Below the pieces are notes generated by a model, which ran no database searches, was not told where the DNA came from, and worked only from the letters and a program-made list of their open reading frames with translations. The position numbers and the translations under genes were made by a program. From a virus (taxonomy: Duplodnaviria > Heunggongvirae > Uroviricota > Caudoviricetes): a stretch of 64,000 nucleotides of DNA. Positions within the stretch are counted from its first letter, which is position 1. Each line of letters starts with the position of its first letter. Shown piece after piece: positions 1 through 64,000 of the stretch. The stretch lies in the IMG/VR virus record IMGVR_UViG_3300024273_002067; one strand, given 5' to 3'.

Positions 1-194
1 TCTCCCATTTGAATAATTTCAGGATGATTACTTTCAGAAACTTTAATAGCATTAGCATCTACTTCTGAAGAAATATAAACATTTACCTTTACACCCATTT
101 CTTTTAATGCAACCATAGCACATGAAGCTCCATCAAACAAACTGACCACATTTATTCCTTTATCCTCTTTTGACTTAAAGCCAATTAGAGACAT
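1..194 (-). CDS. DNA cytosine-5 methyltransferase, N-terminal part (runs off window start)
   Basis: Not in ORF track. Manual translation from ATG at 194: MSLIGFKSKEDKGINVVSLFDGASCAMVALKEMGVKVNVYISSEVDANAIKVSESNHPEIIQMG, matching C5-MTase motifs I-III (SLFDG, SEVD, IQMG). Confidence 0.8.
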   Translation of the reverse strand, partial: MSLIGFKSKEDKGINVVSLFDGASCAMVALKEMGVKVNVYISSEVDANAIKVSESNHPEIIQMG

Positions 195-219
195 TAATAA
201 TTTAATTATTTTTTTCATA

Positions 220-1287
220 TTATTCATTTGTTATATTTTTTACACTTTTATTATTATAGAAATCCTTACTTTCTAATACATTCAAACAAGCTTCCGGGAC
301 TATGTACTTCAATTTATCAACCCCGTTTTCTTCTCTTAAAATTCGCCTTACCTTAGAAGAGGATATGTTTGTTTCCAATAACCCTTCTATCTTTTTTATA
401 TTTTTATCGACAGATTCAACTCTAACAATCTTATTTATATCTCTCATATGAGAACCGCCTCTTTCGTAGTAGTATATAGGAAAATTATCTTCTATATATT
501 CGAAAGACTTTAGCTTATCTATATCGTACAAATAGTCTGCACCCATAATTAAAGAAAATTTATAATCTTTATATTTGGAACTTATCTTTAACAAAGATTC
601 AGCAACAGAATTATTTTCATCGTTTTTGTAATCTAATTTTGCTAATTTAAAATAAGGATTGTCAAGTATAGCATTTTTCAAAAGTAAAATTCTATTTTTT
701 AAACTTAACAACTCTTCACCTTTGTGACTTAAAGGGTATCCTTCATCAGAAAATAAAAACCAAACTTCATCAAAATTGTATCCATGTACAGCGGTATTTG
801 CAACAATTAAATGAGCATTATGAATAGGATTAAAAGAACCTATAAACAATCCTATGTTAGATGGTTTTTTATTTTTTTTATACCCCAACCTCTTAATCAT
901 CACTATGTCCCTTTCTAGCTGATGTAATATTTTAGACTTTTTCTGCTTCAACTCTCTAATTGAATATGAAACCTTGTTTGAAACTAATTTACTAACCAGA
1001 AATTTAGAGTTTATATTATTATATTTCTCAATATACTTTTTATTAGACTCATATAATTCATCATGCTTTTTAATGGAACTTATTATGGTAGCGTGGTCTC
1101 TTCCTCCTAAAATGTTTCCAATTTCACGTAGACTAATATTAAAGTTAGACTTAATTATTACTGCAAAAATTCTTCTAGCATCAGCATAATCTGGCTTTCT
1201 GGTCTTGGATATTACACCCTCTTCAGATAGTCCAGTTTCTTTTGATATTATTGAAAATAGTAAACTTTTCTCTTTATTGGTCAACAT
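220..1287 (-). CDS. nadD: DnaA domain-IV-like HTH fused to NadD-like nicotinate/nicotinamide mononucleotide adenylyltransferase
   Basis: N-term ARRIFAVIIK..NISLREIGNILGGRDHATII (DnaA C-terminal signature); C-term FIGSFNPIHNAH (HIGH-like), LIMGAD, ISSSKVR. Confidence 0.85.
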   Translation of the reverse strand: MLTNKEKSLLFSIISKETGLSEEGVISKTRKPDYADARRIFAVIIKSNFNISLREIGNILGGRDHATIISSIKKHDELYESNKKYIEKYNNINSKFLVSKLVSNKVSYSIRELKQKKSKILHQLERDIVMIKRLGYKKNKKPSNIGLFIGSFNPIHNAHLIVANTAVHGYNFDEVWFLFSDEGYPLSHKGEELLSLKNRILLLKNAILDNPYFKLAKLDYKNDENNSVAESLLKISSKYKDYKFSLIMGADYLYDIDKLKSFEYIEDNFPIYYYERGGSHMRDINKIVRVESVDKNIKKIEGLLETNISSSKVRRILREENGVDKLKYIVPEACLNVLESKDFYNNKSVKNITNE

Positions 1288-1315
1288 TTATTTGTTGTAG
1301 TTTTGAAATTTTTAA

Positions 1316-2815
1316 TTATACAGTGACAACAGAATATTTGCTGCTTTGTTTATTTATCAACTCTCTAATGTCGCTAATTTTTGTTGTTTTTACAAAATTA
1401 CCATCCACATATACAACCTCAAGAAGCCCGGAAGATTCCTCCTCTAATGTACATTGGTCTTTCATCTTTATGTTACCACACTCTCCTTTGTATAGGTGCA
1501 AATAACCTCTAGCAGATTTTTTTACACCATCATCAGTGATTGGGTCTTTAAAAATATCTCTAGACTCGCCATTTACAGTAACATGAGTAGCTTTAACTGC
1601 ACCACCTTGACTATCTCTGGTTGCATAACCCATTGAATACGAACCAATACCCAACACAACATTTGTAGATGCAAAACCTTTAGCTTCTAATCTTACACAA
1701 ATGTCTTCAGCCCTTTCTAAAGTAATGCTATCTCCATATATTGCTCCAATGTGAGAGTCTAAAACCTTATACCCTTGAGAGTTAACAGTTCCTCCAAAAA
1801 CATCCCAAAGAAGCTCAATTACACCCTTAGAAACAGCTTCTTCCATGTTAGTAAAATCATCATCTGCATCTAGTTCAAATCCACACAAAATGTCAACAGG
1901 GTCTCCAGAATCGGGTCTAATAACTAACTTACCGTCTCTAGATAAAATCTCTTCTTTAAGTTCAGTAATAAACTCAGTACAAACTTTCCACAAATCAAAA
2001 GAGTCGGAAACAACCGAAAGTATACCAGTTGGATATTGCTTCATCAACCTTCTAAATGCGTTAATCTCATCCTCTTTTCCGTATGCAGTCATTACTGCGT
2101 GCTCTGAAGCTGGCACGCTGAAGCCTACATCTTTTGAGTTGTAGTAATATTCAGCCGCTTGTAAACAGGGTATAGTGTCTGTTCCACAAAAAGAAGTTAA
2201 AAATCCTAATCCAGAACTAATTGCAGACTCTGGGTGTTGCATTCCTCTGAATGAGAAGTCATGTCCCTGAAAATCGACAAAACCTAAATTGTCTTCATCA
2301 GTTTTTCTGGCATGTTTTACTAATATTTGCTTATAAGCATACGCTAGAGATGCTGAATGTAGTGGCTTCCACAATAGAGAAGAAATCATAGTTTCTAAAA
2401 AGTTAGGTAACCAATAAAAATCTTTATGAGTATTCTTCACGGTGAAAAATGGAACTTTTTCATCTATTATAGTACCTTCTGGTAAAGACTTTACTTTTAT
2501 AGGTAAATATCCCAAGTCGTGTAATGACTCAAAGTGAGATACGTCATAATCTGAGCCCAGGTAAGAAGAGAGAAATTCTTTAGCTTCTCCTACGACCTCA
2601 TTTTTAGGTCTACTGAAAAAGTTTTCATTATAAAGTTCTTCTATTTTTTTAATAGTATACTGAACCCCAAAAACAACAACCTTTTTAGCTTGTACAGGCA
2701 TGTATTTTACACTTCTAGGAGTAAAGTTTGAATAAACTTCTGTAGTTCCCTCTGGGTACATTCTATGATGACTAGTCTTGTAGCCATCTGTCATTAATAG
2801 TGGATTATTTTTCAT
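1316..2815 (-). CDS. Nicotinamide phosphoribosyltransferase family (Nampt/Namat-like)
   Basis: TDGYKTSH, DFSFRG, SVPASEH, VSDSFD, RPDSGDP, IYGDSIT motifs. Confidence 0.92.
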   Translation of the reverse strand: MKNNPLLMTDGYKTSHHRMYPEGTTEVYSNFTPRSVKYMPVQAKKVVVFGVQYTIKKIEELYNENFFSRPKNEVVGEAKEFLSSYLGSDYDVSHFESLHDLGYLPIKVKSLPEGTIIDEKVPFFTVKNTHKDFYWLPNFLETMISSLLWKPLHSASLAYAYKQILVKHARKTDEDNLGFVDFQGHDFSFRGMQHPESAISSGLGFLTSFCGTDTIPCLQAAEYYYNSKDVGFSVPASEHAVMTAYGKEDEINAFRRLMKQYPTGILSVVSDSFDLWKVCTEFITELKEEILSRDGKLVIRPDSGDPVDILCGFELDADDDFTNMEEAVSKGVIELLWDVFGGTVNSQGYKVLDSHIGAIYGDSITLERAEDICVRLEAKGFASTNVVLGIGSYSMGYATRDSQGGAVKATHVTVNGESRDIFKDPITDDGVKKSARGYLHLYKGECGNIKMKDQCTLEEESSGLLEVVYVDGNFVKTTKISDIRELINKQSSKYSVVTV

Positions 2816-2816
2816 G

Positions 2817-3746
2817 TTATTTGTTATTATTATTTAATTTAGGCAAGTGACCTTGTCCAACAATGAATAAGCCGTATTGATTCAACTTATCATTGCTTTC
2901 AAATTCTTTAATGCTATCAGTTGTATACACTTCGTCTATATGTTCAAAGATTGCGTCAAGCCCTTTAGAAAAAATGCCGTGGGTTACTGCTAAAACTATT
3001 TTAGCATCTTCTTTTTCCTTTTTTATAACTTTAGCTAGTTCAATGAAGGTTCTACCTCCATCACATATATCATCGAAGATAACATAGGTTGCGTTTGAGG
3101 CCTTTATGTTTTCCAGTCCTGAAATAGAAGTGTGTGTTATTTGTCCTTTGACATCTCTATTCTTAGAGCCAATAACTAGGTTTTTAATACCAGTAGCTTT
3201 CTGAATTTTGAATACTTTTTTGAGAGCTCCTGCGTCTGGAGATACAAGTACAAAAGGGTCTAAAAATTTAGGTTTAGAATGAGATAATACATCTTTTAAA
3301 ACATGGTTAGCAAAATCAACAGTATCAATTCCTTTGAAGTTATTAATACAAGCTTCTAAGACATCTGAATGAGGGTCTAGTACCGTTACTTTTTCAAAAT
3401 TCTGTGAGTTAATTATTGGTGCTATAACCGTTTTAATGTAGTTAATTCCACCTTCCTCAAACTTTCTATCACTTCTACCCCCAGTACAATATGGGATATA
3501 CAACCTTATCCTTTCAACACCAATCTCTTTGAGGCATTGATTGGCACATATTATTAGCTCTAAGTCCTTAAAGCTATTTAATCTTGACTTAATTGTGATA
3601 CCTTGACTGTTGTTTTTTAATGAATAAAAAGTATTATACACACCTTCAACAACCTTAAGAGTTTGTTGTCCGTCTGGGAATTTTGAAATCTCATACTTAC
3701 AAGATAAACTGTCTTCTGGGTTTACTAAATTTAGTGTTTCAGCCAT
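2817..3746 (-). CDS. Ribose-phosphate pyrophosphokinase family (Prs/Adps-like)
   Basis: FPDGQ, IPY..GGRSDR, DPHS, VSPDAGA, FDDICDGGRTF, VTHGIFS motifs. Confidence 0.92.
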   Translation of the reverse strand: MAETLNLVNPEDSLSCKYEISKFPDGQQTLKVVEGVYNTFYSLKNNSQGITIKSRLNSFKDLELIICANQCLKEIGVERIRLYIPYCTGGRSDRKFEEGGINYIKTVIAPIINSQNFEKVTVLDPHSDVLEACINNFKGIDTVDFANHVLKDVLSHSKPKFLDPFVLVSPDAGALKKVFKIQKATGIKNLVIGSKNRDVKGQITHTSISGLENIKASNATYVIFDDICDGGRTFIELAKVIKKEKEDAKIVLAVTHGIFSKGLDAIFEHIDEVYTTDSIKEFESNDKLNQYGLFIVGQGHLPKLNNNNK

Positions 3747-3762
3747 AATTGTGTTATAAATT

Positions 3763-3770
3763 CAAATTTA
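3763..3770 (-). promoter_or_regulatory. Bacteroidota-type -7 promoter element TAAATTTG upstream of NAD operon
   Basis: Matches TAnnTTTG, 16 nt upstream of the prs-like start. Confidence 0.5.
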
Positions 3771-3869
3771 AAGATAAATTAAAAGAATAGCAAATATGAA
3801 TGCTCTATTTTCTTTATTTTTATAGTAACGATAAAATATTAAAAAAATTACAATAAACTATTTATTTAT

Positions 3870-4232
3870 ATGAAATTAAATTATTTATATCACTATAGAG
3901 CAAAAGTTATAGACGTGTATGATGGAGATACCGTTAGATTAGAAGTTCAGCTTGGGTTCGGGATTACCTGGAGAGGTGTTGACAACAAAGGGTTGAAGAT
4001 TAGACTATTTGGAATTAACACGCCTGAGGTCAGGGGCAAAGAGAGGCCTCAGGGATTAATATCTAGAGACAAATTAAGAGAGCAAATATTGGGAAAAGAA
4101 ATAACTCTTAAAACAATAAGAGATAAGACTGGTAAATATGGTAGATATTTGGGAATTCTAATCAAGGAAGATGGAACAAATATGAACGATTGGCTAGTTT
4201 CTGAAGGCTTGGCCGAAAGAAGAGATTACTAA
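3870..4232 (+). CDS. Thermonuclease (SNase-like)
   Basis: VIDVYDGDT, IRLFGINTPE, DKTGKYGRYLG, LVSEGLA. Confidence 0.9.
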   Translation: MKLNYLYHYRAKVIDVYDGDTVRLEVQLGFGITWRGVDNKGLKIRLFGINTPEVRGKERPQGLISRDKLREQILGKEITLKTIRDKTGKYGRYLGILIKEDGTNMNDWLVSEGLAERRDY

Positions 4233-5716
4233 ATTTGCAATAACATATAGTACAATTTCTTTTTAGGCCTTGACACTGCTACGTAATGAACGTTCTTCTC
4301 TTCTTGATAACCATCCATACCAGGATAAAATGTATAGTAATCCTTTTTATCTGATGGTATTTCTATTTCATTCTTTTCAACTAAATCTTCTGGCAAGGAG
4401 TTTACAACTACACAAGTGTGAAACTCTTTACCCTTAGATTTATGTATTGTTGTAACAAAGTTTTTATTTTCTTTATTTTCTTCTATAAATCTAACCAAAT
4501 CCATAACACCCCCAGGAAAATTATCTAAAACATAATCTAACCTTTTTCTTATTAAAGAATTTATTTTTCCATCCTTTATGTCTTCAACATCTTTTTCCTT
4601 AAGGTAATTAAAATAATTTAAAGGAACTTTTCTACTCAACAAATTAAACTCTATTAACTTAACTATAAAATTTGTTCTTGCCAAAACTACAACTTCATCT
4701 TTATTTTTAATTAATTCAACTAATTTATCAAAATCTATGAATGTTTCGTTTATTTCTCCATCAAATGTGTGAAAAGATTTTGCGTCTAAACTTGAAAACT
4801 GATTAGAATTTGATATTATTTGTTTGGCACTTCTAAAGTTAGTGGTCAAACTCATTCTGTCAACCTTTCTCCTTTTTAACAAAATGTCTTCAATGGCTGC
4901 ACAATTACTTCCGCTATAACCATATATAGACTGATTTAAATCACCAACCAAATAATACTTCTTAGCATTTAACTTCATAAGTATGTCCATTTGAATAGTA
5001 CTAGTGTCTTGATATTCATCTAAGAAAAGATAGTCATATTTGTCTTTAAACATTTTCAACCACTTATTCTCTTTGAGTAAATTTCTCACATCTAATAATA
5101 TATCAGAAAAATCTCTCTTTCTTTTTTCTCTTAAATATTTTGAGTATGGAATGTAAAAGTCTGGAATTCTAACTTTTATACCATCTGCCGTCTGTAATTT
5201 ATATGATGATATTTGAGAGTCTAAAAAATCTGCATCATCATATAGGTTTGATATTATTTTATCAAACTTGAACACTTCTTTTTGAGTGGATTTTTTGGAT
5301 GGCTTATTTGTTATTTTATACCACTCTATGAATTCATAAAAATTAGTTACACCCTTAAACTTACCCATTCTATGCAACATCCAAAAACAAAAGGAATGTA
5401 TTGTAGTTATTCTTATGTCTGGGTTGTTTACTCTTTCCTTTAATTCTTCAACGGCAGCATTTGTAAAGCTAAAGAATATAATTTTTTTGGGGTCTGCTCC
5501 ACGTTTTATTAACTCTTTTAACCTTAGAACACAACAATGAGTTTTCCCTGAGCCTGCACAACTTGATAGTAGAACTGACTTTTTAGTGCGAGAAAGAACG
5601 AATTCTTTTTGTTCATCAGTTAACATTGATATTGCATCATTATCTTCTTTTTCTTGAAAAGCGTCTAATTGATTTTCATCTTTCATTTTTTCCATTTCAT
5701 TTGAAACTTTACTCAT
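4229..5716 (-). CDS. Compact UvrD/Rep-family SF1A helicase
   Basis: SCAGSGKT, FSFTNAA, TIHSF, DEYQD, VGDLNQSIYGY, NFRS, TIHKSKGKEF, YVAVSRPKK. Confidence 0.9.
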   Translation of the reverse strand: MSKVSNEMEKMKDENQLDAFQEKEDNDAISMLTDEQKEFVLSRTKKSVLLSSCAGSGKTHCCVLRLKELIKRGADPKKIIFFSFTNAAVEELKERVNNPDIRITTIHSFCFWMLHRMGKFKGVTNFYEFIEWYKITNKPSKKSTQKEVFKFDKIISNLYDDADFLDSQISSYKLQTADGIKVRIPDFYIPYSKYLREKRKRDFSDILLDVRNLLKENKWLKMFKDKYDYLFLDEYQDTSTIQMDILMKLNAKKYYLVGDLNQSIYGYSGSNCAAIEDILLKRRKVDRMSLTTNFRSAKQIISNSNQFSSLDAKSFHTFDGEINETFIDFDKLVELIKNKDEVVVLARTNFIVKLIEFNLLSRKVPLNYFNYLKEKDVEDIKDGKINSLIRKRLDYVLDNFPGGVMDLVRFIEENKENKNFVTTIHKSKGKEFHTCVVVNSLPEDLVEKNEIEIPSDKKDYYTFYPGMDGYQEEKNVHYVAVSRPKKKLYYMLLQI

Positions 5717-6197
5717 TCCTAATATTAATTATACCACCTTTTTTAGATTTTTTAGACCATAAAAGCAAAAATTCACCTGACAAACCCTTCATGTTGCTCT
5801 TTTCCAAAATTAAACCTCTGCTTTTTTTAAAAACACTTTTAGGTGTAATATTAATTTCTAAATACCCCCTTAATTTTCCAATAGGACATAATTCAACACC
5901 TCCAAAATTAATAACGTCAAACATCTCATCAGACTTATTGTAATAAAGCTGATTTCCTAAAATGTCACAAATTGACATATCACTTAATATAGCGCAAAAA
6001 TCTTCAGAAATCGGACTATTAGATTCTGTTTCGAATGCTAATTTAGCACATAGTCTGTTAATAGTTGTTATAAAAGTATTATTCCATTCCAATCTACTAG
6101 CATAAGGAGTTATGCCTCTAGGTTGTGCAAAGTCATAAGAATACCATTCTTCTTCAACCAACATTTTACAAATACTATTATTGTAACTTGGGTTCAT
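5709..6197 (-). CDS. Short protein resembling the C-terminal part of a gp23-like major capsid protein
   Basis: PYASRLEWNNTFITTINRLCAKL, ISEDFCAILSDM and IGKLRGYLEINITP recall the PYTQKDWNQTLIT.IN..SAQI, VSSE.SAIFDDL and VGTL.GRYQVYRDP blocks of large-phage MCPs (recalled, not searched). Confidence 0.6.
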   Translation of the reverse strand: MNPSYNNSICKMLVEEEWYSYDFAQPRGITPYASRLEWNNTFITTINRLCAKLAFETESNSPISEDFCAILSDMSICDILGNQLYYNKSDEMFDVINFGGVELCPIGKLRGYLEINITPKSVFKKSRGLILEKSNMKGLSGEFLLLWSKKSKKGGIINIRNE

Positions 6198-7011
6198 TTT
6201 GTGTCGTTCTACTTTTCTCCATTATTTTTTCTAAAACTTTTTTTGTATCAGTTGAAAAGTCAGACTTCATAAACCAAGTATAGTATCCTGGGTTGTGTTT
6301 TAAAACATCAACGACTGACTGGTCTTGATATTTTCCAAAATTAAATACAGCAACATTGTTTTCATTTAATACAATCCTTCCAGAATAATCTAACTGACCT
6401 TTGAAATTCGTAAAATCATGAAGTTTAGACATATCGTTTACGATTGGCCTTTCTTCTACGGTTCCATCAGACTCTTCATAGTTAGAATGTTTATAGTAGT
6501 CCAACTGACTCTCCAATATAGCAGCAGTAGCTCTAATGTCATTCATAGCATCATGAGCGCCCTCTAAATCTTTATTACAATAAAACTTATATGCTGCTTT
6601 TAGATTTCTAGGTTCCATCTTCTGAAATATTTTCCACACGTCAATAGAACGTCTATTATTCATGTCAAACTCAGAACCAGCTCTATAAAACTCTTCTATT
6701 AATAAAGGAACATCGAATCTATTACTATTAAATCCACACAAGTCCGCATCGCCTATAAACGATTCTATGCCTTTTGATATTTGCTTGAACGTTGGAGCGT
6801 CTTGAACCATATCATTTGTAATTCCATGAATAGCAGAAGCTTCTTCTGGTATTGTTACAGTTGGATTTACTAATCTATTTTTTTCTTCAGGCTTTCTTCC
6901 GTCAGAATAGTATTTTATCATTCCTATTTGAACTATCCTATCACTAGAAACGCTAACACCTGTAGTCTCTAAGTCAAAGAACACCAAATCTTTACTTAAG
7001 TTTAAATTCAT
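6178..7011 (-). CDS. DnaQ/DEDDh 3'-5' exonuclease
   Basis: FFDLETTG, FNSNRFD, AHDAMND; C-terminal FNFGKY motif as in Bacteroidota homologs. Confidence 0.9.
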   Translation of the reverse strand: MNLNLSKDLVFFDLETTGVSVSSDRIVQIGMIKYYSDGRKPEEKNRLVNPTVTIPEEASAIHGITNDMVQDAPTFKQISKGIESFIGDADLCGFNSNRFDVPLLIEEFYRAGSEFDMNNRRSIDVWKIFQKMEPRNLKAAYKFYCNKDLEGAHDAMNDIRATAAILESQLDYYKHSNYEESDGTVEERPIVNDMSKLHDFTNFKGQLDYSGRIVLNENNVAVFNFGKYQDQSVVDVLKHNPGYYTWFMKSDFSTDTKKVLEKIMEKSRTTQNEPKLQ

Positions 7012-7013
7012 TA

Positions 7014-7196
7014 TTATATTTTTTGTAAATTATCTTTATTTGCCCAAAAAATTCTTTTAACGTTACTTTCGGACACAGTCTCTATCTTAACCATGTTAGA
7101 AGACAAATCTTCTTCTAATTCTTTTAACAAAACATCTGAAGATACAGAGTTTCCATCTTCAAAAAAAAATTCTTCTTTCAACTTATATTTTGGCAT
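7014..7196 (-). CDS. Hypothetical protein (60 aa)
   Basis: Fills the gap between sigma and DnaQ genes with 2-nt spacers. Confidence 0.6.
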   Translation of the reverse strand: MPKYKLKEEFFFEDGNSVSSDVLLKELEEDLSSNMVKIETVSESNVKRIFWANKDNLQKI

Positions 7197-7198
7197 AA

Positions 7199-8065
7199 CT
7201 AACTTAAATGTTGTTTTAAAATTTCACTCCTACTTCTGTGCCTCAAAACTTTTATAGCAGCATCTTTTATTTGCCTAACCCTCTCTCTTGTTAATTCAAA
7301 ATATTCACCCACTTCTTCTAATGTCATTTTTGGATATCCCATTATTCCATAATACATACAAACCACCTCTCTCTGCCTGGGTGCTATGCTTTTTAGTGTT
7401 GATGACAAATCTTTATGCAAAGAATCTGCAGCCACACTAAGGTCTACATCATTCATTTCTCCTTCTGAAATTGTATCGTATAAACTATAACCATCATCAT
7501 CTGAAGAAAGTGGGGCGTCTAATGAGGTTTGAGGCTGAGCTGAACGTAGTAATCTAGATATTTTTATCACATCTTCTTGCATTATTTCTGCTATCTCTTC
7601 TTCTGTTGGCTCTCTTTGATTTATCTGCTCAAAACCTCTGGATTCTTGCTTTAATTTATAATAAGTGCTTATTTGATTTGTTGGCAATCTAACCATTCTG
7701 GAATTGTTTGCTAAAGCCTCTAATATTGACTGTCTAATCCACCAAACGGCATAAGAAATAAACTTAAATCCTCTTGTTTGGTCAAATCTTTCAGCTGCTT
7801 TTATCAAACCATAATTACCCTCATTTACTAGGTCTTCAAAATTTATACCCTTACCTTGATATTGTTTTGCAACACTTATGACAAACCTCAAATTCCCCGT
7901 AATTAACATTTGTCTAGACTTTTCATCTCCTTCTTGAGACTTAGTGGCGAGGTCATGTTCTTCTTCTTCTGTAAGTTGTTTAATTTTATTTATTTCATTT
8001 AAATATGACTTTATAGAATCAGAATCTCTGTTTGTTATTTTGTTAGTTATCTTTAGTTGCCTCAT
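7199..8065 (-). CDS. RNA polymerase sigma-70 factor, Bacteroidota RpoD-like (copy 1)
   Basis: MRQLKIT start, NLRFVISVAKQY, RGFKFISYAVWWIRQ, TLEEVG..FELTRERVRQI. Confidence 0.93.
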   Translation of the reverse strand: MRQLKITNKITNRDSDSIKSYLNEINKIKQLTEEEEHDLATKSQEGDEKSRQMLITGNLRFVISVAKQYQGKGINFEDLVNEGNYGLIKAAERFDQTRGFKFISYAVWWIRQSILEALANNSRMVRLPTNQISTYYKLKQESRGFEQINQREPTEEEIAEIMQEDVIKISRLLRSAQPQTSLDAPLSSDDDGYSLYDTISEGEMNDVDLSVAADSLHKDLSSTLKSIAPRQREVVCMYYGIMGYPKMTLEEVGEYFELTRERVRQIKDAAIKVLRHRSRSEILKQHLS

Positions 8066-8116
8066 TATAATGTTTCTTTAATTGAATTTAGTTTGAGTAT
8101 TAAATTTATACATAAA

Positions 8117-8124
8117 CAAATATA
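8117..8124 (-). promoter_or_regulatory. TATATTTG -7 element upstream of sigma copy 1
   Basis: Exact TAnnTTTG in the intergenic region, just after a terminator. Confidence 0.55.
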
Positions 8125-8142
8125 AGAATTATTTTAAACAAC

Positions 8143-8172
8143 AAAAAAAAATACCACACAAAAGCATGGTAT
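8143..8172 (-). terminator. Intrinsic terminator after sigma copy 2
   Basis: ATACCATGC-TTTT-GTGTGGTAT hairpin followed by a T run. Confidence 0.75.
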
Positions 8173-8197
8173 TAATCTTTAAATAATATATTAAATT

Positions 8198-9061
8198 TTA
8201 CAAATACTTTATTAACAACTCTTTTGTTGATGTGTTTTCTAGAAGCTTCTTCTCAGCCTTTCTAGCGATTTGTCTAATCCTCTCATTGCTATATCCTAAC
8301 TTTCTAGCAATTTCCTCCTTAGAGAGAGCTTGACAATCTATACCATAAGTGTATCTTACAACTATAGCTTCTTTGATTGTAAGTATTTTAAATGCTCTAT
8401 ACATATCTTTCTTTAAAGAATCGTCCAACAGAGAGGAGTCTGGTGCTCCCATACTAGAGTCTTCTATTAAATTAGCTAAAGTTGAAGAACTTTCATCAGA
8501 GCCCACTTTTGCATCTAGAGACGAATGATATATGCCAGCTTGTTGAAGCAATTTACCTGATTCTACATCTATATCCATATACTCACACACCTCAAGCTCC
8601 GAAGGCTCTCTTTCAAGTCTTTGTTGTAAGTGTTGCACAGCTCTAAAGTATTTCCCAGCCTCTAAATTTTTGTTAGAAGGAACTTTTATCATTCTCTTCT
8701 TTTCAGATATGGCTTGTATTATCGTTTGTCTAATCCACCAAACTGCAAAAGATATAAACTTGAACCCCCTAGTGCCATCAAACCTCCCTGCAGCTTTTAT
8801 AAGACCTAAATTACCTTCATTTATTAAATCAGCTAAAGGCAATCCTGTATTTTGATATTTTTTAGCAACGCTAATTACAAACTTTAGATTTGACTGAACC
8901 AACTCTTCTAATGCTTTTTGGTCACCTTCTTGGATTAGCCTTGACAATTCAAACTCCCTCTCTGGGGTGATTGAGTCAAACTTATTTACATCTGTAAAAT
9001 ACTGTTCTATTGATTTTTCCGTTCTGTTTGTAAGGCTCTGCTGAATTTTTAACTGTCTCAT
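8198..9061 (-). CDS. RNA polymerase sigma-70 factor, RpoD-like (copy 2, diverged region 4)
   Basis: MRQLKIQ start, NLKFVISVAKKY, RGFKFISFAVWWIRQ, region 4.2 SKEEIARKLGYSNERIRQI. Confidence 0.92.
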   Translation of the reverse strand: MRQLKIQQSLTNRTEKSIEQYFTDVNKFDSITPEREFELSRLIQEGDQKALEELVQSNLKFVISVAKKYQNTGLPLADLINEGNLGLIKAAGRFDGTRGFKFISFAVWWIRQTIIQAISEKKRMIKVPSNKNLEAGKYFRAVQHLQQRLEREPSELEVCEYMDIDVESGKLLQQAGIYHSSLDAKVGSDESSSTLANLIEDSSMGAPDSSLLDDSLKKDMYRAFKILTIKEAIVVRYTYGIDCQALSKEEIARKLGYSNERIRQIARKAEKKLLENTSTKELLIKYL

Positions 9062-9120
9062 TTTTTTCGCTTTTTTTAAAGATTTATAAGCTAAACGTAA
9101 AATGATTAGAAAAATTACAA

Positions 9121-9912
9121 TTATTTTGTTTTTTTTATTTTATTTATCCTGTCTCTTATTTTTGCACACAACTCTAGATTGTCTTTTCTTATAGCACCAT
9201 CCATAACTTGCTTTAAAAAATTAACATCATATATATCTTCTAACTTACTTTCAATTACACTCTCTAAATTCATTGAACTAACATCATCAGCATACATTTC
9301 TTCAAGATTTAAACCAGAGTATATTTCTTGAATTGGAATTTCAGTAAAATCCAAACTGCTAACTATACTTTCTATAATTTTATCCCTATCCTCATTTGGT
9401 ATGTTTAATATATTAGAAAAATTAAAAATATTAGTATTATCAAAATTCAATTCTTTATTATCGTAATTTGAGCACATTTTTTTAAAATCAATAGGCAATT
9501 CACTTAAATCAAATTTACAAGATACACTATTTAAAGTGTTATATATACTTACATTTTTCTTTACACTCTTTGATGTGGCTACAATATAACATCCTGAAAT
9601 ATCATACAATAAACCTAAATTCTTAAAGAAAGAAGGTTGAGAGTTCTTCTTCCTAATATGATTCATAAATGATTTACTATTTTCCTTTGTGCCAAACAAA
9701 AAATCTATATTATCAGACTCATAATCAATACCTAACTTTTTAGACACGTCTTTACAATCTATAACAAGAAAATAGTTTAACTTTTTAATTCCCAACTTTG
9801 CTATAGTGCTATCAGGATTTTTGTATATAAGCTTTTCTATTTTTTGCTTTATCATAGAAAACCTATTTAAAGATTTAGCCTTTTCGTAAAGTATTAACTC
9901 AACTAACCTCAT
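9121..9912 (-). CDS. Hypothetical protein with C-terminal UvrB/UvrC (UVR) motif
   Basis: C-term LKQVMDGAIRKDNLELCAKIRDRI. Confidence 0.65.
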   Translation of the reverse strand: MRLVELILYEKAKSLNRFSMIKQKIEKLIYKNPDSTIAKLGIKKLNYFLVIDCKDVSKKLGIDYESDNIDFLFGTKENSKSFMNHIRKKNSQPSFFKNLGLLYDISGCYIVATSKSVKKNVSIYNTLNSVSCKFDLSELPIDFKKMCSNYDNKELNFDNTNIFNFSNILNIPNEDRDKIIESIVSSLDFTEIPIQEIYSGLNLEEMYADDVSSMNLESVIESKLEDIYDVNFLKQVMDGAIRKDNLELCAKIRDRINKIKKTK

Positions 9913-9961
9913 AGAAGTATTTTAAATATAAATAATATCATTTTAATATTATTGATAAAAA

Positions 9962-10354
9962 TTAACTATTCCAATCTAGGTTTGTGAAAAAATTTTTCAG
10001 CTGCTCAAAAGAATCTCTATCTATATTTACTGACTTCTCTACAATCTGCTTACTCGCCACATCAATTTCTGCAAAATTCATTGCAAGCCTTCTATTTTCC
10101 TTTCCCTTTTCTCTGGAGATTATTAAATCTACCTCCAACACACTCATGGGCTGCCCAGAATCATCTTTGGTAGCAACTATCTCAATATAAGTTTTTCCAT
10201 TAGAACTTGGCCTTTCTAAATTGGTTACATGTTGTGTAGCTTTTACATCGTCAACCTGGTCTTGTCCTGCATTATCTAAAGACTTTCCATAACTTGAACT
10301 AGATACTCTATCGGTAGTCATTACACTACCCTCTTCAATTACATTATCATTCAT
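9962..10354 (-). CDS. Hypothetical protein
   Basis: 130-aa ORF on the coding strand with TATTTAT just upstream. Confidence 0.7.
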   Translation of the reverse strand: MNDNVIEEGSVMTTDRVSSSSYGKSLDNAGQDQVDDVKATQHVTNLERPSSNGKTYIEIVATKDDSGQPMSVLEVDLIISREKGKENRRLAMNFAEIDVASKQIVEKSVNIDRDSFEQLKNFFTNLDWNS

Positions 10355-10412
10355 AAAATAAATATTTAAATCAATATAATTTATAAAAGATAAAAGTCAA
10401 CATTACTACAAC

Positions 10413-10439
10413 AAAAAAGCCCTCTAATAGAGAGCTTTT
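10413..10439 (-). terminator. Intrinsic terminator
   Basis: AAAGCTCTCT-ATT-AGAGGGCTTT followed by T run. Confidence 0.75.
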
Positions 10440-10475
10440 GAAATATATTGCATTTAAATGTTAGCAATTAAAGTT

Positions 10476-11006
10476 TTACTTTTTTTCAACCCAAACAACT
10501 TTACCTTCAGACATTATTGGATTATGTACTGCACCCTTAAAAGGTTTGCCTCCAGTAAGCTCTGAATATTTTGCTTGCAGTTGAGATTCATCACTTTTCA
10601 TTTTCTGCTTTAAGCCTTGAATTTGTTGAGCTATATTTGAAATTTCTTTTTGAGCCTTCTCATACTTAGCCTTGTTAGCACCGTCTGTATAAGCTTGCTT
10701 AACATCTCCAGCAGCCTTTCCTACAACATCTTTAGCTTGTGACGCAGCACCCTTAGCAGCATCAGCTACTTTACCAGCAGCTTCCTTAGCTTTTCCGCCA
10801 ATCATTTTACCAACGTTCTTAAGTCCCGCTCCCATGCTTCCAAAAAGCTCTTGTAACTCTTCTTCAGAAATGTCTTCTCCTTCATTTATTCTAGATATAG
10901 CTTCTGTTAACTTATTTCTCTTATCCTTAAGAGACTGAGCCTTAATATACTTTGAAGCCTCTTCGCTTATAATGGCTTTTAGTTCTTTTTTTGTTATTTT
11001 CATCAC
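10476..11006 (-). CDS. Putative virion internal/head protein, Ala/Lys/Gly-rich
   Basis: KITKKELKAIISEE N-terminus, low-complexity AAGKVADAAKGAA core; TATTTAT upstream. Confidence 0.55.
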   Translation of the reverse strand: MMKITKKELKAIISEEASKYIKAQSLKDKRNKLTEAISRINEGEDISEEELQELFGSMGAGLKNVGKMIGGKAKEAAGKVADAAKGAASQAKDVVGKAAGDVKQAYTDGANKAKYEKAQKEISNIAQQIQGLKQKMKSDESQLQAKYSELTGGKPFKGAVHNPIMSEGKVVWVEKK

Positions 11007-11096
11007 TTTTTATTATGTATGTTTTAATATAAATACTAATAAAAAAATAAAAAATGGGTAAAATACCCCCTTCACACAAAACAACTAAAACTATAC

Positions 11097-11534
11097 TCAC
11101 TTAATTTCAAAAGTCCTTTTTTTGTTTTTTGAATAATTTAATTTAGGTATCTTAATGTATAAAACACCATTGGTGAACTCAGATGTTATATTGTCAATAT
11201 CTGAGATTTCTGGAAGTATGAAATCTTTGTCAAAAGAACTCTTATAAAACTCTCTTAAAGAGTATTTTTTTGAGTCTTCACTCTTTTCATCGGCCACTTC
11301 ACATTTAACACTTAAAACAAAATTATCTAATGATACTTTAATGAACTTCTTATCCACCCCAGGCACACATACCTGAATCTCTTGAAAAGAGTCTTGATTA
11401 ACTATATTTGACTTTACACTGTTATTGTTTGAGTTAAAATCTCTAAAAAAACCTTCTAAAGGTGCGAGTTTTAAAAATTGAGACTCAAGAGCGGACTCAA
11501 TTGGTGACATTCTTTTTTTTGTAATTGTAAACAT
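11097..11534 (-). CDS. Small heat-shock protein Hsp20/alpha-crystallin
   Basis: VPGVDKKFIKVSL, REFYKSSFDKDFILPE, SEFTNGVLYIKIPK. Confidence 0.88.
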   Translation of the reverse strand: MFTITKKRMSPIESALESQFLKLAPLEGFFRDFNSNNNSVKSNIVNQDSFQEIQVCVPGVDKKFIKVSLDNFVLSVKCEVADEKSEDSKKYSLREFYKSSFDKDFILPEISDIDNITSEFTNGVLYIKIPKLNYSKNKKRTFEIK

Positions 11535-11579
11535 ATTTTTTTTTTAATTTACAATTTAAACTTCAAAATTTATACCAAC

Positions 11580-11622
11580 AAAAAAAAGCATCAAAATATG
11601 AGACAATTTGACGCTTTTTTTT
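11580..11622 (-). terminator. Intrinsic terminator between 11650 ORF and hsp20
   Basis: GCGTCAAA...TTTGATGC stem flanked by A and T runs. Confidence 0.6.
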
Positions 11623-11649
11623 GTAATTTATGACAAAAAATACTAAATA

Positions 11650-12015
11650 TTATTTTTTTTGATACTTTTTTAAATTTTCTGGCCAAACTACTATCCTGTT
11701 TTCAGTAGACACATATCTATAGTCTAGTATATTTAAAAAATAGCGTTCCCCCTCATCGCTTGCAACCATAAACCTACAGTCACCCTTAAATCCGCTCATC
11801 AACTTTGTTGTAGCCTCACAAAAAGCTTCTGAATTTGAGTATTCTAAATCTATTGTGTTGTTTTTTTTGTTTTTTGAAGTACTAGTAAAGTGTCCTAAAA
11901 ATTCCATATTAAGTTTTGTTTTTTTTCTTTCTTTTAATTTATACAACCAAAAGTATGTAATTACCTTAACGAAAGCAAGTTTTATTGGGAAAAATATTGA
12001 TTTTTTTTTAATCAA
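11650..12015 (-). CDS. Hypothetical protein
   Basis: ORF on the coding strand overlapping the neighbour's stop; start uncertain. Confidence 0.55.
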   Translation of the reverse strand: MIKKKSIFFPIKLAFVKVITYFWLYKLKERKKTKLNMEFLGHFTSTSKNKKNNTIDLEYSNSEAFCEATTKLMSGFKGDCRFMVASDEGERYFLNILDYRYVSTENRIVVWPENLKKYQKK

Positions 12016-12487
12016 AAATTTTATAATAAAATCTAGGAAGCAAAAAATCTGATTCTGAGTAATTTAACTTATATTCATATTTGATTAAGGCAACATCAAA
12101 GTCCATGGATTTAACTACAACTCCTGTGGGGTCTAGTAAGTCTATTTTACAAATATGCATATCTTTATACTCGTCCATCCAATCATTTGTTCCAATTGCT
12201 AACATTGATTCTATTGTTATAATGTTTCCGTGTTCAATAGTATGAGAGAAATGTAATGATTTAATCCTATCTGGGCTGATTGTTTTGTTTGAATATTCAT
12301 TTTCTAAAAAAACCATAAATCTGTTTGATTTATATGGCTCAAAACCATTAAAAAGACTGCCTTGATTGACTTGGTTGTGATTAAATCTATAAGCAGGTAC
12401 GTTGTTTGTGCTGTAAAACACATAGCTTGTATCAAGAGGTTTTTTATGTTTTTCAAGAATTAACTTCCTCTTTCTCCTCTTGTACAT
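12008..12487 (-). CDS. Diverged tail-tube-like (gp19-like) paralog
   Basis: FEPYKSNRFMVFL and CKIDLLDPTGVVVKS..F resemble FEP..NRF and LDP.G.VVE.W blocks of large-myophage tube proteins (recalled). Confidence 0.6.
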   Translation of the reverse strand: MYKRRKRKLILEKHKKPLDTSYVFYSTNNVPAYRFNHNQVNQGSLFNGFEPYKSNRFMVFLENEYSNKTISPDRIKSLHFSHTIEHGNIITIESMLAIGTNDWMDEYKDMHICKIDLLDPTGVVVKSMDFDVALIKYEYKLNYSESDFLLPRFYYKIFD

Positions 12488-12489
12488 AA

Positions 12490-13125
12490 TTAATATCTGT
12501 TTTTATACTTTAATATTTTCTGCATTTTTACAGGAGTAAGTATAAGGCCATTTTTTAATGTTAAAGAAAATTGTTTAGAAATGGCTTTTTCGATTAAACC
12601 AAAACTAAGTCTAGTGTCTCCTACTAAAAATCCTCTATCAGTAAATTTAACTAAAAATGGAGAATTTGTTTTAGTGTCAAACCTAACTATTATATCCTTT
12701 TTTTCTATTTTAGGACTTTCAGAAACTGCTTTAGCGTTTACATTAACACTTTCTACATCTTGTTCACTCAACGATTGAGAAGCGACCTTTTCAGCTTCCA
12801 CTTTCTGACCTTCTAAATCTACGACTCTTTGTTGAGCAGAGGATTCCAGCTCTTTTGTCAAATCCAACTGGTCTTGGGTTATCTTAACTTGTGCATCAGC
12901 CATTTTTTTATAGTCGGCACCAGTTGCTGAGGTCTGCACTTGTTTATCCATTTTTAATTTCTCCGTTAGATTCTTTAGACTTTCTTTAGTTTTCTCTAAA
13001 GTATCTTTGGATAATTCAATAGCATCTTCTAAACTTGAAACATTATCAACATTAGCATCAGCTTCAAATAAGTGCGAAGCTGCTTCTTTTAGTATAAATG
13101 AGTCTATATCTTTTTTGGTAAACAT
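12490..13125 (-). CDS. Hypothetical coiled-coil protein, possibly virion internal
   Basis: FILKEAASHLFE N-terminus; TATTTAT upstream. Confidence 0.6.
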   Translation of the reverse strand: MFTKKDIDSFILKEAASHLFEADANVDNVSSLEDAIELSKDTLEKTKESLKNLTEKLKMDKQVQTSATGADYKKMADAQVKITQDQLDLTKELESSAQQRVVDLEGQKVEAEKVASQSLSEQDVESVNVNAKAVSESPKIEKKDIIVRFDTKTNSPFLVKFTDRGFLVGDTRLSFGLIEKAISKQFSLTLKNGLILTPVKMQKILKYKNRY

Positions 13126-13161
13126 TTTAATTTATTTTTATTATAAATAGTTTACAAAACT

Positions 13162-13191
13162 AAAAAAGAGCACCTATAAGTACTCTCTTTT
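13162..13191 (-). terminator. Intrinsic terminator
   Basis: AGAGTAC-TTATAG-GTGCTCT followed by T run. Confidence 0.7.
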
Positions 13192-13201
13192 ATTTATTAG
13201 A

Positions 13202-13387
13202 CTATTGTGCGCCCATTAAGCTATCGTAATGGTCTTGCCAAACCTTCTCTTCCCTTCTCTTCAAGTCCTCTCTTGACTTTGTTTTCTGTTCTAAGTGCTT
13301 TTTGGCTACTTTTTTTCTATCTACTTTTTTTTTGCCCTTTTTTGCAGCTATTCTATTTTTTTTTGATTTGTTTTTAACCTTTTTCAT
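13202..13387 (-). CDS. Small Lys-rich protein
   Basis: 61-aa basic ORF followed by a terminator. Confidence 0.6.
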   Translation of the reverse strand: MKKVKNKSKKNRIAAKKGKKKVDRKKVAKKHLEQKTKSREDLKRREEKVWQDHYDSLMGAQ

Positions 13388-13437
13388 ATTGCTAAATTTT
13401 TTAATAAAATTAAATTATTTTTTAACAAAGTCAACAA

Positions 13438-15159
13438 TTAAGACATTCTATTATTGATTTCATCTCTAATTTTAGCTGCTTTTTCATAATTTTCAAACTC
13501 TAGAGCAGATGCCAAAGAATCATTAAGCTCATCAATATTCATGTCTGCCACATCTTTTTCTGCCTGTGTATCTTGATTTTCTGGAGCTTCTTCTATCTCA
13601 ATTCTATTGTCACCATTCTCAATTGCTCTCAATATATCATCGGTGTTATCAGAGCCAGAGTCCACAATATCTTCTGGGCTAGGTGCTTCTCCATTATTAT
13701 CTTCTTGATATTCCTCTATATCTTCTTCAATCTCTTCTAACAACTCCTCTAAAGCAGCTATACCTGCTTGACCATCATGTAGTACTTTGTCCATCAAATC
13801 TAAAAACTCATCTGGCTCTAACATTCCTAATTCATAAAGTAACGTAGAAACTATGCTATAGTCACTATCTCTATCTTGAACTATATAATCAATAGCATCA
13901 TGTAGATATTTCCAAATTCTAGGACCTAAAAGTTTCATCCAATGCTCCTCTTGATAAGAGTCTGCTCTTCCCAATACTGCTTTTTGCATTTTCGGAGTCA
14001 TATTCTCTAAACTATATGCAAATAAATACTCAACAACAGACTTTGCTACTTCGTGAAGTAAAATAGGAAATAAATGAGCGGAAGCTTTTGCGCCAGTTAC
14101 AGGTCTAGCATTTTCTTCTTCATCATTTTCCCCTTCTTCATTATCATTATCTCCGTCTTCTTCGTCTCCAAATTTCAATTCGGACTTACCCATATTAGTT
14201 CTCATACCAGTTTCTTTTGGGTCAAAACTCCAGGTCATCAACTCAACTGTTGGCATAATTTCCATATATAAAGCAAACAACTCAGGGTCAATTGCTTCTA
14301 TTTCATTTCTTAAATCAGATATAGTTTTGTGACTTCTGTATCCAGCACCCATTGCTAGTGCATTTTGCATAAATCTTTTATCTAAATTTTTCTTTAATTG
14401 CTCCTGTTCTTCAGCCGTAAAATCATCTTCTATAGTCTGTTCTAGTTGCTGTTGCAAATCTTGGCCAGAGTCGTCTTCCATGTCCATGTCTGGTCCATTT
14501 TCAAGAGGTTTTAAATCAGCTTCTATCTTTTGCATTATTCTATCTTCTACACCAAAAGTTCTCTTAACTATATCTAGAGCCAACCTTTCTAAAGCATCTT
14601 TATACCTAGCCTCTAGCATACTAGCCATCATAGTTTTTTGCATTATAGTCATAGGATTTATAAGACCAGCTTCTTGCGCATTTCTCAATACTTCATTAAA
14701 TTCTTCAGTTCCTAATTTTGATAATGTCTTAAAATCTGGTTCTCCTTTTTGAAATATTTCTATATTTTTAAATGGAGTTTCCTCACTACCTTCTTCTCCA
14801 GAAAGTCCAGACTTTATAGTTGGATGTATGTATCTATCTGCTGAAGCTTCGTCTTCTGGTCTTAATGGAGCTTCATTTATCATCCTTCTATATCTGTTGT
14901 ACTCTTCTATTTTTTTGTATTTTCTTTCCAATGTATAAACACTTTCCAACTGAACACCTTCCGCCTTAGGCTTTGGCTTTTCTGATGGGTTAGGGTCTCT
15001 ATCTGGAATGCCTCTTCTTTTTTTCTTTTGCTTTCCCGTATCTATGTCGGTGTCAGTATCTGTATCTGGATTAGCCACTTCTGATTCTTCCATCCCTTTT
15101 TCCATTAGACGTTTAGCTATAGCTTCTCTTAAAAGTTTCTTTAAATCTTTTTTACTCAT
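13438..15159 (-). CDS. Acidic hypothetical protein with C-terminal UVR motif, probably virion-associated
   Basis: [13 protein letters not shown]-terminus, DT repeats, C-term [20 protein letters not shown]. Confidence 0.7.
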
Positions 15160-15210
15160 TTTTATTTGTTTAATATAAAATATTACTATAATAAATATGT
15201 TTTAAAAAAC

Positions 15211-15240
15211 AAAAAGCCCTCTACATAAAGAAGGCTTTTT
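15211..15240. terminator. Bidirectional-type terminator after nrdA
   Basis: AAAAAGCC...GGCTTTTT inverted repeat. Confidence 0.7.
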
Positions 15241-15264
15241 ATCTTTTGTTTTAAATGATAATTA

Positions 15265-17922
15265 TTAACTTCCGCAAGCTTCACAATTTTCTGGATTATC
15301 TAGGCTGCAAGCCATTTGAGACATTGCATCAGCCTCTTCTTCTGACATGTCTGTAGAAGAATTGGGCAACACAACTTCAGAAATAGATGCTGAAGGCTGA
15401 AGCCTTCCGTCACTATCTACTTTTTCAACAACTTTAATTTCAGGCATGATTTCAGTTATTACTTCTGATTTTGTGTCTGAATTTTCAGTTTTAACTTTAG
15501 GCTTTTCCTTTAAAGAATTTACATCTGTACCTAATGATTTTCTAGCTTCTGACTTTGCATTACTCCTTAAATAATACATTCCTGTCTTTAAGCCTTTAGA
15601 CCACCCATAAAATAATGCTTTATTTATCTTTGCAACATTTGCATCTCTTATGAATAGATTCATAGATTGCGATTGGTCTATGAATGCAGCTCTATCTGCA
15701 GACATGTCTATGAGGTTGCTGGCCTTCATTTCCCAAACGGTTTTGTAGGTCAACTTAATGTCTTCTGGAATTTCTGAAATAGTTTGAATAGAACCATTGT
15801 TTTGAATCATTTTTATTCTGACTTCATCATTCCATAAGTTTAAGTTTATTAAATCTTCAACCAAATGTCTGTTAACTAAAACAAATTCTCCTGACAAAAC
15901 ATTTCTCTTATATAAGTTGTTTGTAAAAGGTTCAAAACATTCATTGTTTCCCAATATTTGAGCAGTAGATGCGGTTGGCATTGGAGCTACAAGTAGTGAG
16001 TTTCTTACGCCATATCTTATTACAGACTTTTTCAACTTAGACCAATTCCATAACCCAGATAAATCACCCTCTTCAATTCCCCACATATCATACTGAAAAA
16101 TGCCCTTAGAAACAGGAGACCCTTTAAAGGATGAATATGCACCAGAAGTTTCGGGTGTTTGTGAGTTTACTAAAACCTCTTCTTTGTGTAATGATTTTGA
16201 TATGTCATTTGAAGCTGTCATAGCTGCAAAGTATATTGTTTCAAATATATCTTTATTTAACTTTTTAGCCGCATCTGACTCAAAAGGCATGCCCATTAGA
16301 GCAAAAGTATCTGCCAAACCTTGAACTCCTAAACCTATAGGTCTATGTCTCATGTTTGAATTTCTAGCTTCTTTAGTGGGATACCAATTTACATCTATAA
16401 CTTTATTTAAATTTAAAGTGGCTTGATATGTAACATCGTAAAGCTTTTGAAAATCATAATTTCTAAGCGTCTTATCTTTAGATTTAACCTTTCCAGTTGG
16501 AATTTCTACCATTTTAGGAAGGGCTATAGAAGCTAAATTACATACTGCAGTTTCATCCGGGGTGCTTACCTCCATGATTTCTGTACACAAATTAGAAGAC
16601 TTGATTACACCTATATTTTTTTGATTGCTTTTTTTGTTTGCAGAGTCTTTATACAAAATGTAGGGAGTACCAGTCTCTATTTGAGCCTCTAAAATATGTC
16701 CCCACAACTCTCTAGCTTTCATTACTTTTTTGCCCCTACCTTCTGATTCATACTTTTCGTATAATTCAGTAAACGCCAAACTAACTTCTGATTCATTTAA
16801 AATTTCTCCATCTTTATTGTATTCAGGACACACATCATACACATCAGACAATCCAGGACACTCATTTGGACACATTAAAGTCCAATTACCGTCATCTCTT
16901 ACTCTTTGCATAAACAAGTCAGGAGTCCATAGTGCCAAAAATAAATCTCTTGCTCGCTCCTCTTCTTTACCGTGATTCTTTCTTAAGTCAATAAAACTTT
17001 CTACATCAAAATGCCAAGGCTCTAAATATATAGCAAAAGAACCTTTTCTCTTTCCTCCTTGATTTATCCACCTAGCAACTTCGTTGTAAGTTTTAAGCAT
17101 AGGTAACAATCCATCAGAATTACCCCCAGTACCCTTAATGTAAGAGCCTTTAGACCTAACATTGTGAACATGAAGACCTATGCCGCCAGACCATTTTGAT
17201 ATTTTTGCCACATCTTTTAGAGTGTCAAATAAAGAATCTATATCATCACCTTTATTTGCAACTAAAAAGCAAGAAGATAGCTGTGGTTTAGGCGTTCCAG
17301 AATTAAACAATGTTGGCGTGGCATGTGTAAATTGTCCTGTAGATAATAGTTCATAAGTTTTTTGAACTTCTTTTAAATTATCACCCCATATACCCAATGC
17401 CACTCTCATGTACAAATGCTGTGGTGTTTCTACAACCTTTCCATTTATCTTTAAAAGATAAGACCTTTCTAATGTTTTAAATCCAAAATACTCAAAATCC
17501 AAATCTCTATCATGAATAATCATAGATTCAATTTTTTTATAGTTTGACTTTACAACGTCCAACAACTCCTCAGAAACTAAAGGGGCATGCTCTTTTGTTT
17601 TTGGGTCTACATTGTTATATAGGTCACTGACCGTATCTTTAAATGATTTTTTAGTCTCTTTCTTTACTGAAGTCAAGGCTATTCTGGCTGCAAGTATTGA
17701 ATAGTCAGGATGTATTCTAGTCAAGGATGCAGATGTTTCTGCAGCTAAAGTGTCTAACTCTCTAGTTGTAACACCATCATAAACTCCTGCAATTACCTTT
17801 TTGGCAATCTCCATATAATCAATATAATCTTGGTCTAGTCCATATGTTTGCTTTTTAATTCTAGCTGATATTTTATCGAACTTTACAGCCTCTTCAGAGC
17901 CATCTCTTTTTATTACTTTCAT
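15265..17922 (-). CDS. nrdA: Ribonucleotide reductase class Ia alpha subunit
   Basis: ATP cone (VIKRDG), THATPTLFN, SSCF, SNLCTE, VCNL, PMPTAST, C-terminal CEACGS. Confidence 0.97.
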   Translation of the reverse strand: MKVIKRDGSEEAVKFDKISARIKKQTYGLDQDYIDYMEIAKKVIAGVYDGVTTRELDTLAAETSASLTRIHPDYSILAARIALTSVKKETKKSFKDTVSDLYNNVDPKTKEHAPLVSEELLDVVKSNYKKIESMIIHDRDLDFEYFGFKTLERSYLLKINGKVVETPQHLYMRVALGIWGDNLKEVQKTYELLSTGQFTHATPTLFNSGTPKPQLSSCFLVANKGDDIDSLFDTLKDVAKISKWSGGIGLHVHNVRSKGSYIKGTGGNSDGLLPMLKTYNEVARWINQGGKRKGSFAIYLEPWHFDVESFIDLRKNHGKEEERARDLFLALWTPDLFMQRVRDDGNWTLMCPNECPGLSDVYDVCPEYNKDGEILNESEVSLAFTELYEKYESEGRGKKVMKARELWGHILEAQIETGTPYILYKDSANKKSNQKNIGVIKSSNLCTEIMEVSTPDETAVCNLASIALPKMVEIPTGKVKSKDKTLRNYDFQKLYDVTYQATLNLNKVIDVNWYPTKEARNSNMRHRPIGLGVQGLADTFALMGMPFESDAAKKLNKDIFETIYFAAMTASNDISKSLHKEEVLVNSQTPETSGAYSSFKGSPVSKGIFQYDMWGIEEGDLSGLWNWSKLKKSVIRYGVRNSLLVAPMPTASTAQILGNNECFEPFTNNLYKRNVLSGEFVLVNRHLVEDLINLNLWNDEVRIKMIQNNGSIQTISEIPEDIKLTYKTVWEMKASNLIDMSADRAAFIDQSQSMNLFIRDANVAKINKALFYGWSKGLKTGMYYLRSNAKSEARKSLGTDVNSLKEKPKVKTENSDTKSEVITEIMPEIKVVEKVDSDGRLQPSASISEVVLPNSSTDMSEEEADAMSQMACSLDNPENCEACGS

Positions 17923-17939
17923 CTATTTTTTTTTTAAAA

Positions 17940-18962
17940 TTAAAACTCGTCATCTCCACCATCGAAACTGATTGTATTTTCTGCAGTATCTCCACCAACT
18001 CCAGATTTAGAATAGTCTCCAACTCTTTTTTCGAAAAAGTTTGTTTTATTTTCCAAGGCTATATTAGACATAAAGTCAAAAGGATTTTTAGCTCCAAACA
18101 TAGGTTCGCAATTTAAGTCAGACAATAAAACATCAGACACATATTCTAAATATTCAGACATCAATTTTGAATTCATACCTATTAAGCTAACTGGTAGCGA
18201 TTCTGTAATGAACTCTTTTTCTATCTCTAAAGCAGAACCTATTATTTCTTTAATTCTTTCTTTAGAAACTTTATTTACAACATGGTTATTGTGTAAGTGA
18301 GTGGCAAAATCACAATGCAATGCCTCGTCTCTAGATATTAGCTCATTAGAGAAGCTAAGACCAGGCATAAGACCTCTACTTTTTAACCAAAAAATAGAAC
18401 AAAAAGAGCCAGAAAAGAATATCCCTTCTACTGCCGCAAATGCTATAAGCCTTTCTGCGAAACTATCAGACTCAATCCACTGTAAAGCCCATTCTGCCTT
18501 TTTCTTTACAGCAGGTATTGTATCTAAAGCATTAAACAATCTATCTTTCTCTTCCTTATTTTTAACATAAGTATCAATAAGTAATGAATATGTCTCAGAA
18601 TGTATGTTTTCCATTGAAATTTGAAAACCATAGAAAAATTTAGCTTCAGCATATTGTACTTCGCTCAAAAAATTTTCTGCTAAATTTTCATTAACAATGC
18701 CATCTGATGCTGCGAAAAAGGCTAAAACATTTTTTACAAAATATCTTTCATTTTCAGTTAACTTCTCCCAATCAACTAAGTCTTGTTGTAAGTCTATTTC
18801 TTCAGCAGTCCAAAAGCTTGCTTCTGCTTTTTTGTAAAATTGCCAAATATCATCATGTTGTATAGGAAAAACCACAAATCTATTAGGGTTATCTTTTAAT
18901 ATATTTTCTTCTGATATATTGTTTTTCATTTCAATTTCTTTTTCTAACATTTTTTCGTTCAT
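17940..18962 (-). CDS. nrdB: Ribonucleotide reductase class Ia beta subunit
   Basis: [44 protein letters not shown]. Confidence 0.97.
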
Positions 18963-18996
18963 ATTTTAATATTTTTATTTTAACCCTTAATCTACA

Positions 18997-19004
18997 CAAA
19001 TATA
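18997..19004 (-). promoter_or_regulatory. TATATTTG -7 element upstream of nrdB
   Basis: Exact TAnnTTTG 34 nt upstream of the start. Confidence 0.55.
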
Positions 19005-19049
19005 ATAATAGTAAATTCTTTACCAAAATTAATTCATACTTTTTGACAT

Positions 19050-20453
19050 TTAAGTTTGTGATATTTTTTGAATATCTAAACCTGCAATATTTGAGAGCCC
19101 ATAATTAGACTGATTTACATCTTGCAAAACTCTAATATCCAAGTTTGAAGTGTCAAAATGTAGGTCAACAGCAAATCCGTCTTCACCATTTCTATTTTTC
19201 AATATCATCATCTTAGCTTTGTTTACAGCTTTATCCTCTTCAGTTCTACCTATCCCCAATATTAAATCAGCAGTTTGTGCCTTACCCAAACTCTCACTAA
19301 TAACCCTTAAATCAAATTTTGGTGAATTAATAGCCTCTCTATTTGCTTGAGTTGCTGTCCAAATTGGAACATTTAATTCCATAGCCATAGCTCTAAGAGT
19401 TTCGTAAATACTAGTCAAATTATACCTTCTTTCAGAATATTCAGAAGTGGACTTCATAATGTCTGCATAATCTACAAATATAACATCTGGCTTTATGCCG
19501 TGGTCTCTTTCTAAAGATTGCAAGTGAGCTCTCAACGTATTTACTGAAGCTGTACCAGTTGGAAATTCTTTTATAAAAAGTCGTCCCCCTTTATTTTTAA
19601 TATACTGAGATGTTTCTTTTATTTTGTCAACATATTCAGTAACATACTTTAATGGTATGTTATTCAAGGCTGCGTCAAATCTGTGACCTATTTTCTCTTC
19701 TTTCATTTCTAAACTATAATAAAGAGCTTTTTTACCATTTAACATTGCATTACTAGCTAACCTTACTAATCCCATAGATTTACCACCACCTGTAGGAGCT
19801 AATATTATTGCAAGTTCACCACCAGAAAGTCCTCCACCTATAATATTGTCTAACCCCTCCATTGCAGCCACTGGCTCTCTGTTCTCTATTATCAACCTCT
19901 TCTCAATATCATCCAGATAGTTATGACCACTACTCTTTGGCTCTCCCAACTTCAAGCTGTCTCCTATTATAACTGATATGTTATCATAATCTTCAACTTC
20001 CCATGCTTTTGCAGCTTTTAAAAGCCCTTTTTTAAGGCCTTGTCTTTTACAAAATTCTAAAGAAATCTCCTTGACAAACTTCTGGTCGTTGTGCTTATAT
20101 TTTGAAATTATATCTATTAACTCTATTAGTTGCTCTTGCTGTATTCCAACCTCTTTGTACTTAATTAGACTTATTAAAGTTTCATAATTTGGTAAAAAAT
20201 TATATTTGGCTATATATTTTGACATATGTTGAAACAATATCTTGTGTTGTATATTGTCAAAATGTTTAGCATATAAAATGTCTAATATTTGCTGTGAAAA
20301 TTCCTCATCTTCGATAAAACACTTTATTAACTTAGTTTGAAAAATAGACTCTTTCATAGCCTCTTTTCTTCCAGAGTAATCATCGACACTATCAAAAGCA
20401 TCAACTATTTCATTAGTGTTAAAATCTTTTATGTTTTCTTTACTTTTTTGCAT
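19050..20453 (-). CDS. Replicative DnaB/gp41-like helicase
   Basis: LAPTGGGKS, YSLEM, FVDYADIM, WTATQANR, ESLGKAQTAD, KNRNG. Confidence 0.92.
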   Translation of the reverse strand: MQKSKENIKDFNTNEIVDAFDSVDDYSGRKEAMKESIFQTKLIKCFIEDEEFSQQILDILYAKHFDNIQHKILFQHMSKYIAKYNFLPNYETLISLIKYKEVGIQQEQLIELIDIISKYKHNDQKFVKEISLEFCKRQGLKKGLLKAAKAWEVEDYDNISVIIGDSLKLGEPKSSGHNYLDDIEKRLIIENREPVAAMEGLDNIIGGGLSGGELAIILAPTGGGKSMGLVRLASNAMLNGKKALYYSLEMKEEKIGHRFDAALNNIPLKYVTEYVDKIKETSQYIKNKGGRLFIKEFPTGTASVNTLRAHLQSLERDHGIKPDVIFVDYADIMKSTSEYSERRYNLTSIYETLRAMAMELNVPIWTATQANREAINSPKFDLRVISESLGKAQTADLILGIGRTEEDKAVNKAKMMILKNRNGEDGFAVDLHFDTSNLDIRVLQDVNQSNYGLSNIAGLDIQKISQT

Positions 20454-20571
20454 TAATATTTGTTGAAGTGTTAATAAATAAGTTTTTTTTTAAGTCTTGT
20501 TTTTAATTTGTTAAAAGTTTTCTACACCACAAAGCCTAGAAAGTCTGAAAGGGACTTTTATGGTTTATAAG

Positions 20572-21612
20572 TTACCTTTTTGCTTTATCAATTATCTTAG
20601 AAGAGTATTCTTTTTCTTTAGATATCAATCTGTTAAAAGGTCTAAAAAATAAAGATAAATCATTTTTAAAAATATGCATATTAAAACCATCTTTTATAAA
20701 TAAATTCATAGCATTATTTATACCTCTCTCCTGTTCTACGGAAGGCATTATGATTATACAATCCAAAATTTCACTCACGTCATCTATTGCCTTTTGATTG
20801 ACCATTGGATTTCTCAAATTCATAAGCTCTCTATTCAGTTCAATAACTTGTCTTCCATTTATGATTTGCTCATATATTTTTAGAGGCTTTTCCTTATGTT
20901 TCTCTTCAGCCTCTTTTATAAGCTCATCTAAAGTATATCTTTCGTCAAAAAACCTGGGGAAATATGTTTGCATCTTTTTCATTCCGACACCTTTCAATCC
21001 TGAAATGCAATCTGAAGTATCACCTTCTATACATTTAGCAAAAAGGGCATTTTTATGAGTGTATCCAAATATTTCCTTAAAATTATTAACAGTTATTAAC
21101 TTGCCATCAGAAGGTCTTATTACAGATACGTTTTCATCAATCAATTGGTGGAAATCTTTATCACTGCTATATATTAATACATTTTCATTTTTTGACTTAT
21201 TCTTAACATATAAACCCAATAAATCATCTGCCTCTACATATTCAACTTCCACTTGTCTTACACACAATTCTTCAAGGTAGTTTTTTACTTTTATTTTTTG
21301 TTTTAAAGTGCTGTATTTATTCTGTTTCTCCTCATCAATTTCATCATCTGTAAAATAATACGACTCCTCATCCCAGGACTTATTTCTATTGCTCTTATAT
21401 AAAGGGTAAATTTTCTGTCTAAAAATTCCTGACATAATACCGTCCCAAAAAACAACAACCCTATCAGGCATGGTTTTATCCACTATAGACCTTAGGCTAT
21501 CTAAAAATCCATATGAACCTCCGCAATGTTCACCTTTGGAAAATAAGTCTTGCCGTTTCATGAAATTCCTTTTAAGATTCCACTCTCCGTCTATTAAAAG
21601 AACTTTTTTCAT
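20572..21612 (-). CDS. 5'-3' exonuclease / flap endonuclease (RNase H-like)
   Basis: LLIDG, YKSNR, EADD, SSDKDFHQL, GDTSDCISGLKGVG. Confidence 0.92.
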   Translation of the reverse strand: MKKVLLIDGEWNLKRNFMKRQDLFSKGEHCGGSYGFLDSLRSIVDKTMPDRVVVFWDGIMSGIFRQKIYPLYKSNRNKSWDEESYYFTDDEIDEEKQNKYSTLKQKIKVKNYLEELCVRQVEVEYVEADDLLGLYVKNKSKNENVLIYSSDKDFHQLIDENVSVIRPSDGKLITVNNFKEIFGYTHKNALFAKCIEGDTSDCISGLKGVGMKKMQTYFPRFFDERYTLDELIKEAEEKHKEKPLKIYEQIINGRQVIELNRELMNLRNPMVNQKAIDDVSEILDCIIIMPSVEQERGINNAMNLFIKDGFNMHIFKNDLSLFFRPFNRLISKEKEYSSKIIDKAKR

Positions 21613-22589
21613 TACTTTCCGCTATACTTACTCCAATCTTCATCAAATCTCAAATCCCAACCTGACCTATGGTCTTTTTTGTAATTATTCAAGTCAGCAG
21701 TAGTATCTCTAACAAAACCATGAGCAGTACATAATATTTTATCTTTCACAGATATGTTAGTAATGTGATTTTTCTCAACAACAATAGCAGTTTTAATTGC
21801 AAAAGAAACGTTAACACCTTCTTTGGTTGCGTAAACCTTAGTTGAATTAGATAAAATTCCACCCATTCTAACGATTAAACTTGCTGCCTTAGTAATACCT
21901 TTACCTCCATATGGAGTAAGTGTGTTAGCTATAGTACCTTCGTAAGCATGGTTTACAATTAACAAACTTGCACTATAAGGGAAGTCAGCACGTTTAGTTG
22001 CTGAAATTTGCTTTTCAATAACTCTATGTATCTGCTGAGTTAATACTTTTGCAGTTTTCATTATTGCTCCATCAACCTCTTTTTCAATAGCCTCTCTTTC
22101 AGCTTTACTAACCACATTTCCTATAGAATCTATAATAACTAAAATATCCGTAGGCAAATTACCTTCCCTTTGGTCTTTTAGCCTGTCTCTAACAAACTTT
22201 GTAATATCCTCAACCTCTTCAATAGAGTCTACATAAAGCATGTCTTCTTGAGTAATTCCCATCTCAAGAGCATGCCCCCAATTAAACTTCTTTTCAGTAT
22301 TAATAAAAATTGGTAATATATCATTGTCAATAGCTCCCTTAGCAGCTTCAAGTGCCAATGTTGACTTTCCTGAATCTGGATGTCCGTAAACCATAGTCAC
22401 TCCATACATTGGAATACCAGGCAATTGTGTTGTATCTTGATAGGCTCTACTCAAGGGAATCCACTCATCTTCCTTGTATATAACCTCTTCTATGTCTAAC
22501 TTTTGCTTATAATCACCTATAGAAAATGTATTTTTTGATTTCACTTTTGGTGTGTCGTCTTTATCGATATTTATTTTTTCTTTTGCCAT
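21612..22589 (-). CDS. RecA/UvsX-like recombinase
   Basis: YGHPDSGKST, INTEKK, IIDSIG, PYGGKG. Confidence 0.88.
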   Translation of the reverse strand: MAKEKINIDKDDTPKVKSKNTFSIGDYKQKLDIEEVIYKEDEWIPLSRAYQDTTQLPGIPMYGVTMVYGHPDSGKSTLALEAAKGAIDNDILPIFINTEKKFNWGHALEMGITQEDMLYVDSIEEVEDITKFVRDRLKDQREGNLPTDILVIIDSIGNVVSKAEREAIEKEVDGAIMKTAKVLTQQIHRVIEKQISATKRADFPYSASLLIVNHAYEGTIANTLTPYGGKGITKAASLIVRMGGILSNSTKVYATKEGVNVSFAIKTAIVVEKNHITNISVKDKILCTAHGFVRDTTADLNNYKKDHRSGWDLRFDEDWSKYSGK

Positions 22590-22619
22590 TTTTAAATGTT
22601 TTAATTATTATTAATTTTA

Positions 22620-23378
22620 TTAACCTTCAGTACTTGTTGGATTTATTGACTTATCTAGTATTTTTTTTATAGCATCATAAGGCAGTTCTATAAAAACCTC
22701 ATTAAGTGGCTTAACTAAACTTCTCAAAGTATTTGTCTTTTCATCACTTGGCAGTCCATGAGCATCAGTCATTAAAGGAGACTTTACTGGCACTGGCATT
22801 AGATTCGCAGTGTCTGAGTCCATAGGGAAAGTTATGTTAATATCATTACCCTGTGAAACGTGAGAGATGTCTCCATAATATTTGTTTTTGTAAAAACCTG
22901 CAATAGTATTTAGTAACGTTTTTGAGAAGCCCCACCACTTTGGACCTTCATGCTCTTTACCTCTTATTATTACTGGTAAAAAGTGTCTTGTTTTAGCAAT
23001 TTTTTTCTTCTTATCATCACTGTCTGGCTGCCCACTTAAATGTTCACAAATAGGACAAGGCCTACCATACATAGATGGACATACCACCATTTTAGATGTG
23101 CCAATGTTCCAATGAAAATCAATTTTTTGATACGCCTTACCTTCTAGGGGTGGCACAATCCTTAACTCATCACCTTCTTCTGGTAATTTTCCTTTTTTTG
23201 GATTATAAGTGACTTCTCTTAAGTCTACTTTTACTCGATTGTTTTTGTCAGTAAATGAGTTAGCCTCTTCTACATCGCTTAAAAACTGCTCAACATTCAT
23301 CCCTTGACTTATGGGTTGCTGGCTTGAATTTGTTCCCTCAAATTCTTCATTTGAGGGAACAGTGCTTCCTTCGTTCAT
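22620..23378 (-). CDS. gp32-like single-stranded DNA-binding protein
   Basis: LRIVPP, FHWNIG, VCP..YGRPCPICE Zn site, EGPKWWGF; located in the replication cluster. Confidence 0.8.
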   Translation of the reverse strand: MNEGSTVPSNEEFEGTNSSQQPISQGMNVEQFLSDVEEANSFTDKNNRVKVDLREVTYNPKKGKLPEEGDELRIVPPLEGKAYQKIDFHWNIGTSKMVVCPSMYGRPCPICEHLSGQPDSDDKKKKIAKTRHFLPVIIRGKEHEGPKWWGFSKTLLNTIAGFYKNKYYGDISHVSQGNDINITFPMDSDTANLMPVPVKSPLMTDAHGLPSDEKTNTLRSLVKPLNEVFIELPYDAIKKILDKSINPTSTEG

Positions 23379-23592
23379 TTTTCTCTTTTTAAAGTTTTAA
23401 TCAGTCTAAAATGCTATATCTAGCTTATTGATGACCGTGTAAACAACTCTCTCTATAGAGTTCAGTTATAAATAGAAATTTTTTTATTTCTTGTGACAAA
23501 GAAAGGTAAAAAAATAGGAAAAAGCAACATATTTTACAACAAAATAAATTCACTTTTCAACATTATACACTTTGTGTTGATAACAAGTGTTT

Positions 23593-25224
23593 TTATAGAC
23601 ATTCCATATAGTTTTTTCCAGAAGACAAATCTACATCAAACGTCATATCGTTATATTTAGAAAGTATTTTTGTAATATCATTAATAGAATTATAATCATC
23701 TGGGTGTATGTCCATAACAAATGAATCATGAACTTGAAACATAAATGAAGATTTGCTATTTTTTAGCCAAACCTTTAGTTCCTGTATCTTGTCCACAACT
23801 ATTTCTGTAGCCGTTGATTGTACATAATTATTAAATGCTGCATAAGACTTATTTGGCTTAATTAATGTTCCAAATGGATTTATTATATAACCCAACTCCT
23901 TATATACATTGTTTATATATTCAGAAGTTGTCAATATTGGAGATAAAAAATTCTTAACATTAGCTAAAGACTTTTCTACATCAGAATTTTCTACTTTTGA
24001 AATTATACTCTTTATTAACTTATCACCCCCTCCGTACAGAATGGCATGGTTTACATCTTTGGCAACTTTTCTATGACTTTTAGTAATTTCCACATCTCCA
24101 AACATTGCTTTAGCGGCATTGTAATGTAAGTCTGAATTCATATTCTCTAATATAAATCCCTCGTCCCTAGATAAATACATTGAAAGCCTAGTTTCAAAAG
24201 ATTTATAATCAAAAACTATAATAGTACCATCTTTATATCTAGATATAATTTGATTTCGAATAACGCTATCCTTGGGTAACATTTGTGGGTTAAAAGAATC
24301 TACACAATTAATACGTCCTGTTATAGTTCTTTTGTCAGAATATCTTAACATTAAATATTTCTTTCCATTATCCCAAGTACTCCTAACTCCATTAGGCACT
24401 TTGAAATTAGAGTCAAAATATATTTTATTAGTAGATAGCCAAGAAGTTACTTTATCTTTTACGGTCTGCCTCATGCATGAGTTTAACTCATCTTTTGTAA
24501 CTTCATGATTGTCTCTTATTATTTTCATTAAAACAGGTATATTTCTATACATATTTCTTCCTAAAAACATCCTATTAAAATCTTTTGGTTCTATATAGTG
24601 TGAATATTTAGACCAAAATATATTTTCAGTTGTCATAACATCTCTCAATTGGTCTATATATACATATTTTACAGAATTATAATAGCTAAACAAAGTGCAT
24701 TCAACTTTATTTATAAGTCCTGTTAATATTTTTTTAGAATCTTTACCAACAAAATCTAAACTAGCTATACTTATAGCGTAAGTATCTGATTCATTGTGAA
24801 TGTAGCACACATTTTTATGAAAATAAATAAAAGACCTTGATTTCTTGTTGATGTTTTTTAAAAAAAAATCTCTCAAATCCCCATCTACTATAGAATCGTA
24901 GGATATGGGTTTTTTGTGAAAAAATTTCTTTATAGAATATTCCAAGAAAGACTTTATGTCAGATTTATTTTTTTCTTCTTTTTCTGTCAAACTAAAAGTC
25001 CAAAACAGATTATCGCTTATTTTGCCAGATAAAATGGACTGCTCTGGATACATTTCTTTAACCTTATTCCATCCCAATATTAGTGTTGGAACTATAATTT
25101 CAGAATTTGGGTCTATACAGTCTATTACATCTAATGCGAACTCACCATAATGAGTATTTATGTAATCTGAATCATCTGATGAATAAGGAAGTATTTTGCA
25201 AATCTTTATTAAATTATGGAGCAT
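23593..25224 (-). CDS. Family A DNA polymerase domain protein without a recognisable 3'-5' exonuclease
   Basis: Motif A FDYKSFETR, motif B RKVAKDVNHAILYG, motif C QVHDS. Confidence 0.85.
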   Translation of the reverse strand: MLHNLIKICKILPYSSDDSDYINTHYGEFALDVIDCIDPNSEIIVPTLILGWNKVKEMYPEQSILSGKISDNLFWTFSLTEKEEKNKSDIKSFLEYSIKKFFHKKPISYDSIVDGDLRDFFLKNINKKSRSFIYFHKNVCYIHNESDTYAISIASLDFVGKDSKKILTGLINKVECTLFSYYNSVKYVYIDQLRDVMTTENIFWSKYSHYIEPKDFNRMFLGRNMYRNIPVLMKIIRDNHEVTKDELNSCMRQTVKDKVTSWLSTNKIYFDSNFKVPNGVRSTWDNGKKYLMLRYSDKRTITGRINCVDSFNPQMLPKDSVIRNQIISRYKDGTIIVFDYKSFETRLSMYLSRDEGFILENMNSDLHYNAAKAMFGDVEITKSHRKVAKDVNHAILYGGGDKLIKSIISKVENSDVEKSLANVKNFLSPILTTSEYINNVYKELGYIINPFGTLIKPNKSYAAFNNYVQSTATEIVVDKIQELKVWLKNSKSSFMFQVHDSFVMDIHPDDYNSINDITKILSKYNDMTFDVDLSSGKNYMECL

Positions 25225-25228
25225 GTGA

Positions 25229-25236
25229 CAAATGTA
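25229..25236 (-). promoter_or_regulatory. TACATTTG -7 element just upstream of polA-like gene
   Basis: Exact TAnnTTTG 4 nt before the called ATG; implies a near-leaderless mRNA or a later start. Confidence 0.45.
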
Positions 25237-25299
25237 TAACTTTTTTTATAAATAAATAAGTTTGTATTCATTTGTTTTTTAAATATAAAAATGAATAAT

Positions 25300-28200
25300 T
25301 TATATTCTTACGTATGGGCCATCTCTAGCCCCAGAATCATAAAGAGCTTTTAGCTGTGTTGTTGACCTTCCAAATCTCATTTCATAATGAGGCTTGTCCG
25401 TAAAGGATTTCCAGTCTCCACCCCATTCAAAACCTATAGACTTTCCCAACCTTGCTATCTGTGCTTCATTTGGACTGTTATATAAAGCTTTACCATCCTT
25501 TATCTCTACTGCATCAATGGCCAAACCATAGTTGTGCAAACTTGACCCAGCTCTAGCATAAGTTACTATAGGTCCAGACGTAGTTCTTCCTGAGTCGTAC
25601 AATTTTGTCTGCTCCTCAAAAGTTCTTAAAGCTGATGTAACTCTAAGTTTTACTCCAAGTTCTTTTTCAGCACGTATTATAAACTCAGTCACTTTTGCTC
25701 TTATTTTTGGATGTAAAGTCTTTATTCTTTTATCTGTATACCTTGTGTCCCAAGTCGACCTTCCTGCATAAGAAGAGCTTGAAGAGCTTCCGTCTGTAGC
25801 ACTTGAAGAGCTTCCGCCTGTATCACTTGAAGTGCCATCTGAACCACCTGAACTCGAACTTCCATCGCCAGCGTTAGAATTTTTTTCTACCATTATTGTA
25901 ACTCCTTTATTGGCAAAGTTTTTATTTATATATTCAAGAAATGCTGGGGCTCTGCTTTGAGCCTTTCTCATACCTCCAAGCGGGTCTTCTGGGCTCAACT
26001 TATGTTTTACGTTTGCCACAGTTTTACCTGGACCTGTGTTACAGTGATAGTAAAAGAATACTGCATTTTTTAAATCTGGGAATGTGACGCCATTATCAGG
26101 GCACCCATAACCATCCAGTCTACTTGTGTATCCTTTGGACTTAGTTCCAAATTTTGTAGTTCTTCTTCTGCCATTAAAAAATCCAACTAAAGCAGCAGTA
26201 GCAACATCCTCTTCCAACATTCTTTCAGGATTTTTAACAAGGTCAACGCCTGAGTTTTTAGAGGCTTTTTCGTAACCAGATTTAAATGTTATTTGATTGT
26301 AACCTCTTCCTCTATATTTCCAACCATCTCCTTCCTTGGTGTTTCCATATCCATTTGACCTTACTCCAACTGGCTTTTGTGTATATACAATATTAGCAAT
26401 CTTTTCTTGATACTTATCTGAATCTGCTTTCTTTGTTTTTGGATTAACAAAACCGTTTGCTACAGGGTCATTCTTTTTGAAGTAACTCCATACTTCTGGT
26501 AACCTTGATGCGCTATAAAGAAAACCTTCTGACTTTAAATCAAAACTACTTTCTTTACTACATATAGACAATACTGCTGCTATGGAAAAATTACTTGTAA
26601 TACCTTTTTTTACACACTCTAGTATAATTTTATTTATTCTTCGTTTTTTATCCTTATTACCTAAATATCCAGCAACTGTTTTTGAACCCTTATCAGTTCC
26701 AGTTATTGCATAGTTGCCGCCGTCGCCTCCTCCGCCGCTAGCCACGCCACCATCTCTGCCTTCACTATTTGCTAATTCATCTAACGTTGCCTGTTCTTTA
26801 GCTGACAACTTAACCTCCCCTTCAAGCGGAGCCTCTTTAACAAAACCTGCAGCATCCTCAAAGTCTTGAAGAGTTACTGGCAATACTCCACCATAACTAT
26901 TTCCTCCATATCTCATTTTTATTCCGCTCAAGTCAGTTGTCATATCATTAGGACTAATTTTGTGAGTTACTTTAATAATTTGATAAAGACCAGTAAAAAG
27001 AGTGTGATTTTCTAAAAAGAAAAACTGAAGTGGAGATATTTGGGCATTGCCCATAGTTTCCACGCCAGCCTTATAGCTTCTACCTTCAAAAACAGACAAC
27101 AAACTACAGTCAGTAGTTACAGTTTTGTTTTTGTTGTCATTATCAACAATTGCCTGTAAATTTACTATACTTTCAGCTGTAACTTTATTTTCATCAGTAC
27201 TAACTTGTACATTTTTAATTATTTTATTTGTTGGGTCTCCAAAAGCAACTGGAAACGCTTGTACTTCAAACGTTCTCAAATCCTTAGCAGCAGACTGCTT
27301 CTTTTCTGTATCATTAGCTACTAAGGTTCTACTTTCTGGTGTGGGCTGAAACATTACTTGGAAAAAATTTCCTATTTGTGGACCCATCATTTCTTGAGGA
27401 GAGAAAATGTCAGTTATTTTATCATATCTTGCATTGCCACATATGGGAAAAAACATAAAATTGTTCTTAGTACAAAGCTGCTGAAACATGTTTAAAGATG
27501 TTGTGTTTGCTTTTGCTCCATAAAGTGGCGCTAAGCTAATTAGAGCATCTTTAACTCTAACGTCACTAGCTCCAATAGCCTGAAGTGGATAATCATACCT
27601 AAAGCCGCCGCCAAGAACGCTTCCAGAACTCCTCTCTCTTGAGCTAGGAGTTTCTGAACTAGGGTTTGTCTGCCCATATGCTTTTTGAAGCTCTATTGCT
27701 ACGTTTGGCGTTAACGTTTTAGGGTTGTTTACTTGATTTATTCTACTTCCGTCTGGTCTTCCTCCCAATATTTGCCACTGATGAAATAGAGTGTGCATTT
27801 GTTTGTATATCAAGTCTTCATGCTCACCAGCCTTACCTAATATTTGTCCAAAAACCTTATCTACTTCATCTTGTATTTTCTGTATTTTAGGCAATAATCC
27901 CGATACTAGTTTTCTCAAAAAACACATAGCCATTTGACTAAATTCTCCTTCATCTTTTTCGCGATTTACACGGCGTCTGCCGAAGGTGGCCCCAACTGGA
28001 AGATAATTACCACCAGCATGTATACCTCCTGCTAATGGAATTAAATTAGCCTCACCTTCGGGAATCGATGGATATTGAGCATATGGAGCAATAATTACTG
28101 GGTTGTTGTCTATGTTACGATAGTTTCCAGTTGCCCCTCCAGTTGAGCCCGCTTCCAAGCCTCGGGTTGGCCCAAAATATTGCCCCCAAGTAAAAAATGT

Positions 28201-30945
28201 AGGGTCATAAAGAAAGGACCTGCCACTTGTAAAATCTACACTTGATGCTTTTTTATAGTCATACATCGTATACGCAATTCCACCACCCTCTTCTTCAGAG
28301 GTGTTACCCCAGAGGAGACCATCTTTACCGCCTGAGTAACCTGCTAATCTTTTGTTAAAAAATAACATAAATTCATTTAAGACTTTCGGTCCATCAGGCT
28401 CTTGCCTATTTTCTGGAACCTTTGTAGAATCTAGTGTCACAATACTAGCCACATCGTTTTCTACCTGTTCATTTTCTTCTTTTTCAGCATCCTCATCCTC
28501 ATCGCCTGATGGTGTTGGTGTTAATCCAGGATTTTCTAATGCGCCCCCCACTCTTGAAACGTCTCCAGTATCACTGAAGACAACATATTCTACATTGTTA
28601 CCTATACCAGGAGCCCCATATCCAATAAAGTTATCAGTTGCTGGTCCAGTGTGTGCAAATACAGCACCATTCATACCTACCCAAGTGCCTAAACTAGTGT
28701 CAAAATCTAACCCATTACCCCAGGTTGGAGGAATCTTTACAGATTCATTTTCTTTGTCTCCTCTTTTATTTAAAACTCTAGTCTTAGTCGTTTGTCCAAA
28801 AAAAGCTTTCTCGGGACCAATTAAATTTCCCATAAATTGCTCAAATGTATAAGCAATCATTCCTGCATTCTTTAGTTCTCTGCCAATTTCATTTGTTGTT
28901 GAAATCTCATTAAGTTTTTCGTCATATGCAGAACCAAATATTGGTACCAAAACTGGTTCAAAATCTCTCTTGTCAGGCCAGAAACCTCTGACCCCTCTTA
29001 TAACAGACTTTGCCACAGGCGATGTAGCCAAAGACTCTAGCCCAGGATTGATTACAAAAACAGTCTTCATTACTCCATAGAAGCCAAAGTTCCAACCTTT
29101 TACGACAGAAACATCACCATCCGAACTTGTTATCCAAGATTTAATAATAGTACAAAACTCTTTTAACTTTTGTAATCCATCAGTATCCAAACTCGCTAAA
29201 ACAACATCTGTAATGTTTGCCAAATCTGCACTTGCGAGACTTCTTATTTTGTCAAAATCTCTATTTTTTTTGTAATCACCAAAATAAAATCTAGTATCAC
29301 CATTAGGCTCTAAATTACCAGGATATGCAGGGGCGAAGCTCTGCGTTAAAAAGCCTACTATACCAGACCTTTTAATAATTATAGATGCTATCATAGACCA
29401 ATCATTCTGACCCAAGTAAGGATTGTCTGTGCCAATTTCCATAGTATTTATAATATGTTTTATTGACTTGTCAGTCCCTTCTTGAGCCTCTTTTTGCAAA
29501 GCTCTATTTTCAGCAATACCAAAACTTATAGCTGTAATAAAGTTATTTACAAAATTAAGTTCATAATCAACAATATTCAATGATTCATTTCTGTCTGGGA
29601 TTTGGTTTCCCAAATCTTTCTTACCATTTTTAGACTCTTCAAATATCATAGGATAATACCTGCCTATAGTTGTGCTTTCTTCTGCTTTATTTCTTGCATC
29701 TACACTGTTAAGATATCCCTGCTCTCCAGCGTCTATTATATATCCCATTATATAAGCCGTATCTCTAGCTATTCTAGAGAAAACTTCAGAAATAGTTAAC
29801 TTTTTTAGCTCGTCTTTATTTTCTTTGTATAAATTGGCTTTTATAGTATTGTTTACTATTTCAAGATTAGCGTCTATTAAAGGGATTATAGATTTTGCTT
29901 TCTGTTTTAATTTATCTAGCTCTTCAGGGGTGGGGGTGGAGCCAAACTTAGGCAAGCCGTCAATTGATTTCCCGAAAAAGCCTTCTGGCTCTCCGCTTGG
30001 GATGGAATATAATTGGACTTTAAAATTTTCTGTTTGACGCATATTAGGACTAAGCCCTCTTAATGCAGGAATCAATATTTCTTCAGTCTCTCGATAAGCA
30101 TTGTCAGACGGTTTTGTAACTTTTATTTGCGTAAATCCAGGAATCTCACCACGACCCGGCACTTTGCTTGATATAATATTTTCACCTCCATCGGGGTTAA
30201 AAGTTAAGGAGCCACTTACTATTCCTGTAATAGGGTCTCTTTTCAACAGCTCCAACTTACTAACTATTTCATCATATTCTTTAGTTAAATTATCAGTTTC
30301 TACCTCTATAGATTTACCAATGTACATTAAGTCAACAATACTTTCTGTGGCTTCTTGATATTCTTTAGTGTCTTTTCCTATAGTAGGGTCTAGCCTATCA
30401 GCTCTCAATTTTTTTGCAGCATACAAATATAAAAATGGTATGTCTGCAAACATTCCCCACTGATTAGGGACAAAAGTCGCTTTTATAGTATAACTTCCAT
30501 CATCTGAATTATATTGAGTAGATGTAGTTTTCATATTTAAAAGCCAAGTTACAGGAGCGCCTAAATACCCTTTAAATGTAAACAAAAACTTAGGTGGAGG
30601 CCACTGAAAAAGTGCAGCATAACTGATTCCATCAGCCTCTGCTCCATAATTTTCTCCAAATACTGTTTTTCCAAACACATCCTTAAATTCTATTTCTACA
30701 ATAGGTTGAAGCGATGTGTTTGTTTCAACTTTTACGTTAGTAATTCCAAAACCTACCTGCTCTCTAAAAAAACCTGTCTTAAAAGTGGGAAAGCCCGTAA
30801 AGTCCTCAACAGAATTAACTATCAAACCAGTGTCTGGGTCTGTTGTTACCTTTCCCTCATTACTTATTGTAGTCAAACGAACGTCTAAATATAAATCTTT
30901 CTCGTTAAACTGTAATTCAGATATATTTTCTGGTATTACTGGCAT
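25300..30945 (-). CDS. Large baseplate hub/tail-associated lysin with GH19 and C-terminal M15 (L-Ala-D-Glu) peptidase domains
   Basis: GH19: KESSF, GDGWKYRGRGYNQIT; M15: RTFEEQ..LY, SLHNYGLAID, WGGDW...DKPHYE; Ser/Gly linker; adjacent to baseplate genes. Confidence 0.82.
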   Translation of the reverse strand: MPVIPENISELQFNEKDLYLDVRLTTISNEGKVTTDPDTGLIVNSVEDFTGFPTFKTGFFREQVGFGITNVKVETNTSLQPIVEIEFKDVFGKTVFGENYGAEADGISYAALFQWPPPKFLFTFKGYLGAPVTWLLNMKTTSTQYNSDDGSYTIKATFVPNQWGMFADIPFLYLYAAKKLRADRLDPTIGKDTKEYQEATESIVDLMYIGKSIEVETDNLTKEYDEIVSKLELLKRDPITGIVSGSLTFNPDGGENIISSKVPGRGEIPGFTQIKVTKPSDNAYRETEEILIPALRGLSPNMRQTENFKVQLYSIPSGEPEGFFGKSIDGLPKFGSTPTPEELDKLKQKAKSIIPLIDANLEIVNNTIKANLYKENKDELKKLTISEVFSRIARDTAYIMGYIIDAGEQGYLNSVDARNKAEESTTIGRYYPMIFEESKNGKKDLGNQIPDRNESLNIVDYELNFVNNFITAISFGIAENRALQKEAQEGTDKSIKHIINTMEIGTDNPYLGQNDWSMIASIIIKRSGIVGFLTQSFAPAYPGNLEPNGDTRFYFGDYKKNRDFDKIRSLASADLANITDVVLASLDTDGLQKLKEFCTIIKSWITSSDGDVSVVKGWNFGFYGVMKTVFVINPGLESLATSPVAKSVIRGVRGFWPDKRDFEPVLVPIFGSAYDEKLNEISTTNEIGRELKNAGMIAYTFEQFMGNLIGPEKAFFGQTTKTRVLNKRGDKENESVKIPPTWGNGLDFDTSLGTWVGMNGAVFAHTGPATDNFIGYGAPGIGNNVEYVVFSDTGDVSRVGGALENPGLTPTPSGDEDEDAEKEENEQVENDVASIVTLDSTKVPENRQEPDGPKVLNEFMLFFNKRLAGYSGGKDGLLWGNTSEEEGGGIAYTMYDYKKASSVDFTSGRSFLYDPTFFTWGQYFGPTRGLEAGSTGGATGNYRNIDNNPVIIAPYAQYPSIPEGEANLIPLAGGIHAGGNYLPVGATFGRRRVNREKDEGEFSQMAMCFLRKLVSGLLPKIQKIQDEVDKVFGQILGKAGEHEDLIYKQMHTLFHQWQILGGRPDGSRINQVNNPKTLTPNVAIELQKAYGQTNPSSETPSSRERSSGSVLGGGFRYDYPLQAIGASDVRVKDALISLAPLYGAKANTTSLNMFQQLCTKNNFMFFPICGNARYDKITDIFSPQEMMGPQIGNFFQVMFQPTPESRTLVANDTEKKQSAAKDLRTFEVQAFPVAFGDPTNKIIKNVQVSTDENKVTAESIVNLQAIVDNDNKNKTVTTDCSLLSVFEGRSYKAGVETMGNAQISPLQFFFLENHTLFTGLYQIIKVTHKISPNDMTTDLSGIKMRYGGNSYGGVLPVTLQDFEDAAGFVKEAPLEGEVKLSAKEQATLDELANSEGRDGGVASGGGGDGGNYAITGTDKGSKTVAGYLGNKDKKRRINKIILECVKKGITSNFSIAAVLSICSKESSFDLKSEGFLYSASRLPEVWSYFKKNDPVANGFVNPKTKKADSDKYQEKIANIVYTQKPVGVRSNGYGNTKEGDGWKYRGRGYNQITFKSGYEKASKNSGVDLVKNPERMLEEDVATAALVGFFNGRRRTTKFGTKSKGYTSRLDGYGCPDNGVTFPDLKNAVFFYYHCNTGPGKTVANVKHKLSPEDPLGGMRKAQSRAPAFLEYINKNFANKGVTIMVEKNSNAGDGSSSSGGSDGTSSDTGGSSSSATDGSSSSSSYAGRSTWDTRYTDKRIKTLHPKIRAKVTEFIIRAEKELGVKLRVTSALRTFEEQTKLYDSGRTTSGPIVTYARAGSSLHNYGLAIDAVEIKDGKALYNSPNEAQIARLGKSIGFEWGGDWKSFTDKPHYEMRFGRSTTQLKALYDSGARDGPYVRI

Positions 30946-30957
30946 TTTTATATATAT

Positions 30958-31269
30958 TTAATTTTTTAACTTTTTTCTTAACATTTTACCTTCCACTTCA
31001 GTCAAAACCTCTCTCAAGGGTAATGGCACTCTAACAACTGTATCTTTGGGTATGTCAAATTCCATGAAATATTCTGGGTTTGCCAATAAAATAAGCCAAC
31101 CATAAGTATCATCTTCATAAACTTCTGCAGAAATCCTATCTAATCTAGTCTTATCAGAATTATAAACCCTAAATACATCAGTATTTCTTTCGTTTATTTT
31201 TATAGGAGGCATTATGTCTGTGCCCTTACCATTTTTTTTTCTCAATAACTTATATCTATCTTTTCCCAT
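30958..31269 (-). CDS. LysM/gp53-like baseplate wedge protein
   Basis: RLDRISAEVYED..YGWLILLANP, VRVP. Confidence 0.75.
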   Translation of the reverse strand: MGKDRYKLLRKKNGKGTDIMPPIKINERNTDVFRVYNSDKTRLDRISAEVYEDDTYGWLILLANPEYFMEFDIPKDTVVRVPLPLREVLTEVEGKMLRKKLKN

Positions 31270-31363
31270 AATAAATTAAATGTATACTATAATAAATATT
31301 ATTAGTTATTTTTTACAGTGCGATAAAAATAATGTAAAAAATAAAAATGTAAAGAGAAGTTAA

Positions 31364-34300
31364 CTATGTACTTTGCCTTCTAGTAAAGTATCCTCCAACA
31401 TCTGTAGATAATGGTGGGTCATCATTAGCATCGGCTCCGAAAGCGCCAATTATATTAAATGACAAAGTTACCTTACACCACATCGGCTGTACTTTTCCGC
31501 CATCAAAGGTCCACGGAGAGCTGGCATAGTCATAAGCAACACTATTAACTAATATGTCATGGTCTAGCCAATCACCTAAAGTTAAATGACAAACTGGTGG
31601 TCTTGAAAATGAAAATCCAGCCTGCTGCCTATCTGACGCTCTATTTCTCGCTGGTCGAGTCATTTTAGAAATAAACTCCATTCTTTTTACAAAATCCACT
31701 TTACTGCCCGAAAAATAAGAGGGTTGAAATATGCTTCTTTTTTTCATTTCAGATAATTTATCCATAGTATTTTCTACAGAACTTTCAACATAGTTTTCTT
31801 TTTTCTCTGTCGTACCAAATGAGTCAAATAATTTATATATATTTACTCCATCAGACGTTCTCTCTGTGAAAGTTTGTGCTCTCTGAGCAGCCAAATTAGC
31901 TGACTCTTGTGCTGCATCTGCAGCTTCATCTAAAGCTGCAGCCTGTCTATTTAACTCTTGATTTTCACTAAGTCGAGTTTTTTCTTTTTCTCCACCTCTC
32001 CAAGGGGGAAACGGTGGAGGCGGAGGTGGCTGCCTATTATTCATTGTAGCATTGGCTTCCGCTCTTAACTCATCTGCCTGAGCACTATCTTGAGTTCTTA
32101 TTGATGAAAACTTATTATTAAATGTTTCAGTTATCTTACTAACCTGTCCCGTCTCTTCGCTAAACTCATAACCAATATCTACCTCAGTTGCAAAATCAGT
32201 CAAAACCCAAAAGGAAACACTTCCATCCCTAGAGGAAGAACCATATGTATATATTGGCTCAGGCCTACCCAGGAAAGATGTGGAATTCCAAGTTGCACTA
32301 TCTCCATGATTAAAAGACTCTATATATGCGGGAAATGACATTGCAGAACCTTCTATTGCTGGTATAGAGTAATTTGTTAAAACAAACCTCAAAGTCTCTG
32401 CACCTTGTGGAGCATATGGATTCTTAATGCTATATCTATTATACGACTTTTTTAAAGTTCCATCAGATTTTTTACCCAAAACAAAAACGCTAGACGTACC
32501 TTCTGAACCTTGCACGTTGAAATTTTGTGCAAATTCAATCCTATCATCGGAGGCTATAGTATCTATGATATGCCTAACACCCCTTCTTCTACTACCGCCT
32601 TTGTCAAAATCAATCTCTATTGAATCTGAAGTATTTGTTTGGGACGCCATATCTACACCTGAACCCAAACCATCTTCATTGTCTAAGTTTGATATTGCCG
32701 TAGGCCTTAATAGCCTTTCTGCAGAATCAGATAAATACGTTCCTTGATTTTCTGCAATAACTTCTGCAGGTGTAGTATTGGTTCTAACTTGCAGCCTCTT
32801 TTGTATTCCAGTCTTGCTTATTAATTCTTGAAATCCAGAAGAGCCAAAATTTCTCAACCCTTCAATTGCACCTTGTACTCCTTTATCATAAGTTTCTCCC
32901 GGTCTACTTTGAAAAGTATTTTGTTGTATATTATGTAATGAAATTAAGTTCGTTACAAAACCTACGCTAGAAGGAGATGAGTAAAATCCTAGACCGTCAT
33001 CAACCCTAGATGTGTCATCCACCAAAGAAGTACCGTAGGTTCCAATGATGTTTTCTCCACCTTCTATTTTTGACAAACTACTTAAAGAATTTCTTTGATT
33101 TAGATATTCTCTACCTCCTGGACTTAGTTGTGTAGATGATGCTTCATCTAAAAACTTTATAGACTCTTCATCATCAAAAACAGATTTTAAATTTTCTTTA
33201 TCACCATTTAACAACTTTTGAGTAGTTCTAAATATAGCTCCTGAAATCTCTAGCCTAGACACCCCAACAAAAGTGCTAGTACCTTCAAGTATAATGTTGG
33301 CACCCAAATTAAATCTGCTAGGATTTTTTGCTAACTGGTCATTTCTAAAGACTTTAGAAATTTGAGACACATCTTTAGCATTAGAAACATTAGAAGACGT
33401 TTGACTTTCTCTGTCAGGCTTAGAAACTTCTCCTAAATCTGTATCATTATCTATGTTATTATTTGTGTTACTATCTCTAAATCCTATAGAATTATTTGCC
33501 AAGTCTTCAGGCTGAGCTATATTGCTATATAAATTATTTAATCTATCTGCAGCTGAATCTTCCTCTAAATTACTATCACCAGGGACATTAGTGGCTAAGC
33601 TAGTAGAAAGATATTGAAAACTATCTCCAACTAGTTCAGAGTTTGAAGGAACATTTGGCACTAAATTAGAATCTCTAAAAGCCTCTGAGTCATCTTCTAA
33701 GCTAGAGTCTATAGGAGAGTTGGAAGATATATCGTCATTCCTAAAAACAATAGAATCTTCTGACAAATCAGTTTTCACAGGCTTGTTTGAAGATAAGTCT
33801 TCTTGCCTGAACTCTTCAGATTGATTCTCTAGATTTGTATTTTTTATTTTGTTACTAGACAAATCTTCTTCCCTAAAAGGAAAGCTATCTGACTCTAAAT
33901 CAGTTTTGCTGGGTGTGTTGTAAGATAGGTCGTCCTGCCTGTAAACGCCAGAGTCAAAATCTAAATTTGATGTAATCTTATTATTTGAAGATAAGTCGTC
34001 TTCTCTAAGTTCAATAGAATCATTTTCTAAATTTGTATTGTTAGGAACATTATTTTGAAGGTCTTCCTGCCTAAAACCTTTTGAGTCGTCTTCTAAGTTT
34101 GTAGTTTTTAATTTATTTCTAGAGGTGGATTCGTTTCTAAAAGGCTCAGAATCGCTGTCTAAATTAATTTCTATATTTTCATTTTTTGAATCTATAGAAT
34201 TTCTGTAAACTGATGAGTCTGATTCTAAATCACTTTTTATTTTAATATTTTTACTTAAAACTTCACTTCTAAAAGGTTCAGAATCTCCATCTAAACTCGT

Positions 34301-35305
34301 TTTAGATTTATCATTTTTAGCTAAAGTGTCTGCTCTATAATTTTGACTTTCTTTTTCTAAGTTAGAATTTTTATTATTATTATTTGACTCATTTGAACTC
34401 CTATAGACAATGGAATCATTCTCTAAGTTAGTACCATTTTCTACATTGTTCTTTAATGAATTAGACCTATACAAAGAGCTTTCAGACTCTAGATTTGTAT
34501 TATTTTTTGTATTTTTTGCCTCATTATTGACTCTAATTTCTTCTGAACTAGATTCGATGCTTAAATTCTCTTCTTTGTTTTTTAAAATTAAAGAGTTTCT
34601 TTTAGACTCTGAGACATTAAGCAAGTCATTATTTTTACTTAAATTCTTTGATTCATTATTTTCTCTAGGAGTATTAGAGTCTACTTCTAAATTTGTTAAT
34701 TTTCTTACATTGTTTTTAACATTATCATGTCTAGCTGTTTCATTTTCTATCTCAACTCTAGAATTGTAAGGGTCGTTATCTGATATGATATTTTTTAATA
34801 ATGATTTCTCTCTATATTCTGCAGAAGATGATTCAATGTTTGAATTTTCTTTTTTATTTTTTCTAAAGTTTTCATTTCTAGCTTCTTTAGATATTGAATC
34901 TATATTTTTAAATATGCTAATATTTTTACTGACAGCACTCTTTCTAGATTCTTCTGCAAAATCTTCTAAACTTTTAGACGATTCTACCAATCTATTTTTA
35001 GATTCTAACCTTTTTCTTTGTAAGTCCCCACTTTCTTCAAGACTTTTTTGATTAGATACAAGATTTTTTGTTAAAGCTTCTCTTATTATTTGAGAATCTA
35101 TTTCTAAGTCGCTATTTGAAATGACATTTTTTGAAAGATTACCCTCTCTAGTCTGTGAATATAAGACATCATATATGTCTTTAGGTTTCTCTAAGTTCTT
35201 AGATAGTAATTTACCTCTTACTTCGTTTGAGTAATCAGAAAAGAAAGCATCTAGCCCATTCCTTCTTTCAAATTCTTCAAATGTTTCATCGTAAGGTACA
35301 CCCAT
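31364..35305 (-). CDS. Baseplate/tube-initiator-like protein with long N-terminal 22-aa repeat region
   Basis: C-term FPAYIESFNHGDSATW..TSFLGRPEPIYTY..SSR..SVSF and LTLGDW motifs; lies between tape measure and wedge genes. Confidence 0.7.
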   Translation of the reverse strand: MGVPYDETFEEFERRNGLDAFFSDYSNEVRGKLLSKNLEKPKDIYDVLYSQTREGNLSKNVISNSDLEIDSQIIREALTKNLVSNQKSLEESGDLQRKRLESKNRLVESSKSLEDFAEESRKSAVSKNISIFKNIDSISKEARNENFRKNKKENSNIESSSAEYREKSLLKNIISDNDPYNSRVEIENETARHDNVKNNVRKLTNLEVDSNTPRENNESKNLSKNNDLLNVSESKRNSLILKNKEENLSIESSSEEIRVNNEAKNTKNNTNLESESSLYRSNSLKNNVENGTNLENDSIVYRSSNESNNNNKNSNLEKESQNYRADTLAKNDKSKTSLDGDSEPFRSEVLSKNIKIKSDLESDSSVYRNSIDSKNENIEINLDSDSEPFRNESTSRNKLKTTNLEDDSKGFRQEDLQNNVPNNTNLENDSIELREDDLSSNNKITSNLDFDSGVYRQDDLSYNTPSKTDLESDSFPFREEDLSSNKIKNTNLENQSEEFRQEDLSSNKPVKTDLSEDSIVFRNDDISSNSPIDSSLEDDSEAFRDSNLVPNVPSNSELVGDSFQYLSTSLATNVPGDSNLEEDSAADRLNNLYSNIAQPEDLANNSIGFRDSNTNNNIDNDTDLGEVSKPDRESQTSSNVSNAKDVSQISKVFRNDQLAKNPSRFNLGANIILEGTSTFVGVSRLEISGAIFRTTQKLLNGDKENLKSVFDDEESIKFLDEASSTQLSPGGREYLNQRNSLSSLSKIEGGENIIGTYGTSLVDDTSRVDDGLGFYSSPSSVGFVTNLISLHNIQQNTFQSRPGETYDKGVQGAIEGLRNFGSSGFQELISKTGIQKRLQVRTNTTPAEVIAENQGTYLSDSAERLLRPTAISNLDNEDGLGSGVDMASQTNTSDSIEIDFDKGGSRRRGVRHIIDTIASDDRIEFAQNFNVQGSEGTSSVFVLGKKSDGTLKKSYNRYSIKNPYAPQGAETLRFVLTNYSIPAIEGSAMSFPAYIESFNHGDSATWNSTSFLGRPEPIYTYGSSSRDGSVSFWVLTDFATEVDIGYEFSEETGQVSKITETFNNKFSSIRTQDSAQADELRAEANATMNNRQPPPPPPFPPWRGGEKEKTRLSENQELNRQAAALDEAADAAQESANLAAQRAQTFTERTSDGVNIYKLFDSFGTTEKKENYVESSVENTMDKLSEMKKRSIFQPSYFSGSKVDFVKRMEFISKMTRPARNRASDRQQAGFSFSRPPVCHLTLGDWLDHDILVNSVAYDYASSPWTFDGGKVQPMWCKVTLSFNIIGAFGADANDDPPLSTDVGGYFTRRQST
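33325..35190 (-). repeat. About 28 degenerate 22-aa (66-bp) tandem repeats
   Basis: Consensus (T/S)NLExDSxxFRxxxLxxN, e.g. NLEDDSKGFRQEDLQNNVPNNT / NLENDSIELREDDLSSNNKITS. Confidence 0.9.
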
Positions 35306-35359
35306 CTCTTTGTTCTTTATATATAAATATTTTTAAATAAAAATAATGTACCTTAATTA

Positions 35360-38300
35360 TTAACTGCTATGCTTAGTGTCTTTTAGAATTATTTCTTGAA
35401 GTTGTTTACCGTCTATTTGAAGTTGTACAATATGAGTTACTTTTGAAGATTCTGCTTTATTTACTTCTGCAACAAACTTACCCATCTCAGCACCACCTTC
35501 AGCCATTATTTCAGCTAATTGCTCTAACTTCTTAACATTCATCCCCTTCACTGCAGACTCTAGCTGTATAACTCCTGCGGCCATTCTTTCAATTCCGTCA
35601 GCTCCCATAGCTAAGTTTGGACCCAAACTAACCATGGTGCCCTTAAGTTCATGTAGAGCCCCTAACATCATTGACATACCATACAAAGCAATCGGATTAA
35701 ACATCAGCATACCTGCTATCGCAAAAAGAGCAAGAGCTGGTCCTAACGTAGCTAACCCATTTGCCAAACTAGTCAATCCTGACCAATTTGGTTTTGTCAA
35801 CCCTATTAATAAAGGGGCTGCAAGGGCCAACATTGGGGCGGCTGAAGCTAACAGGGCAGCGCCTACAAGCAAGCTAAATCCTGACCAAATAATTCCTATA
35901 CCAAATGAGCCAATCGCCTCTGCAAATGGAGCTAAACCACTCCAGTCTGCATCTTTTATCTGCTCTAAGGGCTCCATTGCAGAAACTAAGTACTCTCCTG
36001 CTTGAGCCATTGCGTAGGCGCCAATCAATAATGCAATACCTGCTATAGCCAAAGCTCCTGCCCCTATCAATAAGAAAGGCATTGCAAACGCCATTCCCAC
36101 ACCCAACAAAGTTAATAGTCCAACAACTAGAATTGCTACACCCACACCAGCAAGCACATTCAACCAATCTACATCAGACAGCATTTGTGCAGCATATGCA
36201 AATGGTATTAATGCAATTCCCATTATGCCCATAGCCGCAGCTCCCATCATAACGTCTTTCATTTTCATTTTGCCAAGTATTTTCATTGCTAACCACAAAC
36301 CACCAGCCATAATTACCATAGATGCTGCAGCTGCAGCAAGTTGAGCTCCGTCAGGACTTCCTGAAGCAGCTATTCCTAACATAAACAGACCAACTGAAGC
36401 TCCGATTACCGTTAGTGCAACTCCAAGTTTTAAAATGTCTTGATATTTAACTGATTTAAATGATTTTATACCCATAGCTAAAGACTTTATCCAACCTCCA
36501 CTCGCAGATTTACCTGGGCTTGCTGGAGGTTTCGGCCCCTGAAGGTTTTCAGTTACAGGGTCACCTCCGCCACCACCGGGTAACAGACTTTTAAGCCCCT
36601 TCATAAGACCTCCTCCTGACGAACCTATAGCAAAACCTTTACCTTGCATAATACCATTTGCAAAAGCCTTGGCTGGTCCGAACAAAACTGCCATAGCTAC
36701 CATCAACACTCCAAAAACACCCTTAAGAAATGGTCCTGCAGAATTAATTGACTGAATCACGTCTGTCAATATCTGTATAACAGGTTGGAAAAATGGCACT
36801 AAAGTGTTGATGACAGACTGTTTTAAAGCTTCAACAGAATCCTTAAGACCTTGATTTTGTTTAGCTTGGTCTTCTAATGTCTTCTTCTTTTTTTCTTCAG
36901 CAGCAATTGCATCCTTAATAGAACCTGCTGATATATCTGAAAACTCATCAATACCTTCCATTTCACCCATAAACTCAAGTTTACCTCCCTCTCCAACTTT
37001 AGTCATTTGCATTAAATACGCTTTTTGCTTGTCATCTAAACCATCCAAGCTCGCACCAAGACCTCCAAGTAGGTCCGTTTTATTCATATCTTCTGCATTT
37101 TGACCAATCATATTAGTCAAACTTTCCATAGATTGACCAGTTGCATCTGAAACCATTTGTAGTCTGTCAGTATCTACTGCATCAAACTCTAATTTCCCAG
37201 TTTCAGAGTTAAACGTACCTATGTCTTTACCCATTTCACCCAACAACTTCTGAAGTTCCTCTGGACCTTTACGTGCAGCAGAAAGCAATTGCATTGGGTC
37301 TATAGCAGCAAAAGAGCCTCCTGCCAACTGCAGTTCTGCAGCCATCTCCATTGCACCCTCTATATTTCTTGCTCTTTTACCAGTTTCAAAAATGTCATCA
37401 ACGTTCATACCTAAGCGCTTAGACTCTAAAACCATCCTTCTCATGGAGGCTTCTCCTCCTACAAATCCCATTGTACGCATTTTAGACATGTTTTTGGACA
37501 TCTCTTTCATTACTTCATTTCCACTAACTCCATAAGCTGCAGCGTCTTTCATAGTTTGTGCTGCATCTTCCTCCATCTGTTTTATACCTCCACCAAACTT
37601 CACATATTCCTTTGATAGCTTAGACATTTCTGCTGTATTCAACCCAGTTGACTTACCCATTGCAGCCATACTTTCAGCAGCTTCAGCCAACACTTCAAAA
37701 TTTGTAGTACGAAGGTCTTGACTTAACTGACCCATAGCTTCAGCAGTTTCTCCTACGCTCATTCCAAATCTAGCCGTTTCAGAGGTTAGTGCAGCCATTC
37801 CAGCAGTGTTTTCACTAAAATTTATGCTCGTTTTCATTTGAGCATCTTTTATTGTTCTGTCGTATTCTAAAGCCGAACCTATTAAAGCATCTAACTTAAA
37901 TGACTTAGTCAATTTGGCACCCATTGCACTCAACCCTTTACCCATGTCGAAAACGGTCTCTTGAACGTCATCCATCTGGTCTTTAGTTATATCTAGTTGA
38001 GTATTTAAATCTTGACTCTCAGCCAAAGCATTTTGAAAGGGTTCTACTAAATTTGCTGGCAAATCTGCTTCATTAACTATTTTGTTAACTAAATCATCTC
38101 CATAATCACCCATCTCTTGTAATACAGCACTAATACTAACACCCTCACCTCCAGCTTTTTCAAAAGCTTCTGCAAGTTTCTCTGCCTCCTCAGTGCTTAG
38201 CCCTAACTTATCAGCTAACTCTCCAGAACTTTCTAAAGATACTCCTAGACCTTCTGCTATATCATTAAAAGTTTTATCTAAAGCAGCTGAAGCAGTTTGG

Positions 38301-38536
38301 GCATCAGCCTCAATAGATTTAGCTGTGGCTTCCAATTCTGCCAATTTTGCATTATATTCATCGTTAGTTAGGTTTCTAAAAAACTCATTTCCTCCAATAC
38401 CAAGAAAAGTATTTGAAAGCGAATTAACCATAGTTTGCTGTTGCTCCATAGATTTTGAAGCTTGTTCCATGGCAGCATTATATGCCTGAGCTCTCTTAAG
38501 AGCGTCACCACTAATTCCTTTTTCGTTTGCTGCCAT
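35360..38536 (-). CDS. Tape measure protein
   Basis: 1058 aa, Ala/Gly/Met-rich helical, hydrophobic stretches in the C-terminal half, upstream of baseplate genes. Confidence 0.85.
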   Translation of the reverse strand: MAANEKGISGDALKRAQAYNAAMEQASKSMEQQQTMVNSLSNTFLGIGGNEFFRNLTNDEYNAKLAELEATAKSIEADAQTASAALDKTFNDIAEGLGVSLESSGELADKLGLSTEEAEKLAEAFEKAGGEGVSISAVLQEMGDYGDDLVNKIVNEADLPANLVEPFQNALAESQDLNTQLDITKDQMDDVQETVFDMGKGLSAMGAKLTKSFKLDALIGSALEYDRTIKDAQMKTSINFSENTAGMAALTSETARFGMSVGETAEAMGQLSQDLRTTNFEVLAEAAESMAAMGKSTGLNTAEMSKLSKEYVKFGGGIKQMEEDAAQTMKDAAAYGVSGNEVMKEMSKNMSKMRTMGFVGGEASMRRMVLESKRLGMNVDDIFETGKRARNIEGAMEMAAELQLAGGSFAAIDPMQLLSAARKGPEELQKLLGEMGKDIGTFNSETGKLEFDAVDTDRLQMVSDATGQSMESLTNMIGQNAEDMNKTDLLGGLGASLDGLDDKQKAYLMQMTKVGEGGKLEFMGEMEGIDEFSDISAGSIKDAIAAEEKKKKTLEDQAKQNQGLKDSVEALKQSVINTLVPFFQPVIQILTDVIQSINSAGPFLKGVFGVLMVAMAVLFGPAKAFANGIMQGKGFAIGSSGGGLMKGLKSLLPGGGGGDPVTENLQGPKPPASPGKSASGGWIKSLAMGIKSFKSVKYQDILKLGVALTVIGASVGLFMLGIAASGSPDGAQLAAAAASMVIMAGGLWLAMKILGKMKMKDVMMGAAAMGIMGIALIPFAYAAQMLSDVDWLNVLAGVGVAILVVGLLTLLGVGMAFAMPFLLIGAGALAIAGIALLIGAYAMAQAGEYLVSAMEPLEQIKDADWSGLAPFAEAIGSFGIGIIWSGFSLLVGAALLASAAPMLALAAPLLIGLTKPNWSGLTSLANGLATLGPALALFAIAGMLMFNPIALYGMSMMLGALHELKGTMVSLGPNLAMGADGIERMAAGVIQLESAVKGMNVKKLEQLAEIMAEGGAEMGKFVAEVNKAESSKVTHIVQLQIDGKQLQEIILKDTKHSS

Positions 38537-38602
38537 TTTATAAACTTATATTAATAATAAATATAGTTCAATAAAAATAATTAATTTTAAATTAAAGTAA
38601 AC

Positions 38603-38634
38603 AAAAAAAAAGGATGACACATGCCATCCTTTTT
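38603..38634 (-). terminator. Intrinsic terminator
   Basis: AGGATGGC-ATGT-GTCATCCT followed by T run. Confidence 0.8.
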
Positions 38635-38662
38635 AAATATATTTTAAACAATTTTATCAATT

Positions 38663-39226
38663 TCACTTTTTCCCTCCATGAAAATCTCTTAAATAACTTT
38701 CTCTTTGATTTGGTGTCATTGATTGCATTTTAGAATTCATCCAAGAGGTTGTTGCGCCCATAGCGTCCTCTAAATGGTTTGTATTTGTTTTGTAATAAGC
38801 TCTAGAGCCACCTCTTCTAATGCCGCCCGCTCCAGGTACAACGTTAAGAGGTCTTCCAACTGGGTTTTGGTTCCATCCACCAATTATCCAAATTCCTCTA
38901 ATACACTGAATAATTAAATATATACAAAATACGCCACGCATTAACACTTGCGTGCCCTCTCCAAAGTTGAAAAAATCTAACAAAGAATTGAACATACTTT
39001 GATTAAATAAAAGAAATGCATTTACACTCAAGAAGAACAATCCCATGACAATTACAGCTAATGGATTTCTCCAATTCTTGTTTGGTCCTGTAAAAAATAA
39101 CTGAAAAACAAAAGCAATAAATGTTGCTACTAAATTAGAGTTAACATCATTTTTAGTATCATCAGATACCACATTATCACCTGGGTGTTTGCCGTATCTT
39201 TTTTCATATTCTTTAAACTTGCTCAT
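38663..39226 (-). CDS. Hypothetical membrane protein (about 3 TM segments)
   Basis: Three hydrophobic stretches; followed by a terminator. Confidence 0.7.
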   Translation of the reverse strand: MSKFKEYEKRYGKHPGDNVVSDDTKNDVNSNLVATFIAFVFQLFFTGPNKNWRNPLAVIVMGLFFLSVNAFLLFNQSMFNSLLDFFNFGEGTQVLMRGVFCIYLIIQCIRGIWIIGGWNQNPVGRPLNVVPGAGGIRRGGSRAYYKTNTNHLEDAMGATTSWMNSKMQSMTPNQRESYLRDFHGGKK

Positions 39227-39282
39227 AACTTTATTTTTAATGGTTATTATATAAACGAATTATTATGAAAAATATTACAATA

Positions 39283-40809
39283 TTAAATAACTTTTTTTAA
39301 AATTTTAGATATTGACAACTTTAAACCATCCTCTTTAAGTATGCCCTGCACTATCTGACTAGGACTTGGTCTTTTGGACTTAGATGTTTTGGCTGCTTTT
39401 TTTGTAACCTTTTTGACCTTTGGTTTTGAATTTATTTCTTTTTTTATGCTATCCATATAGCGTTGAGACACATTGTCAGCAACTATATTATTAATGACTT
39501 GTTGTCTAAAATTAGAAAAATAAGACATTATCCTATCTCTTTCTGCATCTTTATCCTTAAAAGTTTCGCCCTTTTGTTTAGGATATAAGAAAGCTAATGC
39601 TGGGTAATTTCCATAACCATCTATCCTGCCTTCTTTTGCTAGTCTTTTAAAAAAGTTTATATACTTAAAAAACCTTTCAGAATCTATATCTTCTATAAAT
39701 TTTAAAACTTTTTCTGACAACTCTTTATCGTTATTTAAGTCTATTTTATATCCACCAGGCATAGTTTTAAAGCCTGCTCTTTTTGTTTTTAAACTTAATT
39801 TACTAAGAACCTCTTCTTCAGAAGAAGACTCTTCACCCTTTTCCATCTTCTTCTCTTCGTAATCAGATGTTTTTACCTCTATTGACTGGACGCCTTTGTC
39901 TATATTCACAATTCCAGGTATTTGAAAATTACTTCCAATAGTTACATAAGACTTTTCAAAGTCTCCAGCACTTCTGTTGTACATTTCCCAAGATACATCT
40001 ATATCATTTATTTTCATATTCAAAGAGTCATAATCAACTCCTTTATCTATTTTGAGCAAATGTTCTGTATCATTATTGTCCACTATTTTTATTTGCAAAC
40101 CTTTCTTTACTTGTATAATAGATAACTTTTTGTGTTTAGTATTTTCCTTCGCCATTCTAAGTCCCATAACAAATCCAGAACCAATAGATGAGCCTCCTGA
40201 CTTAAAGTCCCAAGGCTCTATTTTGTAACCATCTGCACTTCCCAAATAATAACCATCTACCATCTGACCACCTGTAATGGCACCACCTTTAAAAACGCCC
40301 ATAAAAGCGCCACTCAGCCACTCTCCTCTAAATGTAATTAACTGCCCTTTTACTGCACCTCTAGCCTTTCTTTTAGATTTAGTCAACCCTAAAGTCTCAG
40401 CCTTCCAAGAGCCTTTAAATATCCAAACTAAAGATGGATGCAACTTTTCAACTTTTGCTTGATTTGAAGTATGAACTAATGTTCCCTTTGCACTCGTTTC
40501 TTCCTCATCAACTTCAAAAGCTAAATAAGGAATTAATAAGTCGTCAATTTTTTTTGAATAATTTTCTCCAACCTTATAAAGTCCTGGCTTTCCCATGACT
40601 GCCTTTTGTTCGCTATCCGAACCACTTGAAGCTACATATTTTAGATAATCTTGATTTGGAGTTTTAGGAGTAGAGCCCTTTGCATCAGAGTCCGTATACC
40701 TATTACCGCCTAAACCACCAACAAAAGACTTTAATTTATGACCAATGTTGCCCAAAATCTCATCTAACCTTTTTTCAATGTCTTCTATATTGTCTTCGTA
40801 ATTTTCCAT
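39283..40809 (-). CDS. Hypothetical protein, possibly virion-associated
   Basis: 508-aa ORF with a Gly/aromatic beta-rich segment. Confidence 0.7.
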   Translation of the reverse strand: MENYEDNIEDIEKRLDEILGNIGHKLKSFVGGLGGNRYTDSDAKGSTPKTPNQDYLKYVASSGSDSEQKAVMGKPGLYKVGENYSKKIDDLLIPYLAFEVDEEETSAKGTLVHTSNQAKVEKLHPSLVWIFKGSWKAETLGLTKSKRKARGAVKGQLITFRGEWLSGAFMGVFKGGAITGGQMVDGYYLGSADGYKIEPWDFKSGGSSIGSGFVMGLRMAKENTKHKKLSIIQVKKGLQIKIVDNNDTEHLLKIDKGVDYDSLNMKINDIDVSWEMYNRSAGDFEKSYVTIGSNFQIPGIVNIDKGVQSIEVKTSDYEEKKMEKGEESSSEEEVLSKLSLKTKRAGFKTMPGGYKIDLNNDKELSEKVLKFIEDIDSERFFKYINFFKRLAKEGRIDGYGNYPALAFLYPKQKGETFKDKDAERDRIMSYFSNFRQQVINNIVADNVSQRYMDSIKKEINSKPKVKKVTKKAAKTSKSKRPSPSQIVQGILKEDGLKLSISKILKKVI

Positions 40810-40816
40810 TTTGTTA

Positions 40817-41308
40817 CTATTTAAGTTGTAGCCAATTTCTTACATAGTTATTTAAAGCTGCAGTAGGAGTTTTTTTAGACAACAATTTTTTGGTATTTAA
40901 AGACAAGTTTCTCAAGTCGTTAATAAGACTTGCACTTATAGCCCCATTCCTACCAGCTACATCATCAAAGCCTCTTTGCATTAATGATTTATATTGTTTA
41001 AATAAATCTTTTATTTTTTCAGAAAAAGATTCCTTATCACCACCAAAATATGAAGACAACAAAATAGACTCAATTTTTTCAAAAGCATCTTTCATCATCT
41101 TTTCACTTTTTTTATCTAAAATATTACTCTTATCAAAAACGGGATGTTCGTACCAAGTTTTAACATCTTTTAAATCCTTACTAGATGAATTATTAATACC
41201 TTTATCATTTTTTTTTAAATGCTTGAAATTTCCAAACATACCCCCAGGAGGAGCTTCATTTAAAAATGATTCTCTAATCAACTTTCTTACATAAGATTTA
41301 CTATTCAT
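40817..41308 (-). CDS. Hypothetical protein with RKLIRE..LNE N-terminus
   Basis: TATTTAT upstream; N-terminus shared with other putative virion proteins. Confidence 0.7.
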   Translation of the reverse strand: MNSKSYVRKLIRESFLNEAPPGGMFGNFKHLKKNDKGINNSSSKDLKDVKTWYEHPVFDKSNILDKKSEKMMKDAFEKIESILLSSYFGGDKESFSEKIKDLFKQYKSLMQRGFDDVAGRNGAISASLINDLRNLSLNTKKLLSKKTPTAALNNYVRNWLQLK

Positions 41309-41351
41309 AACAATACAGTTTATATATAGATATAAATAGTAAAATTTTTAT

Positions 41352-41380
41352 AAAAAAAAAGCTCAAATTTTAATTTGAGC
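41352..41380 (-). terminator. Intrinsic terminator
   Basis: GCTCAAATT-AA-AATTTGAGC followed by T9. Confidence 0.75.
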
Positions 41381-41409
41381 CTTATATAATATAGTTTTTT
41401 TTATTTTCT

Positions 41410-41625
41410 TTATCTAAAGTCTTTAACTTCTATAACACTATAAAGCCAGCCACTGTCAGTGTTTGAATTTAATATGTCGCACATTCTATTAACCTCTTTA
41501 ATGTCATCAGATTCGTAAACCTCAGAATTTCCATCTAGCATCAAAACATGAGCAGGCCTTCCATTAGGTTGTTTCATAAGTTTCTTTATTTGGTAAGAGC
41601 TTTTTTTGATTGCTTTACTCAACAT
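41410..41625 (-). CDS. Hypothetical protein
   Basis: 71-aa ORF on the coding strand, ending before a terminator. Confidence 0.65.
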   Translation of the reverse strand: MLSKAIKKSSYQIKKLMKQPNGRPAHVLMLDGNSEVYESDDIKEVNRMCDILNSNTDSGWLYSVIEVKDFR

Positions 41626-41629
41626 AACA

Positions 41630-42007
41630 CTATTGATTTACTAAGTGATAAAATTCACTCTCTTTTGACTCAACAATAGACTTCACTTTCTCATTCAATA
41701 AACTATTTCTTGAACTAGTAAATAAATTTGCTAAAGAATCAAATTCAGACTGATTCATTGAGAAATCTTTATAATTTACAAACTCCCCAAAAACTACACC
41801 TAAAGAATAGTCATAACCAGTCGTTCCTTTTGTGGTTTCTTGTGCAGATATATAAAGAGATATTCCATCTGATATATTTAGCACATAATAAGGACTTCCA
41901 TCAGAACCCTCCACCAAAAATGAAGTGTCTTGACTTAAACTATTACACATCCTTGTCCATAAAGATAGTATCTGCTCTTTTCTGAGGGTTGATTTTTCGT
42001 GTCTCAT
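41630..42007 (-). CDS. Hypothetical protein
   Basis: 125-aa ORF on the coding strand. Confidence 0.65.
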   Translation of the reverse strand: MRHEKSTLRKEQILSLWTRMCNSLSQDTSFLVEGSDGSPYYVLNISDGISLYISAQETTKGTTGYDYSLGVVFGEFVNYKDFSMNQSEFDSLANLFTSSRNSLLNEKVKSIVESKESEFYHLVNQ

Positions 42008-42103
42008 TTTAATTTTTTTTTTAATTATATGCTAATTTACGTATAAAATTCTATTATACAAAAATTTATTTAAATTTAATATTTTTAAACTCTTGATTTA
42101 TCT

Positions 42104-43087
42104 TTATTTAGACTTAGCTTGGCTTCTTGCTTTGTTTGATGCTTGTCTGTCTGCTGCATTTTTCTTTTCCACCTCTTCTTGTATTCTTTGCATTACCCAC
42201 CTTCTTTCGTAAACTGGCATATTAAAAACATCATCTCTTGAAAATCCACCTTTTCCATAGTATGTAATTAAAAACACTTCATCCATCATATGCTGTCTAT
42301 ATTCGGGATTTAATCCAAAAAAGTTAGTATCTATAGGTATTTTATTTTCTATAACATGTCCACAAGAATTGCAAGCCGTCCTTACAGTGTTGTCAACACC
42401 TGGCTCTACTTCATCCATGTAAGCCCTTAACTTAGCAGAATCACCTAATGGCATTGACTTTATCACCCTTTTGATAAGACCTACGTCTCTCACGCCATTT
42501 ATGCTAGTTATTTGATTTCTATAAGTGACTTCTATTCTATTTTCCAACTTTAAGTCTCCAATTTTTCTCGCTTCTTTTTCAACAGTTTTTATTATCCTTC
42601 TTTCGTCTGCCAATGTTTTAGGCTTAAACTTAATGACAACACTTTCTCCTTTTATTTTCATTGTAGGCATTACAAATGTATACTCTAAATTTTCATCTGG
42701 CATGTCTTTAATTTCTTTCATTTCTAGCCCAGACAAGTTGAAGCTTGATTCTGATTCCACTTGGCAATTAGAGCACTTGATGGTAAATGAAATTTTATCA
42801 CCATAAGAGGTAGACCTTAGGTACACCATAAAAGCGTCCCTATCTCCTATTAATAGCTTGTCTATATCACCTTCCCAATCCAACAAAGAAGAGCTCATTA
42901 ACATCTCCAAGGCTCTGCCAGAATCTATTAAGGTCGGAGAAGTTAACAAATTTTCCTCTTTAGCAGTAATATACTTGACTAGAAATGTTTCTTTTTTGTC
43001 CTCATAAAAAATGCCCCTTGATGGGATGGAAATCTCATCAAAGGGCACACTGTTTTCTCTTACTATTTTCCTGTGAGATTCAGACAT
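42104..43087 (-). CDS. Tail/baseplate assembly chaperone (gp26-like), long form with C-terminal extension
   Basis: IPSRGIFY, KYITAKEENLLTS, GDRDA, STSYG, two CxxC; extension ..YYGKGGFSRDDVFNMPVYERR. Confidence 0.75.
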   Translation of the reverse strand: MSESHRKIVRENSVPFDEISIPSRGIFYEDKKETFLVKYITAKEENLLTSPTLIDSGRALEMLMSSSLLDWEGDIDKLLIGDRDAFMVYLRSTSYGDKISFTIKCSNCQVESESSFNLSGLEMKEIKDMPDENLEYTFVMPTMKIKGESVVIKFKPKTLADERRIIKTVEKEARKIGDLKLENRIEVTYRNQITSINGVRDVGLIKRVIKSMPLGDSAKLRAYMDEVEPGVDNTVRTACNSCGHVIENKIPIDTNFFGLNPEYRQHMMDEVFLITYYGKGGFSRDDVFNMPVYERRWVMQRIQEEVEKKNAADRQASNKARSQAKSK

Positions 43088-43989
43088 TAAACCTTAGCAT
43101 TAGGCCAAAAAAGTTTAGCAGTTATAGGAACCTCTTGAGCATATAGGGCTCCACAACTATTGCACTGAAAATCGTAATTTAAATCTATACCAGGCTCCAT
43201 GTGTCTTAGATATTCTCTAAAAAAGAAACTGTCTGCTATAGGCATAACTCCTATGAATTTTTTAATATAAGTTTTGTCTCTATTTCCATTAACATCCATT
43301 ATTTGTAACAAATACCTCTCAGTAAGCACAGTTGCAACCTTGAACTTTCCTCTCATAGTCTTTTTGCCAGTTTCACCAATCTTTTGTAACCTAGTCTCAT
43401 CCGCTCCTGTCAAAAGTCTAAATTTAATATTTGCTTTAGACTTAGGTAGCATAACACTAAAGAACCCCTCTGAGTCTGGTGAGTCCTTAATTTCCTTGTC
43501 GCCTAATGACGAAAGTAGTATAGTGTTCACGTTAGTTTCATCGCAAGTAGGACAGCTTGTCTTAGTTTCATACTCATCACCGTATCCAGTGATTCTTAAG
43601 TTAATTAATACAGCATTTCTGTCCCCAGTAAGCATTTCTTCTGGCGTTATTTCTTTGTCAATCAACGCATTTTGTAACAAAACATCTAAAACCTTACCAC
43701 TTTTAATAAGGTCGGTACTTGTTAAAATGTTTTCATCATCAGCCGTTAAATACTTTACTTCAACAGTTTTTTTTCCATTTGGATAAAATGCGCCATTAGA
43801 AGGTAGGTCTATAAAATCGGTTGGAACTTCAAATTCAGTATCTATAAATTGAGCTGGTATATCGTGTTTTGCAGCAACATTTTGAGCTCTAGACTGAGGC
43901 TCTGTATGCGTCTGGGCCGTTGAGCCCTGACCTTGTGAAGGGTTAGTTCTTGATTGAACTGTTGGTTCTAAAGGATTATTTTCTTCCAT
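43087..43989 (-). CDS. Tail/baseplate assembly chaperone (gp26-like), short form
   Basis: LPSNGAFY, KYLTADDENILTS, GDRNA, RITGYG, two CxxC, ends LFWPNAKV; clear paralog of the neighbour. Confidence 0.75.
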   Translation of the reverse strand: MEENNPLEPTVQSRTNPSQGQGSTAQTHTEPQSRAQNVAAKHDIPAQFIDTEFEVPTDFIDLPSNGAFYPNGKKTVEVKYLTADDENILTSTDLIKSGKVLDVLLQNALIDKEITPEEMLTGDRNAVLINLRITGYGDEYETKTSCPTCDETNVNTILLSSLGDKEIKDSPDSEGFFSVMLPKSKANIKFRLLTGADETRLQKIGETGKKTMRGKFKVATVLTERYLLQIMDVNGNRDKTYIKKFIGVMPIADSFFFREYLRHMEPGIDLNYDFQCNSCGALYAQEVPITAKLFWPNAKV

Positions 43990-44078
43990 AATTTATTTTT
44001 ATTTATTAATTATAAATAGTATTGTCTAATTTTTATCAAATTTAACAATGCATTACCAAAAGTAAATAGTAGTTTATC

Positions 44079-44546
44079 ATGAATGAAGAAGAGAAAAAGA
44101 AAAAAGTAGCATCTATATTGAGAAGAACAAAAAGGCAATTACTTAAGCCGAAAAATAAAATAAAAAAAATAAAATACCTTCAAGCTCAAGCTTATAGAAT
44201 GAGTAAGAATACGACTTGGCCAGAAAAAGAGTTTGAGTCAGTTCTGAAAGAGATGAATATAGAATACGAATCTCAAAAAATATTAAAAGGAAAAATATTT
44301 GACTATTACATACCATCATGTAATGTACTATGCGAGGTTGATGGAGATTATTATCATGGAAATGAGGAAAAATATGATGTATTAAGTGAAATGCAAAAAA
44401 AAATAAAGCAAAATGACAGATACAAAAACATTATATCTAAAGGCATGGGGTATGGTATATTTAGAGTTTGGGAATCAGAACTAAAAGACAATAGAGAACT
44501 TGTAAAGGAAAGGATTAGAAATGAAATATTAATTCAAAAACTCTAA
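44079..44546 (+). CDS. Vsr/DUF559-like endonuclease
   Basis: TWPEKEF, FDYYIP, CEVDGDYYHG, RVWESE. Confidence 0.8.
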   Translation: MNEEEKKKKVASILRRTKRQLLKPKNKIKKIKYLQAQAYRMSKNTTWPEKEFESVLKEMNIEYESQKILKGKIFDYYIPSCNVLCEVDGDYYHGNEEKYDVLSEMQKKIKQNDRYKNIISKGMGYGIFRVWESELKDNRELVKERIRNEILIQKL

Positions 44547-46862
44547 TTCAGCCTCTGTCTCTTCATAGTGTTCTTTTAAAAACTTCTTTAAAGACGTCTG
44601 TCTATAGTTGGGATTTATATTATTCACCCCTCTACTAAACGCATCTCTTTCACCTATTAGTATAGCCATACTCCTAGCCCTAGTTATGCCTGTGTATATT
44701 AAGTTTCTATATAACATAATATTATGCTCACTAAGTACAGGCATTATTACAACTTGAAACTCTGAACCTTGAGATTTGTGTATACTAATGCTGTAAGCTA
44801 ATTCTATTTCTAAAATGTTGTTTCTTTCATATTGTACCAATTTTGAACTACTAACATTTTCATAACTTATAATTAAACTAGCGTCTTTTGAGTTTATTGT
44901 TTTTATGTAACCTATATCACCATTAAAAACATTTAGGTCATAATTATTTGAAGTCTGTATGACTCTATCACCCTCCCTATAAACCCTATCTCCTATTTTA
45001 ATTTCTTTTCTATTCTTTGATTCAGGATTTACCTCTTGTTGAATTCTTTTATTTATTTCTTTAGTTCCTATAGAACCTTTATTCATAGGTGTGAGTATTT
45101 GTATTTCACATTTTTCTCCCATATATTTTTTTACAGTATCAGAATACAGCTTGACAATCATATCAAGAGCATTCATTCCATATTTAAACGTAGAAAAATC
45201 AACTGACTTACACATTCTTTTATCCATAGAAGAATCTATAAACATACAATCAACACCATCTTTCCATATGCTAGGAGATTTTATTGGAGTTTCTATACTG
45301 GGTGTTTGGCCTTTATTTATTTGGTGTGCGTAACTAATTATTTGAGACTTTTCAGCTTGTCTAAAAACTTTCTGTAAATTATAAATCTTTATGCAGTTAC
45401 TTTCAATTAAATCTGACATCAAATTTCCAATACCAACAGATGGCAATTGGTCCTTATCTCCAACTAACAATATTTGAGTACTTGGAGATATAGCTCTAAA
45501 AAAAGATGCGGCCAGCCTTATGTCTATCATAGATGATTCGTCAAGAATGATAAAGTCACAATCTAACATATCTTTTTCCGACTTCCTAAAATTACTATTA
45601 CCAGCATCCCACTTTAAAAGTCTGTGAATAGTTTTAGATTGAGAACCTATAACCTCTGACATTCTTTGTGCAGCCCTACCTGTTGGTGCGGCCAACAAGA
45701 CTTCTTTGCCCATAGAGATAAGCATGTCGTAAACATATTTAACCGCTGTTGTCTTACCTACCCCTGGGCCTCCCGTCAAAACAGACAAACCATTTGATAA
45801 TACACCTATCACAGAACTTAGCTGCTCATCACTTAAACTTATGTCAGACAAGTCTAGCATGGCGTTTAACTTTTTTTGTAAACCTTCTTTATTATTTGCA
45901 TATACTTTTTTAGACAGTCTAATCACTTTTTCAGCAACATACTTTTCGTCATAATAAACATCTCTTGAATAATATCTTTTATCTTCTAAATTATCTGTTT
46001 GAAATTTAACACAAACTATACTTTCTTCCAACTCTTCTTTTTCTAATATTTTAGATATTTTTTCTGACGAATCTATATTTATTAATTTATATAACCTTTT
46101 TTTAATTTGTTTTTTAGTTAAATAACAATGTCCATCAGATTGATTATTTGATAATATATAATGAATAGCAGCAGATACTCTTTCTTCGCTGTCTTTTTTG
46201 AATCCCAAGCTTATAGCTAACTTATCTGCCATAATAAATCCAAACCCACTAATATCTGTAGCTGATTTGTAAGGATTCTTTTTTAATATAGGTATTGAAC
46301 TTATTCCGTACTCTTTATAAATTTTCACTGAGAAAACAGTACTAATCATATGCTCCTGCAAGAACAACATAATATTATTCATTTCCTGATTGCTCTTCCA
46401 ACTATCTTTTAGAACTTTCAACTTACTTACGTGTATGCCAGAAACTTCTGTAAGCCTGTGTATGTTATTTCTAAACACATCTAACGCCTCATCTCCAAAG
46501 TATTTTACAATCTTTTTTGCAGTGACAGGACCTATTCCTGGAAAGAATCCAGAGCTAAGATATTTAATAACAGCTTCTGTTGTTGCTGGAGGTATCTCTT
46601 GACAGGAATCAGCCTTAAATTGATGTCCAAACTTAGGGTGCTTAGTCCATGAGCCAGAAAATTTCATAGTCACCCCCTCAAATATCTTAGGCTGGTTGAC
46701 GGTTACTGTCACATTGTCTTTTGCTTCTTTTTCTCCAACAATTTCTACGCTTAAAATTCCATACCCATTTAATGGATTGTGAAACTTAACTCTTTTTATA
46801 ACACCTTCAAAAGATTTTGGTTTTTTTTCTAAGTAATTCATTTTAAAAGTTTTTAATTTCAC
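44529..46862 (-). CDS. recD2: RecD2-like SF1B helicase (likely start ATG 46841)
   Basis: N-terminal OB and HhH (FFPGIGPVTA), TGGPGVGKT, AAPTGRAA, DESSM, VGDKDQLPSVG, HKSQGSEF, YTGITRA. Confidence 0.93.
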   Translation of the reverse strand: MKLKTFKMNYLEKKPKSFEGVIKRVKFHNPLNGYGILSVEIVGEKEAKDNVTVTVNQPKIFEGVTMKFSGSWTKHPKFGHQFKADSCQEIPPATTEAVIKYLSSGFFPGIGPVTAKKIVKYFGDEALDVFRNNIHRLTEVSGIHVSKLKVLKDSWKSNQEMNNIMLFLQEHMISTVFSVKIYKEYGISSIPILKKNPYKSATDISGFGFIMADKLAISLGFKKDSEERVSAAIHYILSNNQSDGHCYLTKKQIKKRLYKLINIDSSEKISKILEKEELEESIVCVKFQTDNLEDKRYYSRDVYYDEKYVAEKVIRLSKKVYANNKEGLQKKLNAMLDLSDISLSDEQLSSVIGVLSNGLSVLTGGPGVGKTTAVKYVYDMLISMGKEVLLAAPTGRAAQRMSEVIGSQSKTIHRLLKWDAGNSNFRKSEKDMLDCDFIILDESSMIDIRLAASFFRAISPSTQILLVGDKDQLPSVGIGNLMSDLIESNCIKIYNLQKVFRQAEKSQIISYAHQINKGQTPSIETPIKSPSIWKDGVDCMFIDSSMDKRMCKSVDFSTFKYGMNALDMIVKLYSDTVKKYMGEKCEIQILTPMNKGSIGTKEINKRIQQEVNPESKNRKEIKIGDRVYREGDRVIQTSNNYDLNVFNGDIGYIKTINSKDASLIISYENVSSSKLVQYERNNILEIELAYSISIHKSQGSEFQVVIMPVLSEHNIMLYRNLIYTGITRARSMAILIGERDAFSRGVNNINPNYRQTSLKKFLKEHYEETEAELEFLN

Positions 46863-47979
46863 TATCTATATCATCAACCAAAAACATGCCCAAAGACTTC
46901 ATTCCCAATGATAAATCTTCCATCATTCCTGACAAAAACGTTCTAACATTGTCATCTTGATGCAAATCGTATTCTGATTTGTTTAATATTTTATTTATGT
47001 TTTCACAATGATTAATTAAAGATTTATATAAAATATTAGGATTATAATACCATGAAGACTTATCTTTATGATATGATAAAACATTAGAATTAAAGGTGTC
47101 TTTTCCATCTGTAAATATATCCATATCTAACAACTTAAGGTAGGTTTCAGTAATTAAAAAACCTCCACAATCAAAATGATTACCTTTTTTAGGTATATCT
47201 ATTTCTATTTCTGAAGATGTAAAGTCATTAGAAAATATTTCTCCTACTATTATATTGTAATATACTTTGAAATTTTCTACTCCAAAAATGTCATTTAGAC
47301 GATTTATTATATCTTCAAAATAATCACCATTTAAACCCTTTACCTTTAAGCCAGGTAAGTATACTTTTTTAATTTGAGAGTCTGTACGTTCTTTAAGTAT
47401 TTTTTCTTTGTTTTTTTTAACATATTCTTGCGTAAATATTTGTAATACACTTTTATCAGGGTCTGCACCCAAAAGTCTACCTTTAACATAATCAATCGGC
47501 TCTACATTTGACTTTAAATCTTCTGTAAATATTAAATTATCTGATTTATTCTTAAAAGCACCACTCATTGTATGGAAGTATTTTAGTCTTGACTTTGAGT
47601 AACTGTTGTCTGAGTAATTGAAGATATATGAATAACTTTTTTCACATATTCCTGAAGATTTTAAAAACTTAGAAAAAACAAATGCCATAAAATCATCTTT
47701 AGACATTTTTTTACCCTTAGTCTTATTAAATCCTGAAACATACGTGAATGGCTTTCTTTTTTCAAAATATTTTGATATATCAAAAGAGCTTGGATATAAA
47801 ATGTCACACCTTTCATTATTTATGACGTTGTATTTAAGCCCAGCATCTTTCAGCCACATCAAATTTCTAACAATGTCAGGATTTTTTTTAGTATCTAAGT
47901 TGTGTGGAAAATATAATTTTAATTTACCTCCCTCTATCTCATCAAACACATAATTGTGTAAAATTTTTACTTCACTCAT
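46843..47979 (-). CDS. Hypothetical protein
   Basis: 378-aa ORF translationally coupled to neighbours. Confidence 0.7.
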   Translation of the reverse strand: MSEVKILHNYVFDEIEGGKLKLYFPHNLDTKKNPDIVRNLMWLKDAGLKYNVINNERCDILYPSSFDISKYFEKRKPFTYVSGFNKTKGKKMSKDDFMAFVFSKFLKSSGICEKSYSYIFNYSDNSYSKSRLKYFHTMSGAFKNKSDNLIFTEDLKSNVEPIDYVKGRLLGADPDKSVLQIFTQEYVKKNKEKILKERTDSQIKKVYLPGLKVKGLNGDYFEDIINRLNDIFGVENFKVYYNIIVGEIFSNDFTSSEIEIDIPKKGNHFDCGGFLITETYLKLLDMDIFTDGKDTFNSNVLSYHKDKSSWYYNPNILYKSLINHCENINKILNKSEYDLHQDDNVRTFLSGMMEDLSLGMKSLGMFLVDDIDSEIKNF

Positions 47980-48356
47980 AATTGATTGTTTTCATCATTT
48001 TCATTGTCTTGCTCTATAATTTCTGCATTTATAGCCTCTTGATAAATGTCTATAGCCTGAGAACTAAAAACAACATAATTAGCAACTCCACTTATCATTT
48101 CGCCTCCTCTTTCGCTAATTATTCTAGAACACTCTTGAATGCCATCACTCAACTGCCTTCCCCATTCTTTATTCATATCTTCTATGATTTTTTTGTTAAA
48201 AAACTCTAACAACAAAAATCTTTTATTTGAATTATTTGAAGCAGCAATAGATTTGTTTGATTTAGAAAATGGTGACTCAAATTTCTTTTTAGACATGTCC
48301 CAAAGGGAGCTTTTGTCCTTATCTTCACGATTTTCTCCTTCTCTTTTTAACATCAT
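47976..48356 (-). CDS. Short protein with a segment resembling a gp23-like major capsid protein
   Basis: KEWGRQLSDGIQECSRII...GVANYVVFSSQAIDIY versus recalled MCP block KDWNQTLIT.IN..SAQI...GGANWIVVSSE.SAIF. Confidence 0.5.
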   Translation of the reverse strand: MMLKREGENREDKDKSSLWDMSKKKFESPFSKSNKSIAASNNSNKRFLLLEFFNKKIIEDMNKEWGRQLSDGIQECSRIISERGGEMISGVANYVVFSSQAIDIYQEAINAEIIEQDNENDENNQL

Positions 48357-48357
48357 T

Positions 48358-48726
48358 TCACTTTTTTGCCGTTAGAACATGTGGACCATCTTTTATTATC
48401 TTATGATTTTTAACACCATCTTTTTTAAAAGACTTTTGCTTTACTCTTTTGTAATCTAATCCTAAATCATTAAAATACTCTTCCATAGTTGGTAGTGCTA
48501 GATTGAAATAGTCACATATGGTTTCTTCATACTCTTTTATCTCATCTGATTCCAAGTCATCAGTGTTTATTTCAAATCCAGAAACATAATTTACTTGTTC
48601 TTTATCTATTTCAGTAAAAGAATTAAAAGATTCTTTTAAAAATTTTGGCGCAATAATGTTTCTCACAGATTCTTCACCATCTTTTTTGATATAATCGAAT
48701 GTTATTTTCCTTATAAAATCAGTCAT
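48358..48726 (-). CDS. Possible WYL-like domain protein
   Basis: ITFDYIKKDGEESVRNIIAP resembles the WYL signature F.Y....G..S.R.I.P. Confidence 0.45.
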   Translation of the reverse strand: MTDFIRKITFDYIKKDGEESVRNIIAPKFLKESFNSFTEIDKEQVNYVSGFEINTDDLESDEIKEYEETICDYFNLALPTMEEYFNDLGLDYKRVKQKSFKKDGVKNHKIIKDGPHVLTAKK

Positions 48727-48728
48727 TT

Positions 48729-49277
48729 TTGAATATTTATGAATATTATCAACTATTTATATATAACAACAAAAATACGAAAAATAATATTGATATGAAA
48801 GAGAATAAGCTAATTTTAGGCTTTGGGAGTGTTAAGGAATTGATGGATTCTGTACTCGGACTAAAGAACTCACTTGTAAATTTTGTACTTGCCGCATGCA
48901 CAGCTTTAACATCATTTATAACACAATATATATGGGATGATGCTTCTGCGGTATATTTTATGTTGTTTTTAATTTTAATTGACGCATCTACTGGTGTATG
49001 GAAATCTATTGTAAACAGAAGTTTTAGCAGCAGTAAATTGCCTAGGATTTTTGTAATTTCCATAATATATGTTTTAATGCTATCTATAAGCTGGCATGCC
49101 GCAAAGCACTCAAGCTTGTTTGTCTGGTTGCCTGGTATGGTTTATGGGGGACTAATTGGAACTCCTTTAGTTTCTATATATGAAAACTTTGCCGAATTAG
49201 GCTATGTACCCAAAGGGTTAGTTTATGATATTAAAGAAAAAATAAAAAATTACTTTAACAAAAAACATAACAACTAG
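48729..49277 (+). CDS. Phage holin family protein (likely start ATG 48795)
   Basis: 3-4 TM helices, LIDASTGVWKS..FSSSK, SIYENF. Confidence 0.75.
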   Translation: MNIYEYYQLFIYNNKNTKNNIDMKENKLILGFGSVKELMDSVLGLKNSLVNFVLAACTALTSFITQYIWDDASAVYFMLFLILIDASTGVWKSIVNRSFSSSKLPRIFVISIIYVLMLSISWHAAKHSSLFVWLPGMVYGGLIGTPLVSIYENFAELGYVPKGLVYDIKEKIKNYFNKKHNN

Positions 49278-51499
49278 TATACCCTCCTAAATTGACATCC
49301 ATCCTGAAATTTTAACCAATTTCTTTCTTTGGAAAACTTAGTCAAATATATACCTCCCTTTTCCACTAAATCCTTTATTCTATCATAAGCATCTGACCAA
49401 ACTACCATCTTAACAGATGCACCTCCATCGCTGAGTTCTAGAGACCAATATTTTTTGTTGTTTTTAGATATTTTTTCTACAACATCTTTTATCACAAAAT
49501 AATAATATTTATCAGGATTTTCATAAGAAGTAACGGGTTCAACGTTAAAGTCATACTCTTCTTTAAATTGCTTCTTTATCTTAGATATTTTATCAAAAAG
49601 CTGTAAATCCAAACTACAAACATCTATAAAATCTTTGTACTTAATATCCTTGGGAGTTGGCTCAAACTTCTCCTTAAGACTCTCCTCTATAATGTCAAAT
49701 CTATTTTGACCAAACAAGTCCATTTGCATAGTATTGCTTTTTATTTTAAACTTACGAAACTCCATAAGCTCTTCTCTAGACTCTGACCAATCATCAAAAA
49801 CTCCTGCCTTTAAGCAGGCTTCAAAGTTTGCTTTATTGAATTTAGAAAATTTATGCATAAAAAACTTATCCTTACCAACATTAGAAATATCGACTTTTTG
49901 CAATTCTTCATAGGCAATTTCTCCCATACCATTTATACTAGAAAAACCCATTAAAATAGTTTCTTCATCTAACATACCCCATTCCCATTTTGACTTTCTA
50001 TTAGGAGGCAAAACTTTTATACCCTTAGTGAAAGCGCCCATTATAGCCGATGAAAGCCAAGACTCATCATCTTTAGCATGATTTAATAGAGCTGCATAGA
50101 ATTCAGTAGGATAGTACCTCTTCATAAACAGGGTTTGCATAGCAACATAACTGTAACTCACTGAGTGTGAGCGATTAAAGGAATATCCTAAATACTTTAC
50201 TAACCACTCTTCTATGTCTTTAACTTCATTTTCCTTAAGCCCCTTTTCTTTACAGCCTGACTTAAACTTTTCCCAAAGTGTCAAATACTCTTTATAGTTC
50301 TTATTATTATATTCTTTTTCTTCCAATTTATCTCCTGACAAATTCTTTTTTATGATTTTTGAGGCCTTATCCATAACTTTCCTCAAATTATCACCCTCAC
50401 CAAGAGTCATGCCTGCCAGCTCATGAGCTATAAACATTAGTTGCTCTTGAAATATTAGTACACCATTAGTATTTCTAAGTAAAGGCTCTAGAGATGGGTG
50501 CACCAAACTTATTTCTTCTGGGTTTTTCTTATTTCTGATGTACTCCTCGTGAGCACCAACTCCCATAGGTCCAGGTCTGTATAATGCATTTGCAGCCACC
50601 ATCTCTTCGAAGCTCTCTATGTGCATTCTTTTTATCAGTTTAGACATACCATCAGACTCAAATTGAAACACCCCTTGATTGTTTCCGCTTCTAATCTCTT
50701 CAAACAAATCAGAATTGTCTAAATCAACATACTTTACCTGCTCAGAAACATCTATACCCCTATTCTCTTTAACTAACCTTATAGCTTGTTTAAGTATGTT
50801 TAATGTTGTTAAATTTAATCTGTCTAACTTTAATATACCTAAGTCAGATAAGTCTTTACCACTACCAGACTCTTGAAATCCAGAAACAGTGACTCCTTTT
50901 ACCATATTTACAGGCATATATTCCCAAACAGGGCCTGGAGTTATGACTATGCCTGCGGCATGTTTTCCCAAATTTCTAACTTGACCCTGTAGAGTGAGTG
51001 TTGTATCTATTGTTTTTTTGTTACTGGGGCTTTCTATCCATTTCTTAACCAAGTCAGAAGCTTCAGGTGTATTAGGGTGTTGTTCTAGCCAATCTTTTAA
51101 ATCGCCATCATATTTCATAAACATTTTTGGCATTTCCTTGGTAACTGCAAATATTTCAGAATCAAACCCTCCGTCTCCTCCAAATGCCTTGACTACATCT
51201 TTTATACAACCCTTCTCATTAAATGTTGAAAATGTTATTACTGGGAAAACGCATTCTTTTCCATATTTGTTATACAAGAACTCATCAGTCTTTACGTCTG
51301 AACCAGTCTCAAAATCTATGTCAATATCTGGTGGAGAATTGTGTATTAACACACTGGAAATCAACGTGTTATGGCACTCACTTAAATCTTTACTTGAAGA
51401 GAAGAATAAATTATCTTTATCAAAAGATAGGTCATACACCTTTCCTTTATAAGGAATTTTTTTTATACTTCTAATTTTAGATATTTTCATAAGACTCAA
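49274..51499 (-). CDS. dnaE: DNA polymerase III alpha, C-terminal half preceded by split-intein IntC (likely start ATG 51490)
   Basis: IntC KVYDL..VLIHN then SPPDIDIDF; GKHAAG, LKLDRL, GVFQFES, LYRPGP, LIFQEQ, YSFNRSH. Confidence 0.93.
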   Translation of the reverse strand: MSLMKISKIRSIKKIPYKGKVYDLSFDKDNLFFSSSKDLSECHNTLISSVLIHNSPPDIDIDFETGSDVKTDEFLYNKYGKECVFPVITFSTFNEKGCIKDVVKAFGGDGGFDSEIFAVTKEMPKMFMKYDGDLKDWLEQHPNTPEASDLVKKWIESPSNKKTIDTTLTLQGQVRNLGKHAAGIVITPGPVWEYMPVNMVKGVTVSGFQESGSGKDLSDLGILKLDRLNLTTLNILKQAIRLVKENRGIDVSEQVKYVDLDNSDLFEEIRSGNNQGVFQFESDGMSKLIKRMHIESFEEMVAANALYRPGPMGVGAHEEYIRNKKNPEEISLVHPSLEPLLRNTNGVLIFQEQLMFIAHELAGMTLGEGDNLRKVMDKASKIIKKNLSGDKLEEKEYNNKNYKEYLTLWEKFKSGCKEKGLKENEVKDIEEWLVKYLGYSFNRSHSVSYSYVAMQTLFMKRYYPTEFYAALLNHAKDDESWLSSAIMGAFTKGIKVLPPNRKSKWEWGMLDEETILMGFSSINGMGEIAYEELQKVDISNVGKDKFFMHKFSKFNKANFEACLKAGVFDDWSESREELMEFRKFKIKSNTMQMDLFGQNRFDIIEESLKEKFEPTPKDIKYKDFIDVCSLDLQLFDKISKIKKQFKEEYDFNVEPVTSYENPDKYYYFVIKDVVEKISKNNKKYWSLELSDGGASVKMVVWSDAYDRIKDLVEKGGIYLTKFSKERNWLKFQDGCQFRRVY
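51338..51490 (-). mobile_element. Split intein, C-terminal part (IntC)
   Basis: MKISKIRSIKKIPYKGKVYDL...VLIHN followed by Ser+1. Confidence 0.9.
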
Positions 51500-52577
51500 C
51501 TATATTTTTAATCATTATTATAATATTTTCCCTATTCTCTTTCCAGTCGTTCTCCCAAATTTCAATAAAATTACATTTGAGAATATTTATTATCTCATTT
51601 TTTCTCTTTCTGTCATCCTTCCAAATTTCACTTGCATATTTGTTTTTATTTTTATGATAAAAACTATTTTCATAAATTAAAGGATTACAATGCCAATAGT
51701 CTCCCATAACCTCTATCACTATATTGTATTCTTCATTATAATAATCAATCTTATAGAATTTATTTTTATTTATAACTAATATCTTCTGCCCTAAAGGTGA
51801 TTTTTTAAAAAAAGAGTCTCCTGGGACTTCTTTTGATATTTCAGCAATAATTTCTCTTTCCAACTTAGATGTCTCTCCAAAATTTTTATTTACCTTTTTA
51901 GCATTTGCAAGCTGCCATTCATCAGAATAAAATAAATTATCTACTCCAAATTTTTCTTGCATAGAAATCGTTACTGCAGAATAATGACAACCTCTCTCTA
52001 AAAACCATTTAACACCATATTTATTCTCTATTGTTTTTGAAATTTTATCTCTAATCTCTTTTATTTGAACAGGGGATGTCATTCCAGTAACTCCATAATT
52101 TTCATTTAAACTCCTATTAAAAGAGTCTCTATATTCTCTAGTTTTATAGTAAAGTGATTTATAATCTTTCTCCGAAATTATATAACCATGTGACCAAAAT
52201 TTTACTCCCCCACGAGATGGATGTAATTTAACTAAAACATTTTTTTTACTAAACCTATCATAAATCTGAATCTTCGCATCTGTTATTGAAATCTCTTTAT
52301 TTAAATCAGTTTTTACTCTAACTGACTTCTGACCCCTTCCGCTTTTTCCAAAAAAACACCTTGTTGCTTTTCCAATATTTACCTCTCCTACAAAGACAAA
52401 CTTTCCAACCACATTTTCCAAAGAAATAAATAAATCACTCTTATATTCCCAATCTCTTTTTTCTTCTTCAGATGCTAACTTTAGCTCTTGAAAGCCAACT
52501 AAAGCTTCACACAAATCTTTTTGTGTATCAAAATTATTATTTTCTATTTCTTCTTTTTTCATTTTACTATAATCCAT
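51477..52577 (-). CDS. Free-standing Vsr/DUF559-like (EDxHD-type) homing endonuclease between the dnaE halves
   Basis: KYGV/KFGV repeats, SKLERE, IDYY, IEVMGDYWH, IWE.DW. Confidence 0.8.
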   Translation of the reverse strand: MDYSKMKKEEIENNNFDTQKDLCEALVGFQELKLASEEEKRDWEYKSDLFISLENVVGKFVFVGEVNIGKATRCFFGKSGRGQKSVRVKTDLNKEISITDAKIQIYDRFSKKNVLVKLHPSRGGVKFWSHGYIISEKDYKSLYYKTREYRDSFNRSLNENYGVTGMTSPVQIKEIRDKISKTIENKYGVKWFLERGCHYSAVTISMQEKFGVDNLFYSDEWQLANAKKVNKNFGETSKLEREIIAEISKEVPGDSFFKKSPLGQKILVINKNKFYKIDYYNEEYNIVIEVMGDYWHCNPLIYENSFYHKNKNKYASEIWKDDRKRKNEIINILKCNFIEIWENDWKENRENIIIMIKNIVESYENI

Positions 52578-52607
52578 GTCTATAAATATAGATAAAAACT
52601 TTAAACT

Positions 52608-54833
52608 TTAAAAAGAAAACAGTAAGTCTGTTTCTTTTATTTCATCAACTCTTATTTCAATTCTTTTTTTATCTCTGAAAACAGGAATTATATGACACCC
52701 TGTGAGCTGAACAACAGAACCGTCTTCAGTCTCTATCTCAAATATATTCTCATGCTCTTCCAGCTCTCTCTCATGCTTCTGAACCAAGACTCCTTTTCCA
52801 GTTTCAGTCTGCACTGGGTCTCCGACTTTAACATCCACTACATTTTTATAAGAACCATCTTTCATCATAACATTACAATTATCTGTAAGACAATTTCTGG
52901 CTGGATTTAAGAATCTTTCAAAATACAAATCAAACCTTATCGGGTCAATCTTTGTTATGTCTAAGCACCAAGAAAGTAAAGAGCCTGCCGCACTTCCCCT
53001 TCCTGGCCCTACCTCTATATCGTTGTCGGCACAAAACCTTATAAGCTCCCAAACCACAAGAAAATAATCCAACATTTTCTTTTCTTTTATAACCTCCAGC
53101 TCATAGTCTAGCCTTTCTCTGTACTTAGAAATTTTATCATCATCTATTTCAACAGGCCCACGCTCTTTATATATATTAAGCTTTTGATTAAGCTTAGCAT
53201 GTGACAACCTTCTTATTATCTCTTCTCCATCATTGGTTTTAAAAAAGTCATAAACATCTTTAGTTGGCTTATATTTCGGATATTTCTCTACGTCTGTTTC
53301 AAAGTCAAAATTACATATAGAAGCAATTTTTTCACTTGTAATCATACACATTTTTATGAATTCTTCACTATAATTAAATCCATAATTCTTGTTCATTTCT
53401 AATATCTCAGACTCGTCAACGTAGTACATGTCCCTACTGTCTTTGGTCCTAGCTCTTTTTATAGACCTTTTTTGATTTATTGAAATCAATACATCTTGTA
53501 GTACTTTATCCTTTTTTTCTGGGTAGTATATGTCATTAGAAATTATTACAGCCATACTATATTTGTCTGACATGTTAATTATGAAGTCATTATAATTCCT
53601 TTGTACCTCATTGTCCTCAAGGGAAATTTCGGCTATATAAGACTTTTTTCCAAATGCACTTAACATGCTCACTAGATAATCTTCAGCATCTTTATATTTG
53701 CCCATTTGCAAATATTTACATATTGTTCCGTTTTTAGATGAAGTTGTTAATATCAAACCCTCTTTATTCTCCAAAATCCATGAAGTTTTTATTCTAGGAA
53801 CTCTATAAAAACCTTCAGCAAATGATAAATAATTTATTTTATTAATATTAACAAAACCCTCTTTATTTGTAACTATTATTTTTTGAAGAACATTTTTATC
53901 TTGTTGCTTAGGCTCATACTCACCACCAATACTATCGTTTAAATGAAATTCACATCCTATTATCGGTTTTATGTTTTTAGATTTACACTTTTGATAAAAA
54001 GAAAAAGCACCAGACAAGCTACCTTTATCTGTCAAAACTAAAGATTTGTGATTATACTTTTTGGCTAAATCAATATAATCAGAAGTTGAACCAGCACCTT
54101 CTAGTACAGAATGATAAGTGTGAACTCCAAAATTTACCATAGAGAAGTCGTTATTAAAATCTCCATTTTTTGACTTCCACTTATTAATTATATTTTGTTC
54201 AGAATCAACTGAAGACATATGTGTTTTGAAGTCATCCCCAAAACCTAATCCACCTATTCTTCTGAGCTCGAAAAAACATCTAGCCAACGCCTCAACATCA
54301 ACCAGTGCATCATGAGCATCTTCAAAAGCCTTGTTAAACAACTTCTTGTGCAATTCTGTAAGAGTAGGAGGCTTAAGTCCCATCTTGCCTTGTATTCTAC
54401 AAAAATCTATAGTAGAATTCATAGTGCATATATTCACTATGTTTCTCATTGAATTTTTCATTTTTAATCTAAAAAACTCAGAAGCCGTAACTTTATTGTC
54501 GAAACTTACATTGTGTGCAACAATAAAATTAGAATTCTCTATATCTTTAGAAAATTCTTTCAAGACATCAGAAATTAAAACACCATCTCTGTTAGCTCGT
54601 TCATTAGTTATTCTATGAATTCTAATGCTATCATCTGGTATGACAAAACCGTCTGGTTTTATAATTTTATTATTAGAGCTTATGACTTTACCATTTATGT
54701 CATACACCTTCCATGCCAACTGAACTATTCTGGGCCAATTGTCCGTATCGCTAACTGGTGCGCTAAAATCTTCAGGAAGCCCTGTGGTTTCTGTATCAAA
54801 TACTATAAACATAATAAATTTTATATCATACAA
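52608..54833 (-). CDS. dnaE: DNA polymerase III alpha, N-terminal half (DEDD exonuclease + PHP) ending in split-intein IntN (likely start ATG 54812)
   Basis: FDTETTG..NWPRIVQ, HTYHS, GPGRGSAAGS, FERFLNPARN, then CLTD. Confidence 0.93.
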   Translation of the reverse strand: MYDIKFIMFIVFDTETTGLPEDFSAPVSDTDNWPRIVQLAWKVYDINGKVISSNNKIIKPDGFVIPDDSIRIHRITNERANRDGVLISDVLKEFSKDIENSNFIVAHNVSFDNKVTASEFFRLKMKNSMRNIVNICTMNSTIDFCRIQGKMGLKPPTLTELHKKLFNKAFEDAHDALVDVEALARCFFELRRIGGLGFGDDFKTHMSSVDSEQNIINKWKSKNGDFNNDFSMVNFGVHTYHSVLEGAGSTSDYIDLAKKYNHKSLVLTDKGSLSGAFSFYQKCKSKNIKPIIGCEFHLNDSIGGEYEPKQQDKNVLQKIIVTNKEGFVNINKINYLSFAEGFYRVPRIKTSWILENKEGLILTTSSKNGTICKYLQMGKYKDAEDYLVSMLSAFGKKSYIAEISLEDNEVQRNYNDFIINMSDKYSMAVIISNDIYYPEKKDKVLQDVLISINQKRSIKRARTKDSRDMYYVDESEILEMNKNYGFNYSEEFIKMCMITSEKIASICNFDFETDVEKYPKYKPTKDVYDFFKTNDGEEIIRRLSHAKLNQKLNIYKERGPVEIDDDKISKYRERLDYELEVIKEKKMLDYFLVVWELIRFCADNDIEVGPGRGSAAGSLLSWCLDITKIDPIRFDLYFERFLNPARNCLTDNCNVMMKDGSYKNVVDVKVGDPVQTETGKGVLVQKHERELEEHENIFEIETEDGSVVQLTGCHIIPVFRDKKRIEIRVDEIKETDLLFSF
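52611..52892 (-). mobile_element. Split intein, N-terminal part (IntN, 94 aa)
   Basis: Cys1 CLTDNCNV..DGS.K, block B LTGCH, ends at the stop codon. Confidence 0.9.
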
Positions 54834-54838
54834 ATATA
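54831..54838 (-). promoter_or_regulatory. TATATTTG -7 element upstream of dnaE-N
   Basis: Exact TAnnTTTG 18 nt before ATG 54812. Confidence 0.55.
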
Positions 54839-54883
54839 ATAATTAAAGTTATTGAGTACAATTTTTTTGTAATATTTATTATT

Positions 54884-55492
54884 ATGAACTTAATTTCTAC
54901 AAGTGAATATAAATCATTAGAGCCAAAAGAAAAATCTAAATTTCTTGATTATTTAGTTTATCTAAAAGCCCCAGTTGGTCTTTATTTTTTTAAAAATTTT
55001 AGCAACAAACAAAAGCAGGACTACATAGAAAATAGAATAAAATCAGCAGATTGGTTAGAGGATTATGAATTTACTATAATGTCTAATGACCAAAAGCAAA
55101 GATATATATTTAGAAAGAGATTTTTAACTAATTCTGAATTCTTAAAACTTAATGAAAAACTTCAAGAATATTATTTGCAAATGGCTTCTTATATTAAGTT
55201 ACAACTTAATGATAGTGAGTTTAAAATATTAAGCCCAAAAATGAAAAAAATATATTGCAATTTTACTTTTGAGTTCCCTTTAGTTTTAGATGTTGAAAAG
55301 GTTCAGTTTTTAAGCAAAAAGAATCAAAAAAGATATATAGAAAAACAAGTCGAAAGAGGAGTTTCTTTTTCGGAGGCACAATATAAGACTTTACCTCCCA
55401 TAGCAAAAGTTGAGTATAATAAAATAAAAAATTCTAATTTAAATGAAGTTAGAATTTTTATTAGAAAAATTTTAAAAGAGACTTTATGTTAA
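54884..55492 (+). CDS. Helical repeat protein (about 7 repeats of F..L....Q..Y)
   Basis: EYKSLEPKEKSKFL / EFTIMSNDQKQRYI / EFLKLNEKLQEYYL etc.; TATTTAT upstream. Confidence 0.7.
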   Translation: MNLISTSEYKSLEPKEKSKFLDYLVYLKAPVGLYFFKNFSNKQKQDYIENRIKSADWLEDYEFTIMSNDQKQRYIFRKRFLTNSEFLKLNEKLQEYYLQMASYIKLQLNDSEFKILSPKMKKIYCNFTFEFPLVLDVEKVQFLSKKNQKRYIEKQVERGVSFSEAQYKTLPPIAKVEYNKIKNSNLNEVRIFIRKILKETLC

Positions 55493-55788
55493 GAGTAATC
55501 ACTTTGATTATCTTCTCTCTGCTTTAACAGGCTAGCCCTCAACTCTATACAAAGCTTTCTTATTTCATTTAGATTATTTCTAGCATCTATTGAGGCATCC
55601 ACAGTTCCTTTGAACATAAACTTATATAACCTAGGCTCTGTTTTTTCAATTAAAAATTTTATTTTTTGAAAAATTTCATCAATACCATATTCATCGTCTT
55701 CAACATTTTTATCACTCAAAGAGTTTGAATTCTTTTTTAAACCCAATCTTTTATCTCTTATTTGCTTTTTTAAATCATCGTAATCCAT
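55489..55788 (-). CDS. Hypothetical protein, possibly Hc1-like helical DNA-binding protein
   Basis: KFMFKGTVDASIDARNNLNEIRKL resembles KF..KGNKAAG.RARK.L.E.K.L (recalled). Confidence 0.4.
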   Translation of the reverse strand: MDYDDLKKQIRDKRLGLKKNSNSLSDKNVEDDEYGIDEIFQKIKFLIEKTEPRLYKFMFKGTVDASIDARNNLNEIRKLCIELRASLLKQREDNQSDYS

Positions 55789-55818
55789 AAAATATTTTTT
55801 AATAATTAGTCATTAGAA

Positions 55819-57642
55819 TCAAATAGTATTTCCTTCATTTAACAAATCATTTCCTTCATCATCTAACCCAGTCTTTTCGTCTATGCTGTTTAACTTAGAG
55901 GTTATAGAGTCAATTAAATTTTTTGTTTTAGTATTTAAATTCTTATTTTTTTTGTTCAAAATGTTAACGTTTTTACTTGCATTAACCTTATCATCTATTG
56001 TTGCTATGTTTAAATCCTTTAAATCTTGCTCCAAAAATAAAACACTCTCTTCTAGAGGCTCATCTACAGCAGGCTCATCAACAGACGGCTCATCTACAGC
56101 AGGCTCATCAAAACTTGCATCATCTCCAGCATCTCCAGCATCTCCAGAAAGAGTATCTTCTGCTGCCTTAAACTTTTCGTCTATATCAGCAAAAAGACCA
56201 GTTTGCATATACTCCTCTGGTGCAGTCTCTATTTCTGAGAACATTTTTTTCTCTACTTTTTTCTGTCTTAATATTTGTTTTATTTCCGCCTTGGAGAATC
56301 CCATAACATACTCCATAGCCCAAGTGTAGGATACTGGCGAAGTTGGTTCTGCAGTGTACATTTCCTTAAAAACTTCAAGCCTAGCCTTCATTGTCTCTAA
56401 CTTTAACAACTCCTGCTGTGTGGATGGATTAGTTAACTTTAGGTTGAAATTGTCCATATCATCCTCAAATCCCAAAAGAAATAGGTGAACGTTTGCAATT
56501 CTTCTAAGCTCTATTATTATATTTTCTTGTATTCTATTTATAGTTCTACTGAACCTCAAATCAGCCTGAGATAAAGCTGAACCACCAGGCATAGATTCTG
56601 CATAATTCAAATAAGGCTTAGGCACTTTCAGTGCTGCAAACAATTTATTTTGCAAATATTCCACATCTTGTATCTCCCCTAGATTAGATGCTCCAGGAAG
56701 CGTTTCTATCCTAGAAGACTTATCCCCTCTAATGGGAAGAAAGTAATCTTCCTCCATTGTTAAGGGATTGTATTTTAAATTCATTTGACCAGTCTTCTGG
56801 TCAACAATAGGAGATTTTTTTAATTCTCTTTTTATTCTTTCAACATATTGTTGTACATCTGCAGACTCTAAGTTACCAACTTCAATATAATGAACCCTTC
56901 TCTCAGGGGCTCTAATAATTCTATATACTAACATGGCATCTTCTGCTAGCTGAAGTTGTTTCCAAAGCTTTCTGGCAGGGTCTAAAACGCTTCTACCATA
57001 AGGTAATTTTGTACCATCTGAAACTAACCTAAAGTGAGCTATTTGAAACTCTTCAAAGTACATGTTATTAATGTCCCACTTAAATCTAGAGGAATTTACA
57101 TTACCATCAAAAGCTTCTTCTCTATGAATTTCTGCAACAGGCAACATTCTTACATCGTATATTCCTTCTTGTTGGTCTATTTCCAATTTAGCAAAAGCAT
57201 CTCCGAACTTAATCATTTCTCTAATCCAAAAAGTCAAATTATATTCTATATTTAATCTGTCATGAAACAAATCTTTTAGAATAGTTTTGATTCTATCATT
57301 TTCAGAATATATTGACAATATATCACCCCTTTCATCTCTAGTTACAGTTTCATCTGTAATTATATCTAATGCTGCAGAAACTTCAGGAGACATGTCCATG
57401 GCTCTATAATCATTATATGCACCAAGCCTATCTGTGTCATAATAAACACTTCTAGAATATATATCTTGAGCAATTTTTTGAGACTGCACATCTAGAAAGT
57501 CTTGCTGCCTCTGTTGTACTGGTGTAGATTGAGGGCTAGAAATATTCCCAGAAATAACTTGCTTCTCTTGAGGCAGTGGCCTAGAAGTCCTTCCCCTCTT
57601 CAGTCTGTCCAATAAATTTATAAATACACTTTCGTCTGCCAT
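55819..57642 (-). CDS. Portal protein (T4 gp20-like)
   Basis: EVSAALDII.DE, EDAMLVYRIIRAPERRV..IEVGNL, EDYFLPIRG, IETLPG, KLFAALKVP. Confidence 0.93.
   Translation of the reverse strand: MADESVFINLLDRLKRGRTSRPLPQEKQVISGNISSPQSTPVQQRQQDFLDVQSQKIAQDIYSRSVYYDTDRLGAYNDYRAMDMSPEVSAALDIITDETVTRDERGDILSIYSENDRIKTILKDLFHDRLNIEYNLTFWIREMIKFGDAFAKLEIDQQEGIYDVRMLPVAEIHREEAFDGNVNSSRFKWDINNMYFEEFQIAHFRLVSDGTKLPYGRSVLDPARKLWKQLQLAEDAMLVYRIIRAPERRVHYIEVGNLESADVQQYVERIKRELKKSPIVDQKTGQMNLKYNPLTMEEDYFLPIRGDKSSRIETLPGASNLGEIQDVEYLQNKLFAALKVPKPYLNYAESMPGGSALSQADLRFSRTINRIQENIIIELRRIANVHLFLLGFEDDMDNFNLKLTNPSTQQELLKLETMKARLEVFKEMYTAEPTSPVSYTWAMEYVMGFSKAEIKQILRQKKVEKKMFSEIETAPEEYMQTGLFADIDEKFKAAEDTLSGDAGDAGDDASFDEPAVDEPSVDEPAVDEPLEESVLFLEQDLKDLNIATIDDKVNASKNVNILNKKNKNLNTKTKNLIDSITSKLNSIDEKTGLDDEGNDLLNEGNTI
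56057..56147. repeat. Short tandem repeats in portal C-terminal acidic tail (15-bp DEP(A/S)V and 9-bp GDA units)
   Basis: ggctcatc(t/a)acag units (3 full plus a partial) and catctccag x3. Confidence 0.9.
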
Positions 57643-57653
57643 TTTTCTTTTTA

Positions 57654-58379
57654 TTAATAAATATTAAGTTTTTCTTTTTTAAGCTCTGTAGAGGGGTTTT
57701 TATAACACCTTACATCAACTAAATGAGGTGCTCTCATGTGAAACACGCTACTTCCATTACTAATAGAATATTTTTTATGTTTCTTTTCTATTAATAAATC
57801 TTTTTTATAAAAAGACAAAGCGTCACTTAATTTTAAGTGAAAATTTTTAAAAGCCATATCACACATCCCCCCAGTTGATGACAAACAAATTAACTTACCA
57901 CCTTCAACCAAAGACTGTGATGAGTACGTTAATATATTTTCTAAATCTTGATGATAAGCGGCCTCGTCTATAATAATAACATCAAACCTAGAACCTCTTA
58001 ACTTATAGTAGTCATTAAAAGTTCTAAAACAAGAGCCTTCAAGATGTAAATCTTTCGCACCCCCTCTAAGCTTGTCTTCAGGATAGCCCCTTAATAAAAA
58101 TCCTAGATGAGTTAAACATTCTGTTGACTCAAAAGGTGAAGCTCCAATAAAAGCTATTTCTTTTCTATCGTATGAACTCCTCATTAAATTGGCTACATAA
58201 TATAAAATCACAGAGGTCATACCCGACTGCCTACTTTTCAGTATGGATATAACATTATTTCTATCAATAGTGTGTAATACTGATTTTTGATTTAAATCAA
58301 AATATTCAGGAATAACGCCCTTACTTTTAGAGTGTAAAAAATCTTTTATATTTGTTAAAAAACTTGTCATCAATGACAA
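57654..58379 (-). CDS. Terminase large-subunit ATPase-only paralog (likely start ATG 58370)
   Basis: KSRQSGMT, LRGSRFDVIIIDEAAY and KLICLSST align with the adjacent TerL; no nuclease domain. Confidence 0.8.
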   Translation of the reverse strand: MSLMTSFLTNIKDFLHSKSKGVIPEYFDLNQKSVLHTIDRNNVISILKSRQSGMTSVILYYVANLMRSSYDRKEIAFIGASPFESTECLTHLGFLLRGYPEDKLRGGAKDLHLEGSCFRTFNDYYKLRGSRFDVIIIDEAAYHQDLENILTYSSQSLVEGGKLICLSSTGGMCDMAFKNFHLKLSDALSFYKKDLLIEKKHKKYSISNGSSVFHMRAPHLVDVRCYKNPSTELKKEKLNIY

Positions 58380-58409
58380 TAAAGGACTTTTTATAAAAAA
58401 GTAAATAGA

Positions 58410-60071
58410 CTATGCTTTTATTGGCCCGTATAACCAAGAAGTGTCATTCAAATCGTCATCATCATCCCAACTATCTTTATTTGAACCATCTAAACTTAAT
58501 GAGCTAACGTCTTTTTGGCTAAAACTTATCATATCTAACATTTCTTTAGTTCTTTTCTTATTCCAAAATACAGATTCAAACTCAGTATCTCTAATTAACA
58601 GCGCAATAGCCATTCCAAATATTAAATCATCATTAAATCCATTTTCATGCTCTGCCTTATCTCCTTTGTAAACAAAAGTTTCAAACTCTACAAGCAATCT
58701 TAGAGAGTTTATTTTAATTTCCATTTCTCTCATATATTTTACCAACGAACTCATGAGTAAAGGTCTAGTTTTTACCGTTGTCTGAAATCCTGGAACATCT
58801 GTATCTTTGTCAACAACATAATTGTGAGTTCTATTGTATAATTTAACTGCAGATTTAGATATATACATTCTTTCTTTAGGATATTTCAAGGTATTCTTTA
58901 GCATTAACGTTGTTGCTAAACCAAAACTGTTACACTCAACTGCCATAAAAGCATTATTATAATCCGTTCCCACCTTGTAAAGAAGTTCTGCAAATACATC
59001 AGGAACTATTTTTCCTTGAAATTCACCAACTTGCTCTAAGCTGTCAGCGTCTATTATTTGAACTGTAGAGAAATCGGCACCATCTCCTCTACCAACGTCA
59101 GACCCAATTATATAGTTCCCACCTTCTTTTGGTTTTTTCCATATATGAAAAGATGTTACATATTCACAAAAACTGCCATCTTTTTTCTTAAAATCATAAT
59201 AGCATACAGGCTTTTTATCGCCTATGTCTTTGACATATTTTTGTATTATTGAACTATCTATGACAACAGCGGTTGAGCCTTCAAAAGACAAATCTAATTC
59301 TTGTGCAATTTTAATTGTATTATGGTGCATTCTTTGACACTCTCCATCATACCATGGGCTCCATGGATATTCTTTTCCATCAGAGTCTATTCTAGTCTCT
59401 AACCCTTTAGATAATATAGGATGTATAGACCAATGCAACTTTATAGGAAAGAAGTTGCCCCTACCCTTATTTGCTTGAGTCCATGTTTGGTGATAAAGAT
59501 TTCCAGTACCCTTAGGTGTAGAAATCATAATACACTTACCTTGGGTAGCAGCCAAAGCCAGCCCAGCCCCCATCCATATATCTTGAGCATGCTCAATAAA
59601 CGCGGTCTCATCTAATATCAGGCAAGTTAAAGATTCTCCTCTACCAGCCTGCTTACTACTGGCAACAGCCTTAACCCAAGAGCCATTAGAAAAAGATATT
59701 TGCTTTGTATTATTTATTAAAGTTTCTTCTGGTAGCATCCAATCTGGTAATCTGTCCAAAAATTGTTTAACGGTATTCAAAAACCTAACGGCACCATTGC
59801 CACTATCAGCAACTACCAATATTCTTTCATCAGGACAAAAGGTCAACCTCCAGGCAACATATAAAGCTGATATGACTGACAGGCCCATCTGTCTAGATTT
59901 TAAAACTATTGAGTTTTGACTATCATTAAACTGATTAAGACAATCTTCCTGATAGGGAAAACACGTCATTTTCCCCATCTGCTGTTTCTCCATGTCAAAA
60001 ACATATCCATATGTATTCGCAAAATATACTGGGCTTTTTGCGCAAGAAACGTATTCTTCAATATAATTCAT
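58410..60071 (-). CDS. terL: Terminase large subunit
   Basis: KSRQMGLS, RGESLTCLILDETAF, ISTPKG, GSDVGRGDGADFS, NDDLIFG. Confidence 0.95.
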   Translation of the reverse strand: MNYIEEYVSCAKSPVYFANTYGYVFDMEKQQMGKMTCFPYQEDCLNQFNDSQNSIVLKSRQMGLSVISALYVAWRLTFCPDERILVVADSGNGAVRFLNTVKQFLDRLPDWMLPEETLINNTKQISFSNGSWVKAVASSKQAGRGESLTCLILDETAFIEHAQDIWMGAGLALAATQGKCIMISTPKGTGNLYHQTWTQANKGRGNFFPIKLHWSIHPILSKGLETRIDSDGKEYPWSPWYDGECQRMHHNTIKIAQELDLSFEGSTAVVIDSSIIQKYVKDIGDKKPVCYYDFKKKDGSFCEYVTSFHIWKKPKEGGNYIIGSDVGRGDGADFSTVQIIDADSLEQVGEFQGKIVPDVFAELLYKVGTDYNNAFMAVECNSFGLATTLMLKNTLKYPKERMYISKSAVKLYNRTHNYVVDKDTDVPGFQTTVKTRPLLMSSLVKYMREMEIKINSLRLLVEFETFVYKGDKAEHENGFNDDLIFGMAIALLIRDTEFESVFWNKKRTKEMLDMISFSQKDVSSLSLDGSNKDSWDDDDDLNDTSWLYGPIKA

Positions 60072-60146
60072 AGTTCACTATTATTAAATATAAATATTAA
60101 GCAATTATTAAAATACTATACAGAGTCTGAATCGCATTTTTTTAAT

Positions 60147-60674
60147 CTAAAAATCATAACTTTTGTTGGATAAGTTTTTTATTGTCTTAGGCTCTAGCGT
60201 TACAGACATTTGCTTCTGAATGTTTTGTCCCCTATAGTAAAATATTGGGTTTTTTGGTATGCAGGATATTAAATTAATTTTTATTATTTTTTTTAAACTT
60301 TTATTAATAGCGTAAACATGTATATCTTTAGCTTTTTTATTGAAAATATTTTGTTCGTAATATTTATTTTTCTTGTTATAAAAGCTATGTATCCAATCGT
60401 TTATTTCTGAACCATCTGTAGAGCCATTGTTGCTAATAATATGAAACTTATAACTATAATCTTTATATACCTCTGGTGCAAATGATGAATTTATTAATCG
60501 ATTATAATCTAATGAAAAGGCTAAAACTTGACTATTTGTATTAGAATATGGGTCAAAATCAATAATAACATAATTTTCCCATAGATTATCTTTGTCAATC
60601 TTTTCTGTTAACAAATAACTTTTAGAGTATAAACCTTTATATAATGGAAGAAAAGAAAATTTTGACCTTTTCAT
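60147..60674 (-). CDS. Hypothetical protein, possibly a highly diverged tail-tube-like paralog
   Basis: KDIHVYAINKSLKKIIKINLISCIPK...MSVTLEP recalls the C-terminal half of tube proteins. Confidence 0.35.
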   Translation of the reverse strand: MKRSKFSFLPLYKGLYSKSYLLTEKIDKDNLWENYVIIDFDPYSNTNSQVLAFSLDYNRLINSSFAPEVYKDYSYKFHIISNNGSTDGSEINDWIHSFYNKKNKYYEQNIFNKKAKDIHVYAINKSLKKIIKINLISCIPKNPIFYYRGQNIQKQMSVTLEPKTIKNLSNKSYDF

Positions 60675-60713
60675 ATACTAATAATAATTATTATATTAAA
60701 AAAGTAAATAAAA

Positions 60714-61031
60714 CTATAGGCCTACATATATTGTTGGAGAAGGGTTGATTTCGGAATCAGTTTTAACGCTATATATTTCAGAAACGTAAACAACACTAGT
60801 TGTAGTGTTTTCTATGTTTAACTGATAAGTTCCTAAAGTAGATGCTGACCAAGATATTGAGTACATGCCTTCTGATGCACTTGACAAAAAAGAACTAACT
60901 GTCACCCCAGTATTAATTATACCATCAACATAAACAGTTGAACTAAAAGTTGCTGGTGTTACTGGTGTGTTGGTTGTTGGATTAAATGACCTTACCAATT
61001 CGTGTATTGTTTGACCTGTAGATATATTCAT
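60714..61031 (-). CDS. Hypothetical beta-rich protein, likely structural
   Basis: 105 aa Ser/Thr/Val-rich; TATTTAT upstream. Confidence 0.65.
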   Translation of the reverse strand: MNISTGQTIHELVRSFNPTTNTPVTPATFSSTVYVDGIINTGVTVSSFLSSASEGMYSISWSASTLGTYQLNIENTTTSVVYVSEIYSVKTDSEINPSPTIYVGL

Positions 61032-61075
61032 CTTTTATAAATAGAGATAAAAACTTAAATAATATAGATATAATG

Positions 61076-61479
61076 TTATTTAAAATTAAATAATTCTGTA
61101 TTTACTATTGCTCTGTTAATTTCATAGTTTAAAAATAATTCTTCTTCTTTTTCTATATCTCTAAAAGAATAAAAAACTAATATTTTATTTTCAATATCCC
61201 ATGTATATACTACATTAGGGTCATTAGAAGAATTAAATAAGGCACCATAACCAAAAGGTATCACATATGGGAAGGTTCCACTATCGTCTACTCTTATTGT
61301 ATTTATTTTTATTGGCCTTAAGTGATGAGTGTATGAAGCTTCATCTTCTGTCATATATAAACAATGACACTCTTCTAAAATCTCTCCTTTACTTATTTTT
61401 TCTTTTGAAAAAACCCCCAGCCATGAATGTCACTCTTTCTAGGCTCAATAGATTTATTTTTATATAAAACATTTTTCAT
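61076..61479 (-). pseudogene. SET-domain protein gene interrupted by a -1 frameshift at G5T6 (61408-61418)
   Basis: Upstream frame MKNVLYKNKSIEPRKSDIHGWG; the -1 frame continues VFSKEKISKGEILEECH...GYGALFNSSNDPN..RDIEKEEELFLNY. Confidence 0.8.
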
Positions 61480-61636
61480 AAATAAAGTATAATGATAAAA
61501 ATAAAAAAGTAAATTATTTTTTAATATACTTTTCTTTCTATTTCACACCATCACCCATCTACAATTAGCAGTGTGGGTTCGATACTATTAATTAATCACC
61601 CTAAACTATTAATAGATGTTAACTATATTTTATTAA

Positions 61637-61819
61637 TTAAGTTACTGATGACCCAAATAAGGATTTGATACGTTCAGTAATTTCTTCTGAAGTTGTATAT
61701 TGTTCGACATATACCTCATCTTTAAAACTTGTAATAGTAAATGTAAAATTAACATTATCTGTAACAGATTCTTTTATTGAAACTATCTTTGTTGTGTCTT
61801 TTATTAATGCGTATACCAT
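61637..61819 (-). CDS. Hypothetical protein (60 aa)
   Basis: ORF on the coding strand after the large structural gene. Confidence 0.55.
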   Translation of the reverse strand: MVYALIKDTTKIVSIKESVTDNVNFTFTITSFKDEVYVEQYTTSEEITERIKSLFGSSVT

Positions 61820-61854
61820 ATTATTATATTTTTATTATCTTATTATTTTATTCG

Positions 61855-64000
61855 TTAAAAATCTTCAACCCAAACAAGTCCTATCGACATATCATTCGCA
61901 CCACCAAGTGTTCGGGCAACAAACGAATATATACTACCAGGCCTCATTGCGATACCCAAATCAAAAATGGTTGACGAATCACCATTATCCTTTCCAACAC
62001 CACCTACCCATAGTAACTTACCACCAGTTACTGTAGTTCCAGCCGTATCTTGTGAGATAACAGAGGTATTTGCGTTAATATCAGTGTAAGAGGGTGTCCC
62101 CCCTATAGTGGCGTTTTCATAAATGCTGAATGTTCCAGCACCGTTACTGTCATTTATTAGTGATATTGATTGTAATATTGCTGATACTTTATTGTTTCCA
62201 GTAGCCCCACCGAAGACGGTTGATTTATTTTGGAGATTAAATAAACAAGTATCTGTAGACCCAATATTTTTTTCATTCTGAAAGGCATTAATCACCCCCG
62301 TACTTTTATTACTTCCTTGTATGAAAGATGACATATCAGCGACTTTCATCACATAGTCATTAGCGTCTGCTGTTCCATCTTTGAATACCTCTGACCTTAA
62401 AGCGAATGTTGGGTTATAAGACGAAGGTGTTGTTCTTATGTTTGAAAGATGTAAGGTATGTACTAAAACCATATGTCCCGTACTTTGACTTTCAATAGAG
62501 AAATAAACACATCCAAAACCACTACCGTAACTTACTTGATAAACATTACCCTTAGTTACGTCTAATAACATTCCCGATGGATTACTTGAACTTGATGTTC
62601 CATCCATAACATCACCGTTCCATAATGACTGAGTAACACTTGTTTGAACTCCATTTGTTCTGTAAGTCACATTTAATTCAGAAGAAGTACCTGCCATAGT
62701 ATATCCAAAACCATCATTAGCATCTCCTAACCCTATTCCTTGTACACTTGTTGCTCCGTTAGGTGCGAAGTCTGTAAATAAACAAGAGAACCTACCCACA
62801 GCACCTTCACCAGCTCTAAATGTAATTGTTTTTACAGATTCTAAGGCTGCTGATTCTGTTGCTGTTGATGCTGAACTTGTAGCAACACAAGCCATATTTT
62901 CTGATTGTGTTACAGTTCCAGAACCTAATAGAAAGACGTTGGTTAAATCGGTATTGATATTATATGGGAAATGTAATTGAGATATTGCAGTAAACTCAGA
63001 AACAGGAAACTCATCATAAGTAACTCTATTGTTGGCTGCATCAACTTTTAAATGATTTTGATTGTCCGTAACAACATTATTAAAATTACCAGCGTCATTC
63101 TTTCCTACCAACACATTCCTACCTAAGTTAGCAACCATAGATGGGGAAATAAAATCTTCCATACCCAATATTTGACCACTAATAGATTTAGTTGTAAACT
63201 TTGTATCAAAATAAAAGTCTGTCATACCAGTTGTTGTACTAGTAAAATTATATCTAACATACGGTGTAAAAGCTGGTGCTGAAAACATTTTAAACCCACT
63301 ACCACCAACATATGGGATAGATAATTCCCTCACCACATCTGTACCAGCAGCATCTCTAATAAATTCAATGTCTATTGTACCACTACCATCTGATGTTACA
63401 TCTGTTTGTACTTGCGTATAATCCGACATATCTAGTATTCCACTACTATATGTTGCACCAGAAACCAAAACGTCAAATGTAGAAAACCCTAAACCATCAT
63501 GTGGTGAATTATTATAAGTACCATCTGGTTGTTGACCAACAGATACTGATTTAACAGTGTTAGCAAGTGTGTTATCACTAATCGGTATATTAACGGGTAG
63601 TGTTGGTAACATTTGGGGTGATGTTTCAAACTTTATAGAAGCAGTAAATCCAGTTTGTGCTACCGCACCATTAATATATTTCAGTCTAAAATATTTTGTA
63701 GATGCTGGTATCAGATAAATAACACCTTGTGGGTTATCTGCCGATATATATGAAAAACTAATAACCCTTTCATCTGTAACACCATCACTTGAATGTATAA
63801 TTTGAAACCCTTTTGTCGCTGAATCTTGGTCAGATTTAACAAATATTGAAGTGGATACGTAACCATCAGTATTAACAAATGTACCCTCAAAAACTCCAGT
63901 ACCCGATAGTGGAGTTGTGCTTGAATTACCATCGTCTATACCCCCATTTGGTACATTAACGAAAGTACCATTAACATCTTGACCAACTTGAATGTTTCTT
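61855..64000 (-). CDS. Large beta-rich structural (fiber/decoration-like) protein, runs off window end
   Basis: The frame of the 61855-63612 ORF is open without stops to 63999 (RNIQVGQDVNGTFVNV...FETSPQ); about 145-149-aa repeated domains. Confidence 0.75.
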   Translation of the reverse strand, partial: RNIQVGQDVNGTFVNVPNGGIDDGNSSTTPLSGTGVFEGTFVNTDGYVSTSIFVKSDQDSATKGFQIIHSSDGVTDERVISFSYISADNPQGVIYLIPASTKYFRLKYINGAVAQTGFTASIKFETSPQMLPTLPVNIPISDNTLANTVKSVSVGQQPDGTYNNSPHDGLGFSTFDVLVSGATYSSGILDMSDYTQVQTDVTSDGSGTIDIEFIRDAAGTDVVRELSIPYVGGSGFKMFSAPAFTPYVRYNFTSTTTGMTDFYFDTKFTTKSISGQILGMEDFISPSMVANLGRNVLVGKNDAGNFNNVVTDNQNHLKVDAANNRVTYDEFPVSEFTAISQLHFPYNINTDLTNVFLLGSGTVTQSENMACVATSSASTATESAALESVKTITFRAGEGAVGRFSCLFTDFAPNGATSVQGIGLGDANDGFGYTMAGTSSELNVTYRTNGVQTSVTQSLWNGDVMDGTSSSSNPSGMLLDVTKGNVYQVSYGSGFGCVYFSIESQSTGHMVLVHTLHLSNIRTTPSSYNPTFALRSEVFKDGTADANDYVMKVADMSSFIQGSNKSTGVINAFQNEKNIGSTDTCLFNLQNKSTVFGGATGNNKVSAILQSISLINDSNGAGTFSIYENATIGGTPSYTDINANTSVISQDTAGTTVTGGKLLWVGGVGKDNGDSSTIFDLGIAMRPGSIYSFVARTLGGANDMSIGLVWVEDF

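Follow-up and report, generated by a model that had tools for sequence, protein, structure and literature searches.

In Enterobacteria, NadR joins a helix-turn-helix (HTH), an NMN adenylyltransferase and a ribosylnicotinamide kinase, and its enzyme part senses NAD/ATP and sets the activity of the repressor. NrtR, a regulator of NAD genes, is a Nudix-like pseudoenzyme with a winged HTH, and BirA is at once biotin ligase and repressor. The reconstitution of NAD+ by phages, through the pathways NARP1-3, is a recently recognised counter-defence, and we know of nothing on how phages regulate it. NARP1 consists of Adps and Namat, and NARP2 of Nampt and Nmnat, as in NadV/NatV from KVP40 (10.1101/2024.02.11.579819; PMC12774641); Bas30_86 of NARP3 is a phage NadR-like enzyme (PMC13464706). 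The phage Nmnats known so far are fusions with Nudix or kinase domains (PMC7824862); none of them is described as carrying an HTH of the DnaA type, and the text of the NARP1/2 preprint contains neither "DnaA" nor "fusion" (10.1101/2024.02.11.579819).

The window analysed here, a stretch of 64,000 nt from a virus of the Caudoviricetes (IMG/VR record IMGVR_UViG_3300024273_002067), contains an open reading frame that joins a DnaA domain IV-type HTH head, through a helical stalk, to a NadD-type adenylyltransferase (Table 1). Like NadR, the protein has an N-terminal HTH and an NMN adenylyltransferase in one polypeptide, but it is phage-encoded, its HTH is of the DnaA domain IV family, its enzyme is of the NadD and not the NadR/NadM type, and Pfam and NCBIfam show no ribosylnicotinamide kinase domain. 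The comparison with NadR drawn in an earlier note on this DNA thus holds for the shared plan of HTH plus adenylyltransferase, as an analogy and not as membership. NrtR and BirA are functional analogues, in which a DNA-binding domain is paired with an enzyme fold, active or degenerate, that senses the ligand and brings about dimerisation; they have no homology to the fusion, and the likeness is one of architecture and evolutionary pattern only.

The head has the fold and the GGRDH signature of DnaA domain IV (1J1V from E. coli, 3PVP from M. tuberculosis), but it is N-terminal, comes without the AAA+ domain III or domains I-II, and leads into a long helix and then an enzyme. The enzyme, in turn, shares its fold and the HxGH and ISSTxxR motifs with the dimeric bacterial NadDs (3E27/2QTM from B. 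anthracis, 1KAQ from B. subtilis), a dimer being predicted for the fusion as well, whereas it is only about 25% identical to them, its pyridine-site motifs are replaced, and the head and stalk are added at its N-terminus. The same HTH module, with the signature GGRDHST, occurs in small stand-alone DnaA_C proteins from uncultured phages (117–220 aa; phrog_16091 and phrog_30669; at least 78 loci read, 241 confirmed by tblastn), some with a helical tail; additionally, P0059 is a MazG-DnaA_C fusion, that is, an HTH joined to a nucleotide-metabolism enzyme. In contrast to the protein studied here, the HTH is C-terminal in all of these, and none has a NadD domain.

Table 1. Coordinates of the fusion gene, its parts and its surroundings in the window.
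Feature	Coordinates	Strand	Details and evidence
Downstream C5 DNA methyltransferase gene, start	3..227	-	8-nt overlap with the end of the fusion; same transcription unit
Whole fusion ORF (P0001)	220..1287	-	355 aa, ATG start
NadD-type nicotinate/nicotinamide mononucleotide adenylyltransferase domain	253..858	-	residues 144-345; Pfam, NCBIfam, fold match
ISSSKVR, ISSTxxR motif	346..366	-	residues 308-314; motif and alignment
HNAH, (H/T)xGH nucleotidyltransferase motif	811..822	-	residues 156-159; motif and alignment
Stalk, single long helix	877..990	-	residues 100-137; AlphaFold2 model
DnaA domain IV-type HTH head	994..1278	-	residues 4-98; Pfam PF08299, 1J1V, fold match
GGRDHAT, start of recognition helix	1087..1107	-	residues 61-67; His65 = His434, Ala66 replaces Thr435
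Arg30, equivalent of E. coli DnaA Arg399 (minor-groove contact)	1198..1200	-	alignment
Second operon gene, Nampt-family with Namat signature	1316..2815	-	profile match, signature
First operon gene, divergent Prs/Adps-like, 309 aa	2817..3746	-	below Prs family cut-offs
Divergent promoter region, SNase gene/operon	3747..3869	.	candidate operator; conservation, promoter motif

The Fusion Is Genuine, Rare and of Single Origin

The earlier note had read the gene as a DnaA domain IV head, a helical linker and a complete NadD fold, and this reading was borne out by Pfam, NCBIfam and an AlphaFold2 model (pLDDT 88), which places a helical head, a helix and a Rossmann-type domain at the limits given in Table 1; the DnaA signature that it quoted is also found in the ORF, as GGRDHAT. 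The note had envisaged an assembly chimera as well, and the join could equally result from reading through two adjacent genes; indeed, one database protein of the family, P0020, is evidently chimeric, with an aminotransferase joined to the family's C-terminal part and the break inside HNAH. However, the fused ORF recurs in approximately 23 clusters (at the 90% identity level) that span 36–98% identity and come from JGI, ENA, Logan, NCBI and Tara assemblies, and contigs from three other marine studies bridge the junction (nt 859–993) with zero differences. Likewise, we found no split head-plus-stalk proteins among the short proteins searched, and the linker is under purifying selection, with dN/dS values of 0.06–0.12 for head, stalk and enzyme (window versus relatives, dS 0.65–1.9). 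Recurrence, bridging contigs and a dN/dS of around 0.1 thus refute an artificial join, which we consider a practically negligible explanation.

The architecture was unfamiliar to the earlier note, and it is in fact rare, being found in about 5 of 1.84 billion representatives and in 2 of 2.9 million viral contigs. A tblastn search of 50,697 phage records retrieved NadD-like or DnaA_C-like pieces only, with no full-length fusion; no family in PHROGs covers the whole protein, and where further NadDs among the best matches had an N-terminal extension, it was a guanylate kinase or nothing recognisable, with no HTH. All the carriers belong to one lineage of marine jumbo phages, which probably infect Flavobacteria-like Bacteroidota. 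In a quick tree, the NadD domains of all fusions formed one clade versus the stand-alone NadDs (SH-aLRT 99), indicating a single origin of the fusion. The join of a DnaA-type head and NadD is, then, real, old and limited to one phage lineage.

The Head Retains the DnaA Fold but Not All of Its Base Contacts

The Bac_DnaA_C profile (PF08299) matched residues 12–74 with an E of 2.3e-15 (56.8 bits versus a cut-off of 31.5), NCBIfam DnaA models matched residues 6–95, and the head aligned with 1J1V with an E of 3.9e-7. A model of the head (residues 1–142, pLDDT 90) compared to the DnaA-DNA complexes 3PVP and 1J1V with TM values of 0.84–0.85 and an rmsd of 1.2–1.3 Å. The equivalents of E. coli DnaA Arg399, Arg407, Asp433 and His434 are kept in the head (Asp64 corresponding to Asp433). 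In an alignment of 32 sequences Arg30 and His65 do not vary, and together with Arg38 they are invariant in the fusion family, DnaA C-termini and small phage DnaA_C proteins.

The base contacts with the DnaA box reportedly include Pro423, Thr435 and His439, as described by Fujikawa and co-workers in 2003. These are the three of the six E. coli base-contact positions that differ in the head (Pro423Arg, Arg54; Thr435Ala, Ala66; His439Ser, Ser70), and both CACA-reading positions, Thr435 and His439, are therefore altered. In E. coli DnaA, Arg399 has a role in the minor groove, Thr435 and the helix 434–451 take part in box recognition, and the mutation T435M abolishes box binding (PMC5742627). The specificity of the head has probably shifted off the canonical DnaA box. 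The canonical box TTATCCACA, with up to one mismatch, occurred at chance in the window (20 versus 22 expected) and was not enriched in a 232-kb relative (83 versus 95 in the control), and a search for repeats or iterons in the window's five largest intergenic regions found nothing box-like. The proposal that the enzyme is tethered to canonical phage DnaA boxes was therefore not borne out, with the box at chance and half of the base-contact positions changed.

These data also bear on a role in replication or host takeover, in which the head would target host DnaA boxes (oriC, the dnaA promoter) or a non-canonical phage origin, and the NadD fold would be mainly a dimerising scaffold, with NAD synthesis secondary or lineage-specific. 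Such a role would agree with the retention of the Arg399, Asp433 and His434 equivalents, with the location of the gene in a replication/nucleotide block, with its being the sole DnaA_C domain in the 232-kb relative, and with its retention without NAD genes and in forms with a dead enzyme (see below); moreover, uncultured phages commonly carry small stand-alone DnaA_C proteins, which match a PHROG with the annotation replication initiation protein. Nevertheless, we regard it as doubtful, both as to the target and as to the scaffold: the CACA-reading positions are altered, the window's larger intergenic regions showed no cluster of canonical or repeated boxes and the 232-kb relative no enrichment, an AAA+ or oligomerisation domain with which to melt an origin is missing from the protein, and most members, a solitary one among them, keep intact catalytic motifs that are under selection.

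The NadD Domain and the Predicted Dimer

The CTP_transf_like profile (PF01467) matched residues 147–315 (E of 8.5e-14) and the NCBIfam NadD model TIGR00482 matched with an E of 1.8e-28, its 99.9 bits being under the equivalog cut-off of 112.45; Foldseek gave TM values of 0.80–0.88 to the NadDs from B. anthracis, B. subtilis and mycobacteria. Across 89 aligned sequences, the HNAH and ISSSKVR positions hardly vary. In NadD structures, PSYT and the Trp of a W-Y/K pair are the motifs of the pyridine site. Both are retained in the clade of fusions linked to PncB/NadE, whereas NNSV and Leu replace them in the window's Namat-linked clade. These differences in the pocket fit a change of pyridine substrate alongside the change of cassette.

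A homodimer model of the fusion reached an ipSAE of 0.62, versus 0.41 for the best control; among proteins of known structure, 20 of 30 solved as same-chain pairs attained that mark, compared with 1 of 23 solved as single chains. Across runs, contact agreement was at least 63% and the partner pLDDT at least 77. The predicted interface comprises residues 110–131 of the stalk, which are heptad-spaced, and NadD residues 157–169 and 321–331; its C-terminal segment, LKYIVPxEC..IE.K, is conserved even in the members with a dead enzyme. Structures of Bacillus NadD dimers have been solved, and the success of the dimer model may therefore be partly recall.

Genomic Context and a Candidate Target

The fusion is the third gene of an operon, after a pair resembling the Adps and Namat of NARP1, and it would supply the adenylyltransferase step of NARP2-type chemistry. 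A Nampt-family gene adjoins it, as would be expected for NARP2, but the Namat signature of that gene and its Adps-like neighbour point to NARP1. In NARP1, the pair produces NAD+ with no NMNAT involved (10.1101/2024.02.11.579819), which makes the need for one here puzzling.

The genomic slot of the fusion is constant (UvrD helicase, fusion, then Nudix, ClpB-type AAA+ ATPase/ClpP and DnaJ), whereas the upstream NAD cassette varies among three versions: NARP1-like Adps/Namat in the window, PncB-NadE-PncA-Nudix, or none. Sigma factors, a DnaQ-like exonuclease and UvrD surround the gene, with a DnaB-type helicase and a PolIII-like polymerase further on. The 232-kb relative, a phage record estimated to be 88% complete, keeps the fusion and lacks NAD precursor genes. 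As the fusion persists in this and other relatives without the Prs/NAMPT-like genes, autoregulation of the operon, which had been put forward earlier, does not stand as its ancestral or general role.

In the window, the best candidate target is the 123-nt region upstream of the operon (Table 1), which is 92–93% identical among phages, compared with 40–73% at 4-fold sites and 79–81% in another intergenic region, and contains a Bacteroidota-type TTTG...TAAATTTG promoter. The corresponding regions of the relatives hold three copies of RAATAGC, one of them inverted and overlapping the -33 element, a pattern spotted post hoc; two of the three copies are degenerate in this window, and the motif clusters only upstream in the relatives, with no window-wide enrichment (13 versus 25 expected). 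The conserved region is not repeated in the window or in the relatives' loci, and Rfam matched nothing in positions 1–6,500 at E values up to 1, indicating that it is no known RNA element.

The Head Outlasts the Enzyme

Sequence variation was unequal along the protein: the head is its most conserved part, with 40–62% identity between clades versus 31–41% for the NadD domain. In two relatives, P0061 and P0062, HxGH reads DNID and NNSH, respectively, the GxD, Arg276 and ISSTxxR motifs are gone, and the Pfam NadD score is down to 26–28 bits, with a DnaA_C score of 51–55 bits. Both retain Arg30, Arg38 and His65, along with head, stalk and the interface predicted for the dimer, and no NAD genes adjoin the fusion in their phages; with their degenerate enzyme fold they parallel NrtR. 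Because relatives whose enzyme is dead still carry the DNA head, it is probable that the protein has an action on DNA too. The same conservation of head, stalk and interface lends support to the NAD/NMN-responsive DNA binding advanced in the earlier note, which is plausible from sequence comparisons, although these members could be decaying genes instead of sensors.

It is consequently unlikely that the protein is a plain phage NMN/NaMN adenylyltransferase with the head as a non-specific DNA tether or an inert appendage, an idea that would readily accommodate the complete catalytic motifs and fold, the NAD-gene operon context in two different versions, the accessory Nudix or kinase domains of other phage NMNATs (PMC7824862) and the several changed DnaA base-contact residues. 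Such an enzyme might, for example, recycle NMN from an NAD-dependent ligase at replication forks, or its head might have lost DNA binding. Against this, the head is the best-conserved part and outlasts catalysis, its dN/dS is about 0.08–0.12, and Arg30, Arg38 and His65 are invariant from DnaA to the fusion. Neither of two viral records searched (estimated 88% and 26% complete) contained an NAD-dependent ligase, and the idea of NAD being supplied on the spot to a ligase of the phage is thus also unsupported.

Proposed Function

We favour, with a probability of roughly 45%, a homodimeric, two-function, DNA-binding enzyme in which the NadD fold is catalyst, dimeriser and possibly sensor. The NadD domain would adenylylate NMN (or NaMN) to NAD+ (or NaAD) and thereby extend the module with which the phage reconstitutes NAD by a step from NMN to NAD. 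In the dimer, stalk and NadD-NadD interface would keep the two heads together, and these heads would bind a pair of DNA sites by means of the conserved Arg30, in the minor groove, and of the recognition helix from His65 on; in the window's phage, such sites may lie in the ultra-conserved promoter region that precedes the operon. At its core, the lasting function would be DNA binding, served by the NadD fold as dimeriser and, probably, as a sensor of nucleotides (ATP/NMN/NAD), such that the protein may couple gene expression to the NAD state as NadR, NrtR or BirA do. By analogy with these proteins, it would probably be a nucleotide-responsive regulator of similar logic.

A bolder version, which we consider rather improbable, is that the NadD fold senses the NAD state of the host (ATP, NMN, NAD+, ADP-ribose), detects the depletion of NAD+ caused by abortive-infection defences and switches the transcription of NAD reconstitution genes, or replication; the forms with a dead enzyme would then be pure sensors. 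If this were true, the protein would be the first known phage regulator to read out an NAD-depleting immune response.

An enzyme that decays as its DNA head persists is the mark of a regulator or a DNA-directed factor for which an enzyme has become the scaffold. Should the protein bind DNA in a nucleotide-dependent manner, the host NAD state would be linked to phage gene expression or replication, and DnaA domain IV would be a portable HTH module reused outside replication initiation. The family also offers a natural series, from the NaMN type through a remodelled pocket to the dead enzyme, for the study of substrate switching in NadD and the evolution of pseudoenzymes.

Domain organization and authenticity of the fusion

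Profile searches, motifs and structure models fully confirmed the earlier note's identification of a DnaA domain-IV HTH and a NadD in one ORF, and the motifs it quoted sit where it had placed them (see table). Besides the Pfam matches, NCBIfam DnaA models matched residues 6–95, and the NadD model TIGR00482 matched with an E-value of 1.8e-28 and 99.9 bits, slightly below its 112.45 cut-off. The AlphaFold2 model (pLDDT 88, pTM 0.75) comprises a helical head, a stalk and an alpha/beta domain. The C-terminal domain resembles NadD structures from Bacillus, Enterococcus and mycobacteria (TM 0.80–0.88), and the head, modeled separately as residues 1–142 (pLDDT 90), resembles DNA-bound DnaA domain IV from M. 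tuberculosis (3PVP) and E. coli (1J1V) (TM 0.84–0.85, rmsd 1.2–1.3 Å), with other families far behind in this comparison.

Coordinates of the fusion, its parts and the neighboring operon
Feature	Location	Description
Fusion ORF	window 220–1287	− strand; single ORF, ATG start, 355 aa
Bac_DnaA_C	residues 12–74	Pfam, E 2.3e-15
CTP_transf_like	residues 147–315	Pfam, E 8.5e-14
GGRDHAT	residues 61–67	motif, position verified
HNAH	residues 156–159	motif, position verified
ISSSKVR	residues 308–314	motif, position verified
Helical head	residues 4–98	AlphaFold2 model
Stalk	residues 100–137	AlphaFold2 model; single unbroken helix
Alpha/beta domain	residues 144–345	AlphaFold2 model
Namat/NAMPT-like gene	window 1316–2815	directly upstream of the fusion
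Prs-like gene	window 2817–3746	divergent; first gene of the operon
SNase-operon intergenic region	window 3747–3869	123 nt; candidate DNA target

The possibility that the ORF is an assembly chimera, which the earlier note thought reads might reveal, is exceedingly improbable: the domain junction (nt 859–993) is intact, with zero differences, in contigs from three studies besides the likely source, and marine metagenomes from several studies contain DNA near-identical to the locus. Both domains also occur together in around 23 clusters (90% identity) that word-seeded searching retrieved from 5.8 billion proteins; these are 38–98% identical to the query and derive from JGI, ENA, Logan, NCBI and Tara assemblies, the longest contig reaching 141 kb. 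Likewise, dN/dS between the window and its relatives is 0.06–0.12 for head, stalk and enzyme domain (dS 0.65–1.9), and protein searches found no split forms. A separate case is database protein P0020 (386 aa, from an ENA contig of 1870 nt), in which the N-terminus of an aminotransferase runs, exactly inside HNAHLIV, into the last 200 residues of the fusion family; this protein probably arose as an assembly chimera at a short word common to both parts, and has no bearing on the reality of the fusion itself.

Rarity and evolution within a phage lineage

When 1.84 billion representatives (50% clusters) were searched exhaustively with phmmer, only four full-length fusions plus P0020 were retrieved, the remaining matches being stand-alone NadD or DnaA proteins. 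The fusion is encoded by just two of 2.9 million IMG/VR contigs, one of them a 232.5-kb record, and by none of 50,697 deposited phage genomes; it is thus rare. The source element is a large phage, with genes for terminase, portal, ribonucleotide reductase, a DnaB-type helicase, a split PolIII-like polymerase, two sigma-70 factors, a DnaQ-like exonuclease, UvrD and Hsp20 in the window; relatives additionally encode ribosomal protein S21, ClpP, DnaJ and a ClpB-type AAA+ ATPase. Its terminase is only 31–34% identical to those of the closest cultured phages, which infect Microcystis and Flavobacterium. A 162-aa ORF at 5709–6197 of the window, overlapping the exonuclease and UvrD genes, matches no Pfam family; the ORF in the equivalent position of the relative L005 has a weak match to Gp23 (capsid).

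The NadD domains of the fusions formed a single clade apart from stand-alone NadDs in a quick tree (SH-aLRT 99), from which we infer that the fusion arose once. The position of the gene is constant, with UvrD before it and a convergent Nudix gene and a ClpB-type ATPase/ClpP/DnaJ block after it, and the genes immediately upstream vary among four groups. In clade A (the window and relatives at 72–98% identity) these are a divergent SNase, a Prs/Adps-like and a Namat/NAMPT-like gene; in clade A' (P0017 type, 60% identity) the fusion immediately follows UvrD; in clade B (~40% identity; context read for P0021 and P0060, with P0022–P0024 placed by sequence) it is preceded by a Preiss-Handler set of PncB, NadE, an unknown gene, PncA and Nudix; and clade C (P0061 and P0062, 36–38% identity) has no NAD genes nearby. 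Enzyme motifs are intact in clades A, A' and B and lost in clade C. The 232.5-kb clade A' record (estimated 88% complete) contains no NAPRTase/NAMPT-family gene, NAD synthase or credible PnuC, nor a second DnaA_C domain. Away from the fusion, the 232-kb relative carries another cytidylyltransferase-like ORF, a small one of 157 aa (G001:C1:158674-158844).

In clade C, DNID or NNSH stands in place of HxGH, and GxD, Arg276 and ISSTxxR have been lost; the Pfam NadD score drops from 52–64 to 26–28 bits while that of DnaA_C holds at 51–55 bits, and the NadD branches are long (0.99 and 1.44 in the quick tree). The head is the best-conserved region in every between-clade comparison (40–62% identity vs. 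31–41% for the NadD domain), and the dead-enzyme members retain Arg30, Arg38, His65 and the C-terminal segment LKY(I/V)(I/V)Px(E)C..IE.K, indicating that the DNA-binding head and the scaffold outlast catalysis. Set against this pattern, a plain enzyme whose head is a tether or inert seems unlikely. Together, these results identify a fusion that is real, rare and ancient inside one jumbo-phage lineage. A cluster of tRNA-like sequences (927–1550) precedes the dead-enzyme fusion gene in the clade C phage contig L007.

The enzyme domain and the NAD operon

The product of the Namat/NAMPT-like gene scores 487 bits to SPbetaL1 Namat (9W5X/9W5W) vs. 242 bits to human NAMPT and carries the Namat adenine-clamp aromatics. 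The first gene of the operon encodes a Prs relative under every Prs cut-off, whose best phage homologs (34–42% identity) are annotated as Prs; phage Prs-like genes adjoining a Namat are ADPR pyrophosphokinases (Adps) (Osterman et al.). From these similarities, the two genes look like the Adps and Namat pair of the phage NAD reconstitution pathway NARP1, and not Prs plus NAMPT, so that the operon would consist of a NARP1-like pair and an adenylyltransferase. NARP1 works without an NMNAT, and Namat keeps about half of the NMN-forming activity of NAMPT; the NadD domain could convert NMN made by Namat, or from elsewhere, to NAD+.

The canonical NadD motifs PSYT and Trp are kept in clade B and replaced by NNSV and Leu in clades A and A'. 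PSYT and Trp are pyridine-site motifs of NadD; PncB and NadE act before and after a NaMN-specific NadD. This co-variation of motif and cassette suggests that the pyridine substrate changed when the cassette was exchanged.

Predicted DNA contacts of the head

The head aligned gap-free to 1J1V (window residue + 369 = E. coli DnaA residue), with Arg30, Arg38, Asp64 and His65 corresponding to Arg399, Arg407, Asp433 and His434, and Arg54, Ala66 and Ser70 to Pro423, Thr435 and His439. In E. coli DnaA, Arg399 reads the minor-groove TTA and helix 434–451 reads TnCACA, and box binding is lost in R399A and T435M (PMC5742627). Arg30, Arg38, Gly57 and His65 do not vary when the fusion family is aligned with DnaA C-termini and the small DnaA_C proteins of phages. 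Generic DNA-contact residues are therefore retained in the head and those defining the 3′ half of the canonical box are changed, so its specificity has likely shifted from that box. In agreement with this, canonical DnaA boxes are no more frequent than expected by chance, both in the window and in the 232-kb relative, and no iteron cluster turned up in the five largest intergenic regions of the window. As far as canonical boxes in the phage genome are concerned, the box counts speak against the tether to DnaA boxes that the earlier note had proposed. A role in replication or host takeover appears somewhat unlikely.

DnaA_C is a common uncharacterized module in uncultured phages, mostly in proteins of 117–220 aa with a C-terminal HTH. 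At least 78 IMG/VR viral contigs (L019–L096) encode such small proteins (most ~150 aa) ending in DnaA_C; they carry GGRDHST(V/I) and weakly match PHROG families, one of them unknown and another annotated as "replication initiation protein". Protein P0059 (uncultured phage contig L016, 2296–3021), adjoining thymidylate synthase, has a MazG-like (PRA-PH) domain and a C-terminal DnaA_C, which makes it another example of DnaA_C linked to an enzyme of nucleotide metabolism. Contig L014 encodes a stand-alone DnaA_C protein (P0169) and a 992-aa UvrD-type helicase with an intein and a LAGLIDADG domain (5222–8200).

Predicted dimer and candidate DNA target

The homodimer model of the fusion reached an ipSAE of 0.62 vs. 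0.41 for the best control; in the benchmark, 20 of 30 proteins whose structures are one-chain pairs attained the ipSAE mark, as did 1 of 23 solved as single chains. Runs shared at least 63% of contacts, with partner pLDDT of at least 77, and the predicted interface comprises heptad-spaced stalk residues 110–131 and NadD residues 157–169 and 321–331. Because structures of Bacillus NadD dimers exist, the score may owe its NadD part to recall of known structures by the predictor; for pairing of the stalk there is no comparable precedent. The prediction favors a two-headed dimer, which would bind paired DNA sites.

The SNase-operon intergenic region is 92–93% identical between the window and relatives whose flanking genes are 73–90% identical in protein and only 40–73% at 4-fold sites; for comparison, a sigma-sigma intergenic region is 79–81% identical and the Namat-fusion spacer is unconserved. 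The region is unique in the window and the fetched loci, matches no Rfam family, and contains the operon promoter, of the Bacteroidota form TTTG ... TAAATTTG. Three of the 6–8 copies of RAATAGC per 15–17 kb of the relatives fall here, including an inverted copy that overlaps the −33 element; the window has degenerate versions of two of these three. These repeats are a post hoc lead to a candidate operator. Clades A' and C have no equivalent region, so it cannot be the sole target of the fusion family. Upstream of PncB in L005 (GCA_011087705.1 contig, 3831–4015), the divergent promoter region of the clade B Preiss-Handler cassette holds a perfect 12-nt inverted repeat, AAGTGGAAATTA-N6-TAATTTCCACTT, whose TTTCCAC core resembles the DnaA-box core.

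Relation to known systems

HTH-enzyme regulators of NAD metabolism are already known, such as NadR and NrtR, the latter built on a Nudix fold that is dead. Among phage NMNATs, fusions to Nudix or kinase domains have been described (PMC7824862; NARP3), and we found no description of a DnaA-IV/NadD protein. The fusion is not a NadR family member, since its HTH and NMNAT come from other families and it lacks the kinase domain; its architecture is new within the theme of an HTH plus an NAD enzyme. By analogy, it may work like NadR, NrtR or BirA. Some probability is reserved for roles outside the readings considered here. Our leading reading, with a probability of roughly 0.45, is that the fusion is a dimeric DNA-binding adenylyltransferase with a lasting function on DNA, probably regulatory and nucleotide-responsive. 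The most informative result is the evolutionary pattern, a head that outlasts catalysis and changing cassettes.

Follow-up and report, generated by a model that had tools for sequence, protein, structure and literature searches.

Five small conserved genes in a phage genome resemble parts of its packaging motor, tail tube and capsid protein

Five small, conserved open reading frames in a 64,000-nucleotide stretch of virus DNA (IMGVR_UViG_3300024273_002067; the whole stretch is called the window here) are real genes, and what they resemble are parts of proteins that the same phage uses in its packaging motor, its tail tube and its capsid (Table 1). Orthologs of every one occur in metagenomic contigs from related phages (dN/dS 0.17-0.41), and the five are not one co-inherited set. 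The explanation we put first, with somewhat less than even confidence, is that these genes were derived from, or converged on, pieces of virion and packaging proteins and belong to two classes, the second of which would act by mimicry.

An earlier note had described truncated relatives of virion proteins dispersed over the window and had proposed them as a decoy set against host immunity. The dispersed location was found as described: gene 12008 (genes are named by their first coordinate) lies between the RNR and Hsp20 genes, genes 5709 (overlapping dnaQ and uvrD) and 47976 (dnaE-recD) are located in replication/recombination operons with overlapping stop and start codons, and the TerL paralog and gene 60147 flank terL. 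Comparison of profiles and folds with MCP, tube and TerL also revealed the similarity that had been predicted. In scans of the five candidates, PHROG (E up to 0.01) matched the TerL paralog only, and Pfam (E up to 0.1) gave only a weak gp19 match of gene 60147; genes 5709 and 47976 matched neither collection. PDB-sequence profile searches with all four unknown families (E up to 10) returned nothing relevant. The source phage is giant, marine and uncultured; the MCP gene of the clade was located through IMG/VR relatives.

Table 1. Positions of the genes, domains and sequence elements in the window.
Feature	Position	Strand	Remarks
162-aa gene	5709..6197	-	overlaps dnaQ and uvrD; resembles MCP A-domain segment
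MCP A-domain-like residues 10-75	5973-6170	-	in 5709-6197
Core of MCP-like part, residues 34-54	6036-6098	-	in 5709-6197
Tube-fold protein, 159 aa	12008..12487	-	basic disordered N-terminus and tail-tube/Hcp-fold domain (predicted)
Tail-tube/Hcp-fold domain, residues 50-159	12011-12340	-	in 12008-12487 (predicted)
211-aa gene without assigned family	12490..13125	-	always precedes tube-fold gene; ACTATTTATAAT upstream
Baseplate gene	43087-43989		same upstream 12-mer ACTATTTATAAT as 12490-13125
~125-126 aa gene	47976..48356	-	dnaE-recD operon; acidic C-terminal tail
Residues 62-104, like MCP residues 363-406	48045-48173	-	in 47976-48356
T4 gp20-type portal	55819..57642	-	upstream promoter-like region overlaps invariant C-terminal tail of TerL paralog
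Stand-alone TerL-ATPase-like gene, 238 aa (TerL paralog)	57654..58370	-	between terL and portal; PHROG, BLASTP, family HMM
Walker B D130-A137	57960-57983	-	in TerL paralog
Walker A-like K45-T52	58215-58238	-	in TerL paralog
Junction/promoter-like element TATTTACTTTTTTA	58394..58407	-	upstream of TerL paralog; kept in paralog-less lineage
Full-length large terminase TerL, 553 aa	58410..60071	-	parent-type protein of the paralog
Accessory gene, 175 aa	60147..60674	-	directly upstream of terL; possibly tube-like (gp19-type)
Second exact copy of TATTTACTTTTTTA	60697..60710	-	upstream of 60147-60674

The ATPase-only copy of TerL that had been reported in the window was confirmed: the protein is 26% identical to the window TerL over 146 amino acids (BLASTP, E 4e-5), matches the PHROG terminase family phrog_2 in the ATPase part only (E 1e-5), and its family HMM matches TerL residues 41-197 (E 1e-10 to 1e-12). 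Translation probably starts at the ATG at 58370, rather than at the TTG at 58379. The sequence contains an ATPase core of the ASCE type at its N-terminal end, with a coupling motif and both Walker motifs (A and B). Even orthologs of just 20-26% identity retain K-x-R-Q-x-G-x-[ST], the glutamate of Walker B and SSxGG unchanged, and the residues that do not vary in the family are K45, R47, Q48, G50, E136, S164, G167 and G168. No RNase H-like nuclease domain was detected, since the family HMM finds nothing past TerL residue ~197; lacking this C-terminal domain, the paralog is a TerL-ATPase-like protein and not a terminase. Because the catalytic residues are kept over deep divergence, the sequences suggest an enzyme with its own job rather than a passive surface or a mere mimic. 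Orthologs are found at the same position in seven related contigs with 50-60% identity, and the whole family comprises 17 clusters in 5.8 billion proteins. A tblastn search with the paralog against 50,697 phage records matched only TerL of Flavobacterium phages. The C-terminal tail, which is invariant as well, was considered as a functional peptide and rejected: constraint at the DNA level explains it better, since the tail overlaps the upstream region of the portal gene and survives as non-coding DNA in a lineage without the paralog.

Genes 5709 and 47976 had been flagged as two short ORFs resembling one segment of the MCP. As reference MCP we used the gp23-type gene of a relative (L050:1477-3036:-; PF07068, E 3e-75), and a 76-sequence profile was built. 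The 47976 family aligned with MCP residues 363-406 (hhalign probability 92%, E 5.5e-7) and the 5709 family with residues 362-382 (49%, E 1.7e-4), the latter match widening to 340-406 with single sequences. Both therefore do resemble the same 45-65 residue helix-strand-helix, and at the sequence level this is local homology to the MCP A-domain, weaker for gene 5709; the similarity spans only 21-65 residues and is modest for this gene. As single sequences the two pre-flagged ORFs ranked first and second among about 50 window ORFs, at the same MCP columns, and their scores (51.5 and 36.9) were well above those of the reversed and column-shuffled controls (shuffle maxima 27.2 and 28.5). When the genomes of three relatives were scanned in six frames with a simple HMMER profile made from the 47976 family, the MCP gene was detected in them. 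An 11-residue motif, EWNxTFITTIN versus DWNQTLITxIN, does not vary among 18 family members, and the divergent G007/8 ortholog keeps the strand motif. A complete HK97 fold (P-domain, A-domain, E-loop) is absent from both proteins, with only MCP residues ~340-406 matched. The profiles of the two families gave a probability of 1% against each other, and AlphaFold2 with an 18-sequence alignment yielded an unusable model for 5709-6197 (pLDDT 35).

For gene 12008 the evidence comes from structure prediction. The AlphaFold2 model (pLDDT 80, core 95) was compared with known folds using Foldseek and VIA, and the top matches are nearly all tail-tube/Hcp proteins (Z 8-9.3). VIA gave Z scores of 9.3, 9.3, 9.1 and 9.0 to the 80alpha, PVC, SPP1 and NF5 tubes; the top Foldseek matches are the AFP tube and Hcp, and matches in BFVD include a tail tube and gp27. 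According to this model, the protein carries the tube-type beta-sandwich fold. It does not match Pfam PF06841 (Phage_T4_gp19) at E up to 0.1, and a PHROG scan of 32 family members gave no consistent family. An N-terminal strand motif is common to this family and the genuine tube of the clade (21 columns, probability 20-25%), and the basic disordered N-terminal extension contains a conserved RKRK-L-L-x-E motif. In the ESM Atlas no usable feature matches were found for genes 12008 or 5709, and the Atlas model for 12008 is poor. Clustered at 50% identity, the family forms 34 clusters; both G004 and G007 have the gene, and its surroundings (RNR-573aa-61aa-211aa-tube-like-Hsp20) stay in the same order at 39% identity. 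Sheath and genuine tube form a pair at another location, and this tube is 95% conserved. The 12-mer ACTATTTATAAT upstream of both gene 12490 and the baseplate gene is within chance at one mismatch.

Gene 60147 is a suggestive candidate for a second tube-like protein, based on sub-threshold matches to the gp19 profile. Four tests of its family against Pfam PF06841 gave E values of 0.07, 0.036, 0.0024 and 0.002 for the same region, with scores of 13-18 bits at profile positions 57-108 (curated cut-off 28.2 bits). The genuine tube of the clade scores about as weakly on this profile (18.8 bits, E 0.0015). In hhalign, the 60147 profile gave a probability of 1-1.5% against the genuine tube, which is not significant, and of 1.5% against the 12008 family. 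The statement that the window holds one or two tube-like ORFs is thus upheld by the predicted fold for 12008-12487 and is suggestive for 60147-60674.

Two of the genes, the TerL paralog and gene 60147, are cassettes that flank terL, each placed at a copy of a repeated junction element. An exact copy of the 14-mer TATTTACTTTTTTA precedes each of these genes; at one mismatch or less there are six matches compared to 0.62 expected. The element flanking terL consists of TATTTACTTTTTTA and a short A/T hairpin, and the lineage without the paralog retains the 5′ junction together with the last ~45 nt of the paralog ORF. Synonymous divergence shows the behaviour of a cassette: between L001 and L002 it is 0.05 for the paralog and 1.18 for TerL, and between L002 and L004 it is 0.90 and 0.21, respectively. 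Of the 13 minus-strand copies of another element, TATTTATA, 10 lie upstream of genes, a 21-fold enrichment; the element precedes structural and replication genes alike, so no early or late timing can be read from it.

Four of the genes evolve fast. The dN/dS values are 0.33 for the TerL paralog, 0.18 for gene 60147, 0.39 for gene 47976 and 0.41 for gene 5709, compared to 0.03 for TerL, 0.055 for the portal and 0.08-0.13 for conserved small neighbours. All four are under purifying but relaxed selection (dN/dS below 1); the check for pseudogene-like evolution that had been proposed thus revealed fast, yet not neutral, change. For the paralog and gene 60147 the pace of evolution is some 5-10 times that of neighbouring genes, and where TerL is 80% identical they are present but just 20-43% identical (20-32% for the paralog, 40-43% for gene 60147). 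Across these lineages, conservation of the genuine tube is far higher. In the sister lineage G004 (232 kb, 88% complete; TerL 87%, portal 81% identical) the paralog and gene 60147 are both absent, gene 5709 is missing (as in all of G004-G008), and the ortholog of gene 47976 is cut to a 61-aa N-terminal half. The expectation of a patchy distribution is therefore correct for four of the five genes and fails for gene 12008, which is widely conserved. A smaller genome could simply account for the co-absence of the four in G004, and the co-variation of the paralog and gene 60147 covers three lineages only.

Homology or fold, conservation, selection and distribution of the genes are observed; for the mode of action of the second class we infer mimicry. 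The first class would consist of gene 12008 and its constant partner 12490-13125, that is, a tube/Hcp-fold protein of the core genome, which most likely serves as a ring-forming minor tail/baseplate-type component or as an Hcp-like carrier. The second class would comprise the TerL-ATPase paralog and genes 60147, 5709 and 47976 as lineage-variable accessory genes, of which the two terL-flanking cassettes would be gained, lost and exchanged at the repeated junction element. Each member would retain one recognisable surface or core of its parent: either a P-loop ATPase core that is apparently catalytic, or a fold that is possibly that of a tube, or the MCP A-domain helix-strand-helix. As exapted mimics they would engage the normal binders of the given part of TerL, tube or MCP. 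Such a binder could be a sensor of the host, or an assembly partner belonging either to this phage or to a competing one.

All five might instead be ordinary assembly or structural parts, namely a tube terminator, initiator or minor tube protein, a motor subunit (e.g., a stand-in for the small terminase) and MCP-binding chaperones or scaffolds acting via beta-augmentation. Several tube-fold genes per myophage are normal, and T4-type phages scatter their structural genes. The paralog and gene 60147 are located inside the packaging/neck cluster with the same upstream element, the paralog has conserved ATPase motifs, a small terminase near terL was not recognised with Pfam or PHROG, and the 12-mer common to the 12490 operon and the baseplate gene points weakly in this direction. 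We nevertheless consider this explanation unlikely: G004 lacks the paralog and gene 60147 in 232 kb, so both are dispensable for making virions, genes 5709 and 47976 belong to replication/recombination operons, and the rates exceed those of TerL and portal about 5- to 10-fold, with a far more conserved genuine tube. Very improbable in our view is that the MCP-likeness is due to chance or a generic helix-strand motif and that gene 60147 is not tube-like, which would leave just the TerL paralog and one tube-fold gene as real, both of them unremarkable paralogs. The short alignments, the 49% probability for 5709, the insignificant match between the two MCP-like families and the 1-1.5% of the 60147 profile against the genuine tube fit this explanation; the ranking of the pre-flagged ORFs at the same MCP columns, their scores above the shuffle maxima, the independent HMMER recovery of the MCP gene, the invariant motif and the strand motif kept in the G007/8 ortholog speak against it. 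Just as improbable are weapons between phages, with the short copies acting as dominant-negative poisons of the motor, tube or capsid assembly in co-infecting relatives, from which the phage itself would be protected because its proteins have diverged. In agreement with this, the cassettes flanking terL exchange alleles and diverge rapidly, interaction-competent cores are retained, and many close-kin strains co-occur in the same metagenomes, but it is pure inference for which a literature search found no precedent, and with 26% identity to TerL co-assembly of the paralog with the TerL of close relatives is doubtful.

The decoy idea itself, according to which non-assembling copies occupy Avs-, CapRel- and DSR2-type sensors silently with an NAD salvage operon as backup, is neither shown nor excluded by the sequence comparisons made, and we regard it as improbable. 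TerL, tube and MCP are all recognised sensor targets (PMC13581612, PMC13601566, PMC10981675), and the copied MCP part lies in the A-domain, where Avs7/8/10 bind the capsomer-forming face (PMC13581612). A NAMPT/NMNAT/PRPP-synthetase operon is present in the window, and four of the five show the patchiness and fast evolution to be expected of arms-race genes; patchiness and fast non-neutral evolution would suit any accessory or conflict gene and carry no information on sensors. On its own, the ATPase domain of TerL activates EcAvs2 and Upx, and Avs2 is activated rather than blocked by T4 vs.8, which is TerL-ATPase-like, and by the small Ksap2 (PMC13601566, PMC11564622). This weighs against a coordinated set of silent decoys, as do the kept catalytic residues of the paralog and the core-like gene 12008 with its wide conservation and conserved synteny. 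In addition, the paralog belongs to the late packaging cluster, carries an upstream element of the late type and does not lie in an obvious early region, and a 45-residue MCP piece is far below the 3,700 square-angstrom interfaces of Avs7. Quite improbable, too, is the broader proposal that parts or paralogs of those phage proteins that are sensed most (the ATPase core of TerL, the A-domain face of MCP, the tube fold) were repeatedly exapted into a multi-target arsenal of strain-exchanged decoy cassettes, which would titrate or jam pattern-recognition receptors of the host.

Bacterial STAND and related sensors recognise folds that are conserved in core phage proteins, among them TerL, MCP and tube, and how phages escape such hard-to-mutate recognition is the wider question behind these genes. 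The clade supplies sequence-defined natural candidates that each keep one piece of a sensed protein, together with sister lineages without them, and the genes are short enough for synthesis and assay against cloned sensors. Mini-proteins with an MCP A-domain segment in replication operons were not found in a literature search, and the fact that stand-alone TerL-like ATPases occur here in another lineage, independent of T4 vs.8, suggests that their function is a recurrent one.

A close known counterpart is T4 vs.8 (219 aa; Evans et al., 2026, PMC13601566), described as ATPase-like and as a homologue of the T4 terminase's ATPase domain and, like the paralog, a stand-alone TerL-like P-loop core of ~220-240 aa with Walker A and B and without a nuclease domain. 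Unlike the paralog, vs.8 is encoded in the early denV-regB region away from terL and is widespread in about 1000 T-even records, compared to the 17 clusters of the paralog family; hhalign of the paralog family with vs.8 gave a non-significant 2.5%, over 25 columns around Walker B only. vs.8 is reported to be toxic with EcAvs2 and hence an activator (PMC13601566). Ksap2 of phage Bas60 (Beroiz et al., 2024, PMC11564622) is a small protein with weak structural likeness to the TerL ATPase domain that triggers KpAvs2; no sequence motifs were reported for it, whereas the TerL homology of the paralog is detectable by sequence. DSAD1, which keeps the tail-tube sensor DSR2 from firing (PMC10981675, PMC11087589), is the functional model behind the decoy idea; it is not known to be a tube paralog.

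Similar to the PeSL-type cassettes of T4-type phages, the accessory genes at terL are small, have short repeated borders and are swapped exactly there between close relatives, with the difference that the element here, TATTTACTTTTTTA with the A/T hairpin, flanks terL. Tube-fold paralogs in contractile tails include T4 gp19, gp48, gp54 and gp3, the Afp/PVC tube proteins and T6SS Hcp. Gene 12008 has, by its model, the fold of these proteins, yet it is located away from the sheath, tube and baseplate genes, has a basic disordered N-terminal extension unlike known tubes and falls below every Pfam and PHROG tube model. T4 gp24 is a full-length paralog of the MCP gp23 that has the complete HK97 fold and builds the vertices. 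Genes 5709 and 47976 likewise would be second MCP-related genes in a T4-type genome, but they carry only a 45-65 residue piece of the A-domain, within 126-162 aa proteins encoded in replication operons.

The five ORFs that an earlier note had taken for one group of truncated virion-protein copies do not behave as a single set. One of them, ORF 12008 (ORFs are named by their first coordinate), is core-like; the other four are accessory, and two of these are linked cassettes flanking terL.

The window has a G+C content of about 32% and comes from a T4-type giant phage of marine metagenomes; almost all its genes are carried on the minus strand. TerL and portal are T4-like, and among cultured phages, myophages of Flavobacterium and Microcystis come closest (TerL identity 31-34%). 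The gene map was obtained with PHROG and Pfam scans, and related contigs from IMG/VR, ENA and TARA were used for comparison.

Features of the window and their assignments
Feature	Coordinates	Strand	Description
NAD salvage operon	220-3746	-	NAMPT (phrog_448, E 7e-188), PRPP synthetase, NMNAT-like protein fused to DnaA C-terminal domain
ORF 5709	5709-6197	-	MCP-like
UvrD-like helicase, DnaQ, two sigma-70 paralogs			PHROG/Pfam
These sigma-70 family paralogs	7199-8065; 8198-9061	-	Tandem, 42% identity to each other
ORF 12008	12008-12487	-	Tube-like
Hsp20, ribonucleotide reductase, DnaB, exonuclease, RecA-like protein, SSB, PolA			PHROG/Pfam
Tail/baseplate block	about 25.3-44 kb		PHROG/Pfam
Baseplate pair	42104-43087; 43087-43989	-	Tandem, 39% identical; both match PHROG "baseplate hub" phrog_150
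ORF 47976	47976-48356	-	MCP-like
Holin counterpart	48729-49277	+
ORF overlapping it	48749-49063	-	May be spurious
RecD/ExoV, split DnaE, portal, TerL			PHROG/Pfam
DnaE	49274-54833	-	Interrupted by intein-like insertion
HNH endonuclease gene	51477-52577		Within the insertion
ORF after portal	55489-55788	-	99 aa; weak Hc1 histone-like match (E 0.006); 84-91% conserved in close relatives
TerL-ATPase-like paralog	57654-58370	-	Between terL and portal
Paralog tail	57654-57690	-	Last 11 codons
ORF 60147	60147-60674	-	Possibly tube-like
SET-domain ORF	61076-61354	-	92 aa; PF00856, E 6.6e-8; may be a minimal viral SET methyltransferase
Virion proteins	beyond 61.8 kb		PHROG/Pfam

The NAD salvage operon, which we take to resemble the NARP2-type NAD reconstitution pathway of phages, is followed by a Nudix gene just outside the window start, in the related contig L011. 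The same contig encodes, just before the window start (L011:13001-15838), a 945-aa protein that joins a ClpB-like AAA+ part to a ClpP protease domain, with DnaJ and ribosomal protein S21 genes nearby; the two parts are separate genes in contigs L012 and L013. From their size and pairing, the baseplate pair may be tube initiators of the T4 gp48/gp54 type rather than tail chaperones. DnaE is uninterrupted in relatives: its halves abut in L001-L004, and L008 has a single 1327-aa gene. L008 also carries the called holin gene (PF05105) to which the plus-strand ORF corresponds. Thirteen minus-strand copies of TATTTATA are present in the window, ten of which sit 10-38 nt upstream of start codons (21-fold enrichment), before structural as well as replication genes. 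This element is promoter-like and reminiscent of the T4 late promoter.

The ATPase core of the TerL paralog could be aligned with the window TerL (26% identity, E 4e-5), and an HMM of the paralog family hits residues 41-197 of TerL with an E-value near 1e-10; the nuclease domain is absent. Within the length range searched, the family consists of only 17 clusters among 5.8 billion proteins, all belonging to the same phage clade as the window. Three elements are invariant, even in orthologs with only 20-26% identity to the window copy: a Walker A-like motif, K-x-R-Q-x-G-x-[ST], the glutamate of Walker B (E136) and an SSxGG coupling motif. Their persistence across this divergence suggests to us that the protein is functional and binds or hydrolyses nucleotides. 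The last 11 codons are identical across all close relatives. Since the 3′ end overlaps the upstream TATTTAT element of portal, this invariant tail is best explained by a constraint at the DNA level. The tail DNA persists as intergenic sequence (L031:6662-6757) in a lineage without the paralog.

ORFs 5709 and 47976 gave no Pfam, PHROG or PDB-sequence matches, and the profiles of their families do not match each other. Their likeness to the major capsid protein (MCP) became detectable once the gp23-type MCP of the clade itself was found and a profile of 76 sequences was built. The probability of a match is 92% for the 47976 family, at MCP residues 363-406, and a weaker 49% for the 5709 family, at residues 362-382; with single sequences the latter match widens to 340-406 and takes in a clade-specific loop. 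Among about 50 window ORFs tested identically, ORFs 47976 and 5709 rank 1 and 2, on the same MCP columns, and reversed and shuffled controls score far lower. The 47976-family profile locates the MCP gene in three genomes with HMMER alone. Alignment to T4 gp23 places the segment in the A-domain, where it comprises the long helix, a strand and a helix, and these comparisons point to a real resemblance. Eighteen sequences of the 5709 family share the motif without variation. No 5709 ortholog was found in the related genomes G004-G008; the 113-aa 47976 ortholog of the G007/8 lineage retains the MCP-like half.

An exhaustive profile search yielded 34 diverse relatives of ORF 12008, and the AlphaFold2 model built with them reached a pLDDT of 80 (about 95 in the core). 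Tail-tube and Hcp proteins rank top for this model in both Foldseek and an independent aligner, with the phage 80alpha tube (Z 9.3, rmsd 3.6 Å over 105 residues) and dozens of further matches. Residues 1-45 are basic and disordered. Synteny is kept in a relative at only 39% identity (RNR, 573-aa, 61-aa and 211-aa genes, tube-fold gene, Hsp20). A relative carries the genuine sheath (782 aa) and the genuine tube (171 aa) as a pair, past the point matching the end of the window; this tube is 95% conserved in the same lineages and has an N-terminal strand motif in common with ORF 12008, at a probability of only 20-25%. The virion-protein resemblances of the earlier note hold for TerL, the MCP segment and the ORF 12008 tube fold, but less so for its second tube-like ORF: ORF 60147 gives only repeated sub-threshold gp19 matches and co-linear motifs, and its profile has no significant match to the genuine tube profile.

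The two cassettes lie on either side of terL. In seven contigs whose TerL is 89-94% identical, the paralog is only 50-60% identical. In five contigs with 87% identical TerL, portal follows terL directly (94-nt gap) and an ortholog of ORF 60714 directly precedes terL; neither the paralog nor ORF 60147 was found anywhere in one of these five, a 232.5-kb record estimated to be 88% complete. Portal also comes directly after terL in Flavobacterium phage immuto. Both cassette genes are again in place in lineages with 80% TerL identity, at 25-32% (paralog) and 40-43% (ORF 60147). Neutral evolution, which the earlier note would have counted against itself, is not seen: the paralog has a dN/dS of 0.33 and ORF 60147 one of 0.18, compared with 0.03 for TerL and 0.055 for portal. 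Synonymous distances of the paralog conflict with those of the flanking genes, which indicates that its alleles have been exchanged by recombination. An identical 14-mer, over-represented in the window, stands 36-37 nt upstream of both start codons. Distribution, rate, allele exchange and this common 14-mer mark both genes as cassettes that are exchangeable and not essential. The TerL-80% lineages have additional insertions of unrelated small ORFs beside the 60147 ortholog (L033:493-1044, L034:4381-4986); the terL flanks are thus a hot spot of cassette insertion. The patchy distribution expected for all five genes applies to four: in the sister lineage G004, the paralog, ORF 60147 and ORF 5709 are missing and ORF 47976 is shortened to 61 aa without its MCP-like half, but ORF 12008 is present although the terL cassettes are not.

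The earlier note proposed that such truncated copies could act as decoys against host immune sensors. This would account for the patchiness and the fast evolution, and the copied proteins coincide with known sensor targets, namely TerL, tube and the MCP A-domain face (PMC13581612). No description of phage decoys made from truncated virion paralogs, or of MCP-segment mini-proteins, was found in the literature searched. Published evidence on the nearest analogues speaks against a silent decoy, and we therefore keep the decoy as a minority possibility and prefer the broader reading that these are exapted mimics of virion proteins. The TerL ATPase domain alone activates the bacterial sensors EcAvs2 and Upx (PMC13601566), and KpAvs2 is triggered by Ksap2, a small protein of phage Bas60 (PMC11564622). 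The TerL-ATPase-like protein vs.8 of T4 is toxic together with EcAvs2 (PMC13601566); it is not demonstrably in the same family as the window paralog, but the two are alike in their TerL-ATPase-like character and in size.

Follow-up and report, generated by a model that had tools for sequence, protein, structure and literature searches.

A short TerL-type ATPase gene between terL and the portal gene in a clade of marine jumbo phages

The short ATPase gene and its nucleotide site

The window, a stretch of 64,000 nucleotides of tailed-phage DNA (IMG/VR record IMGVR_UViG_3300024273_002067), contains a short gene with the features of a terminase ATPase domain between the gene for the large terminase subunit (TerL) and the portal gene. 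The three genes are arranged as follows:

58410..60071, minus strand: terL, full-length large terminase of 553 aa with ATPase and nuclease domains (phrog_2, E = 8e-37; Terminase_6N)
57654..58370, minus strand: stand-alone TerL-type ATPase-domain gene (the short ATPase), 238 aa from the ATG at 58370
55819..57642, minus strand: T4-type portal gene, 607 aa (Pfam Portal_T4, E = 4e-79)

The original prediction started the short gene at a TTG at position 58379, which adds three codons and gives a protein of 241 aa within an ORF that is uninterrupted from 57654 to 58379 on the minus strand. Judging from the homologues as well as from its own sequence, the gene truly starts at the ATG at 58370 (MTS...). 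The ORF ends 11 nucleotides before the ATG of the portal gene. At the other end of the region, a gene of 175 aa located upstream of terL matched the Pfam gp19 tail-tube family with E = 0.07; its predicted fold, examined for a TerS or a tail-tube protein, was unusable (pLDDT 39.8), and an atlas search yielded no match of use.

The claim that this position is occupied by an ATPase-only homologue of terL was confirmed by sequence comparison and by the modelled fold. BLASTP aligned the short ATPase with the TerL of the window at 26% identity over 146 aa (E = 4e-5), the profile of its family matched the same TerL with a probability of 93.6% in hhalign (E = 2e-7), and the top PHROG was phrog_2, terminase large subunit (E = 1e-5); the Pfam Terminase_6N match was below threshold (E = 0.15). 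An AlphaFold2 model built from 18 homologues reached a pLDDT of 68, mostly between 70 and 88 for residues 1-185 and below 50 for residues 186-241, the latter including the stretch where a lid (N-subdomain II) would be expected; no more than approximately 40-55 residues come after the last core strand. The best PDB match of this model in Foldseek was the ATPase domain of T4 gp17 (2o0j, E = 7e-8). Next came the P74-26, HK97 and D6E terminases, then the TerL of PhiV-1 in its Avs3-bound form (8dgc_E) and RecD; PhoH2 and the NAT10 helicase domain were also among the matches. All four motif pairs that had been quoted against the resident TerL are real, and the predicted absence of the nuclease domain holds as well, since neither Pfam nor PHROGs gave a Terminase_6C or other nuclease match and all homologues are short.

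The motifs of the nucleotide site were mapped by profile alignment to T4 gp17, and their invariance was scored in an alignment of 18 family members (A1):

58287..58289, minus strand: Q31, adenine-binding Q motif, aligned with gp17 Q143 and nearly invariant
58215..58238, minus strand: deviant P-loop K48-S-R50-Q51-S-G53-M-T55, aligned with gp17 SRQLGKTT
57996..57998, minus strand: R128 of the LRG motif, candidate trans-acting arginine, aligned with gp17 VRG
57963..57983, minus strand: Walker B, D133-VIII-D138-E139, aligned with gp17 IDE
57873..57893, minus strand: C (coupling) motif L-I-C-L-S-S-T, aligned with gp17 ITTT

The invariant residues in the 18 sequences are K48, R50, Q51, G53 and T55 of the P-loop, D133, I135, I136, D138, E139 and A140 at Walker B, and I164, C165 and S167 of the C-motif. 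The alignment thus shows a nucleotide-binding site under strong constraint, in which the Q motif, the P-loop, the DE of Walker B and the C-motif have been preserved. The canonical GK lysine is absent from the short ATPase (G-M-T) as well as from the TerL of the phage itself (KSRQMGLS), and both proteins have a lysine five residues upstream of the canonical GK position. The deviant P-loop of lambda gpA resembles this K-x-RQ-x-G-h-T form. Since the resident and necessarily functional TerL has the same odd P-loop, the deviation is not a sign of inactivation.

R128 is located 10-11 residues upstream of Walker B, at a position that presumably corresponds to the trans-acting arginine finger of P74-26 TerL. 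An arginine is found here in the window and in most members, and isoleucine or threonine is found in P0009, P0010, P0013-17 and P0034; the replacement affects about a third of the close family. Furthermore, Walker B reads DD in one deep member, and in another (P0029) both the P-loop and Walker B are degenerate, so hydrolysis may not be required in every member of the family.

Distribution, flanking elements and exchange of the gene

In total about 40 homologues of about 190-241 aa were found. A word-indexed search gave 17 clusters with 49-98% identity and lengths of 190-238 aa, and an exhaustive profile search gave the deeper members P0019-P0022, P0025, P0026, P0029, P0034 and P0036 (205-241 aa), all ranked above any full-length TerL. 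Every recovered context (L001 on a 390-kb contig, L003-L009, L010-L012, L108 and L110) has the same gene order, with terL (553-556 aa) followed by the short ATPase and the T4-type portal gene, and a DnaQ-DnaE gene is usually found farther along beyond the portal. Two relatives in IMG/VR, 79-83 kb in size, have exactly two TerL-type ATPases each, terL and the short gene; their CheckV completeness of 26-28% implies genomes of approximately 300 kb. About ten studies contributed the sequencing runs containing the locus, which are metagenomes of marine water and sediment. When 50,697 deposited phage records were searched with tblastn, the short ATPase had no match, and P0019 and P0027 matched only full-length TerLs; for the deeper members the sole matches in deposited genomes were full-length T4-like TerLs with at most 28% identity. 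Scans of IMG/VR using P0021, P0025 and P0036 gave no match.

For comparison, an outgroup set of 80 IMG/VR loci with a TerL 32-50% identical to that of the window was analyzed. A second TerL-type ATPase was present in none of the 80, and in 68 out of 74 loci, including the nearest outgroups with about 50% TerL identity, the portal gene followed within 70 nucleotides of terL. The absence of second ATPases and the tightness of the junctions indicate that the short ATPase is an acquisition specific to this jumbo-phage clade. From this distribution the gene is shown to have entered the terL-portal junction, which is otherwise tight, a single time in one marine jumbo-phage clade, and it has been retained in every clade member seen. 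The junction does accept cargo occasionally, as other unrelated small genes were found in the terL-portal gap of 6 of the 74 outgroup loci.

Elements resembling promoters are found along the three genes:

60087..60101, minus strand: promoter-like element CTTAATATTTATATT, 16-30 nucleotides upstream of the terL ATG
58401..58409, minus strand: TCTATTTAC, a one-off variant of the promoter-like motif in the spacer between terL and the short ATPase
57648..57691, minus strand: 44-nucleotide invariant element covering the last 12 codons of the short ATPase, the stop codon and part of the spacer

Promoter-like elements of the form TATTTA[TC] are thus found upstream of terL, the short ATPase and the portal gene alike. 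In the window TATTTAT is present within 60 nucleotides upstream of 19 of the 54 genes, compared to about 1.4 expected, and it is located at -25 relative to terL and at -21 relative to the portal ATG, the latter copy (57657-57663) being part of the 44-nucleotide element. The TCTATTTAC variant is located about 30 nucleotides upstream of the ATG of the short ATPase and is invariant in seven loci including L010, and it is present in L108 too. terL, the short ATPase and the portal gene are thus each preceded by a copy, from which they may be transcribed.

The 44-nucleotide element is invariant in five loci with the synonymous sites included, and the last 11 residues of the protein, TELKKEKLNIY, are invariant in the close family. 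In L010, L012, L108 and L110 the ORF stops eight codons earlier, and here the AAGAAAA...TATTTATT element is non-coding and situated upstream of the portal ATG. Invariance at synonymous sites, together with the non-coding nature of the element in these deeper relatives, shows that the tail results from the ORF reading through the promoter-like element or leader of the portal gene. The invariant tail is therefore not, or at least not primarily, a feature of the protein, and on the same grounds we rejected a docking peptide as the main explanation for TELKKEKLNIY. The tail of the short ATPase is net basic.

Selection was quantified as dN/dS by the Nei-Gojobori method, and identities were compared across eight loci. 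TerL was 88-100% identical between these loci and the portal protein 86-100%, compared to 53-97% for the short ATPase, and the corresponding dN/dS values were 0.01-0.06 for terL, 0.03-0.09 for the portal gene and 0.18-0.37 for the short ATPase. By these estimates the short ATPase is under purifying selection, which is 5-10 times more relaxed than that on its neighbours; the pairwise value was not well below 1 in one near-identical pair, where the counts are tiny. In deeper comparisons TerL and the portal protein retained 80-84% and 80-83% identity, respectively, and the short ATPase 23-37%, with one pair at 56%. The identities show that outside the nucleotide site the short ATPase diverges approximately 4-5 times faster than TerL or the portal protein.

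At least three deeply diverged allele types are found in the close clade. Short-ATPase alleles of only 65% identity were found beside TerLs that are 98% and portal proteins that are 97% identical, and there is accordingly no sign of co-evolution with either neighbour. Between L003 and L005, dS was about 0.2 in the flanks and 0.91 in the short ATPase, and in sliding windows the identity was 92-100% in terL, only 42-88% in the short ATPase and 95% at the start of the portal gene. The opposite was seen between L007 and L009, with dS of 0.9-1.4 in the flanks and 0.007 in the short ATPase, and identities of about 86% and 98-100%, respectively. That dS in the short ATPase can be either higher or lower than in the flanks, and that the breakpoints coincide with the ends of the gene, indicates precise cassette exchange between lineages. 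The dS and identity profiles thus show the short ATPase as a precise cassette, swapped between lineages and bounded by the conserved promoter-like elements. The haplotype of the window itself was recovered on contigs from four independent marine studies; one contig covers positions 55800-60100 with 105 differences, and no indel was reported inside the short ATPase.

The short ATPase had been described as an old and maintained duplicate rather than debris. Its age and maintenance are well founded, with about 40 intact homologues, fixed synteny, invariant catalytic motifs and dN/dS values expected of a maintained gene; the frequent frameshifts and neutral decay that would contradict this were not seen, as no indels were found and aberrant homologues amount to three singletons on contigs of 723-1784 bp. 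The origin from the terL of the same phage is less clear. In trees of 159 ATPase domains (FastTree) and 56 ATPase domains (IQ-TREE, LG+C20) the short-ATPase clade was monophyletic (SH-aLRT 97) and grouped with other short-only clades apart from the resident TerL, albeit with long branches involved, and the resident TerL was nested among full-length T4-type TerLs in both trees. An AU test did not reject a topology in which the paralogues join the resident TerL (delta lnL 22, p = 0.11), so an ancient tandem duplication of terL followed by acceleration is still compatible with the data.

Related stand-alone TerL-type ATPases

The ASCE ATPase fold of the short ATPase, as well as the order of its motifs (Q motif, P-loop, RG, Walker B DE and C-motif), is that of the T4 gp17-type TerLs (Terminase_6N; 2o0j, 3cpe), and the K-x-RQ-x-G-h-[ST] form of the P-loop is common to the short ATPase and the TerL of this phage. 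Compared to a full TerL it is less than half the length and devoid of the RNase H-like nuclease domain; it is not universally present, and its evolution is 4-5 times faster.

Coliphage 186 (NC_001317) has an ORF at 1215-1961 encoding a protein of 248 aa (NP_052250.1), annotated as 'similar to Orf12' and belonging to the 'W-type' of P2/186-like phages. The layout in 186 is the same as in the window, with terL (Orf12), a short gene with only the TerL ATPase domain, and the portal gene, and the P-loop and the Walker B DE are kept. In contrast to the window family, the 186 protein belongs to the P2 gpP-type TerL lineage of temperate enterobacterial phages. It is 37% identical to the TerL of 186 itself (E = 3e-44), whereas only 14 columns, all in the P-loop, could be aligned to the A1 family by hhalign (probability 7.6%). 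The 186 gene is an independent duplication that resulted in the same layout.

In the jumbo phage 121Q of Escherichia, gp3 (YP_009101597.1) is a 'hypothetical protein' of 227 aa of the Rak2-like 'truncated terminase' kind, which matched the short-form profile with a probability of 90.5% (E = 1.3e-6). Like the gene in the window it is a stand-alone TerL-ATPase-like gene adjoining terL, but it is located immediately upstream of terL and overlaps it, whereas the gene in the window is downstream, between terL and the portal gene. Furthermore, both the P-loop (PR-IGTT) and Walker B (IIIDMS) of gp3 are degenerate, in contrast to the intact nucleotide site of the window family, and gp3 is probably a pseudo-ATPase. 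The short TerL-like genes of 186 and 121Q are independently derived analogues of the window family.

The nearest relatives in the trees are sister clades of short-only forms from metagenomes (P0033, P0028, P0027 and others), which have the same ATPase core without the nuclease domain but are 270-320 aa in length and end in a ribbon-helix-helix (RHH) domain. P0033 scored 24.8 bits against Pfam RHH_1 (cutoff 20.5 bits), and the RHH pattern was seen in at least ten aligned members. Apparently such RHH-fused TerL-like ATPases have not been described before. They do not adjoin terL or the portal gene; their neighbours are genes of nucleic-acid metabolism such as RNA ligases and a SNF2 helicase. The short ATPase of the window gave no Pfam RHH match, and the possibility that its tail is a remnant RHH domain was discarded after an hhalign comparison of the tail with RHH (probability 0.2%).

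The small terminase subunit (TerS) is a small, fast-evolving and mosaic packaging component. Some phages exchange it without exchanging TerL; its gene usually adjoins terL, and it is not an ATPase. There is no similarity in sequence or fold between TerS and the short ATPase, whose fold is that of the TerL ATPase, and neither a TerS family (Pfam, PHROGs) nor an HTH or oligomerisation core was detected in it.

Many clusters of proteins of 200-260 aa with only Terminase_6N are found in the ESM Atlas. In a literature search on truncated or TerL-like terminase ATPases we found no paper describing such genes as a class, nor are they mentioned in a review of jumbo phages (PMC7824862). A stand-alone copy of the TerL ATPase beside terL is thus known at the level of annotation and unexplained, and the window family is new. 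It is set apart by its intact nucleotide site, and cassette behaviour has not been reported for other short TerL-like genes.

Possible roles of the short ATPase

We propose that the short ATPase may be a tunable packaging accessory outside the core machinery. The conservation of the motifs suggests that it binds, and probably hydrolyses, ATP, and the promoter-like elements suggest that it would be made together with TerL and the portal protein. In rings of ASCE ATPases the nucleotide site doubles as the subunit interface. Since the nucleotide site is both the ring interface and the only part conserved at depth, docking would be expected to take place through that face, either onto TerL or onto terminase-bound DNA, and could modulate the assembly or firing of the motor. 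Speculatively, the variable arginine of the RG motif could mean that the subunit receives an arginine finger and need not donate one. No co-variation with TerL or the portal protein was seen, which speaks against a tight partnership, and the short ATPase could make contact only through surfaces that do not vary. A complex prediction for TerL and the short ATPase gave a score of 0.00, which is evidence neither for nor against binding. Taken together, the identity of the gene and a function as an ATP-binding, non-core packaging accessory are in our judgement about evenly balanced between right and wrong, and the accessory role itself, which is predicted from sequence, is put forward tentatively, at somewhat below even chances. 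A second, separate motor, which was among the roles originally suggested, is unlikely, as the nuclease domain is absent, the lid region was not confidently modelled and the RG arginine is variable.

The short ATPase could instead be a conflict module, a TerL look-alike directed against host sensors of the TerL fold (the decoy for Avs1-3-like sensors that was originally suggested) or against co-infecting relatives, for example as a dominant-negative or self/non-self subunit in terminase assembly. The dN/dS values of 5-10 times those of the neighbours, the several deeply diverged allele types and the precise cassette exchange are the typical mode of evolution for such modules, and in other phages the junction where the gene is located takes up accessory cargo. 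The TerL fold is bound directly by Avs sensors, whose targets appear to be monomers (PMC13581612), and as described above the Avs3-bound TerL is among the fold matches. However, the literature searched gave no earlier example of an Avs-directed TerL decoy, one more protein with the TerL fold should be a further trigger for receptors that sense this fold and not a shield, and, except for the near-identical pair mentioned above, the pairwise dN/dS is well below 1. We regard this explanation as unlikely. Less probable again is a TerS-like specificity subunit that recognizes the DNA of the phage itself and starts packaging, its gene being swapped as a unit, perhaps with a site in or near it. The mosaic small-terminase genes of P22-like phages resemble this arrangement. 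The DNA-binding RHH domain at the C-terminus of the sister short clades, the cassette exchange with conserved flanks and the net basic tail are consistent with it, and so, weakly, is the failure to detect PF11053 (the T4 gp16 TerS) in the two partial relatives of 79-83 kb and 26-28% completeness; yet this means that only about a quarter of any genome was searched, and a canonical TerS may sit elsewhere. In addition, no DNA-binding domain could be recognised in the window family, whose tail is unrelated to RHH and modelled with low confidence, and the RHH forms are not found beside terL or the portal gene.

A lower probability still is assigned to an accessory ATPase with no part in packaging, a 'moron' of generic ASCE or helicase-like type in a junction that tolerates insertions. 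RecD, PhoH2 and the NAT10 helicase domain among the fold matches, and the location of the RHH-fused relatives among genes of nucleic-acid metabolism, would fit such an ATPase, and with unrelated cargo at the junction in 6 of 74 relatives the position alone is no proof of a packaging role. On the other hand, TerL is consistently the best match in both sequence and fold, a gene of this kind came to stand next to terL independently in 186 and in 121Q, and the position is fixed throughout the clade despite the turnover of cassettes. Finally, the much faster evolution than that of the neighbours and the three aberrant singletons could be taken to indicate a decaying and functionless remnant of a terL duplication, but this explanation is effectively refuted by the intact copies with invariant catalytic motifs across deep divergence, by the constraint measured as dN/dS, by the four independent populations without indels and by the recent spread of near-identical alleles between diverged genomes.

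Beyond the packaging accessory proposed above, a broader possibility, which we consider doubtful although somewhat more probable than the conflict module by itself, is a swappable subunit of specificity or conflict, a TerL mimic with a frozen nucleotide-site face and hypervariable surfaces under frequency-dependent selection. If this is true, the conserved face would plug into the ring of the terminase or else into a host receptor that senses TerL, and the alleles would decide which DNA or which co-infecting relative is packaged, or which of the host sensors is evaded. The independent genes of the 186-like and Rak2-like phages would then represent a general and unrecognised layer of packaging control.

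The terminase and the portal protein are the most conserved and best-studied assembly parts of tailed phages, and bacterial immune receptors that sense protein folds are directed mainly against them. A cassette that conserves its ATP site and is otherwise hypervariable, together with at least two analogues in cultured coliphages, suggests an accessory layer of packaging control or conflict at this point, and though the marine phage is uncultured, the analogues in 186 and 121Q make the general question testable in the laboratory.

RHH-fused TerL-type ATPases

Among the metagenomic homologues we found proteins of 270-320 aa (P0033, P0057, P0028, P0038, P0031, P0042, P0048, P0052, P0055 and P0068; loci L013 and L014) in which a TerL-type ATPase domain is joined to a C-terminal ribbon-helix-helix (RHH) DNA-binding domain. 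Their genes are located apart from terL and portal, beside an SNF2 helicase and amid RNA-ligase genes. These RHH-fused ATPases form a sizeable class that is apparently undescribed.

Portal C-terminus and a promoter-like signal

The C-terminal part of the portal is acidic and repeat-like (GDAGDAGDD..., DEPxVDEP...):

Window, approximately 55830-56330: acidic repeat-like portal C-terminus
L007 (a metagenomic relative), 8139-8370: the same feature

Strong variability within the portal gene is restricted to this part, with windows of 38-67% nucleotide identity between relatives, and one marine population carries a 9-nt indel within it.

The motif TATTTAT occurs at most 60 nt upstream of 19 of the 54 genes predicted in the window, where approximately 1.4 would be expected, and its distance to the ATG is mostly 10-38 nt. 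Examples of such sites are:

Window, 60087-60101, 57657-63 and 58401-09: TATTTAT-type sites

TATTTAT probably serves this phage as a promoter-like signal of its own and recalls late promoters that consist of a single element.

Putative inteins in over-long and split genes

Some related phages have oversized versions of TerL (913 aa and 900-980 aa, the latter including P0041, P0070 and P0077) or of the portal (992-1047 aa):

L030, 3418-6159 and 6219-9362; L110, 867-3845: over-long TerL/portal genes

These genes probably carry inteins; LAGLIDADG_3 is paired with Terminase_6N in one Atlas cluster. The DnaQ-DnaE gene is interrupted:

Window, 49274-54833: split DnaQ-DnaE, with a 741-aa N part, a 366-aa ORF and the C part in sequence

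The N part ends in an intein-like segment, and in L007 (9160-12693) the gene is broken as in the window (734 + 366 + 738 aa) with Hint/Intein matches, an arrangement that would be consistent with a split intein and a homing endonuclease. Since DnaQ-DnaE is in one piece (1326-1327 aa) in six relatives, L001, L003, L005, L008, L009 and L010 (the region starting at approximately 9517 in the first three), members of the clade differ in whether they carry the insertion.

Surroundings of terL

Directly upstream of terL lies a conserved gene:

Window, 60147-60674, minus strand: conserved 175-aa gene

No family could be assigned to it, the sole Pfam lead being gp19 tail-tube (E=0.07), and the structure prediction was unusable (pLDDT 40). 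The sequences covered, which included the window and partial relatives, yielded no small terminase. Two genes upstream of the tube-like gene, some relatives have a 164-aa DOT1-like methyltransferase gene (PF08123; L003, L004 and L009, 2796-3290), and the corresponding window region (61076-61479) holds a SET-domain ORF; these two different predicted histone-methyltransferase-like folds share one variable slot. Downstream of terL, the junction with portal is normally tight among the 74 more distant relatives, except in six that carry 1-5 unrelated small ORFs:

L034, L043, L052, L073, L089 and L104, between terL and portal: junction cargo

The terL-portal junction is therefore an occasional cargo site.
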